Notes: a model not told the origin generated them from the sequence alone. A DNA stretch of 64,000 nt from Haliotis cracherodii (GCF_022045235.1 NW_027266341.1:56358001-56422000); one strand, 5' to 3'; shown: positions 1 to 64,000, numbered from the stretch's first letter. Numbers and translations are program-made.

Positions 1-1329
1 CCGAATAGGTTTATTGGTGTCAAGTATGATATTGGTAGTTTCTTTGGTTGGCTGAACCCCATTCCAGCCTTAAGAGTTATCTTTCCATCTACATGGATCT
101 GGTGTTTGAAGTAAATTATCGCTTGTGCAGAGTATGAAAGACTGTATCGTAATGCTATAGATAAAACCTAGCTCTAAATATTAAAATCGTGACGAGTTTT
201 TATATATTTCAACTATCCCCCAGAAAGTCTCAAAAAGACTGCCGGGTAGAAGAAAGAATAATACCTTGTTTGATGGTTGCTAAAAATGAAACACGAAATG
301 GTTATTCATGGCTTCACTGTTGATATCCGTATTTGAGTTGATGCTTCATTCTTGATATTGTTCCACTACACGTTTGGGTGATCTTTTTTATTACAATGTT
401 AGTTTTTCGTGTATGATGTGTCATTTAAATTTTACATGGATGGATTTTCTTCTGTGTCGTTTTCAAATGTTACTGTGACAGTCATCGTGACCTACACGCA
501 CTACGGTTACTGCAGAACGGATGACAATACTAGAAGTGTATATGTATACAATAACGCGATTGATTTTTATACACACACATAGTAGCCTTTTAAAAAGGAG
601 AATATTAACACTTTCACTTCAAATTAGATCCCAAATCTTAACATGCATACAGATCATGTCTATCCATTGTTTTATTTTGCTTGAGTATTTTTTTTACTAA
701 TTTCTCAAATGCACATTCATGAACAAAACGAAAACACTAATGCCAGTTGAAAATACATAACATTGGATAAAGTTAATTTTGTCTTTCCAGCTTTAAAAAA
801 TGGATTGGTGTCTTTGTCCCAAGAGGATAAATATTTGAATCGTTGTGTGGCAATCTTCTTTAATGCTGTCGTGGAAGCCCTGAACGTGTGTTATTTGTGC
901 AGGGAAAGCATGGTGCGATGTCTATGCAGACGCTGCGAAAAGGATTTAAAGAGTTGAAACATACGATAAATGTGTCTAGGTATTTGTTGGAATGTGTGGA
1001 TTTCGCAATTGACGATACAGGAGAATGAAGCATTAGAAATTGACGCTTCTTATTCCTTGTCTTACATAATATATGTATTTGTGTATGTGATGATACATCT
1101 ACTTCTTAAGACCACCACAAGCATATGACATTAAACAAAACGAAGGTAAATGACATCAGGTTCAAACAAATATTGAAATATATTATTAGAATTATAAAAA
1201 AAACATAGATGAAGTTTTTAATAAAATGACAATCATGTCAACAGAATCAAACTCAGATGTATAATTCTTGTTTTAGCTATAACAGTTTGATGATTAAATT
1301 CTCTGACTAATGGCACAACAAACGTTGAG

Positions 1330-1458
1330 TTACGCAACTGATCACACATTCTCTTATATGATGGGGTCACGTGATACATATGTAGCGGTGAAACTAAGGG
1401 GTAAAGATCAAGCTAAGGAGGTATATATGAAGGCAGCACCACAGTGATGGTATCAGTC
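1330..1458 (+). promoter_or_regulatory. Gene 1 proximal promoter (bZIP-like site, E-box, TATA, Inr)
   Basis: TTACGCAA 1330-1337, TCACGTGA 1367-1374, TATA 1422, TCAGTC 1453; all conserved upstream of gene 2. Confidence 0.7.
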
Positions 1459-1498
1459 ATCTCAACACTGGTGTATCGTCTAGTCAAGTCTGTTCATC

Positions 1499-1504
1499 AT
1501 GAAG
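1499..1504 (+). CDS. Gene 1 coding micro-exon (Met-Lys)
   Basis: catcATGAAG|gtaaga donor at 1505; TATATAT at 1422, Inr-like TCAGTC at 1453-1458; splices in phase 0 to 2304. Confidence 0.88.
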
Positions 1505-2303
1505 GTAAGATACCATCAACCGATATAGTCATATTAACATCTTGTCTCTCAGTCAAGTTTGATGTGTTTCAATACACGACACTATTTGTCCTAATTGAAT
1601 TAATTTCAATTCTTAACTAAAACTACTTGTCACAATTTTACTGTTTAGTGGATGTGTGTATGTTGTAGCATTTCAATTTTACATGTATACATTTTCTTCT
1701 CTATCGTTTTCAAATATTACTGCGATGCACTACGGTTACTGCAGAACGTATGACAACTCTGTAATTGTAAATATACACACATATTGTAGCTTTTCAGAAA
1801 AGAGAGAATTAAAACTTTCACTTCAAATTGGACCCCCAATCTAAAAATGTACATTGGACTTGTCTATCAACTGTTTTATTTTACTTGAGTAGCATTAGTA
1901 ATTTCTCAAATGCACATACATGAATATAACGAGTACACTAATACCAGTTGAAAATACATAACACTGGTTACAGGTTATTTTTCTCTTGGCGGCATAAAAA
2001 AACTGGATTGGTGTCTTTGTCCCAAGAGGGTAAATGTTTAGATCGTTGTGTGTCAATCTTCTATCATTCTGTCGTTGAAACCTTGAACATGTGTTGGTCT
2101 GTGCAAAGAAACCGACAAAGAATATAACCGTTAAAGAGTGAGCGAGTTATAATGGAGGCTCACACCGTCATTAATTCTATATTTTGACCATGCAGAAACG
2201 ATGATAGGGATATTGTTAATGTGACCATCTACATTTGAATAAAGGTGTTTAAAGTTTCAAATTTTCAGCTCTAATGTATTTCTAATGTATTTCTTACATT
2301 CAG

Positions 2304-3104
2304 GCCATCATCGCTGCTTTGTCCGTGCTAGTAGCTTCTGCCTGGGCACAGGTGCCCTTCGGAACTGGATCCTTTGGAGTTGGCACTGTCGGTGTTGCTG
2401 GTACAGGCTATGGTTACAACCCATACAACAAGAACCATGGTTACAACAACTATGGCTACGGTATAGGCGTTGGGAAAGTCGTCGTTGCCGGTCCCTTCGT
2501 TGCTGGCCATGGAGTTGGTCTTGTAGGACACGGACCTTTCGTTGGTCATGCTGGTTCATTCGCAGGAAACGGACCCTTTGTTGCTGGAAAGGGACACGGT
2601 TATGGCTACAACACCTACAATGGAGTAGGGAATGGAGTTGGTCTTGTAAGAAAAGGTCTCCTTGGACACACCGGACACGGCCTCGCAGGGCCTATCGCAG
2701 CCGGACACGGTGTTGCCGGTCAGGGACATGGATACGGCTACAACCCCTACAACAACAACTACGGCTACGGTAAGAACGTCGGACATGGAGCTGGTCTTGT
2801 AGGAAATGGATTAACTGGACATGGACCTTTCGTCGGACACGGAGTTACCGGACACGGCCTCTCGGGACCTATCGCAGCCGGACACGGTGTTGCCGGTCAG
2901 GGACATGGTAACGGCTACAACCCCTACAACAGCAACTACGGCTACGGTAAGAACGTCGGACATGGAGCTGGTCTTGTAGGAAATGGATTTGCTGGACATG
3001 GACCTTTCGTCGGACACGGCGTTTATGGACATGGTGGACCCTTTGTTGGTCATGGAGTTGCTGGGTCCTTCGTCGGCAAAGCCAGTCCCTATTATTACAA
3101 CTAG
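2304..3104 (+). CDS. Gene 1 main exon: secreted Gly/His/Tyr-rich structural protein, 268 aa; join(1499..1504,2304..3104)
   Basis: ttcttacattcag acceptor. Spliced N-terminus MKAIIAALSVLVASAWA|QVPF reads as a signal peptide. GHG, GPFV and GYGYNPYNNNYGYGK modules; ends ASPYYYN; AATAAA 3182-3187. Confidence 0.92.
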   Translation, partial: AIIAALSVLVASAWAQVPFGTGSFGVGTVGVAGTGYGYNPYNKNHGYNNYGYGIGVGKVVVAGPFVAGHGVGLVGHGPFVGHAGSFAGNGPFVAGKGHGYGYNTYNGVGNGVGLVRKGLLGHTGHGLAGPIAAGHGVAGQGHGYGYNPYNNNYGYGKNVGHGAGLVGNGLTGHGPFVGHGVTGHGLSGPIAAGHGVAGQGHGNGYNPYNSNYGYGKNVGHGAGLVGNGFAGHGPFVGHGVYGHGGPFVGHGVAGSFVGKASPYYYN

Positions 3105-3257
3105 AGGCGTATGCTTGTTATGCCTGATGTATGAGTGTTTTTGTACTTTATTGATATTTTTGTATCAATTAACGAATGGGCAATAAATCTGTATTATTAA
3201 ATGATTGTGTATATTTTGGTCGTTGTATTACATGTAACGAATATTGTATAGAAATTG

Positions 3258-3641
3258 TCCCCTGGCCGCGTCATGCCAGAAGACTTTAAAAGTTACGCTG
3301 ATAAAACAAGGACTGGTCGGTTCAGAGTCAGTAAAATATTTCTGAGTGGGTATTCATGTTAAACTGTGGCATGATATCTCAGCGGGCTAGCACTATGAAA
3401 TCGGCATCAGTCAGGACTAGTACAAGTAGCCACACACACACACTTCTTCGCTTCTAATACCACATTCGCCCTGATTACGTTTCTATCTTTGTCAACACCG
3501 TACCTCGATCTATTGGTTGGTTTCAATAAAGTGGTAAACGTCTGAGACCTGCATCACTTCAGGCGTTCTTCCACATCAAGCTGACACGCCGAGACATAAC
3601 AGAAATACTTTTCAATGCGGTATTTAACTCACTCACTCACT
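3258..3641 (+). mobile_element. Truncated SINE family A fragment followed by SINE family B 3' fragment
   Basis: Matches the body of the full copy at 62842-63193 and the 3' half of the copy at 59440-59720; ends in (TCAC)n. Confidence 0.7.
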
Positions 3642-3809
3642 AAATGTAAAGTCATGTGTTAAAAATCGGGGAATATATTCCGATGTCGAGACATGTAACA
3701 TTGGTGTACGCCAAGGCTGTATTCTTAGCCCCTTCGGGTTCTGTTCTTTCATCAATGAACTGGCTACACAAATTAAGGATAATTGTACGGATGGTATACA
3801 GCTGCATCC

Positions 3810-5035
3810 AGATATTGTTCAGATACTTCTGTTGCTTTTTGCTAATTATATAGTTCTGTTCTATAGTACGATAAAAGGTTTACAGAATTTTGATAGGTCA
3901 ACTGGAGCTGTACTGTCCTAATTGTAAACTCCAAGTGAACACCGAGAAAATGAAAGTGTTAGTTTTTAAAAAAGGGGAATAACCTATCAAGTAGGGGGAA
4001 ATGGTTCTTCAGCTCACAACCGTTTCAAATTGTCACTTCTTATAAATATCTTGGAGTAACCTTCACAGGCAGATTATCGTGGAATTACCACACCAATAAT
4101 ACAGCAATGCAGACAAAAAAAAGATACTAAAGGGAATCTTACATAGTTCAAAACCTTTCCCTGATGTTTTATATGAAACCTTTTTTTCTAAATATTTGAT
4201 ACAACAATTTCTCCAATATTTTTTTATTGAGCAGAGGTCTGGGGTCATACTGAATACAGAACTATTGAACTGGTCCATCTACATGCTTGTAAACCCTTCC
4301 TTGGCATAAAAACTGTACATCGGGTGTTGTCAACGTTTACCACTTTACATATTTCAACATATTAGAATTCCCAAGTATTGGTTCAAGATTCTTAAAATGC
4401 CTATTGACAGATTACCTAGAAAAGGTTATAATATTTTGTTATTGTATATAAAACATGGAATCCGCAACTAGGTATATGATGTAAAGTCGTTATTAAATGA
4501 ATGCGGCTGTGGGTATGTTTGGCATAATTAATGTGTACCTAACAATCCAGATTCGTTTTTAGTACCTATACGCCAAAGGATTAAGGATATATACTTACAA
4601 AAATGGTCATCGCATGTTTTAAGGTCAGAAAAATGCAATTATTACAAGCTTTTTAGGACAACTATTTACCCAGAATACTGTTTATTTGATATCAATTTTA
4701 AAAGATGTAGAATAAGTATAGCACAATTTAGATGCAGCTCCCGGATAATTGAGAATATGTGAGCAATGCGGTTTAAATGTGATTGAAGATGAGTTTTATT
4801 TTCTGTTAGTTTGTCCAAAATACGACCACCTAAGAAGAAAATATATGCCTTTTTATGTACATCCCACTCAACAACAAAATATATCGATCATGTCAACAAT
4901 TGATAAAAATACTCAATGTTCATTTATCATGCAATGTCAATTAGAATATGACCTGTTAAACGGATGTGTAACCACCCCGAAAACAGAATTGTACTGTGGG
5001 CCTGAGGCCTTTCAGTATGGAATAAAACTTATTCT
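3810..5035 (+). mobile_element. Degenerate non-LTR retrotransposon (LINE) ORF2 3' part
   Basis: Frameshifted remnants VNTEKMKVLVFKKG and YKYLGV (late RT region), and CEQC..EDEFYFLLVCPKY (zinc-knuckle-like C-terminus); ends near AATAAA. Confidence 0.75.
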
Positions 5036-5901
5036 TAACCCTCACTATAACCAGTTGCATTTGTAAAAACACTGCATTTTGTAACCAATAGTTGTGCATG
5101 TCATTATTTCTAAATACCTACCGACGATGATTAAGGAAGAAATATGTTTCTATCAATATACATTTGTATGCTTCCGCGGTGATGCGGACGTTAATCAGCT
5201 GTTTATCCGTATTAGCACGGTTTAAATATCAAGTAACACAACCAAGCGTGAGCCAATTTCAAGTCGTGCGAGGGAGTGAATTGGCAATACATCACCATTC
5301 AAGTAATATCAAGGCGGGGACAAGAAGCTTCAGGTATTGTACTCACACAAACAAGTGACTGAAAACATAAGCAAAGTCCATGTTACCTGGCATGATGACT
5401 CGCAATCAGCCAAACAGTGCATGACCACCCGATATTTTTTATATAATGAATTCGACTCTTACGACAGATACTGGGGATATTTTCTACCCGGAATAGCCGC
5501 GAGGTCCCTGTTATATAAAACGTCGACATATGTGTCAGTCATACGACAGGCCGACGGAAACAACGTTTTGGGATTACGGAAATATTATCTCGACCGTAAA
5601 CGCACAATACATATACAGTCAACTTTGATATGTCGAATTCATGGTTTTCTCGCAGTAAAAAATATGATCACTGCATATTCCTTCTTTATTTATCATTTTC
5701 AGTTGTGTCGAACCTAGCTCATAACATTTATGTAGGTCCCTTCACCTTCGACACTTCGACACAACGCTGTTTGACTGCATGTATGCCCTATCTACCTTGC
5801 ACAAACAATCCTACTTCTGGAATATCTCTTTTATTATAGTTGGTACCCTTTTAAAAGGACGTAGACCACAAACGTTACTATGTTTCTATTTAATATCTCG
5901 A

Positions 5902-6219
5902 AGGGGTTATAGTGGATAGAGCCTCTGCCCGGAGAGCGGAATGTCGATAGTTCGATTTCCTGACTGCGTCAAACCAAAAGACGTTAAAAGTCGGTACTTT
6001 TTGCCCTATCTGAAGCTGGGCATGTAATGAATGAAACAGGACTTGTCGAGCTTGAGTCAGTATGACGTGTCTGAGTGGAGTATCCGTGTTACACTGCGTC
6101 ATGGTATCTCAGTACGAGTGGTCTAACCTATAAAAACTGGCACAAGTCTGCACTTGTACAAGCAGCCACACATGTGCATGCACGTCGTGAACGTGACGTT
6201 AGAAACTCATTTCACCTCA
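5902..6219 (+). mobile_element. Diverged SINE family A copy
   Basis: tRNA-like head, ACCAAAAGACGTTAAAAG core, CATTTCACCTCA tail. Confidence 0.75.
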
Positions 6220-7499
6220 ACTGGGCTCCGATACTCCTAAAGAACTTCATATGTAGAAATAATACATCCTTCATTGATTTGGATGTGAAATTGAAATCCA
6301 TTTGGGTAATTTTGTACATCAACGACTTGCAATGAAACTTGAAATCATGAAGATCACGCTCTATCATATTCATTGGAAGAGGTTCTGTTAAATTGTTATT
6401 TGCAAATGCCGATAATATTTTTCGCGGCATTTAAATTTTGTTTTATTTTTCATGGCAACAAATATTACTATAAAACAATGAAAGAGACAACCTCACCTTT
6501 CTTTCACGATACAACCCTATATGTCGCCCATATCTCAGGATAAAAGTATTGACGAATGCTCGAAGGCCATAAAACAACACATGCACCGTGTTAAGTATTT
6601 GATAACTAAGTCAAGTAATCATGTAAACTGTAGCGATAGCCTGACTAGACGACCAGCTCCTAGGATACCCCCACCCAAAAGGACCTCTTTAACCAAAGCC
6701 GAGATCAAGATTGTTCGTCGGGTAAAAATATACATACACTAATTGGTTGTTTCACACTTGAATATAATAACAGTACACGATTGTATAAGCGATGGAAGAA
6801 AATGTCCTTATAACAGCTATCATATTAGCATCCTTTCTGACGATCAGTATATATCCAAAATTCACACAAATTGTGAGTTTCATGTACGTGATATTTCAAT
6901 AGAGGCATGAATGGGTACAGACGGGTCAATCTTCCCGATTTGTATGGCAAAGTGTTATATTTCATAGTCATTCACATTTGCATACTTAAACAATTCAATA
7001 ATCGCTTATTATCATCCATTTTTGGGGTTACTCAATTCAATCATCAATTGTTGGCATTTAATACATCAAAACGAATACATTCAACGCAACGTTTATGGGA
7101 TATTTCATTAAAGTAATTATAGACCATTCAAGTCGAAACTGATGCTGTGAATTTGAATATCTTCATGTGTACCACATCACATTAAAGATTTAAGCCTGTG
7201 GATATGGTCTCGACACCGAGGGCAGTCCCAATAGAATCGAGCGTATTGACCCGGGCGAGGAATCTATCCCACGTCATCAAAAGTTTACTCAAAATTGAGC
7301 ACATTTTTTAAGAATGTATTATAGAATATAATGACCATGAAAAGTTTAAACCAAAGTTTATATCAAACATTCGATTTAATATATATTTTTACTTTCTTAA
7401 CTTAACTTGACTTAACTTAACTTAAAACCATTGTTTGTGTACGTTTCATCACAAGATAACCTCCGCTTTGTCAGAGAGCATTTAAAAGCACGGTAAAAC

Positions 7500-7588
7500 A
7501 ACTACTAGTACTACCACTGCAATTACCTCTACTACTATTAGAGCTACTACTACTACTACTACATGTACTGCTGCTTCTACTACTACAG
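7500..7588. repeat. Imperfect (CTA)n microsatellite
   Basis: Visible ctactacta runs. Confidence 0.7.
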
Positions 7589-9494
7589 CATGTTGCCTCC
7601 AGTTGGTATTGGAACCACCCATGTAAAAACAAATAAATAAATTGTCTTGTTTTTATTTGCAAACATTTTTTAAAATTTGAATATGGATTAGGATTGGCGT
7701 GGGGCCAATGGCCAGCAGTTGCTGGCAAGTAGCACCCTAGCTGTGTTGCAGATCTAGAATCTATATCAAATAATTCATTCGTATGCAATTAAGTGAAGGC
7801 TTAGATATAACTAAAGTTCAGTTAAAGGTCAAACTCAACCCTTGAAAGTATCAAACTTGTGTGTGAAAAAACTGAATAGGTTTATTGGTGTCAAGTATGA
7901 TATTGGTAGTTACTTTGGTTGGTTGAACCCTATTCCAGCCTCCAGTGTTATCTTGCCACCTATATTGATCGGGAGTTTGGAGTAACTATCGCTTGTGCAG
8001 ATTATGAAAAGTTAGAAATGTCAAGACTGTATCTTAATGTTATTGTTAAAACCAAGTTCTATATATCAAAATCGTGACGAGTTTTTATATATCACAACTT
8101 TCACCCAGAAAGTCTGAAAATGACATTAACTGCCTGGCAGAAAAAAATATACTCCCTTGTTTGATGGTGGCTAAATATGACACAAAAAATGTTTATTCAT
8201 TGCTTCACTGTTGATAACCTTATAGGAGTAGATGCTTCATTCTTGATATTATTGTTGATGTTGATGTTGATGTTTTGTATGTTCGACTTTACTTAGGTTA
8301 ATGTGACTTGAGACTAAACAGTTTGTGGTCATTCTTTTCATGAAAAGCAATTAGGACACTTCTAACATGTTTATCACACTTTTATTGTTAAATGTATGTG
8401 TGTATGTTGAGTCATTTGAATTTTGCATGCATGCATTATATATAATTAAATTTTTCTTCTGTGTCGTGTTACTGCGACTGTCATCGTGAACTACACGCAC
8501 TACGGATACTGCAAAACGGATGGCAATACTATAATTGTAAATGTTTACAATAACGCAATTGATTTTTATACACACCTATTGTAGCCTTTTAAAAAGAGAA
8601 TATTAACACCTTCACTTCACCTTTGGATCTCCAATCTAAAAACCCACATTGAACTTGTCACTCAACTGTTTTATTTTAATTTCTCACACGAATATACATG
8701 AATAACACGAACACATGAATAGCAGTTGAAAATACATAACAATGAGTTATTTCTTTCTTGCCAGCATAAAAAAACTAGATTGGCGTCTTTGTCCCAAGAG
8801 GATACATATTTGGATCGTTGTGTGTCAATCTTCTTTCATTCTGTCGTGGAAGCCCTGAACGTGTGTTGGCTGTGCAAGAAAAGCGTAATGCAAGGTCTGA
8901 GCAGACGCTGCAAAAGAAATTATGGCGTTGGAACCTACGATACATGTGTCTAGCTATGTCAGGGAATGTGTGGATTTCGCTTATGACGATACAGGTGTAT
9001 GAAGCATTTGAAATTGACGCCTCTTATCCCCTGTCTTACATAATATATGTATCTATGTATGTAATGATCCCTCAACATCTTAAGACTACTACAATCATAG
9101 TTCTGATTAGCATGCCTATCTTTCCGCTAAAGGGAGATATGACAGTAAACAAAGCGAATATAACTGAATTATGGCTAAAACAAATATTGAAATATTTTAT
9201 TAGTGTTAAAAAAAATATCATATATATTTGTCAATAAAATCAAAATCATGTCGGCAGACTCAAAATGAGAGGTATTGTTGCAGCTGAATTCTGATGAATG
9301 GCACAACGAACGTTGAGTTACGCAACTGTTCACATATTCGCTTAAACGATGGGGTCACGTGATACATATGTAGCGATATAACTAAGGGGTAAAGATCACG
9401 TGACCCTTCTGAGGATGTATATAAGGAGGCAGCACCACTGTTGTAGTATCAGTCATCTGAACACTGGTATAACGTCTAGTCAAGTCTGTTCATC

Positions 9495-9500
9495 ATGAAG
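9495..9500 (+). CDS. Gene 2 coding micro-exon (Met-Lys)
   Basis: catcATGAAG|gtaaga; TATATAA 9418-9424, TCAGTC 9449-9454, TCACGTGA at 9355 and 9396. Confidence 0.88.
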
Positions 9501-10671
9501 GTAAGATACCATTATACTGATACAGTCATACACACATCTAATGTAGTCTTTCGTTCAAGTTTGAAGCGTTTAAATACACGACACTGTTTGTTTTAATTCA
9601 ATTAATTTCAAAGTTTAACCAAAAATAGTTGTCTAACTGGGGGAGGATAATTAAGTATCCTAAGGTAAACCAAAGCAAGAGGCAGCACAGATGTGATTTT
9701 CAGTGATGTAGGTTGGTTAAACTTATGACAAGGAAAGAAAAGGAAAACCTGTAACAATCAATTGATTTGTATTTGATGTACAATGAAATCTCCAGAATCT
9801 GTATACAGTTTTGATTAAGGAATCATGGGATTGGCATAATATGACTTTGTTTACATCTAAGGGACCCACCTTATATTCTACAACCATCTTATATTAGTAG
9901 TTTGGATGGGGGGTGAGGGGGGTGTCTGGGATTTTGGTCAGAGATAGGATCTATTTTGGGAATTGGCTTAAAATGCGAATCTTCTCCGTGAAAACAATAT
10001 TTTTAGGACATCTAGCAAGTTTGGCGAACCCCTTTATCTATTTTAGTAAAACCTGATGAACCGATCATGTTTTTTTCGGGAAACAATTGTGTGTTAAAAA
10101 ACCCGAACGGATACAACCATGTTTGATGGCAGCTAAAAAGGAAACAAAAAAGGAATGGTTAATCGACGGTGGTTTATTTGATACGCGTATGATAGTTTTG
10201 TTTTGGACTTCACGTTTGCAGTGTTTCGGCGACTGTTTGAAGCCTAGTAACGTTTGATTAATGTTTGTAATTTTTTGTCAAATCCAATTTTTGATGGTAT
10301 CCTTTCATTTGGTCTGCATTGTGTTATGATATTAGTTACTAAGATCGAGGATGCTAAGTTCACATATTGGGTGCATTTGCTTACAAAGGGGTAAACAATG
10401 GGACAAAACACTTTCCATAATCGAATAGAAATATCTGCATAAAGCAGAATCGAATGTACAATTCCGATAATATGAATTTATAATTCGTGCTAAATCACAG
10501 CTCTTATGTATAACCGACACAAGTTATAATCGAAACTCACATCGTCATTAATTAATCCATATTGTGACCATGTGGAAACGATGTTATGGATGTAGTTATT
10601 TTGACTATCTACATTTGCGTGACGGTGTTTAAAGTTTCAAATTTTCACCATAATGTAATTCTTATATTCAG

Positions 10672-11283
10672 GGAGTCATCGCTGCGTTGTCTGTGCTAGT
10701 CGCTTCTGCCTGGGCACAGGTGCCCTTCGGAACTCGATCTTTCGGAGTCGGCACTGTCGGTGTTGCTGGTACAGGCTATGGCTACAACCCATACAACAGC
10801 AACCATGGTTACAACAACTATGGCTACGGTAAAGGCGTTGGGAAAGTCGGTGTTGCCGGTCCCTTCGTTGCTGGACATGGAGTTGGTCTTGTAGGACACG
10901 GACCTTTCGTTGGTCATTCTGGTTCATTCGCAGGAAACGGACCTTTCGTTGCTGGAAAGGGACACGGCTACGGCTACAACTCCTACAATGGAGTTGGTCT
11001 TGTAGGAAATGGACTCCTTGGACGCAACGGACACGGCCTCGCAGGACCCCTCGCAGTCGGACACGGTGTTGCAGGTCAGGGACATGGCTATGGTTACAAC
11101 CCCTACAACAACAACTACGGCTACGTTAAGAACGTCGGACATGGAGCTGGTCTTGTAGGAAATGGATTTGCTGGGCATGAACCTTTCGTCGGACACGGCG
11201 TTTATGGACATGGTGGAGCTTTTGTTGGTCATGGAGTTGCTGGGTCCTTCGTCGGCAAAGCCAGTCCCTATTACTACCACTAG
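10672..11283 (+). CDS. Gene 2 main exon: secreted Gly/His/Tyr-rich protein, 205 aa, recent paralog of gene 1; join(9495..9500,10672..11283)
   Basis: cttatattcag acceptor; MKGVIAALSVLVASAWA|QVPF; near-identical to gene 1 but lacks a 59-aa duplication and one NGVG; AATAAA 11363-11368. Confidence 0.92.
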   Translation, partial: GVIAALSVLVASAWAQVPFGTRSFGVGTVGVAGTGYGYNPYNSNHGYNNYGYGKGVGKVGVAGPFVAGHGVGLVGHGPFVGHSGSFAGNGPFVAGKGHGYGYNSYNGVGLVGNGLLGRNGHGLAGPLAVGHGVAGQGHGYGYNPYNNNYGYVKNVGHGAGLVGNGFAGHEPFVGHGVYGHGGAFVGHGVAGSFVGKASPYYYH

Positions 11284-11456
11284 GGACCTACGCTTGTGAT
11301 GCCTGATGTATGAATGTTTTTGTACTTTATTGATATGTTTTTGTATCGATTAACGAATGGGCAATAAATCTGACGTTACATACTTGTTGTATTATTCAAT
11401 CATTCTGTTTACTTTGGTCGTTGTATTACACGTAACGAATTTTGTATAGAAATTGT

Positions 11457-11701
11457 CCCCTGGCCGCGTCATACCAGAAGACTTTGAAATATGGAATTTG
11501 TTGTTACTCCGATAAAACAAGGACTGGTCAGCTGCAGAATATTATTTCTCAGTGGGTATTCATGTACCACATGGTATTTCCGTGGGCTAACACTATAAAA
11601 CCGGCAAAATTCCGTACAAGAAAATGAGTCACACGCATACATGCACGCTCGTCGCGAAGTTAAATAATCTGGTACGCGACGCTAAGCCACATTTCACCTC
11701 A
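11457..11701 (+). mobile_element. 5'-truncated SINE family A, same position relative to gene 2 as the copy after gene 1
   Basis: tcccctggccgcgtcataccagaagac...catttcacctca. Confidence 0.7.
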
Positions 11702-14119
11702 GCTCTAAACAAAAATCTAAATCTCTACACGTACTGGACGTATACGTACACATAGTTAGTTACGTTATGAAACGTTCTCGCTTACAGTCATAAACAACGA
11801 CTCTTGAATTTGTTAAGACACAGACTAGTTTGTCACAAAAAACCTCAGTATTTCGTCCTCAATCAATCTTTAGTCCAGAAATACTGAAAGGCCATAGACC
11901 TGTAGCACATATCTTTATGGATAGTGGGTGGACATTTTGAATTCTACTTATTTAAGTCACTCTTCTTATCACTCTTCTGACATTGATTGCATGGAATATG
12001 TACGCTGTCAAAGGCTTCAGTACATTAATATTTATGGAAAACATTAATTCATTAAACTTAAATATATTTGGTAATTGGTACATTGATGGGTGTAGGTATA
12101 CAATTCGTAAATTCTGATACAATGGACAAATAGATTACACATTTTACATAATCTAATTTCCTTTGGGGTTTCAATTGTGGTTTCAAAAGATATTCTGCAG
12201 TTATAAAATGTGTTTAAACAAACAACACCACTTTTATTTGTATGTACGTATCTTTGAGCCTTTGTGTACACAATTTAACAAAATTTCGTCCTCATTAATA
12301 TACCTTCTGAGCCAAAACAAACTAAAAACAACCAAGGTTACAGTCCTTAAAGGCGCCGCAAACGTGACGGAAACCTATGATCGTGGGTTCTTCTCCAGGA
12401 TTCACCCTGATTATGTTTCTAGATTACTCAGTACCCTGCCTATATTTGAGAGTTTCACAAAAGTGGTAAACGTCTAAGGCCTACATCACTTCGGGCTTTA
12501 CTCACAGACCAGTCTGACACGTCGTCTCACTCACTCAAAATGACGAGTTACCGATGTTGGTCACCCGCCACTTCCACCGTAGTTGTAATTTACTTGTTTT
12601 TATATATTGTGTTATACAGTAGAACGTGAGTCATGGTTTCACCATTCTGAGTAAGATTTGTTTCATAATAACTGTTATACCTGAGTTTTTTCTCAATGAG
12701 TTGGTCACAACTTGTTTAACAATAGGGGTCTTCATATCTGTGAACTTAAACTCGTGTTGAAAAAGTAAAAAACGTAATCGTTCATGTACGAATGTCAAAC
12801 AAGAAACATTTTATGCAAAGTAGATACCGTGAAATGACAGATGCATGTCTCTGGTCTTGTGCTGAATACCCACTGTGACGAAAACCTTGATGCTGTGCAT
12901 CATGAAGGAAATATGAAGATGACAATGCATTAGCACATATTAACAGAGTTCCCCAAATTCAGTTATAATAACTAAACTATTTAAGGAAAAGTGTGGAGGC
13001 CTTACATACAAGCAGAAATGTCCTCTATGACAGTGAACCTTAAGTTCAAAATTTGCGCTGAAATTAAAGTTTCTGAGCCTGAAGCTATGAACTCGGCTTA
13101 TGTACGGAAAATGATCCGAAAAGGGAAGAATATGCCCTAAGATGTTTGTTTTTGTCATATTCATAAGTATTTACTTCTATATTTAACAGTTGGTGTATGA
13201 AGCATTTGTTTTGTAGACTGTTTAAAAAAAAATTAATCAGGGACCTGTGTGTACAGCTTATCGTGTCACAAACAATTGAAATAGACACATTTTTGTGTGC
13301 TAGAATTCCATTTTTTCTGAGAATTTTCTAGGGTACTACGAAAGATCATCTCTAGTACTACATGATGCTTGGCATAATGGTTTTAATGGAAGATTGATAC
13401 TAAAGGTGATTATGAATTTCTGGTTCTAATATTGAATACATACATGTATCATAGAATTTGTTTTGAAACTGATTTGAATAAATTTACTACCTGTAAAAGA
13501 ACTTGCATTTTGTGCATTTCTCCTACGTTACTTGAAATAATCATTACGAAACTTGTTTAATTACATAACTTGAAATAAAATGTGGAAGTGGTATTTTAGC
13601 CATATACTATCACAAAGGTATGTGTCTCATATTGCTGTTTGACTTTATATTTACTTTTAGACAAGTAGAATTATCACTTAATGAGTGGGAAAACAACGTA
13701 TACATCCATATTTGGTGGTAGTTAAAACGAATTGGTTATTCAATGGTGATGTCTTTGATACGGTTTATATAATTGTGTGGACCTTAGGTTTGCAGTTTTT
13801 TCGGTAAATGTCAGCTTAGTCAGCGTTTGATAAAGTTTGTAATATTTTGGTTGAATTTAAAGTGTATACTTTCCTTCGCCCAGCAGTTTAAGTCGCCATC
13901 GTGCGATGATTCTATGATTCGACTGCCATATTCGCCCTGATTTTGATTTATTGTTTGTCCATACCTGTCCTCATGGGTTTCACCCGGGTGGTAAACATGA
14001 GACCTGCATCATTCAGGCATTCATCTCACAGTAAGGTGGCACGCCGAATAACTGAAATACGGTTCAAATAGGCGTTAAACCAAAGTCACTCAAATAACAT
14101 ATGAATAACATGTTCATTT

Positions 14120-26983: not shown

Positions 26984-27982
26984 TTAGTAGTCATGGCCTG
27001 TGGCAACACCGCCGAATCCGACATTTCCGTTTCCAACTCTGGATCCGAATTGGCCGACTCCAAGCCCAGCAACACCGTGTCCGGCAGCGAAAGGTCCGGC
27101 GAGACTGTGTCCAGCTACACCGTGTCCGGCAGCGAAAGGTCCGGCCAGACTGTGTCCAGCAACACCTTGTCCGGCAGCAAAGGGTCCGGTGAATCCTTGT
27201 CCAGCAACACCATGTCCGGTGTATCCATGGACTCCATTTCCAACAAGACCAACTCCATGTCCGACGTTTGTGCCGTAGCCGTAGCCATGTCCCTGACCAG
27301 CAACACCGTGGCCACCGACTGCGAGAGGTCCTGCGAGTCCGTGTCCGGCCTGTCCAAGGAGTCCATATCCTACAAATCCAACTCCATTCCCAACTCCGTT
27401 GTAGGAGTTGTAGCCGTGTCCCTTTCCAGCGATGCCGTTACCAGCAACAAAGGGTCCATGTCCTGCGAATGAACCAGCATGGCCGCCGAAAGGTCCCTGT
27501 CCAACAAGACCAGCTCCATGTCCGGTGACGAAGGGACCAGCAACACCGACTCCGCCAACGCCTTTACCGTAGCCGTAGTTGTTGTAGGGGCTGTAGCCGT
27601 AGCCGTAGCCATTACCAGCAACACCATGTCCACCATTGACGGTACCGTGTCCAGCAACGCCTTGTCCAACAATACCGTGTCCTCCAACGACTGGGCCGTG
27701 TCCATCAAAGGAACCAGCATGGCCGACAAAAGGTCCCTGTCCTACAAGACCAGATCCATGTCCGGCGATGAAGGGACCAGCAACACCTTTACCGTAGCCG
27801 TAGTTGTTGTAGCCTTTAGGGTTGTAGCCGTAGCCACGACCCTTACCACCAAAACCAACGTTGCCAACAACGCCTCCATTTTTGAAACCAAGACCGAAGG
27901 GCCTACCAACGAGGGAGTTACCGCTGAGGGGTACCTGGGCAATGGCGGAACAGACCAGCACGGACAACGCAGCGACGACGAC
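26984..27982 (-). CDS. Gene 4 main exon: secreted Gly/His/Tyr-rich protein, 334 aa, recent paralog of gene 3; complement(join(26984..27982,28627..28632))
   Basis: tttttcctcag acceptor; same signal peptide as gene 3; ends ATGHDY; AATAAA at 26896-26901 (minus). Confidence 0.92.
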   Translation of the reverse strand, partial: VVVAALSVLVCSAIAQVPLSGNSLVGRPFGLGFKNGGVVGNVGFGGKGRGYGYNPKGYNNYGYGKGVAGPFIAGHGSGLVGQGPFVGHAGSFDGHGPVVGGHGIVGQGVAGHGTVNGGHGVAGNGYGYGYSPYNNYGYGKGVGGVGVAGPFVTGHGAGLVGQGPFGGHAGSFAGHGPFVAGNGIAGKGHGYNSYNGVGNGVGFVGYGLLGQAGHGLAGPLAVGGHGVAGQGHGYGYGTNVGHGVGLVGNGVHGYTGHGVAGQGFTGPFAAGQGVAGHSLAGPFAAGHGVAGHSLAGPFAAGHGVAGLGVGQFGSRVGNGNVGFGGVATGHDY

Positions 27983-28626
27983 CTGAGGAAAAAAAACATT
28001 GGCCAACTGAGACAAATACAAAACGACAGAGGGACTGATAAACATGTACATTCACGTAAAAAAGAACAAAACTGAAAAAAAATCGAAATAAATTTCAGAT
28101 ATCTTGAAGAAGAAAAGTAGCAAACGTTATATTCACATGTACGTTCACTGACTCCTACTAATGAGGGTACTGAAAAGGGCATAGTATTGATTTATTTTTC
28201 CAGTGGTCCATTACGACCTCAGTGAATGTCTCACACACTTAGTACAATAGTGCATCGACAGTATATAACTATATCAATGACACTGACATTGTGGAACGTG
28301 ATTCTTGATTAATCTGAACAATAATGTATGTGCCAGATACGTGGAATATTTGACCTTGATATGCCAAGACGGATCTATCTTACTCGACTCAAAACTACAT
28401 TTGCATTATTCTAGCCAAAGTTGCAATCAAACATTATGAGACTTCATCTGGTAAGATATATCGTAAATCGTTATTGGGTAAAGAGAATCTGGTGAAACAT
28501 TACCGACATCAACTTTGACTAACAGAAATAGAAAAAATAATAATAATGTTCCATCAAAAGTATATATATATATATATATATATTGTTCTGATAAAGTAAT
28601 ATATCACCACAAATGAGTTAAATTAC

Positions 28627-28632
28627 CTTCAT
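28627..28632 (-). CDS. Gene 4 coding micro-exon (Met-Lys)
   Basis: Minus strand aaaATGAAG|gtaatt; TATAAGG 28714-28708; promoter homologous to gene 3. Confidence 0.87.
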
Positions 28633-30896
28633 TTTTGCAGCTGCAGAGACAGTTGAGGATGATCAGAGCCTGAAGAAGATGCTGATGCTAGAGACAGGAG
28701 ACACAGCCCTTATAAAGCAACTTCTCCAGCTGTTAAATTAGCATATTGTTTTAAGAGAGTATGCAAAATACGCACACTCCCCAGGATCTCCATCGTAAAC
28801 TTTCATGAAAGGTCACATGGTCATTTAGACTGTTGTGAAACGTCATCACCTCATCAGTCTATTTATCTATTCCTACTGCCTCGGGGTCACACGTTGCTAT
28901 TATTCATAGTTTTCTTTTAAGGAGGAGTAAGTTTTCTCTTCATTATCAAAGCGTTGGGTTTTTTTGTATCTGAAATATAATATGTGGTTTCTTATGACTG
29001 CTTTAAGTTTATTTAAGAAGTATTTATCTATCATCTGGAATGATTAATTCCAGAAAAAAAATGTTTATGAATAAACGTCATATATTCTAATTATCTGAAG
29101 GATGTGTCTTGTTCTTGTATGAGATGTGGTAATTTGTTTGTGAATTGCACAAGAAATATTTCTTTCATTTTAAACACTGATTAATTACGCAAAGAAACCT
29201 ATAATGATATAACACTGGCGTTTGAAGCGGTACCATTTTGGGTGAAAAAATGTACAAATCACTGTGAAAGTTATCCAATGTATCCATGTGAATGAGATTA
29301 AGACTTTGTAACCATTAAGACCATTTCGACACTTTCATGTTTGAGACTTATAACAACACTAAATACATAGTTAAGACTACGATTTGCAAAAAAAGGCTCA
29401 TAGAGGTTTCCAGCGTTTTGTTGATATGTCAAAATGAGCAAGTCATTTACTAAGGCAAATTTAGTTAGGGACTTGATAACTCTCTTGAAAAATTTATTCT
29501 AACTTGCACTGAACTTATAATTATGTATTGGATAATGTCAGCAGTCCAAAACATGTAAGTGTAATAAAGAAAAAAGCCTTTTAAACATCTGGTAAGATTC
29601 ATACTACGTTTTCCGAAACCTTAAATTTGACATTTCTAGCGGGGGAAATAGGGACCTCTATCCTATAACAATTAAACAAAGTCCAAAACATGCAAATGCA
29701 ATAAAACAAATAATTTCCGATAAGATTCATACCAATACCTTCATGATAAATAGATATGATCAGAAAGCCACACACCCATGTGAAACAGTATTTACATATG
29801 TATCTACATCATAATTGATTAAGATACATATGTAATTTATATGCGCATACACAAACCTTTATGATTCTGCATGTTTATGGTGTTACTGAACCTATGTTTC
29901 CCAAAACGTTTTGTTTTAATTATGCCGAACCAAACTCAAACCGACAGCACTGTATGACAAAATACTGATTGAGTAACAAACACAATAACTCGGTGTTATA
30001 GTATTTTAGCCCCCTTGAAGATTCCGGGTTAGAATATGTCCACAGTAACGAAACATATGTAATACGAGTGCCCATCACATACAAAGCATAAATTATTAGG
30101 GTTTATTTGTACCTGGAACAAGTTAAGCTACGTTTACTATGTTTCCATCTAAAATAGTCATTTTTTAAAATCGTACATGTGAACGTTTTCAGTTTATTAA
30201 CTAATCAAATTCATGTTTATGACAAACTCATGTTGAAATACATGAACAGAGATCTTACTGTTCTGTAACTGTTGCATGGCAATAGTTATTTCACTACCCT
30301 TTGAAGTTCTTGCTATGCTTCTTTGCATCCTCTGTTATGACCCAACATTTGCGTCCATCTTGAGAAACATATAATGTTCTTGTACCAACTCAGAAGGTGT
30401 AGTTGGTATCTAGCATAATTGTCAAAACAACGTGAATGCGATATGTAGATATTTCAAAAACAATTAATAGAAGTTAGGGACAAACGAAACTAAAGGAAAA
30501 TATCCGATAAATAATGTTTCAAGAATTATGCTTAACTTTTTGCAGGCGTATAGCACAAAAATATTCTAGAAACCGGCGATGTTGATAACCTGTACTTGTT
30601 TTGGAACCAGTATTAATAAATAGTAGTTATTGGCAGATGTATGGACATCAACAAAGCGATTTTGCAAGATATCTTCAGAGATTATAAGAATATTGATGCC
30701 GTTATAATTTGCCAATAAACTATGCCATTACTTCGCTCGTCAGTGGGTGTTTGATCCTAAATAAGCAGCGTCAGCAGTTTTTCATGAGCTTATTAATTCA
30801 GTGGATGATCCTATGAAGACACCCTAAAGGGTATATAAAGCGGCACACTCCCGTCTTCAGCATCAGATTCTCTTCCCATCAACATCCACTCCAGTC

Positions 30897-30902
30897 ATGA
30901 AG
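30897..30902 (+). CDS. Gene 5 coding micro-exon (Met-Lys)
   Basis: agtcATGAAG|gtaagt; TATATAAA 30832-30839. Confidence 0.88.
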
Positions 30903-31089
30903 GTAAGTTTCATTCTAATGTGTGGATATTATACATATTCTAAAAGTCTTTTCAACTTTATTTGTAAGATATTCAAACGATATACACGATGGTAAATGGG
31001 GTAAACGAAGATGCAAGGTGTTTGTGTGGTTATATGGAATTAATCAGGACACAAATATATAATCACTTGACCGGTTTACTTATGACCAG

Positions 31090-31224
31090 AGGCGGTCATG
31101 CCGAGGACTAGGGTTCGATTCCCGACATGGGTACAATGTGTGAAGCCCATTTCTGGTATACCCCGCCGTGATATTGCTGGAATATTGGTATAAGCGGCGT
31201 AAAACAATACTCATCCACTCACTC
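31090..31224 (+). mobile_element. Short tRNA-derived SINE family D, partial, in gene 5 intron
   Basis: GGTTCGATTCC B-box; matches 34980-35146; (TCAC)n tail. Confidence 0.75.
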
Positions 31225-31962
31225 ATAACCACGTGTATGTGTTATATGTAACATTATGTGCAGTGACTGACTGAGTGAGTACAATTGACTCTGATTTATG
31301 CGGAAATTTCTATTAGATATAGAAAGGGTTTTGTCGCTTCATTCACTTTATTTGGTTTAACGCCGCTTTGAATAGAACTTCTGTAACTTGACGGCATGTG
31401 ATCCTGATGTGGGAGGGAAGTCAGAAGTGAAAGCAGTCTTAGACAAATTGGTTAGACTCATGAGCCTGGATATGGTACTAACAAACCTGGTCATATAATG
31501 GGACGAATCGGGAATTCGAACCAACGATCATTGGTTTCTTGGGCCTTGTAAGATTACAAATTTTCAAGCTAAAGTGACTTCGTTATACATGTATATATCT
31601 TAAGTTACTCCGGGGCAGGCAAATGCAGTTTAATCGACATCAGATTTAGTTATATCCAGACCTGGCTGCCTGGTTACCCTTGACTTGACATACATACTAA
31701 TAGTTCATTAAATAACTCATCATTTTAAAAAAACAATCTCAATTTTTTGGGATGGCTTGATCCAATCATTAATGCAAAGTTGATAAACAATTTAGTAATA
31801 TGATTCAATCGCAATATGGTTTACTCTTGTGAATGGGTGGACATGTACTTATGTTCTATGGAAAGTTCTCGTGGTATAAAACATAAATAAGTAAATAACA
31901 ACTCATTTTAATGAATAGCAGGCTTTTTATATAATTTTGATAAGAGCATATTGTTTTCTCAG

Positions 31963-33270
31963 GCCATCGTCGCTGTGTTGTCCGTGCTGGTGTGCTCCGG
32001 CCTGGCTCAGGTGCCCGTCATCGGTAAAGGTCTTGGAACTGGTGCTTTCGGATTCGGTTTCAACAACGGTGGCATTGCTGGAAAGGGCTACGGCTTCAAC
32101 CCCTACGGCTTCAACAACTATGGCTACGGAAAAGGCTCTGGTCCCTTGGTCGCTGGACAAGACGGTTTAGTTGGTGGACACAGACTTGGTGGTAAAGGTG
32201 GCTTTGTTGGTGGACACGGACTTGCTGGACACGGTGGCGTTGTTGGTGGACACGGACTTGGTGGTCAAGGTGGCTTTGTTGGTGGACACGGACTTGCTGG
32301 TCATGGCGGCCTTGTTGGTGGACACGGACTTGGTGGTCAAGGTGGCTTTGTTGGTGGACACGGACTTGCTGGACACGGTGGCGTTGTTGGTAGACACGGA
32401 CTTGGTGGTCAAGGCAGCTTTGTTGGTGGACACGGACTTGCTGGTCAAGGTGGCTTTGTTGGTGGACACGGACTTGTTGGTCATGGCGGCCTTGTTGGTG
32501 GACGCGGACTTGTTGGTCAAGGTGGCTTTGTTGGTGGACACGGACTTGTTGGTCATGGCGGCCTTGTTGGTGGACACGGACTTGCTGGTCAAGGCGGCTT
32601 TGTTGGTGGACACGGACTTGTAGGTCAAGGCGGCTTTGTTGGTGGACACGGACTTGCTGGTCAAGGAGGCCTTGTTGGTGGACACGGACTTGCTGGTCAA
32701 GGTGGCTTTGTTGGTGGACATGGACTTGCTGGTCATGGCGGCCTTGTTGGTGGACACGGACTTGCTGGTCAAGGTGGCCTTGTTGGTGGACACGGACTTG
32801 CTGGTCAAGGTGGCTTTGTTGGTGGACACGGACTTGCTGGTCAAGGTGGCTTTGTTGGTGGACACGGACTTGCTGGTCATGGCGGCCTTGTTGGTGGACA
32901 CGGACTTGCTGGTCAAGGTGGCTTTGTTGGTGGACACGGACTTGGTGGTCAAGGTGGCTTTGTTGGTGGACACGGACTTACTGGTCATGGCGGCCTTGTT
33001 GGTGGACGCGGACTTGCTGGTCAAGGCGGCTTTGTTGGTGGACACGGAATTGCTGGTCATGGTGGAATTGTTGGTGGACACGGATTTGCTGGTCAAGGGA
33101 GCTTTGTTGGTGGACACGGACTTGGTGGTCAAGGCGGCTTTGTTGGTGGACACGGACTTGCTGGTCATGGTGGAATTGTTGGTGGACATGGCGTTAATGG
33201 GGTACACGGTAACGGACTTGCCGGCCCCTTCAATGGCAGAATCGCTGGACCTTTCGTCGGCAGATTTTGA
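31963..33270 (+). CDS. Gene 5 main exon: secreted Gly/His-rich protein with 28 tandem 12-mers (GGHGLAG[Q/H]GG[F/L]V), 437 aa; join(30897..30902,31963..33270)
   Basis: ttgttttctcag acceptor; MKAIVAVLSVLVCSGLA|QVP; 36-nt repeat array 32173-33180; AATAAA 33372-33377. Confidence 0.93.
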   Translation, partial: AIVAVLSVLVCSGLAQVPVIGKGLGTGAFGFGFNNGGIAGKGYGFNPYGFNNYGYGKGSGPLVAGQDGLVGGHRLGGKGGFVGGHGLAGHGGVVGGHGLGGQGGFVGGHGLAGHGGLVGGHGLGGQGGFVGGHGLAGHGGVVGRHGLGGQGSFVGGHGLAGQGGFVGGHGLVGHGGLVGGRGLVGQGGFVGGHGLVGHGGLVGGHGLAGQGGFVGGHGLVGQGGFVGGHGLAGQGGLVGGHGLAGQGGFVGGHGLAGHGGLVGGHGLAGQGGLVGGHGLAGQGGFVGGHGLAGQGGFVGGHGLAGHGGLVGGHGLAGQGGFVGGHGLGGQGGFVGGHGLTGHGGLVGGRGLAGQGGFVGGHGIAGHGGIVGGHGFAGQGSFVGGHGLGGQGGFVGGHGLAGHGGIVGGHGVNGVHGNGLAGPFNGRIAGPFVGRF

Positions 33271-33479
33271 GTAGCAAGCGGTCCTTGATACTATAATTAG
33301 TCGCAGGACCTTTCTGGAGGGATTATGTTTTATACTGAATATTATTATGTCATTTTGGTACCATTTGGATGAATAAATAATACATCTAAACATACCTATA
33401 GTTTTCTTATTATTCCTAACATACGCCGTGATGCGAAGACAGCTTTTCCGATATACTACATGTACGGTACACATAGGGT

Positions 33480-33990
33480 AGAGTTAGTTTCCGGAGCATA
33501 ACTCAAAACCTATTCAATACTTGCTAACAAAAATGTGCATGTTTACCAGACACATACTGAACTGAAGTCTTTTGCTATTTAGGAAGTTTAGAAATTGTAT
33601 TTTTTTACGTTTCCAAGGCATCAAGTTGGACTTAGGTACTATAAGGGTGGTGTTCGTTTCCGGAGCGTAACTCAAAAACCGTTAAATACTTTCTTACAAA
33701 ACTTTGCATGTCTACCAGGCACATACTGAACTGGTGCCTTTTGAAATTTAGCACTTTTAGAAATTATTATTGTTTATGTTTCAATGACAACAAGTTGGAT
33801 TTAAGTTTTAATATAGGGTGTGTTCACTTATGGAGTATTACAAATAAACTCTTAAATATTTCCTTGCCAAACATTGCATGTCTCGATATAAAGCACATAC
33901 TGAACTGGTGCCATTTGCTATTAAGGAGTTTTAGAAATGTTTATTTTAGAATTTCCATTGCAGCTTTTTTGACATGGGCTGTGAGAAATG
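33480..33990. repeat. Tandem repeat of about 170-175 bp, about 3 diverged copies
   Basis: cacatactgaactg, tttagaaat and caagttgga recur at about 170-177 bp spacing. Confidence 0.75.
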
Positions 33991-34200
33991 GTGGGTCAGT
34001 TACCTGGTTTGGGACCATAACGTGTTAAAATGGGCGGGGCATATAAATGACTTCGTCGACTATACTCATGTTGTGATTATCATCTGACTGGTTAGTAAAA
34101 TAAATTGATAAAAATATTCTTGGGTTATTCCATTAAAATGGTAAAGGTAACAGGCAGGGGATTAGGTGTGCATTCAACTGTGAACTTTGCTGTTATAAGC

Positions 34201-34264
34201 TGTAGGTGTTTTGGCATGTAGGCGTTTTGGCATGTAGGCGTTTTGGCATGTAGGCGTTTTGGGA
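34201..34264. repeat. 16-bp tandem repeat x4 (TGTAGGCGTTTTGGCA)
   Basis: Direct reading. Confidence 0.9.
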
Positions 34265-34979
34265 GGACACCGTACACATATGTGTGGCAGGTTAAATCGT
34301 TGTCACGCTTACGGGATATTAAGTAAGTGATGCGCTAGAATTATCTAACTCCACTTTTATCAATATTCAAGCAATATCAAGACTAGGACACAAGATTTAG
34401 GCATCGCACATTATATCCATCTGGGTCTATTCTAAACGTGTCTTCGGCGTTTATCATTGTGCTACTCTCTCGACAGTTGTTACAAAGAAACAATGTCGAA
34501 ACTGTGTAGTGTTGTGGTATAAATAATAAGTACATAGTGTTTTAAAACAATGACTGGAACATGCAAGAGTTATCGATTTTGTAACTTCAGACAACCCTAA
34601 ACTGTCTCATATAATTTATTAGATTATATACAAGAGTGTTACATGAATCTTCAAAATAAGAACAAAAACGGAAGAGATGCATTGTTTGTTTGGTTTGAAG
34701 AGTAATTCAGTTAAATCACGACAGGTTAGCTTAATGTGCGAGGGACGTTTAGGTCTAGGGGTTTAAAGTTTACCAAACTGACGAATATGTGTTAGGTGCT
34801 AACAAACTAAGGATCACGGCGAATCTGGGAATCGAAACCACAATCAACAGATCCGGACACAGGTACGGGAGGCAACTCTGCACAGATTGGCCGCGCCTGA
34901 GACACCTGGGCCAACCATGTAACCTCTTTACCCTGTCGGTGCGTAAAGGAACGTTATTTCAAACAGCTTAAACCTCACA

Positions 34980-35146
34980 GGAGCGGTGGGGTAGCCTAGT
35001 TGTTTAAGCGTTCGCTCGTCACCGAAGACCCGGGTTCGATTCCCCACATGGGTACAATATGTGAAGCCCATTTATGGTGTCCCCCGCTGTGATATTGTTG
35101 GAATATTGCGAAAAGCGGCGTAAAACCATACTCACTCATCACTCAC
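34980..35146 (+). mobile_element. Short tRNA-derived SINE family D (other copies 36035-36190 +, 42980-43130 -, 48897-49068 +)
   Basis: A-box TAGCCTAGTTG, B-box GGTTCGATTCC, (TCAC)n tail; multiple dispersed copies. Confidence 0.85.
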
Positions 35147-35412
35147 TTTTGTACATGTTTACGACAGGAAGACGGTTAGATCCTCTTGACATTATTCATA
35201 TTCACATGCGTTTTGAAACATTTACTCTTATCTGAATCTAAATGTGATACAAGTATAAAAACTTTTAAGTTTGAATTATCAAGGAGTCAAGTATCCTGCC
35301 ACCATTAGCGATCTAGTGCTTCCAAAATTGCTCTTTTCAGTTTGAACCTACAGTTGTCATGTGGCCGTGTACAATTTTACAAGCATCGACTTTAGAGTTC
35401 TCCAGGCAAGGT

Positions 35413-35775
35413 GACCGCCTCCGTGGTCTAGTGGTAGAGCGTCCGACCGGAGACCGGAAGGTCCGGGGTTCGATCCCCGACCGCGTCATACCAAAAGACG
35501 TTAAAAGATGGTACTTGTTGTTACCCTGTCTGGCGCTGGGCATTAAGGGGATAAAACAAGGACTGGTCGGCTCGGAGTCAGTATACTGTGTCTGAGTGGG
35601 GTATTCTTGTTAAACTGCGGCATGGTATCTCAGTGGGCTAGCACTATAAGTCGGCATCAGTCCGGACTAGTACAAGCAGCTACACACACACACACGTGCA
35701 CGCACGTCGCTATATAAATGCAATAATCTTGGACGCGACGTTAAATCAAATTTCACCTCACCTCATCTCACCTCA
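35413..35775 (+). mobile_element. Full-length SINE family A with 10-bp target-site duplication
   Basis: TSD CAGGCAAGGT at 35403-35412 and 35776-35785; tRNA-like head; (CACCT)n tail. Confidence 0.92.
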
Positions 35776-37174
35776 CAGGCAAGGTCCATTGAACAACTGA
35801 AAGTGGTGTAACTTGATGCTACCTTCATATGCTAGGGAAGTGTTGCACACCTGGTGCCAATACAACAGTCTTCTCGAAGTGATAATATATATTTATTGGC
35901 TCGTTTTCTAAACGCTTAGTGACAAAGATAGATATGACGGCGAATATCTCTTTATATTGAAAGCTAAAGATTAACAGAATCAAAATCAATTGATGTATGT
36001 GTATATCTTGCGTTGTCATATATGTTATCGTTTGGAAGTGGGGTAGCCTACTGGTTAAAGCGTTCGCTCGTTAATGCGAAGGCCAGGGTTCGATTCTCGA
36101 CATTGGGATTATGTGTGATGTCCATTTTCTTGTGTCGCCCGCTGTGATATAGATACCCATAAAAGGAGTGTAAAACGAACACTCACTCACAAGCATAACG
36201 ATACCTGCAATAAATTGTTATAACATTAAAAGTCATCAATTAATTCATAAGATAATAAGTACATTTCTTCTAGTGTTCCCTGCTGTGATATGCCTTGAAT
36301 ATTACTAAATGAGACGTAACACATTTATTTGCCATTCCTTTAACGTCATGTTGACACTTTGTGATGAGTACGTGTAAACTAGTAAACCATGCACTTATAT
36401 CACCCTATCGTGAACCATATGATTTACTACTAAAATACATCAAGAGTTAGGTCAAGTGAGACATTGACAAAAGTGGGAAATCTCGCTTTTTTGCGATATC
36501 GCATTTCGCACTATTGGCATGTTAAGAAGTTTTCCAAGGTCGAGATCGCGAGAATGCGAGAACGACAGCATTCCCCTTCCCGTACTTCACATTTGACAAA
36601 CATCAGTGGTACAGGGACGAAAGTAGCCCTTTTTCTCGTCATACAAAGAAACACACAAAGCAACATATACAATATTGACAAGGACACTTTTTAAATATAT
36701 CAGTGCAATTTCGTTTTTTAATTTCGTATTCCGACCTTCGCTTCCTTAAACTAAGCAGAATTAGAAAACTTTACACGTTACGCTCATAATGCCAACAATG
36801 CTTGTGTCGTGTCTGAGACATATTTTCTAGGTATTCTAAATAAACACGTCACATTATTAGTATGTTCATTCAGTATCAAATCAAAAGTAACAGGAACAAT
36901 TGCATGCGTATGCAGAAACATGGTGAAATAAAACAAGAAGAAGTTGCAATTAATGAATGTGTACAGCGCGTTATCTGAGATGAGCACAATTTAGACTATA
37001 CCCCTGGCAGTGAAAGGGCCGACACAACATATTGATCGTTCACACAAATATTTTCAAAACTTATTGAATATAACATCAATATTGGTATTTTGCCATCCAA
37101 GGTTTGACCAATGGTTCCAGATCTTATATTCAACGACGATGAGGAAACGGCGATTCCAACCAGAACGTTTTCGA

Positions 37175-37669
37175 CACACACGTACAAAACACACTTAACA
37201 CACACTCACCAAACACAACATACACTCAGCACACACACAACACACAATACACACACTCACACAACACACACTCAACACACACACAACACACACTCACCAA
37301 ACACAACACACACAACACAAACTCAACACACACAACACACTCAACACACACACACTTAGCACACACACAACATACACTCAACACACACACAACACTCAAC
37401 ACATACAACACACACTTACACACACAACAGACACACTCAACACACACAAAACACACTCAACACACACAACACAAACTCAACACACACACTCAACATACAC
37501 ACACAGCACACACACACGCAGCGCACATAAGACACACTCAACATATAACACTTAACACACACTCAACACACACAACAAACACACATACTCAACACACAAC
37601 GCACACTCAACACACACACACAACACACCACTCAACACACAACACACGCTCAACACAAACACACACGCG

Positions 37670-37700
<31 letters not shown>

Positions 37701-37701
37701 A
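37175..37701. repeat. Long compound CA-rich microsatellite
   Basis: Interspersed ACAC and CTCAACAC units ending in (GC)n(AC)n. Confidence 0.95.
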
Positions 37702-39726
37702 GAGGATTTGTTGTTATTATATATAATAACGTTATTATTAACCAGAAACACCGACGTATAACGATGTGATGGAGATGTTACCATTCCAACGCAACTCAAT
37801 GACAGAATGAAATGATAGAATTGAATTAAAAGGTATTCTGTATACATGTAGGCACACATGTGTGTGTGGCTGCTTGTTCTAGGTCGGACTTATGCCTGTT
37901 TCACAGTGCTAGAGCTGCAGTTTAACATGACTCCGAGCCGACCAGTCGTTGTTTTATCCCCTTAATTATAATGCATAGAGCCTGACAGGATAACATCAAG
38001 TACGTATACCAAATACCTTTAACGTGTTTAATTTAGTACGACGACGCCAGGGGATCGAACCACCGATCTTCCAGTCTCTGGGCAGACACTCTATCCACTA
38101 CACTACTGAAGGCAATCCAATTGAATTTAGCACAGTAAATAGTGAAGTATCCATATGTTATGTTCTTGTTTCCTAATCATGTCAATGCATAGTTACCTTG
38201 TTTTGATTATCGCGAATACATTTCATTGACCCCGAAAGTCGGTATATATGCATCTTCAGAGAGGCCATCTACCTCAAATTCAAAGCACATAATCATATAC
38301 TATACATCAAAAGTATTTCTTGGTCTCGACTGTGCGTGTCATGATTCACCTATAATACAGATAATTTATCTTATATTCGAGATAAATGTCATTAGCGGAT
38401 TCTTCGAATCTGGAACTCAGTACCAATGACATTGCATTATATTTGTCTGAGGTTCAGGCAAACAATGTTATAGAAAATACAGAAACAGTAGACCAGCTGC
38501 TTGAAATTTCCATAAGTGTTCATAATATTCATAACAATTAAATTAACAAAATATACATGGACATAATATTTTCTATAAACATACATGTTCGTTTTGTTTT
38601 GAGAGCACTTTGTTTCTTGTGAGTTACAACTCGTCGTACATTGAATTCTCATAGATATTGCCGAGTTCTAATTTCTTTCACAACACCTATGCCACTGTTG
38701 CATGCTAGTAATCGAACCTTTGTCTTTAAGTATTCTGGTACGTAATGCAACCTTTCAATTATATCATTTCACCTTATATTTATTGATACTAATATGATAC
38801 AATTCGCAAGTGCAATCATAATATGTCATGCAATTTGAAAATGGCATCACAATTCTTTTATGAACACCCTACTTTTTTTAAATCCAGCTTGATCTCATTT
38901 TCGGCAGAATATTCCAGATTACTTTATTTCAATGTGAATATTGTCATATCAGTTCATAACTTGCATCACAAGCACCAGCTTGTGGTAAATAAATAGAGGG
39001 TAATTCAGTTTCAATGTTAAAAGCATCTTATTTAGATCTTTTCTTAAATCTGCAATTGTATACATGTGAATAAAGCTTAGCACGGTGTGACAGTCGTTTA
39101 TCTACTGGAATAAGAAACGTCGTTTACTGCCTAATTGCAACTCACAACTTTCTCAACTCATTGATCTATAATTTATTAGTAAGAACCAACAAAAGAAAGG
39201 ACTCTTTATATCACATTCAGATTCATGTGTATGGATGCTTGCTGGGTTATTGACATTGCTGCGGCTGTGTTGGGCAATGGGAACATTAAACACTTATTCA
39301 GCCTCATCAGTCACTAGGATATCGGAATATATAATTAAAATTAACTTTGAAATTCATCTTACTGGTGATCACATGAAATAAAACCGCAAGTTTATATTCC
39401 GTATGGTACTCATAAATTTCTACCCTTAGGGATTATTTCAGTTGTGTTAATTAGCGACCTGTGATGTCCTCTTGAAATGATGGTTTACCATCAATATTTA
39501 TCACTTTAACGTTGTGAGACTCGCAGGTACGTGTTGCCCCAGTGATCACTGTGATGTGATTATCTTTATGTGTGACAACAAACTCTTTCTCCCCGACCCC
39601 CTCCCTGGGATGGGGTAAAGAGAGTAACATGGGATTGGAGATGGGGGAGAGGGGTGATCAGGGGGTGTATAAATGTCCCTCACTTCATCCCTGTCAGACA
39701 AGTCACATCACCCCCAGCACCACAGG

Positions 39727-39732
39727 ATGAAG
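39727..39732 (+). CDS. Gene 6 coding micro-exon (Met-Lys)
   Basis: caggATGAAG|gtaagc; TATAAA 39668-39673. Confidence 0.86.
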
Positions 39733-41617
39733 GTAAGCGAACCATCATTGTTCTATTTCTTCCATTTACGTATATGTAATTATTCGTGTCAGAACAGAAT
39801 CCTAGATAGACAAGTCCAAAAAGGGACCATCTTTCGGTAGAATAAAATGTCCCCTATTTCACTCAACAAATGATGGTAATTATAATAGTTCGATAGAAAC
39901 CAACTCGCACCTTTCTTATTGCCTTTTTTTCACCACTTCACGGATTTCGTGACTTGTTTGTTTAGAGGAATACTTACCTTGCCTTTGCGCGTATTTGTGA
40001 CGGTGCCACCTGGTATCATTACGAACTGATGGGGATTCATGCTTTTGATGTAGTCGGAATCTTAGAATGGTTTTGTTGCTTTTGTTAAAACAAAGAATGG
40101 CACAGGGTATCTTTCAAGGAGCGTGCCACTTGTGTTCCATATTTCATTTTCACCACTATTTGGCTTTTACGACCAATGGAATCTGTTTCGGAAGATAATC
40201 ACGACTCATTGTTCTCTGATATTGACGTTTAATATTATCTTAAATCAAAACATTTGAAATTTTGTATCTTGATCTAGTATTCACCATAACCATGTGACCA
40301 AATGATAACGGGAACACAAACATGTCCATAGCGCTAACCTGGAATAGATAAGCTATATTTTCGTGACAGTGAGGAAAGTTAGTATGAGGCACAACCATAT
40401 AATGGATCCACTGACCAAACCATTTGTTCGACGTATTTGAACATTGAAAAAAAACCATATTATACAATCCCTCTAAATGTCTCCCTTGTCCTATTATATT
40501 GACCGAATATATTTACACTCCCATGTATAATGACCTGTGGTTATTTATACAGCCCTGATTGTCTCCTCAATTGACAGAACTCCTTGTATAGAATTTACAT
40601 CCATATGTCCTTTGATATGAAAGATATTACTGTCTTACTTGTTTCCGACATTGACAAACTTGTCTTGCCTTTTGATGTGTACCTTAGCGGATGCTACCGG
40701 TAGGGCAGGATTCATGCTTTTGATAAAGTCGGAATCTTATAACGGTTTTGTTGCTTTTGTTAAAACAAAGAATGGCACTGGGCATCTTTCAAGAAGCCTG
40801 CCACTTATGTTCCATATTTTATTTTCACCACTATTTGGCTTTTACACCCAGTGGAATATGTTTCGGAAGATAATCACGACACATTGTTCTCCACAATTGA
40901 CAGAACTCCTTGTATAGAATTTACATCCATATGTCCTTTGATATGAAAGATATTACTGTCTTAATTGTTTCCGACACTGACAAACTTATAGGATTTACAT
41001 CGTCTTGCCTTTTGATGTGTACCTTAGCAGGTGCTGATGGTAGAACAGGATGAACTTACCCTTTTCGCGAATACCTCGTGTCACCCCAGGTTTTCAGTGA
41101 TCCATTCATGTAACTGTCACCACCATTTTGCTTTTTACGCCAAATGAAATCTCGGTAGATAACAGAGACATCCCTGGCGTTGATGTTTATAATAATTATT
41201 TACTGTCTTAAATATTTCCCACATTGACAAGATGATAGGATTTACAGCAATATGCCTAGTATTTTGTCAGTTTAACAATAATGAATAATATGTCTTCAAA
41301 ATTGCCAGGACTTTAACATTTTAGGGTTCTCATCTATATGCCTTATGGCTTATGTTAGCTTTCGATCGCATTGTTTTTCACATTGACAAGAGGACAAGAT
41401 CATAACATTTACATGAATATGCCTGGTATTGTGTCAGGTCAACAACACTACCTAAAATGTCTTCACAATTGCCATGACTATACCACTTTAGGGTTTTCAT
41501 CTCAATGCCTTGCGGCTTATGTTAGTTTACGGTCTTATTGTCCCCGCCAATAATAAGTTTTAAGGTTTACTTGCCCACTGGGCCATGTTAACTGTACTGC
41601 CTCTATTGTCTTCGCAG

Positions 41618-42580
41618 ATTGTCGTCGTGCTTACCGCTCTCTGCGCCACCGCCCTGGGCGAGATCCCCCTTCTCGGATTCGGTGGATTAGGGGGTTTTGG
41701 TTCCCTCAATCTGGGACTCGGTCAGCTCGGCGTCAAGAAAATTCATCCTCTTTCCGACGCAGGCCATGGCTACGGCCACGACAGCTACAAGCCCAAGGGT
41801 TACGCCAAGGCAAGCACTTTCGACCACGGTTACAAGCCAAAGGACAGCTACACACCCAGTTACGATGATGGTTACAAACCCCAAACCCATGACCAGGGCA
41901 GCTACAAGCCCAGCGGCTACAAGCACCAGGTGTATGGCAGCGACTACGACTACAAACCTAACAGCTACAACAACTACGACTACAAGCCCAAGGGATACAA
42001 CAACGACCACAAGCCCAACAGCTACAACAACTACGATTATAAGCCTCAGAGTTACAGCAACGACCACAAACCTAACAGCTACAACAGCTACGACTACAAG
42101 CCCCAGGGATACAGCAACGACCACAAACCTAACAGCTACAACAACTACGACTACAAGCCCCAGGGATACAACAATGACCACAAACCTAACAGCTACAACA
42201 ACTACGACTACAAGCCCCAGGGATACAACACCGACCACAAACCAAACAGCTACAACAACTACGACTACAAGCCCCAAGGCTACAACAACGACCATAAACC
42301 TAACAGCTACGACTACAAGCCCCAAGGCTACAACAACGACCATAAACCCAACAGCTACGACTACAAGCCCCAAGGCTACAACAACGACCACAAACCTAAC
42401 AGCTACAACAACTACAACTACAAGCCCCAGGGATACAACGCCGACCACAAACCCAACAGCTACAACTACAACTTTAAGCCCCAAACCTACAATGGTGGTT
42501 ACAAACCCAGCAGCTACAACAACCACCTTGGCTACAACGCCAAGCTCCACAGTGTCCACCCAGTGGTTGGATATCTGTGA
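41618..42580 (+). CDS. Gene 6 main exon: secreted Tyr/Lys/Asn/Asp-rich YKP-repeat protein, 322 aa; join(39727..39732,41618..42580)
   Basis: tcttcgcag acceptor; MKIVVVLTALCATALG|E signal peptide; tandem YDYKPQGYNNDHKPNSYNN units; AATAAA 42928-42933. Confidence 0.92.
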   Translation: MVVVLTALCATALGEIPLLGFGGLGGFGSLNLGLGQLGVKKIHPLSDAGHGYGHDSYKPKGYAKASTFDHGYKPKDSYTPSYDDGYKPQTHDQGSYKPSGYKHQVYGSDYDYKPNSYNNYDYKPKGYNNDHKPNSYNNYDYKPQSYSNDHKPNSYNSYDYKPQGYSNDHKPNSYNNYDYKPQGYNNDHKPNSYNNYDYKPQGYNTDHKPNSYNNYDYKPQGYNNDHKPNSYDYKPQGYNNDHKPNSYDYKPQGYNNDHKPNSYNNYNYKPQGYNADHKPNSYNYNFKPQTYNGGYKPSSYNNHLGYNAKLHSVHPVVGYL

Positions 42581-43212
42581 ATCTATGGTAATCTCTGGAT
42601 TTCAGTTCGGGATGACAAACCATTGTACAAACTCATTCTTGGGCCGAGTGGTGAAAAGTGGACCATCTCCAGTATGATACAGAAACACATTGTGGATTTA
42701 AATATGATGTATATCTGAAGGCAATGTCTGAGCAACGCAACTGTTGTATTCCTATAGATAGCGATATATCCTGTAAATTGCATCAGGTGGCTTAAATCAC
42801 GTCTTAAACTGTCCATGTTTTGCTGGAACCTCGTATTTTCATTCTCTGAGTTTTGGTTTTATACTTTGTGTGGTTGGTCAACATACCGGTGTGTATCTTT
42901 GATGTTTTGTACACCTCACGTCTAAACAATAAATTTCTACAATATTCGTTGTTTTCCTGTGCGACATTGTCATCAGTTGTGTGAGTGAGTGTGGTTTTAT
43001 TTCACTTTTAAGCAATAACACGGTGGGAGAAAACCAGAAATGGGCATCACCATTTGTACCCATGTGAGGAATCGAACCCGTCCACTCGGCTTGACGACCC
43101 AAAGTTTTAAACATCGATCTTCCCCATCACAAATTTCACCATGAAAATAGAGAACATACAAATTGGTATAAATGAATAATAATTCTGAAAAAAATAGGAA
43201 GTAACTTTATGA

Positions 43213-43471
43213 TGGTTGGTTGGTTAACGCCGCACTCAGCAATATTCCAGCTATATGACGGCGGTCTGTAAATAATCGAGTCTGGACCAGACAATCCAGT
43301 GATTGATATCATGAGCATCGATTCACGCAATTTGGATGGATGACATGCATCAACCAAGTCAGCGAGCCTGACCACCCGATCCCGTCAGTCGCCTTTTACG
43401 ACAGGCATAGTCGTCTTTTACGGCAAGCATGGGTTGGTGAAGACCTATTCTAATCCGGATCTTCACGGGTC
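43213..43471 (-). mobile_element. SINE-like family C, complete copy (others 45320-45528 -, 45883-46040 +, 54607-54861 +, 56500-56773 -)
   Basis: Multiple near-identical dispersed copies; imperfect TSD agtaac.t.atgatg on both sides; (AACC/AAAC)n tail. Confidence 0.85.
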
Positions 43472-44763
43472 AGTAACCTAATGATGCCTCAAGGCACCAT
43501 CTTCCCAGGAATTATAGACCAGTGCATATAAAAATAAAAGACATTTGAAACAGAACGGCGTTTATAGTTTTAGTGCAAGCATGATAAATGAGAAACGTGA
43601 TCACAAGTATGACTGTCTGTTATGATTGTATTCGATTTGGTAAATTTAGACATAAAATCCAAAAACTGACTAAACTTTCGTATTCTCGAACTCGCGTAAA
43701 ACGTTCTACCCTGGTAGAGTTCTTAATGGCACTATACTCTAACCTTTGCGGTCTCTTTGTCTCGAACTGCATAGCTCGACTTAAACCTTATAGACAACTG
43801 ACTACAGCAGGATGGTCAGTATGGTCTATTATTAGAATAACTCGAGCACTTCGAGTTAATGAGGTTACTCTGTTACAATTCAGCTTAATTCATTCAGTTT
43901 ATGTTGTCTTCTTATAATGGTGACAGTGTCTCCACACTGGACATAACAAAGATGTATCTCTCAGCAACCGTGTTCAATTATGTGAAGCTTGTGGGAATGT
44001 TTAGCAAGTATATGTACAAAAGGCGTTAATGTCTAACCTATTCCAGTTAATCAATAATTTGGTTTGCTATACATAAACATGTCAGTTCACTCACATTGAG
44101 AAACAAACAAACACTTCTGTAGAAGACATTTACAGAACGAATATGTGGTTAAATTGGAAAATTTTCAAGGAGTTCCACGGGGAAAGTAATTTTTTGCATG
44201 TTTAACGCCGTTTTGATCAATACTTAAGCCTAATCACGTGGTCTTATTGCAAAACAAAAACAGTCAACAGAATTGAATTACAACTAGATCCATTTTAGAT
44301 TAACATAAATAATTGATTTTTATAGCGCTAACTCCCAAAGTGAACAGCTGTTCAGAGGCACTTGACATGGGAAAGATTAGGAAATGGTTAATGGGCTCAT
44401 TAGCAGGGAAAAGTTTTAAGAAGATTGCCTAATGCTTCAACTGTTTAACCTCATTTGAGATCTCGAAAAATTTAGTTTCCACGTTGTGCACCTGCAACCG
44501 AAAATGAACGTTCCCCACTGCTTAGATACTTGTCACACATTCGTATAGGTGTCTAGATTGAAATTCGTCATCGATATTCATGAGTTTATGTGAATTGTTT
44601 GTTTTATCACATTCAAGTAATATAAAATCGAGGATAGGACAATCGGAAAAAGAGTAAAACTATTATAAGAGCTATATGTATCGCGGAGTTGATTTATGTT
44701 AAGGAGAATATACGAGTTACCCTGGGTTCGTGTATAAGAATCACCGAATCCTGCATGAATCCT

Positions 44764-45123
44764 GAGGGGAGGGGAGGTGAAATGGGGTTTAACGTCGCGT
44801 CAAAGATTATTGTACTTATATAGCGACGTGCATGCACGTGTGTGTGTTTGTGTGGCTGCTTGTGCTAGTCCGGACTGATGCCGAAATATAGTTCGAGCCC
44901 ACTGAGATACCATGCCGCAGTTTAACATGAATACCCCACTCAGACACAGTATCCTGACTGCGAGCCGACCAGTCCTTGTTTAAGCCCCTTAATGCCGAGC
45001 GCCAGACAGGGTAACAACAAGTACCATCTTTTAACGTATTTTGGTATGACGCGGCCGGGGATCGAACCCCGGACCTTCCGCTCTCTGGGCGGACGCTCTA
45101 CCACTAGACCACGGAGGTGGTCC
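44764..45123 (-). mobile_element. Full-length SINE family A
   Basis: Reverse complement of the family A consensus; imperfect TSD catg(g)aatcctga. Confidence 0.9.
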
Positions 45124-46745
45124 ATGGAATCCTGAAAATCGGTGTAGGTAGCAAAATGTAACGCAACATTATAAGTATAATGTTTAAAAACTTAACGAAT
45201 TATACACTTATTTGGAAATATTTAAGATTTAATTTCGAACCGATTTCTCCTGTATCACCGTAGCCGAGGTCCACTATAACACGTCCCCAAATCGTACTAT
45301 GCTTGTTCTTGTTGTCGTTGTTTATTGTCCAACGCCGCACTCAGCAATATTCCATCTGTATGACGGCGGTCTGTAAATAATAACTCTGGACCAGACAATC
45401 TAGTGATTAATGTCATGAGCATCGATCCACGCAATTGGGATACGGTGATCATGACATGCATTAGCGAGCCTGCCAATCCGATCCCGTTAGTCGCCTCTTA
45501 TGACAAGCATACTCGCCTTTTACGGGTCCTTCTATGCGAGTTAGCTGACGACATATATATTCGGACAATATTTAATATCACTTGAATGTCAAAACAAATA
45601 GTTCCTTCAATTCATGTGTACAATGATTGACATGTGGCTTCAACATCATCTCAGCATGAATACTTGACAACCAACTGTACATTTGTGACAAATAATAGAA
45701 TATGTAAACACAAGATTTAAGTGTTTTAAGTTCGAAAACAAAACGACAGAATCTTCATCCTCATCAATGTACGATTTACACTGACGCAAATTCGATAAAT
45801 GGAATATGTCAATTATTTCTAACCATTTGCGAAACCTTAAAATCATAATCGAAGTTATAGAAACTGATTTTTAGTTTAATCAAGCTCGCTGACTTGGTTG
45901 ATGCATGTCATCGTACCCCAATTGCGTAGATCGATACTCGTGATGTCAATCACTGGATTGTCCGGCCCAGACTCGGTTATTTACAGACCGCTCTCATACA
46001 GTTGAAACACTGCTGAGTGCGGCGTTAGACAACAAACAAAACATTTAATAGCCTCTAAAGACAGGCGCTAGTGTATTTGGCACCTAATGTCGGTGACCTA
46101 TTGTGAGCGGGTCCACACGTAGTTCAAAGGAGGATGGTTTTCGGAGTCATTGTCAATGGTATCATGTATCTTCGTTTATTCTGGGCATAAACACAAATGT
46201 TTTCAGGAACAGCTCTGCTGTGTGGATATATACGTTGGGACCAGACACAAGTATAACCCTATCGGTTGGAAGTCGATCTGTGTAAAACTCCCGTCCTTGA
46301 CTTGTTCTTACAGTTGAACAAGGAAGAATATTCAAATCAGGGTTTACGATAACAGTAATATTTTGTGAGAGCCTATGAAATATATTTGAATGGCGATGTA
46401 CATGTAGACGACTTTATATTGACGTGACATAGTGAAAACCTTCAGAGCTTAATTCGACTTATAATTCATTACAACTGCTTTTTTTGTTCTTACATTTTAG
46501 ACATCGAAGTAATATAAGATCGAGACAACAGAAATTCGACACAACGGATTCGCTTAAACACAGAGCAAACTATATATTTTGTATTTCGTAGTAAACGACC
46601 AATTCAGTTCGAGAGTTCCGTGTGTTCGATATTAATATCGCCACAATGTTGTTCGGTAGTACACATGTTTAGTAATGCTTTCCTTGTTTCGAAAGCACAC
46701 ACCCAATGTTAATCACGCTTTTAAAACCGAAAGCACCTCACCGAA

Positions 46746-46801
46746 TGAGGTGAGGTGAAATGGGGTTCAACGTCGCGTCACAGATTATGTAGCAACGTGC
46801 A

Positions 46802-46833
<32 letters not shown>

Positions 46834-47063
46834 TGTGTGTGTGTGCTTGTACTTGTCCTGACTAATGCCGATTATATAGTGCTAAAGCACTGAGATACTA
46901 TGCCGCAGTTTAACATGAATACCCCATGTATACTGACTCCGAGCCGACCAGTCCTTGCTTAAGCCCCTTAATCCCGATCGCCTGGCAGTGTAACAACAAG
47001 TACCATCTTTTAACGTCTTTTGGTATGACGCGGTCGGGGATCGAACCCGGACCTTCCGCTCTC
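46746..47063 (-). mobile_element. 5'-truncated SINE family A with expanded (TG)n
   Basis: Family A body and tail. Confidence 0.85.
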
Positions 47064-47370
47064 GGTAAAAAGGACATGTTATTAAGAAATGTAATTCCTC
47101 TTCAATAATTCTCATATTTAACTGCTATAAACATTGTGGGCAAATTCTATCAAGAAGAAGGGTTGGTTATTTGTTAAAACGTTCAGTTTCTATGGCAAGA
47201 GGTAAAGATTCGCATCTGAACAAAGCTAAAACGGTGGTCCCCATATTTTACATTTAAAACATACGATTCAACAACATTTTGCGTCTTAAATTGCCTGTAA
47301 ATTCTACGCTTATTGCCATTTACATTATTTCGGTCGTCCCACAATTCTCTACATTGCAGATTCTCGGGTA
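47064..47370 (-). mobile_element. Degenerate LINE ORF2 C-terminal fragment
   Basis: NKRRIYRQFK..ESYV and EEELHFLITCPFY motifs on the minus strand. Confidence 0.65.
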
Positions 47371-48072
47371 CGTACACTAGTGTCACTGCTATAGTCATTC
47401 AAGCACATTAATTGGTAGTTGAATAGATGTGGATGAATTGGTAGTTGAATAGATGTGGATGAATTAGGAAATAACAACGCAACAATGACATATTCAATTA
47501 CTTATACACCGATTACATATACTAAACACCAAATATAATCTGAATCATGTTGGCCATGGTCAGCTTATCAAAATAAAATAAAACGCCTTTGTCGGGAAAT
47601 CTAAGCGACGTCACAGATAATCATAGACCATTCAAAGCCATAACATTAGAGAGACAATTTACCTGTTATTCCATTGTTACGTAACACAGAGACAGTGTAC
47701 CTTTGAAAGAAGACTACCCCCGAAAAGCTCCAATCCCCACCCAGCGGCACGCCATTGATCCCCAGGGGCCCTATGTTATAAGGCATCGTCCGTGACTGAC
47801 CAGGACACCCACGCTGTAATTATCAGTGACTGGTGACTTGAAGACGCCGACCATCACGACATGCTGATATTACCTTACAAATAATGCGGTTGTCAATACT
47901 ACAGTTGGACTATGAAAGTGTCAGTACTGTTTCCTTATGTTAATAGAATTATGTTAGATAGCAGTAAAGTTTAACTGTCCAGGTAAAGTATATATAATGA
48001 ATGTCGAGGCTGGGGGAGACCAACGTGGGTCGCTGAAACATTTACCGTTTTGCTACATCTACACACGGCAAC

Positions 48073-48078
48073 ATGAGG
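48073..48078 (+). CDS. Gene 7 coding micro-exon (Met-Arg)
   Basis: caacATGAGG|gtgagt consensus donor; TATATATAA 47989-47997 lies 84 nt upstream, similar to the sister genes (59-82 nt). The intron contains an N-gap, so the join is inferred. Confidence 0.75.
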
Positions 48079-48182
48079 GTGAGTTTGCTGTTACATTTTT
48101 TACAATTAAAATGTCTTCTATTTTCGCGAACACCAGGTATTATTACAAAATGCAAAAAGCAGCAAAGATGGTCTGGATTATC

Positions 48183-48415
48183 NNNNNNNNNNNNNNNNNN
48201 NNNNNNNNNNNNNNNNNNNNNNNNNNNNNNNNNNNNNNNNNNNNNNNNNNNNNNNNNNNNNNNNNNNNNNNNNNNNNNNNNNNNNNNNNNNNNNNNNNNN
48301 NNNNNNNNNNNNNNNNNNNNNNNNNNNNNNNNNNNNNNNNNNNNNNNNNNNNNNNNNNNNNNNNNNNNNNNNNNNNNNNNNNNNNNNNNNNNNNNNNNNN
48401 NNNNNNNNNNNNNNN
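48183..48415. other. Assembly gap (N run)
   Basis: N bases. Confidence 1.
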
Positions 48416-49947
48416 ATCTTGAGATTAATGAAGCAAGGTTTAATATCAGGAGTTAATCTGTGCCACGTTTCCCCGTAGGCTGTGTGTTCATGTACAATAC
48501 ATATGACTTGGGACATCGTGGTAATGGATGCTTGATATTATTTGACGTTGTTTTGTGATAATTTGGGGTTCAGGTCGTCACTTTGGGTGTTACTTATATT
48601 ATACATCTGTATGTTTCTGATCCATCAATCAGTCGAGAATATTTCTTGAATTTATTCCAAGTATGTAAATCTTATTCGTTGACTTTCGAGAGAATTATGC
48701 TCACATATTTCTACATGTCACCTTCTCGGGCTTCATATGACGATATAGATATAACTAGAGAAAATGTATACAGTTTGTCATTGAAACGGAACAGTTCTGT
48801 TATAGACGTGTCTTTTACTTTACAATGCGCATAGTTTCGCCGAGATAATGGTCTGCAGTTTCGTACATCGGTAAAGCGCTTGATGATATTAGTGATGTGG
48901 GCGGAAGGGTAGCCGAGTGGTTGGAGCTTTCTCCTCAGGAAAAAGGCCGAGTTCGATCTCCCATATGGGTAGAATGCGTAAAACCCATTTCTGGTGTCTC
49001 CCGACGTGACATTGCTGAACTATTGCTAACAGCGGCGGAAAACCATTCTCACTAACTCACTCGCTCACACGCACATAAGCGTTGCCATTTAACACATTAT
49101 CTTGTCGTGAAATCATATTGCGCTAAGAGCCGACCTCTTCCACTCTTTCAGTTGAAACTTATCATAGTCGTACAATCATCTTCCTATCAAGATAATCTTA
49201 TACAGTATATCTACGAAAAGTAAAATCCGGTTGTTGTCCATACAATTGTTTGTATAGTCTATATATTATAGACTATATATATTTTTATATTTATAACATA
49301 ATTTCTTTTTCTCACTCCTTTCTTTGTCCCATATCTATAGTTATTGAGCCTTAAAGTCAGATTGACCAATCAGAGAGCAGAACCACTAACCCCATATGAG
49401 CCCGTGTCCCGTCAGTCACATTTTGGATTTTCCAACACCCACCTCACATACTTCACATAAACATTCTGGTTCAGAAATTCGTTATTCGACACTTTTTTGT
49501 GTTTAGATACCATTAGTTTTGATGTTGAGGGCGTTAATACTTTTTTTAGATCACGTTCGTTGATAATGATTGTAGTTAAAATCAACAAGGTTTGGCCTCT
49601 AAGATTTGAAGAGTAGTCTCCCTTTGACCCTATAATACGTCAACGGTTGTAAGCGTCAAGTTTTCAGTTAGACATGACATATGCGATATAGATACCAGAC
49701 AGAGTAAACTTTCCGGCATAATAATTTCTTTATGGTGTCGTAGGTGCCGTATTCGGTGTCATATTAGGTTAGGCTGACGCCTCGCCCAATATCTTTCTGC
49801 TGCCGTACACTGCAACTAAAGACATCATAACCAACAATACCTGTATTGGTTACTTGTCTCAATTGTTATTTCACAAGTTAGGACACAATAACTTGTGGTC
49901 AGTCCACCCCATGTCAATATTACACACACGTGATATTTAGTCATTAA

Positions 49948-50248
49948 GTGAGTGAGTGAGTGAGTGAGTGAGTCAGTGAGTAGGGTTTAACGCCGCTTTT
50001 AACAATATTCTAGTTACATCGCGGCGTGTCAGCTTGATGTGGGAGAAAAAAACACAGAGTGATGCAGGTCTCATTCGTTAACCACTTCGGTGAAACCCAC
50101 GAGCACGGGTATGGTGCTGACAAACCTAAAAACATAATCGGGGCGAACCGGGATTCGAACCCACAATCACAGGTTTCTGGCGTGCGCAAGGACGCAACTC
50201 TGCACTGTGGATCGCGGCGCCTTAGACGACTGGGCCACCCGTGCCCCC
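49948..50248 (-). mobile_element. SINE family B (tRNA-Leu-like head), in gene 7 intron
   Basis: Head GGGGGCACGGGTGGCCCAGTCGTCTAAGGCGC...GGGTTCGAATCCC; (TCAC)n tail; tcattaag on both flanks. Confidence 0.87.
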
Positions 50249-50680
50249 TAATCATTAAGAGCCACGATGAAAGTAACTAAACACCTACAAAGCTTGCATT
50301 ATTATTACTATAACACTGAAGCAAAATGCAAAATGTTTAATTTTAAATTAATGCATTAACTATTAAAATAATGTATTATCTTTAAATGAGACTCGTTATG
50401 TTAAACCGATAATTTTAATTTATATCCCACAGGTCCTCACCCTCTACCTGTGTTTTCTTCCTGTGCCCCCTAATCATTAAGAGCCACGATGAAAGTAACT
50501 AAACACCTACAAAGCTTGCATTATTATTACTAGAACATTGAAGCAAAATGCAAAATGTTTAATTTTAAATTAATGCATTAACTATTAAAATAATGTATTA
50601 TCTTTAAATGAGACTCGTTATGTTAAACTGATAATTTTAATTTATATCCCACAGGTCCTCACCGTCTTCCTGTGTTTTCT
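50241..50680 (+). repeat. 222-bp tandem duplication covering the gene 7 splice acceptor
   Basis: Copies start at 50241 and 50463; acceptors tcccacag|GTCCTCACC at 50432/50433 and 50654/50655. Confidence 0.9.
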
Positions 50681-53114
50681 GGCCTACTCTTCCATCTTGG
50701 CAATGCCGTTTTCCATCGGGGGTATCGGACAAACACGATCAAGTGAACCTCACACTGACTCTGAAGACCTCAACAGGATATTCCCCGCGTCACAACGCTT
50801 CGGCAACGGCTTCGACTTTGGAAACTACGTCAGCAAAGCTGGGCCGGTATCAACCGGGTCAGGTAACCATGGTTACGGCACTCAGGTCGCCTCTAGGGGT
50901 TATGGTGATGATGTAAACTACAACGTCCAAAATGGACACGGTGATGACGTCCAGAACGACGGCGGTATCGAGGATCGCTACAACACCGCTCTACATGAGT
51001 TGGGTAACGGCTTTAACGACAAACAGGCCATCGGCAGCATCTACAACTTCGGGGACAACCAGCATGGAAAAGATGACGACTTTGGCGTTGAGGACCGCTA
51101 CAACAACGCGATTTTGACTGTGGCTAAACGACCGACTAGTAACGCTGCCAATAGCTACATTGAAGGCAAGTCCGACAACGATAATACCTATGGAAGTGAC
51201 GTCGACAAGCACATCAACGTTGATGGCAACCTGGGGAACAGGTTCAACACTATCCCTGTTGTGTCTGGGTTCGGACAAGGACCTCGATACGGCTCTCAGG
51301 ACGTTCTTGGAAAACAGACTGACAAGGGATTCCTTCACTCTGATCTCCATCACGTCTCTCCCCATGTCGCCTCTGACGTCGCAGGCAACAGCCATGGCAC
51401 TGGTGCTGCATTGAAAGACTCGCATTCCCTTGGTCACACCTACTCTTCCGTTAATGCTCCCAATTCAGCTGATAAGACTTACCAGTCCCTAAACGCACCC
51501 CATTCTGTTGATAACACTTACCAGTCCAAAAGTGCACCCCATTCTCTTGACAACACTTACCAGGCGATAAATGCTCCCCATTCTGGTGCTAACACTTACC
51601 AGTCCATAAATGCTCCCCATTCTGGTGCTAAAACTTACCAATCCATAAATGTACCCCATTCTAGTACTAACACTCACCAGTCTTTAAATGCACCCCATTC
51701 TCTTGATAACACTTTTCAGTCCCCAAATGCACCCCATTCTAGTGCTAACACTTACCAGTCCATAAATGCTCCCCATTCTGGTGCTAACGCTTACCAGTCC
51801 ATAAATGCACCCCATTCTACGGACAGCACTTACCAGTCCCTAAATGCACCCCATTCTAGTGCTAACACTTACCAGTCTATAAATGCACCCCATTCTAGTG
51901 TAAACACTCAGCAGTCTTTAAATGCACCCCATTCTCTTGACAACACTTACCAGTCCCTAAATGCACCCCATTCTGGTGCTAACACTTACCAGTCCCTGAA
52001 TGTACCCCATTCTAGTGTTAACACTCAGCAGTCTTTAAATGCACCCCATTCCAGTGTTAACACTCAGCAGTCTTTAAATGCACCCCATTCTCTTGATAAC
52101 ACTTACCAGTCCATAAATGCACCCCATTCTGGTGCTAACACTTACCAGTCCATAAATGCACCCCATTCTGGTGCTAACACTTACCAGTCCCTGAATGTAC
52201 CCCATTCTGGTGCTAACACTTACCAGTCCCTGAATGTACCCCATTCCAGTGTTAACACTCAGCAGTCTTTAAATGCACCCCATTCTCTTGATAACACTTA
52301 CCAGTCCCTAAATGCACCCCATTCTGGTGCTAACACTTACCAGTCCATAAATGCACCCCATTCTGGTGCTAACACTTACCAGTCCCTGAATGTACCCCAT
52401 TCCAGTGTTAACACTCAGCAGTCTTTAAATGCACCCCATCCTCTTGATAACACTCACCAGTCCCTAAATGCACCCCATTCTCTTGACAACACTTACCAGT
52501 CCATAAATGCACCCCATTCTAGTGCTAACGCTTACCAGTCTGTACCATCACCCCATTCTGTTGATAACGCTTACTCCTCCGTAAATGAACCCCATCATTT
52601 TGGCAACACCTCCCCAAACGGTATTGCAGTCAAACTGTTTGCCAACTCACACCCGACCAAAGACACTCACAACACTGTTGACGCTTTCCCAACCAACGGT
52701 CTATCCAAATTTACTGATCATAGCTCCTTCCCCGTCAAGAGTTCACCATACACCTACCCCTCAGAAAATTCACTTCCACCAACTGGTACCTCCTTCACAC
52801 CCAACCATCCAAAGATAGAAAATTCCCCTTTCTTTGGCCATGGTCACAGCGCCAACCCTTCAAAAAGTACTCCCAAAGATAACACTAATTTCTACCCCTT
52901 TGCCAATGTCCCACACTCGATCGGTCACTCTGACATAACTCGTCCAGTCGGTAATTCTGGTTCTCCAATCGACAGAGCTGTTCCTCATCCCCTTGCTGGA
53001 CACAACAGCTTCAATAACATCAACATCAACGACTTCGGCATAGACAACGTCGCTCAGAACAAAGTCGGCCATGCATCCCATCATGGACTCGGCTCTGGCG
53101 TTTCACGACCGTGA
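50655..53114 (+). CDS. Gene 7 main exon: secreted His/Ser/Asn/Pro-rich protein with about 30 tandem 13-mers (NTYQSINAPHSGA-type), 821 aa; join(48073..48078,50655..53114)
   Basis: Spliced N-terminus MRVLTVFLCFLAYSSILA|MP is signal-like; Asp/Gly/Asn-rich N-region; 39-nt array about 51435-52598; AATAAA 53329-53334. Confidence 0.9.
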   Translation, partial: VLTVFLCFLAYSSILAMPFSIGGIGQTRSSEPHTDSEDLNRIFPASQRFGNGFDFGNYVSKAGPVSTGSGNHGYGTQVASRGYGDDVNYNVQNGHGDDVQNDGGIEDRYNTALHELGNGFNDKQAIGSIYNFGDNQHGKDDDFGVEDRYNNAILTVAKRPTSNAANSYIEGKSDNDNTYGSDVDKHINVDGNLGNRFNTIPVVSGFGQGPRYGSQDVLGKQTDKGFLHSDLHHVSPHVASDVAGNSHGTGAALKDSHSLGHTYSSVNAPNSADKTYQSLNAPHSVDNTYQSKSAPHSLDNTYQAINAPHSGANTYQSINAPHSGAKTYQSINVPHSSTNTHQSLNAPHSLDNTFQSPNAPHSSANTYQSINAPHSGANAYQSINAPHSTDSTYQSLNAPHSSANTYQSINAPHSSVNTQQSLNAPHSLDNTYQSLNAPHSGANTYQSLNVPHSSVNTQQSLNAPHSSVNTQQSLNAPHSLDNTYQSINAPHSGANTYQSINAPHSGANTYQSLNVPHSGANTYQSLNVPHSSVNTQQSLNAPHSLDNTYQSLNAPHSGANTYQSINAPHSGANTYQSLNVPHSSVNTQQSLNAPHPLDNTHQSLNAPHSLDNTYQSINAPHSSANAYQSVPSPHSVDNAYSSVNEPHHFGNTSPNGIAVKLFANSHPTKDTHNTVDAFPTNGLSKFTDHSSFPVKSSPYTYPSENSLPPTGTSFTPNHPKIENSPFFGHGHSANPSKSTPKDNTNFYPFANVPHSIGHSDITRPVGNSGSPIDRAVPHPLAGHNSFNNININDFGIDNVAQNKVGHASHHGLGSGVSRP

Positions 53115-53461
53115 ATGTCCGATGTGCTCCATATATTATTTTTCTAACTACAGTTAACTTAGTCCAGCGTAGACGTACAATATAAGCTATTTTGAGTGAA
53201 CGAGCACATTTTGAAATTAAGAATGTCAAACCAAACCTGTTTTGTGAATGCAATTGTTTGTATGTTAACACACTCGTGATTGTCTTGTAAATTTATTTGT
53301 ATTATCCTTGTTGTTTCATCGTCTTCAAAATAAAAAAAATGTGTACTGGAAAGCGTTTTCTGTTTTGCTACATCTCTTAGAAGCTCATGTGTCATTTTAA
53401 GATTGCTGGAAGCGGCGCAAAGCAATACTCACTCACAAGCATGTCTTGCTTCAATGGCATG

Positions 53462-53808
53462 GACCGCATCCGTGGTCTAGTGGTAGAGCATCCGCCCGGA
53501 GAGCGGAAGGTCCGGGGTTCGATCCACGGCCGCGTCATACCAAAAGACGTTAAAAGATGGTACTTGCTGTTACCCTGTCTTGCGCTCGGCATGAAGGGGA
53601 TAAAACAAGGACTGGTCGGCTCGAAGTCAGTATACTGTGTCTGAGTGGGGTATTCATGTTAAACTGCGGCATAGTATCTCAGTGAGCTAGCACTATAAAT
53701 CGGCATCAGTCCGGACTAGCACAAGCAGCCACACACACACGTACATGCACGTCGCTATATAAGTGCAATAATCTTGGACGCGACGTTAAACCCCACTTCG
53801 CCTCACCC
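53462..53808 (+). mobile_element. Full-length SINE family A
   Basis: Imperfect TSD caatggcatg/caatagcatg. Confidence 0.9.
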
Positions 53809-56800
53809 CAATAGCATGTCTAGCTAAGAATCAGTTAGTAACCCCGTTAGTAAGGAAGCCTTGCATTCACAAATATATTGTGAGGAACATTTTATTTATC
53901 TTAACCCATTATTCGCTAAAAAGAATTCTATATCCGGACAGTTTCATTTGAAACAATGTCTGGTTTAACAAGGCTTTACTGGATTTCATATCGTAGACTC
54001 GAACAAGAAGCATCAATATCAAAGCTGCGAGTATGTGCACCTTTTGGGCCAGTTTAAAAGATCAGTGTCGGATAAAAAAAAAAAATTTCTTTAGTTGTGA
54101 GACATTCACTCCACACACGTTAAAAAACTTAATTATGAGTAATAGTAATTGCCAGGGCCATAATGGGTTTAACAAAGTGTAGCCATTGTAGAAGTGATTG
54201 TGTCCGATTAGACATACTTACAATTTAACCATCATGGCAACGCTCTTCGATAATCTGTGGGATCCACCATTGCTTTGTTCGATAATAAACCAATAACGTT
54301 ACTGAATTGGTTTTAGAGTCAATGTTGAATTAATAGTAACCGCTGCATACACTGCGAACAATACTGTGCAGTGCCACCTGTCATACTCACCAATAATACA
54401 TTGGTATGTAGCTCTGGGAACCGGTATCCGAAGTATTGATTATTAGAATGAAGATATGCATAACAAATACCCACTATGTCATATGAAAATAGACGTGAAA
54501 TGCGATCACGAATAGTATGCACCCAACTCGTGTTAATCGTGTCGCATTTTAATGAAAAATCTATGCAATCGATAATTATATGGCGACAATGTCATAATGA
54601 ATTTCTGCCCGTGAAGATCCGGGTTAGAATAGGTCTTCTGCAACCAATGCCTGCCGTAAAATGCGACTGTGCTTGTCGTAAGAGGCGACTAACTGGATCG
54701 GGTGGTCAGGCTGACTTGGTTGATGCTACGTTTCCCAATTGTGTACATTGATGCTCGTGATATCAATCACTGGATTGTTTGTTTCAGACTTGATTATTTA
54801 CAAACCGCCGTTATATAACTGGAATACTGCTGAGTGCGGCATTAAACAACAAACAAACAAAACATGCAGTAGCCTCTTAAGACAGGCATAGTATATTGGG
54901 GACCTTATGCCGGAGACCTAGTGTGGGTACGACGATAAACAACACACAATAACACTACGAATTTGATTTTGCAACTTTTTGAATCACACCAAACACATCC
55001 CATAGATTTGATTTAATTGCTCGGAGTTCTCCGTGACACTTGCCTTGTCCAAGAATGCATGACGCGAAGACGTTTTGATTTGGGAAAGTTTTAGTCAACA
55101 TCGATGAGGAATTGCGTCCCTTTGTATGTGCCTCTGTTGTACTTCACCGCCACGATAAAATCCCTGGTGACCCAGTCGTCTCAGGTGCTACAATTCGCCA
55201 TGCAGAATTGCATTTGAAAGTGGTTTCGAATACCAGATTCGCCGGGGTGATGTTTCTAGGTTTGCAAGAGCAATACTTGTTCTCGTCGGTTTCAATAAAT
55301 TGTCAAACGTCTAATTCATGACATTCACACCTTTCTGTGTTGCAAAAAAATGTTTCTTTAGTGTGATTCTTTACTTTAAGAAGCAGTGGTCCGATCCACA
55401 AACCGTTCGTAGTACTACGATATTCGCAAGTCCATAAAAAACATGTAGTTACGATGGGTCGTAACGCTACGAACGCTTCGTGGATCGGGGTCCAGAATCT
55501 CTGCGCTTGCAATTGTACGCAGCAGATGTAATTCAAATTTAACATATCGTTTTTAGCTCCAACAAATCACTGGATAGTGTCTGGTCAAGACTGTGAACCG
55601 GCTGCAGTCGCACTGAAGTTGCGGTGTTTGGAAGCAAACATTTATAATTACGTCTGTATACAAATTGTGTCAGGGGTGGGTTCTGACGGTAGAGCAGGCC
55701 ATGCACACTCTTTTCGCGTACACCTGCTGTCTTTGCAGGTTTTCAGTTGTCCATTCATATACTTATCACTCTTTTGGCTTTTACGTCCAGTGGAATCTGT
55801 TTCTGCAGATAATCGAGACTGATTATTATCTGACTTTGATGTTTTATACTTATTCCCATATCTGAATACTGAGCTAGGCGGCGTAAAATCTCAGTGACCA
55901 TAGTCATGTCGCGGTCAAACGTAATTTTGGTGTACGAGAAAATTCGCCTCCGAAGTTTCTGTTGAAAATGTAAAACCTGCGGGGAGAGAATAGCATGAGG
56001 ACCGAAGACCCTCGGCCTATTTCGACCCCGATATTTTAAATTTTAAATAAAAACCGCGGAGAAGTGATTCACTGACGTATATATCGTCAAAACAATATCT
56101 ATTAATATTTTTTTAATATTATGTATAAAGGAGCGTTACGGCAGTCTTATGAAACACTCGTAAAATATATATTTCAAAGAAATAACGCTTAACATTGAAC
56201 CTTTCTCATGAACCACCCATTTTGAACCAGTCCTGAGGTCTAATGGTTAGAGTGCCTGATCATTGATTAGGCGGTTTGGGGTTCAATTCCGGTCATAAAT
56301 TATGAAAGAGTTAAATTCTTGTCTTCGATTTTAGAGCACTGAAATTTTGAAACAGAAAGTCCAATGTTTGATTCACATGGAAAACCTCAGGGATGAGGTA
56401 GTACTTGGGAAAAGTAAAATTTCATCCCACGTTTTACTGCCTGGAGAAAGAATAGTTTAGTTCAACGGCAAGTTCCAGCATAAATGTTTAGAACTGGAGG
56501 GTTGGTTGGTTGGTTTGTTAACGTTGTTTAACGTCGCACTCAGCAATATTCTATCTATATGACGGCGGTTTGTAAATAATCGAGTCTGGATCAGACAATC
56601 CATTGATTAATATCATGAGTATCGATCCACCACTTGGGATCGATGACATGCATCAACCAAGTCAGCGAGCCTGACCACCCGATCACGTTAGTCGCCTCTT
56701 ATGTCAAGCATGGTCGCCTTTTACGGCAAGCATGGGTTGCTGTAGACATATACTAAGCCGGATCTACACGGACCTTTACACATAACAGGTTCAACACAGG

Positions 56801-56966
56801 ATCTTTAATGTATGTTGCATGGCAAGGAATTTATTGACACATAGTATATGCAGGGTATGGTAGGCCCTAGTCACATACGCTGTATTCAAGAGAGCGTCAG
56901 TGGCTCTACTGAATGTCATGAGCTCACTGAACAGTCTGAAGGAAAACAACCTTTGATCTGACATAA

Positions 56967-57233
56967 GGAGGCACGGGTGGCCCAGTCGTCTAAGGCTACG
57001 CGATTCGCTGTCGGAGTTGCGTCCCTTGGGCACGCCAGAAACCTATGATAGTGGGTTTGAATCCCGGTTATGTTTCTAGGTTTGTCAGCACCATACCCTT
57101 GCTCGTTGATTTCACCGAAGTGGTAAACGTCTTAGACCTGCATCACTTCGGTCTTTCCATCCACATTAAGCTGACACGCCGTGATATAACTGTAATACTG
57201 TTAAAAGCGGCGTTAAACCCAACTCACTCACTC
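56967..57233 (+). mobile_element. SINE family B
   Basis: Matches 59440-59720. Confidence 0.85.
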
Positions 57234-58512
57234 AATGATGTGACATTAACCCATAGTTACTCATCCTATTGTTTTCACGGGGACTTGTTTTCGACCTATA
57301 GCCTCTTATTGGGCACTGTCGACAGAATATGTCTCAGTCCCTGAAATATTCTATAGAGCACCTGTAAAGTGGGTTTGATACGTTTGGAATGTCCCAAGTT
57401 AGAGATTTATTTTGCTAATATGTAAAAGTTGGTTGTGTTCATTGTAATATCTGCATTCTCATTAGCTGAATTGATCACGTGTTATTGCATTTATTTCCAA
57501 TGGATGTAAACAATTAAGCCACGCCCAACGAGGCGGACTACTTTTTTTGCCACGGAAAGCCGGGGAATCAATATTACAGTCGAGGGAATTCCCTTTCTGC
57601 TCACGTGTATCGTCATGCGCAGGACACTTAACGAAATTCATGCATATTCATTTACCCTGTCACACCGAAGGCCGAGAAGGAATAAAACAGTAGGCTCACT
57701 CTCCTGTTTTTCCCCCGTTTGCCTGGGTTCCACAAATTTCATGTCTTCGGACTTCATTTCTGACCCGCATTTTTTCCAACTATGTCTGCTGTTCTATTCT
57801 CAGGGAATTAATGTTTGAATCTAGCGGTAACTGAATATGTCATTGGAAACAGCCGCTTCTCAAGGACATAGTTTTTCCGGTTCGTTTCAGTCTGACTTTT
57901 GCAGTGTCAAGTTATTGCAGAAATTAAACAATCACCTGATTCATGTCACGCCACAGTATGTATTCCTACACCTGGAATGTTTATCAATCTCGTCATTTTT
58001 GTCTTTTTGGAAAATGCAGCTATTGTTCAAAACACATATTTTCGTTGTCGAATTTAATAAGAAGGATTGACTGTATTTTTTCGGTTCATGGTATGAACCA
58101 TCATCATTAATTGAACACGATCTATGAATATATATAATTGCAATGCTCACTTTAAAAACACATCCTGAATGATGATAAATTAAACACCATATTTCAGTGG
58201 GATCGAACCTACAACATCCGTACGTGTAGACCAGAGACCACACCACAAGGCTCCAGAGGCGCTGATGAATCACGATGACTTAAGAGTCTCTTTTTCAAGT
58301 ACATGTATGCCAGGAAATTAATATGTATTACGTCCGTTGCCTTAGGTTCATGAACAGTGTGTTGAAACATAAAATTGTTGCTAAATGTTGTTTCATTTAC
58401 TTCTTTCGGTCTATAAGAAAAAAAAAACACACACGCACATACAGGCCGGTTCATATGGGAATATAAACACTTAGGGTCGTAAAGAAACTCCCCTGTTTTT
58501 ATAGACCAGTAT

Positions 58513-58790
58513 CTCAAGAACTTCGACATTCAATGTCAAACATCCCTTCTTGAGAACTTCGACATTCAATGTCAACCATCTCATCTTTAGAACTTCCACA
58601 TTCAATCCCAGACATCTCATCTTGAGAAGTTCGACATTCAATCCCAGACATCTCATCTTGAGAAGTTCGACATTCAATCCCAGACATCTCAACTTGAGAA
58701 CTTCGACATGCAATGTCAGGCATCTCATCTTGACAAGTTCGACATTCAATGTCAGGCATCTCATCTTGAGAAGTTCGACATTCAATGTCA
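58513..58790. repeat. 36-bp minisatellite, about 8 copies
   Basis: Unit GAGAAGTTCGACATTCAATGTCAGGCATCTCATCTT, head-to-tail with no spacers. Confidence 0.92.
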
Positions 58791-59106
58791 CCCTTCTGTC
58801 ATCCTGTCTCAATCTACACTTGACACGCGTGAGTGTGCAGATAAAGTGATGAGATGTTTACAGCACATAACAACATGGAATGTTGGCTTAGACAAATATC
58901 AAACATTAATACATGAAATGAAACAGTCGTTTTAGTTTTCCTTGGCAGCGCCGCGATGTTCGTGAACGCTGACACCTTTAACCTATCATTACGGTGAGTG
59001 ACACAATAAGGCTTGTGTACGGACACCCTCCGCTCTTTGAAACCAGTGAGCGAACACGACCTATGAACATAGTGAAATGCTTGAAGATGAACTGAAATAA
59101 TTACCA

Positions 59107-59267
59107 CTGTAAACTACGGTTATAACGAACTGACGGATATAACGAACTTACTTTTTTAGCCCCGACTATTTGCTGAAGTTATGCTGTATATTTGCTTATA
59201 ACGAACTACGGTTATAACGAACCTAAATAAGTAGTCCCTATGAGTTCGCTATAACCGTAGTTTACTG
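59107..59267. mobile_element. MITE with 24-bp terminal inverted repeats (Tc1/pogo-like ends)
   Basis: CTGTAAACTACGGTTATAACGAAC ... GTTCGCTATAACCGTAGTTTACTG (2 mismatches); internal TATAACGAAC repeats. Confidence 0.8.
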
Positions 59268-59439
59268 TTTATAGCATATATTGCTTAGTTAGTGAAACAA
59301 AAGCTCCATCTTTTTATTCCAATCGTCAAACCTGTCTACACTTAATACAATTTAACTGGCTTCCTCATAGTGCGTTCTCTTTCAATCATTTTGTTACAAT
59401 ATTATCGTTTTGTTGTTAACCCTACCATGTTAATCATGC

Positions 59440-59720
59440 GGGGGCACGGGTGGCCCTGTCGTTTAAGGCGCCGCGATTCACAGTGCAGTGTTGGGTCCTA
59501 GGGCACGCCAGAAACCTATGATTGTGGGTTCGAATCCCGGTTCGCCCAGATTATGTTTCTAGGTTTGTCGGCACCATACCCGTGCTCGTGGGTTTCACCG
59601 AAGTGGTAAACGTCTGAGACCTGTATCACTTCGGGCTTTCCTCCCACATTAAGCTGACACGCCGTGATATTACTGGAATATATTAAAAGCGGCGTTAACA
59701 CCCAACTCACTCACACTCAC
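59440..59720 (+). mobile_element. Full-length SINE family B with 12-bp TSD
   Basis: TSD TGTTAATCATGC at 59428-59439 and 59721-59732; B-box GGTTCGAATCC. Confidence 0.92.
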
Positions 59721-60504
59721 TGTTAATCATGCACATAAATTGTTCTTATTTTCACCCTACACCAACTATACATAATTCTGCACCATGCTCCCGCTATCAA
59801 GTCTTGCCTTGACGACTGTATAAGGATACGTACCGAAAAGTCGCTATAATAGTGCAATAACGGTAAAGGAACAAGTACGTAGCTCTGAAATGTCGTCTCA
59901 AAGAATAAAAGAAGTTATTATCCATAAAAAGTGTTATGTGATTATGCTCTTCCACCCCCAAAACCCTGTCAAAGACGATAAAAATGTTGCTTTCCATAAC
60001 GTCTGTCTACATTGTCATCTGTCATCTTCTAAAAGAGTCCATCAAACAATTGATTTGAGCATCTTCTGTGAACATTAAATCAATATTAACAAAGTTTCAC
60101 TGTACCGAACGCTTTACTCAAACTGATTATTCAAACTGCAGGGTAGATGTGTCTACTTACACACTGATGGATGGGATGGTGTAGATGATTAACGCAGCAA
60201 GAATGCAGTATCTGTGATTATAAAACAGTTATATGTAAATAAAATGTAGAAATATGTCGTGACTCAGTCCTCCCGTTGGTCAGGTCGGGCGTGAGCAGGT
60301 GGCGCCACGTGGTCTCCCGTGGAGAGGAATCACCATGCAATGACCAGTTTGTACTTGACACACAATGTCTTCATGGGAGTTGCCATCTGCTGATTGCGTA
60401 GCAATAGGTGCTAAGTGTGATACACACTATGCTATAAATGCTGGTACTACTGTTAATGAAACAGTTGTGCAGAGAGTTGCGAGAGTGGCACAGGCTGATC
60501 AAAC

Positions 60505-60510
60505 ATGAAG
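60505..60510 (+). CDS. Gene 8 coding micro-exon (Met-Lys)
   Basis: aaacATGAAG|gtaggt; TATAAA 60433-60438; CCACGTGG 60305-60312. Confidence 0.85.
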
Positions 60511-60562
60511 GTAGGTACTTGGGATTGGGTGATTCTTTAAACATGAACATTTGAATAGTGTT

Positions 60563-61412
60563 TTACTGTACTAGTCCGGAGTAATGCCGAGTTTATAGTG
60601 TTTATAGTGCTAGCCACTGAGTACTCATTCCGAGCCGACCAGTTCCTGTTTTCGCCTCTCAATGCTGAGAGCCAGGCAGGTAACAATAAGTACCAACTTT
60701 TAACGTCTTTTGGTAGAACGCGGCCGGGGATCGAACCCCCGACCTTCCGCTTACCGGGAAGATGCTCTACCACTAGACCACGGAGACGGTCTCAAGTATA
60801 TAAGTAAAGTGGAAATAAAGCATACAGGTAGTGCCAGAAAGCTGCTGTTGCGAATGCATTGTCAATGATGTTATGAAGACAATTTGGATGATCCAAAGGA
60901 GGTATTATTATTCCTTATTATGGTGAGGCGAGGTGGCATGAAATGAGATGTGTCGTCGAATTCAAGATTATTATTATATTGCGNNNNNNNNNNNNNNNNN
61001 NNNNNNNNNNNNNNNNNNNNNNNNNNNNNNNNNNNNNNNNNNNNNNNNNNNNNNNNNNNNNNNNNNNNNNNNNNNNNNNNNNNNNNNNNNNNNNNNNNNN
61101 NNNNNNNNNNNNNNNNNNNNNNNNNNNNNNNNNNNNNNNNNNNNNNNNNNNNNNNNNNNNNNNATGACAGTTTTATAGTGCAAGCCAACAGAGATACAAT
61201 GCCAAATATTAACATGACGGAAACCACTCTTAGACACAGAATACTGATTCCGAGCCGACTACTCCTTATCATATCCTCTTAATCCCGAGCGCCAGACAGG
61301 GAAACAACAAGTACTATCTTTTAACGTCTTTTGAAATGACGCTTCCGGGAATCGAACCCAGGACCTTTCGCTCTCCAGACAGACGTACTATCTACTAGGC
61401 ACGGAGCCAATC
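60563..61412 (-). mobile_element. Two diverged family A SINEs in gene 8 intron (60563-60792; 60921-61412 spanning the gap)
   Basis: Reverse-complement matches to the family A head and body. Confidence 0.75.
60984..61163. other. Assembly gap (N run)
   Basis: N bases. Confidence 1.
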
Positions 61413-61602
61413 CCAAATATGGAACCATATAGAAATGGTACCGCCCAATAACATCACATGAAGGGATTAATGTTAATACCTTTCCATTGGGATTTCAGAG
61501 CAAGTGACCAGTTATAACCATCTTTTTTGTAACATATATAGGCTTGTTAACACTGCTTCATCATTAAGTATATTATCATAAACAGACCCCGTTTATTTCC
61601 AG

Positions 61603-62199
61603 GTGGCGTTCTTGTGTTTGTCGTTGGTGACACTGTGGGCGATGTCTGTGAGTGAAGACGCTGCCAAGGCGACTGTGGTCGAGCCCCAGCAGATCGGCGC
61701 CATTGTAGCCTATGACGTTCCCGGTAACCAAGTTATCTATCGCCCACCTACTACATTCTACAAACCAGGGATCTCCGACCTGAAGAGCGTCGGTGGGGTG
61801 AAAGGTCTACTGAGTCTCGGCCTCCATACGAGTCAATATAGACCCCCTGGCACCGGGCACCGTTACAGAGAGTACCTTCCTGCAACGCACGGTCGGAACC
61901 AATATGGTCAAAACCTGGCCAATCAGAATCCTTATGACAAGAATCAATTTGATCAGCGACCTTACTTCTCGCGCGGCCCAATACCCTACAGCTCCGGGCA
62001 GAGGTACCACAGAGCCATGGGGAACTCCTTCAGTGGGAACCCGACTTCTTTGGGAGGTACCCTTTTTCCTCAACGTCCTCTGAACAACTACAAACCCAGC
62101 TACGTTCTCTACAAGCCAGGCGTGAAGGATCTGAAGAGATATGGAGGCATCGAAGGCCTTCTTCGTCTAGGGCTACCCTCTATCTTGCGCAATCACTGA
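61603..62199 (+). CDS. Gene 8 main exon: secreted Pro/Gly/Tyr-rich basic protein with a duplicated 29-aa motif, 200 aa; join(60505..60510,61603..62199)
   Basis: tttatttccag acceptor; MKVAFLCLSLVTLWAMSVS signal-like; AATAAA 62330-62335. Confidence 0.88.
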   Translation: MAFLCLSLVTLWAMSVSEDAAKATVVEPQQIGAIVAYDVPGNQVIYRPPTTFYKPGISDLKSVGGVKGLLSLGLHTSQYRPPGTGHRYREYLPATHGRNQYGQNLANQNPYDKNQFDQRPYFSRGPIPYSSGQRYHRAMGNSFSGNPTSLGGTLFPQRPLNNYKPSYVLYKPGVKDLKRYGGIEGLLRLGLPSILRNH

Positions 62200-62841
62200 A
62201 ATTGTTCAAATACAGTACACCTAATATAAAGCAGGCGCAACTAACTCGACAAAAATCGAACGATTTTTTTGTCTGTCATGTGGAAAAGCTATTGAGGCGT
62301 TTGTGTAACTACATTGAGCATGTTTGGTCAATAAACTATCAGCATTCAATGTATGCTCTTTTGTTTTTAATAAGGGCTTGGCCCTAGGTGCTTAGGGGTG
62401 GAAAAAAATCTGAAGTCACCAGCAACATCTCCTAAGAAACATACATGTCTAATGTTGAACTACTATAAAAGCGCCACTGAAAACCTCTAAAATTAACCAT
62501 TTCGACATATACCAGATTTCTACATATACTAGATTTCGACACAAACTCTCACATATGCATGTCGAAGAAGTAACTCGTATCAGATGTTATTCCGTCGTTC
62601 CTTTCTGTAACGTTACAGTTTACATGCGAAAGAGGAACGTTGCTTTCTTTTTAGAAAAGAATAAAACCGGCCACGACGACATAATTCTTATTCCAAGAAG
62701 CATATTTATTACTCGTCAAAAGTTCTTGCTAACTGAATGACTGATCACCGTTCGTAGAAACCCATACAAGTCGGCTGTTTGTCTGTACGGATGATATGAC
62801 GTTAATTTCTTTGTGAGACATTTTGAAGTTGTTCTAAGTAT

Positions 62842-63193
62842 GGACCGCCTCCGTGGTCTAGTGGTAGAGCGTCCGCCCGGAGACCGGAAGGTCTGGGGTT
62901 CGATCCCCGATCGCGTCATACCAAAAGACGTTAAAAGATGGTACTTGTTGTTACCCTGTCTGGCCCTCGACATTAAGGGTATAAAACAAGGACTGGTCGG
63001 CTCGGAGTCAGTATACTGTGTCTGAGTGGGGTATTCATGTTAAACTGCGGCATGGTATCTCAGTGAGCTAGAACTATAAATGGGCATCAGTCCGGACTAG
63101 TACAAGCAGCCACACAAACACACACACGTACATGCACGTCGCTATATAAGTGCAATAATCTTGGACGCGACGTTAAACCCCATTTCACCTCAC
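62842..63193 (+). mobile_element. Full-length SINE family A with TSD
   Basis: TTGTTCTAAGTAT(GGA) at 62829 and 63194; A-box TGGTCTAGTGG, B-box GGTTCGATCCC. Confidence 0.93.
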
Positions 63194-63894
63194 TTGTTCT
63201 AAGTATGGATATGATATATGGATGAATAACGTCTTTATTAGAATTAGGACTAACGTTTCGGTGTAGGTTTTAACTTGCTTGATAACGTTATTAGAACCTA
63301 CATCGAAACGTCGCTCCTAATTGTAATACAGAAGTTGTACATCCATATATCTTATCCTTACTCATGACGTTACTTGTCGCGTTACAAATTAGTCACCATG
63401 GCGGACACAATATAAAATTATATAAATGTGGGAAAAGCCATCCCCTGAAGATAAGTCTTTGTTATTTGTGAACTCGAGGTAAATGCATATATGGGGTTGT
63501 ATACCATGAGTCCGAGCTCATACATGAGACCCGCGACATTGATACAGTCATTGCATTTCTATCTTTTACTTATGAAATCCTACAGGAGACACTGTCGAGA
63601 TAAGTTTGTCGCACTGTCGCTGTTACAAAATCTAGTGAAAAGGAAAAAATTTACCAAGGCGAATTGTTTTGAATATTATCTTTGGTCTTTTTTTACCACC
63701 GACGGAGAACGCGACAACGCACTGGCGGCCAATAGAAACTTTACCACTTTAAAGAAATGAAATTGTAAAAATGTAAAAACACAAGTTCAGACTAAATCAA
63801 TGCAATAAACATAGTCCAAACACAACAATGCTTTATGCAGAGGTGATACACGTCAACGGCACGTATATTTGTAGAAAATGCTAAAAAGTGAAAA

Positions 63895-64000
63895 ACACGT
63901 GCCGCTTAAGCAGCCGAAACTACGTGTGCAATAAGGGTATATAAATGAAACTGACGGCATGTCAGTCACTCACACTGATAAAGAATCATCACAGAAATGC
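63895..64000 (+). promoter_or_regulatory. Probable promoter, 5' UTR and start codon of a ninth cluster gene
   Basis: CACGTG near 63896, TATATAAA 63938-63945, TCAGTC 63962-63967, ATG 63997-63999 at the window edge. Confidence 0.6.

Follow-up and report, generated by a model that had tools for sequence, protein, structure and literature searches.

The window analysed here, a stretch of 64,000 nt of the Haliotis cracherodii genome (NW_027266341.1:56358001-56422000), is the downstream third of a gene complex confined to Haliotis, which holds at least 24 genes and extends over ~190 kb or more. All genes of the complex share one architecture, with a TATA promoter, a first coding exon of two codons, an intron in phase 0, and a single main exon that encodes the rest of the signal peptide and a low-complexity chain. 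Eight such two-exon genes, numbered 1–8, lie in the window, and their predicted secreted, Cys-free products are of unlike compositions. Judged from the sequence, the complex most likely supplies the components of a cross-linked protein material outside the cell. The preferred site, held tentatively, is the shell-forming mantle edge, where the material would go into the periostracum or make up the organic scaffolding of the shell's outer layers.

Layout of the complex and its genes

A preliminary description of the window had placed eight genes in it, and all eight are present, each with a TATA box, exon 1, an acceptor, exon 2, and a polyadenylation signal. The TATA box lies 59–84 nt ahead of the two-codon coding start. 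The first coding exon reads ATG AAG followed by GT in seven of the eight genes, and ATG AGG followed by GT at the favoured start of gene 7. The first intron is in phase 0 throughout, and its in-frame AG acceptor abuts the hydrophobic core of the signal peptide; exon 2 encodes the remaining signal peptide and a long chain, uninterrupted in all eight genes. The polyadenylation signal follows 66–348 nt past the stop codon. The genes and the two assembly gaps are as follows.

1422..3190, plus strand: gene 1; TATA box at 1422, ATG AAG at 1499-1504, exon 2 at 2304-3104; precursor 268 aa, mature chain 250 aa
9418..11370, plus strand: gene 2; ATG AAG at 9495-9500, exon 2 at 10672-11283; precursor 205 aa
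18750..20700, minus strand: gene 3; TATA box at ~20697, ATG AAG at 20616-20611, exon 2 at 19839-18820; precursor 341 aa
26900..28720, minus strand: gene 4; TATA box at ~28714, ATG AAG at 28632-28627, exon 2 at 27982-26984; precursor 334 aa
30832..33380, plus strand: gene 5; ATG AAG at 30897-30902, exon 2 at 31963-33270; precursor 437 aa
39668..42935, plus strand: gene 6; ATG AAG at 39727-39732, exon 2 at 41618-42580; precursor 322 aa
47989..53335, plus strand: gene 7; exon 2 at 50655-53114; mature chain 803 aa
48183-48415, no strand: assembly gap, non-coding; in the first intron of gene 7 if exon 1 is at 48073, otherwise upstream of gene 7
60433..62335, plus strand: gene 8; ATG AAG at 60505-60510, exon 2 at 61603-62199; precursor 200 aa
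60984-61163, no strand: assembly gap, non-coding; in the first intron of gene 8, between two SINE-like copies

No gene model spans either gap, and the gaps were left unfilled. For gene 7, the favoured exon 1 is ATG AGG at 48073-48078, followed by GTGAGT and preceded by a TATA box 84 nt upstream; the alternative, ATG AAA at 50489, lies within a 222-bp duplication and has no TATA box.

The preliminary description also held a ninth gene in the window to be probable, and none is there. A paralogue of gene 8 lies 14 kb downstream; gene 8 is single copy by genome search. Upstream of the window lie at least 15 further genes of the Gly/His/Tyr/Asn family to which genes 1–5 belong, as well as an 870-codon open frame of other composition. 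With at least 20 genes arrayed at this locus and none found elsewhere, the family is amplified as would be expected for a bulk product.

Predicted products and their expression

Signal peptides are predicted for the products of all eight genes, and the mature chains contain no Cys, no Trp, and at most one Met. The pI is 8.8–11.1 in seven of the eight chains. The chains measure 18–85 kDa and have no dibasic processing sites. The products are thus predicted to be secreted, mostly basic, and, from composition, probably disordered. The chemistries that sit side by side are indeed unlike, as had been proposed, since the compositions of genes 1–5, 6, 7, and 8 differ.

Genes 1–5 are a single family with a common signal peptide and N-terminus. 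Their mature chains contain 30–47% Gly and 6.6–9.1% His but only ~3% Lys+Arg. His occurs almost always within GHG, with 10–35 GHG triads per chain, and Tyr mostly in GYG, GYN or NYG; each gene carries one or two copies of YGYGK. In genes 1–4, the pI is 9.4–9.8, Gly 30–35%, Tyr 5–10%, and Asn 6–9%, with GYG as the commonest Tyr context. Gene 3 represents a subgroup with GHS/GPFAAGHGVAG repeats and has gene 4 as its sister; in gene 5 (Gly 47%, His 9%), a unit of 12 residues, GGHGLAGQGGFV, is repeated ~29 times. The chains end in PYYYN and PYYYH (genes 1 and 2), GNYY (gene 3), GHDY (gene 4), and VGRF (gene 5). The pairs 1/2 and 3/4 are under purifying selection (dN/dS 0.25 and 0.52, respectively).

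The chain of gene 6 (Tyr 17, Asn 15, Lys 11, Pro 9.5, Asp 8.5%) is built of 16- or 19-residue Tyr/Asn/Lys/Pro/Asp units with 48- and 57-nt periods, for example DHKPNSYNNYDYKPQGYNN, and contains 16 Tyr-Lys or Lys-Tyr pairs in addition to YKP units. Its N-terminus aligns loosely with that of the genes 1–5 family. Gene 7 (Ser 14, Asn 12, Pro 8, His 7%) encodes a non-repetitive N-terminal part of 235 residues, 28 units of 13 residues, NAPHSxxNTYQS(L/I), and a His/Pro/Ser/Asn tail; within the unit, Pro and His never vary, and N, S, N, T, Q, and S hardly do. Gene 8 carries the motif YKPG(I/V)xDLKxxGGxxGLLxLGL near both ends of its chain (Gly 12, Pro 10, Leu 9, Tyr 8%). The preliminary description had assigned every gene a signal peptide and a repetitive Cys-free chain, and gene 8 a Pro/Gly/Tyr chemistry. 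The signal peptides, the lack of Cys, and the three residues named for gene 8 hold, but the bias of gene 8 is mild and its chain is hardly repetitive.

Homologues appear to be restricted to Haliotis, and no named family fits the proteins, in agreement with the preliminary description. A protein search with gene 1, which scored the 8000 candidates with the most words in common, gave five matches at E<=1e-3, all from Haliotis. The gene 1 product is 69% identical to H. rufescens XP_046362886, and that of gene 8 is 60% identical to H. asinina XP_067660466. RefSeq names are automatic; one H. rufescens homologue is called 'shematrin-like protein 2', a name that reflects composition only. Homologue searches with genes 6 and 7 found none, leaving both as orphans; a genome search with the gene 6 repeat gave compositional matches only, and the flanks of gene 7 are unique within the genome. 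A Pfam scan of six proteins (those of genes 1, 3, and 5–8) gave no family above the gathering score, chitin-binding domains included; gene 7 gave only two sub-threshold chance matches and the other five nothing. Among language-model neighbours, arthropod Gly/Tyr cuticle proteins appear with scores of 0.81–0.87, to be taken as a lead only.

Expression was followed in sequencing runs, X1 and X3 being RNA-like runs from two studies and X10 a further run. X1 and X3 are judged RNA-like because the exon of gene 4 is covered, strongly, and its intron and the intergenic DNA are not. Both also give weak contig cover of gene 5. Gene 7 is found in part within runs X1–X5 (shares 0.33 in X1, 0.23 in X3, and 0.07 in X5). 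Genes 4, 5, and 7 are all absent from X10. Their joint presence in X1 and X3 and absence from X10 is the pattern expected from shared, restricted expression. The proposal that the genes form a co-regulated kit is thereby partially supported, for these three genes. The match of an X3 contig stops at 27984, and the contig's 39 further letters do not fit the gene 4 intron, in keeping with use of the predicted acceptor in splicing. Within the gene 4 exon, both listed indels are 3 nt long, whereas of ten listed outside it, nine have lengths not divisible by 3. In two other Haliotis species, the annotated homologues begin with MK.

The dN/dS values, exon-only cover, indel lengths, and the MK homologues are evidence that the models are real genes and not chance open frames. 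It is very improbable that some of them, genes 6 and 7 above all, are tandem repeats that happen to be open. In gene 6, three frames are open, both genes lack detected homologues, and exon 1 of gene 7 is a predicted one; yet both genes share with the confirmed ones the layout of TATA box, two-codon exon, phase-0 acceptor, and signal peptide, and have a polyadenylation signal. In addition, the 841-codon frame of gene 7 is the sole long open frame there, its repeat residues are conserved, and part of it occurs in RNA-like runs.

Proposed role and its alternatives

The chains would be exported in soluble form. In the products of genes 1–5, Gly-His-Gly modules mixed with Val/Phe/Leu may then condense as His loses its charge at seawater pH. 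Cross-linking of Gly-flanked Tyr (GYG, YGYGK), of the Tyr-Lys pairs of gene 6, and of His could follow, through a secreted peroxidase or tyrosinase whose gene lies in another part of the genome. Different layers or properties might result from the unlike chemistries.

A mantle material is favoured by the common architecture with signal peptides, the extreme Cys-free compositions with their GHG and GYG contexts, the amplified array, and dN/dS below 1. Further points in its favour are that gene 4 is covered on its exon alone in runs containing genes 5 and 7 too, with all three missing from another run, and that the gastropod proteins described as most similar are made by the mantle. Against it, the complex has no tyrosinase, peroxidase or chitin-related gene linked to it; the tyrosinase cluster lies ~49 Mb off on the same contig, and peroxidase genes are on other contigs. 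The earlier view of the locus as a kit for a hardened structure is partly supported, as regards real genes with predicted secreted, low-complexity, Cys-free products of unlike chemistries. Proteins rich in Gly and His are more familiar as components of jaws and beaks than of shells. In papers on the abalone shell proteome and on mantle screens, the keyword-searched passages are silent on Gly/His/Tyr/Asn proteins of this kind; with ~3% Lys+Arg, such chains would be easily missed in tryptic digests.

Ranked below the mantle edge, and possible though less probable, is production of the same kit by the buccal apparatus, in which case the proteins would permeate the chitin of radular teeth or jaws and make it hard. 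The mechanism would be that of squid beak, in which deprotonation of His leads to condensation into a chitin scaffold and then to covalent cross-linking. The radula is renewed continuously, which would suit gene amplification. The GHG triads and the His content (7–9%) of genes 1–5 point the same way. In the squid HBPs, His is the pH switch, and chitin is infiltrated by the coacervates ahead of cross-linking (PMC6884462). RTMP1, from the radular teeth of a chiton, is a secreted, Gly-rich protein with a His-rich region (PMC6351634), and the silence of the keyword-searched mantle and shell passages also counts for a buccal origin. However, the GHGxY tandem modules that define HBPs are absent (0–1 GHGxY per chain), and the Pfam scan of six proteins gave no chitin-binding domain. 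The literature search found no abalone radula or jaw data, and such proteins go unmentioned in the keyword-searched passages of the one gastropod radula transcriptome paper. A bolder and doubtful version sees in the locus a gastropod equivalent of the chorion locus of silkmoths or of the epidermal differentiation complex of vertebrates. Some 200 kb with at least 26 genes and at least five chemistries, diversified by repeat replacement on one two-exon scaffold and switched on together, would then supply every protein component of a radula or jaw, a non-mineralised hard part, hardened by His-switch condensation and subsequent Tyr/His cross-linking. If true, it would explain for the first time, at the molecular level, how gastropods build the matrix of a radula or jaw.

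Restricted expression, with the genes present in some runs and absent from others under the same species label, may also be read as stage-specific: the material would belong to the larval shell, larval operculum or early post-settlement structures, and the genes would be largely silent in adults. The share of gene 7 varies threefold within one study (X3 versus X5), as in a time series, and H. asinina Has-tsfgr1 has such a stage-limited pattern; still, 20 or more arrayed genes seem many for a larval structure that lasts only briefly, and we consider this reading unlikely. Hardly more probable is a role outside hard material, in adhesion or mucus or as Gly/His-rich antimicrobial polypeptides. 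The Tyr-Lys-Pro repeats of gene 6, with their Tyr-Lys/Lys-Tyr pairs and YKP units, recall mussel foot proteins, but the gene 6 search found no homology to these; hydrophobic Val/Phe/Leu-rich Gly chains suit solids better than mucus, and the size of the chains, their lack of dibasic sites, and the low Lys+Arg content of genes 1–5 are unlike antimicrobial peptides. Among the structures that the preliminary description had named (jaw, radula, operculum, periostracum, and egg coat), an egg coat is unlikely on general grounds because abalones spawn free eggs.

Comparison with known systems

Mussel foot protein 1 (Mfp-1) is secreted and consists of Cys-free Tyr/Lys/Pro tandem repeats; abalones have no byssus. 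Gene 6 resembles it in Tyr placed beside Lys and Pro (YKP), lack of Cys, and predicted secretion. Its unit of 16 or 19 residues is, however, rich in Asn/Asp, and no homology was found.

As in the shematrins and KRMPs of Pinctada, the products are lineage-restricted, fast-evolving, secreted, Gly/Tyr-rich, and repetitive, and come from multiple genes. Shematrins are reported from pearl oysters only (PMC5400390), and their C-terminal motif is similar in all members and ends in Tyr (PMC2034539). Expression at the mantle edge and a place in the prismatic layer count among the criteria for a shematrin. The ends of genes 1–5 are Tyr-rich but share no motif, with a terminal Tyr only in genes 3 and 4, and the gene 1 search, scoring the 8000 best word-sharing candidates, returned Haliotis proteins only; on these grounds, the abalone products are not placed among the shematrins. 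Has-tsfgr1, expressed at the edge of the shell field and at the outer mantle fold edge (PMC2034539), is like the present genes abalone-only and encodes secreted repeat proteins, which are small, of Gly/Tyr/Leu type, and in tandem arrays. Compared by repeat and composition, it differs from genes 1–5 in its GGYGLGL repeat without His and in its locus.

The products of genes 1–5 share with squid HBP-1 and HBP-2 predicted secretion, the absence of Cys, richness in Gly and His, disorder as judged from composition, and hydrophobic pentapeptide-like modules. By analogy, their Gly-flanked His could act as a pH switch. Phase separation of HBPs needs at least four tandem GHGxY, or two GHGLY with GAGFA/GHGLH spacers (PMC6884462), and the abalone chains have at most one GHGxY each. 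Unlike in HBPs, their Tyr lies in a separate GYGYNPYN block.

The closest likeness is to Lstag-sfc-6/7/8 of Lymnaea stagnalis, which are secreted, basic, and rich in Gly/Tyr/Asn/Leu, with Gly-flanked Tyr (Herlitze et al. 2018, PMC6007483). Compared by description, the abalone chains add regular GHG modules (His 7–9%) and Val/Phe/Pro; no multi-chemistry gene complex is described in Lymnaea. Lstag-sfc-6/7/8 contain YGYGK-type peptides resembling those of quinone-tanned proteins, with consensus sequences such as VGGYGYGK; of this octapeptide, the core YGYGK was counted in genes 1–5. In situ data place the Lymnaea genes beside the peroxidase zone (mantle zone 3), and their products are proposed peroxidase substrates (PMC6007483). 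Genes 1–4 resemble them in signal peptide, basic pI, Gly/Tyr/Asn low-complexity repeats, and Gly-flanked Tyr.

Gene structures in the window

A six-frame ORF listing combined with Tandem Repeats Finder reveals eight long, compositionally extreme open frames, which are the main exons of genes 1–8 (G1–G8). The intervening DNA is AT-rich, with a high density of SINE- and LINE-like repeats and microsatellites.

Long open frames of the eight genes (six-frame ORF listing)
2319-3104, plus strand, G1
10687-11283, plus strand, G2
18820-19989, minus strand, G3
26984-28051, minus strand, G4
31951-33270, plus strand, G5
41585-42580, plus strand, G6
50697-53114, plus strand, G7
61603-62199, plus strand, G8

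None of the eight long frames has a usable ATG with a signal peptide at its own start. Each is entered through a phase-0 AG acceptor, followed directly by a hydrophobic stretch with a small-residue cleavage-type end. On the 5' side of all eight lies a TATA box and, 59–84 nt further on, an ATG AAG with a GT donor (ATG AGG at the favoured start of G7). An AATAAA or ATTAAA is found 66–348 nt 3' of the stop in every gene. The model of a first exon with two codons agrees with the annotated homologues of Haliotis rufescens and H. asinina, which start with MKA, MKV, MKF or MKL.

Predicted precursor starts (a slash marks the exon boundary)
G1: MK/AIIAALSVLVASAWAQ-VPFG
G3 and G4: MK/VVVAALSVLVCSAIAQ-VPLS
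G5: MK/AIVAVLSVLVCSGLAQ-VPVI
G6: MK/IVVVLTALCATALG-EIPLL
G7: M(R/K)/VLTVFLCFLAYSSILA-MPFS
G8: MK/VAFLCLSLVTLWAMSVS-EDAAK

Several observations bear on whether the frames are real genes. The dN/dS ratio in the chosen frame is 0.25 between G1 and G2 and 0.52 between G3 and G4. In X6, a sequencing run from a related abalone that is taken to be DNA because its cover is even over exon, intron and intergenic DNA, both listed indels in the G4 exon are 3 nt long; of the 10 indels listed for intron and intergenic DNA, 9 have a length not divisible by 3. At the place of G7, the frame of 841 codons is the sole long one.

Two candidate first exons are available for G7. One, ATG AGG/GTGAGT at 48073, has a TATA box 84 nt upstream; the other, ATG AAA/GTAACT at 50489, is without a TATA box and lies within a 222-bp tandem duplication. 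The exon at 48073 is tentatively favoured. The duplication (50241-50680, copies 97% identical) repeats the end of the G7 intron together with its acceptor and about 35 bases at the start of exon 2. It thereby yields a false acceptor as well as a false ATG AAA/GT, 166 nt 5' of the true acceptor.

Assembly gaps
48183-48415, 105 nt past the favoured G7 donor and 2.2 kb before the acceptor
60984-61163, between the G8 donor (60510) and acceptor (61603)

Neither gap is crossed by a coding frame, and the listed 'ORFs' that span them are runs of X. Two tRNA-derived SINE-like copies in the same orientation (60600-60790 and 61165-61410) lie on either side of the gap in the G8 intron and probably account for the assembly break there.

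Elsewhere in the window, a 36-nt satellite (58517-58790, 7.6 copies) and a long impure (AC)n tract (37174-37701) give spurious open frames on both strands; neither is a gene. The ORFs at 4749-5066 (plus strand) and 14132-14497 (minus strand) have in common the motif 'FLLVCPKY / YLIICPAY ... LR(R)KY' and resemble 3' pieces of a single retrotransposon family.

Composition, relatives and extent of the complex

All eight mature chains contain no Cys, no Trp and at most one Met, and Cys is confined to the signal peptides. The claim of a cluster of secreted-type, Cys-free low-complexity genes, made in the preliminary description, is confirmed by the eight frames, their signal-peptide-like starts and the Cys-free mature chains. 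The same description counted four chemistries side by side. This is right as far as it goes, but G1–G5 form one family and G8 is not really repetitive.

The mature chains of G1–G4 are of 18–30 kDa with a pI of 9.4–9.8. They consist of Gly (30–35%), Val (11–13%), Tyr (5–10%), Asn (6–9%), His (6.6–8%) and Ala (7–9%), with almost no acidic residues and only about 3% Lys+Arg. G5 (Gly 47%, His 9%) contains ~29 units of GGHGLAGQGGFV. Throughout G1–G5, His occurs nearly always as GHG, 10–35 times per chain, and Tyr occurs in GYG, GYN or NYG. G6 is rich in Tyr (17%), Asn (15%), Lys (11%), Pro (9.5%) and Asp (8.5%), in units of 16 or 19 residues (48- and 57-nt periods). G7 (85 kDa, pI 6.2) starts with 235 non-repetitive residues, continues with 28 units of NAPHSxxNTYQS(L/I), in which Pro and His are invariant, and ends in a His/Pro/Ser tail. 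G8 (20 kDa, pI 9.9) shows only a mild compositional bias; a conserved motif, YKPG(I/V)xDLKxxGGxxGLLxLGL, is found close to either end of the chain.

Homology searches used exon 2 of each gene as the query. The closest proteins to the window genes are from H. rufescens and H. asinina, and among the 8000 candidates scored for gene 1 only Haliotis proteins matched. Gene 1 is 69% identical to H. rufescens XP_046362886, named 'shematrin-like protein 2', and its matches in H. asinina are named 'chorion class A protein L11-like', 'scale keratin-like' or 'uncharacterized'. For gene 8, an exhaustive HMMER search of 1.8 billion representatives returned one true homologue, H. asinina XP_067660466 (60% identity); a second match was discarded as a spurious repeat protein. 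The gene-8-like (660466), gene-3/4-like (660468) and family (660476-83, 660487) proteins of H. asinina have neighbouring accession numbers and belong to one 102-Mb contig. From the numbering alone, we infer that the linkage of these genes is conserved in that species.

No homologue of gene 6 or of the non-repetitive N-terminus of gene 7 was found among proteins of 0.55–1.75 times the query length. The within-genome matches of both genes were rejected as paralogues, being of low identity, restricted to the repeat part and scattered over many contigs, and are taken as compositional. A likeness to arthropod cuticle proteins in the ESM Atlas, with scores below 0.9, is likewise taken as compositional. 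Six of the eight proteins were scanned against Pfam, with nothing usable. The signal peptide and first 40 residues of G6 align loosely with those of the G1–G5 family, which hints, weakly, that the chemistries may have arisen by repeat replacement on a shared scaffold.

The cluster extends beyond the window (G000:C78:56358001-56422000). A genome search with gene 1 gives 32 matches, all at 56.27–56.39 Mb of the same contig (C78) and none elsewhere. In the flanking DNA (120 kb upstream and 60 kb downstream), there are 15 further family genes upstream, at 56260726-56352264, many of which end in KASPYYYH, together with the following frames.

Flanking frames with signal-peptide-like starts
G000:C78:56247238-56249847, plus strand, 870-codon frame encoding an Ala/Lys/Asn/Gly/Asp-rich chain
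G000:C78:56436182-56437570, plus strand, gene-8 paralogue outside the window

The 870-codon frame is assigned as another putative chemistry of the same complex; a partial frame resembling it lies at 56238002-56238826. The gene-8 paralogue shares the motif of G8, present once as YYKPGLKSLSSVGGVYGLLSLGLPS, and continues with long repeats of the QQPTYPAQPGYPQQPAPQAP type (Pro 18%, Gln 16%). The complex thus comprises at least 24 genes across ~190 kb, with at least five chemistries on one gene scaffold, and it may extend past the DNA that was read.

Expression and possible control

When sequencing runs were searched with G7 exon 2, five small runs from two studies contained 7–33% of its sampled words and four larger runs contained 37–39%, and no such words were present in three runs of 'same species label'. 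Four runs (X1, X3, X6 and X10) were compared over 26900-32899, the region of genes 4 and 5. The summed depth of X1 and X3 is ~50–900 on G4 exon 2 and 0–7 on the G4 intron and the 2-kb spacer, so these two runs behave as RNA. An X3 contig match ends at 27984, two letters past the predicted G4 acceptor at 27982, and exon 1 likewise ends in these two letters, AG. Beyond this point the contig has 39 more letters, which do not match the intron, and no joint is listed; its sequence is consistent with a spliced G4 transcript. Cover of G5 is weak in both X1 and X3, and X10 contains none of genes 4, 5 and 7. Taken together, genes 4, 5 and 7, which represent two chemistries, are jointly present in two independent RNA-like samples and jointly absent from a third.

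Intron 1 of G5 contains a very abundant SINE-like element (31089-31405), whose summed depth ranges from hundreds of thousands into the millions in each of the four runs. It is skipped by a 3983-nt X6 contig of the related abalone, an indication of a recent insertion that varies between species.

An E-box-like element, GGTCAYGTGAC, lies 98–188 nt before the ATG of genes 1–4.

E-box-like sites in the promoters of genes 1–4
1366-1373
9354-9361
9397-9404
20804 region, minus strand
28819 region, minus strand

Five of the six CAYGTGAC sites in the window fall in these promoters, and the gene 8 promoter has one CACGTG at -199. The element may be a bHLH-type control element. It was rejected as proof of co-regulation, since it is limited to genes 1–4 and the one CACGTG at gene 8, and genes 1–4 are related by descent. 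No tyrosinase or animal peroxidase gene lies near the locus, although both occur elsewhere in the genome. The earlier interpretation, a co-regulated kit for a sclerotised structure, is partly supported, among other things by the joint presence of genes 4, 5 and 7 in RNA-like runs.

Possible function and comparison with known families

The products would be bulk extracellular structural proteins, a reading that the signal peptides, lack of Cys, extreme Gly/aromatic/His content, basic charge, array amplification and restricted joint expression all fit. Where they would be deposited is a matter of ranking. The shell-forming mantle edge comes first, as a tentative choice. Lymnaea secretes basic Gly/Tyr/Asn/Leu proteins with Gly-flanked Tyr from a mantle belt adjoining a peroxidase zone, and these are proposed to be peroxidase substrates in periostracum-type sclerotisation (PMC6007483); the abalone chains share with them the Gly-flanked Tyr and a YGYGK core. 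Abalone itself has a mantle-edge Gly/Leu/Tyr repeat protein, Has-tsfgr1 (PMC2034539). Passages of abalone mantle and shell papers retrieved by keyword make no mention of proteins like those of the window, and the silence of these passages counts mildly against a shell role, an objection softened by the fact that chains with 3% Lys+Arg escape tryptic proteomics.

The radula or jaw is ranked second and is the more doubtful site. Gly/His-rich proteins of squid beak condense upon His deprotonation, infiltrate chitin and are then cross-linked (PMC6884462), and in chitons, a protein of the radular teeth combines a Gly-rich composition with a His-rich region (PMC6351634). GHG triads are common to the abalone chains and the squid beak proteins, but the abalone chains are without the GHGxY modules by which the latter are defined. 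A larval structure, ranked third, is improbable, and a role outside hard parts, as an adhesive, mucus or antimicrobial, has a similarly small chance. The value of the complex hinges on finding the tissue.

In molluscan hard parts, the largest unknowns are repetitive secreted proteins with a lineage-restricted distribution, and chains rich in His and Gly are in demand as templates for biomaterials that phase-separate. With some two dozen natural variants built on one gene scaffold, and with dissimilar chemistries next to each other, the complex could show how such proteins originate, through the replacement of repeats on a fixed signal-peptide exon, and how several of them are combined into one material.

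Homologues of the window proteins are already in RefSeq under automatic names, of which 'shematrin-like', 'chorion class A-like' and 'scale keratin-like' reflect composition, not kinship. A literature search on the characteristic peptide motifs, the RefSeq names and abalone radula and periostracum proteins found no description of them. They are not shematrins, because the search with gene 1 found no homology among the candidates scored, there is no common C-terminal motif and shematrins are specific to pearl oysters (PMC5400390). Identity with the squid histidine-rich beak proteins (HBPs) was likewise rejected, since the abalone chains lack the defining GHGxY modules. The complex is a set of new families of a well-known kind, namely the repetitive proteins secreted into molluscan extracellular materials that evolve fast, are lineage-restricted and are encoded in tandem arrays. 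Less usual is that at least five chemistries on one scaffold share a single complex, for which there is partial evidence of joint expression.
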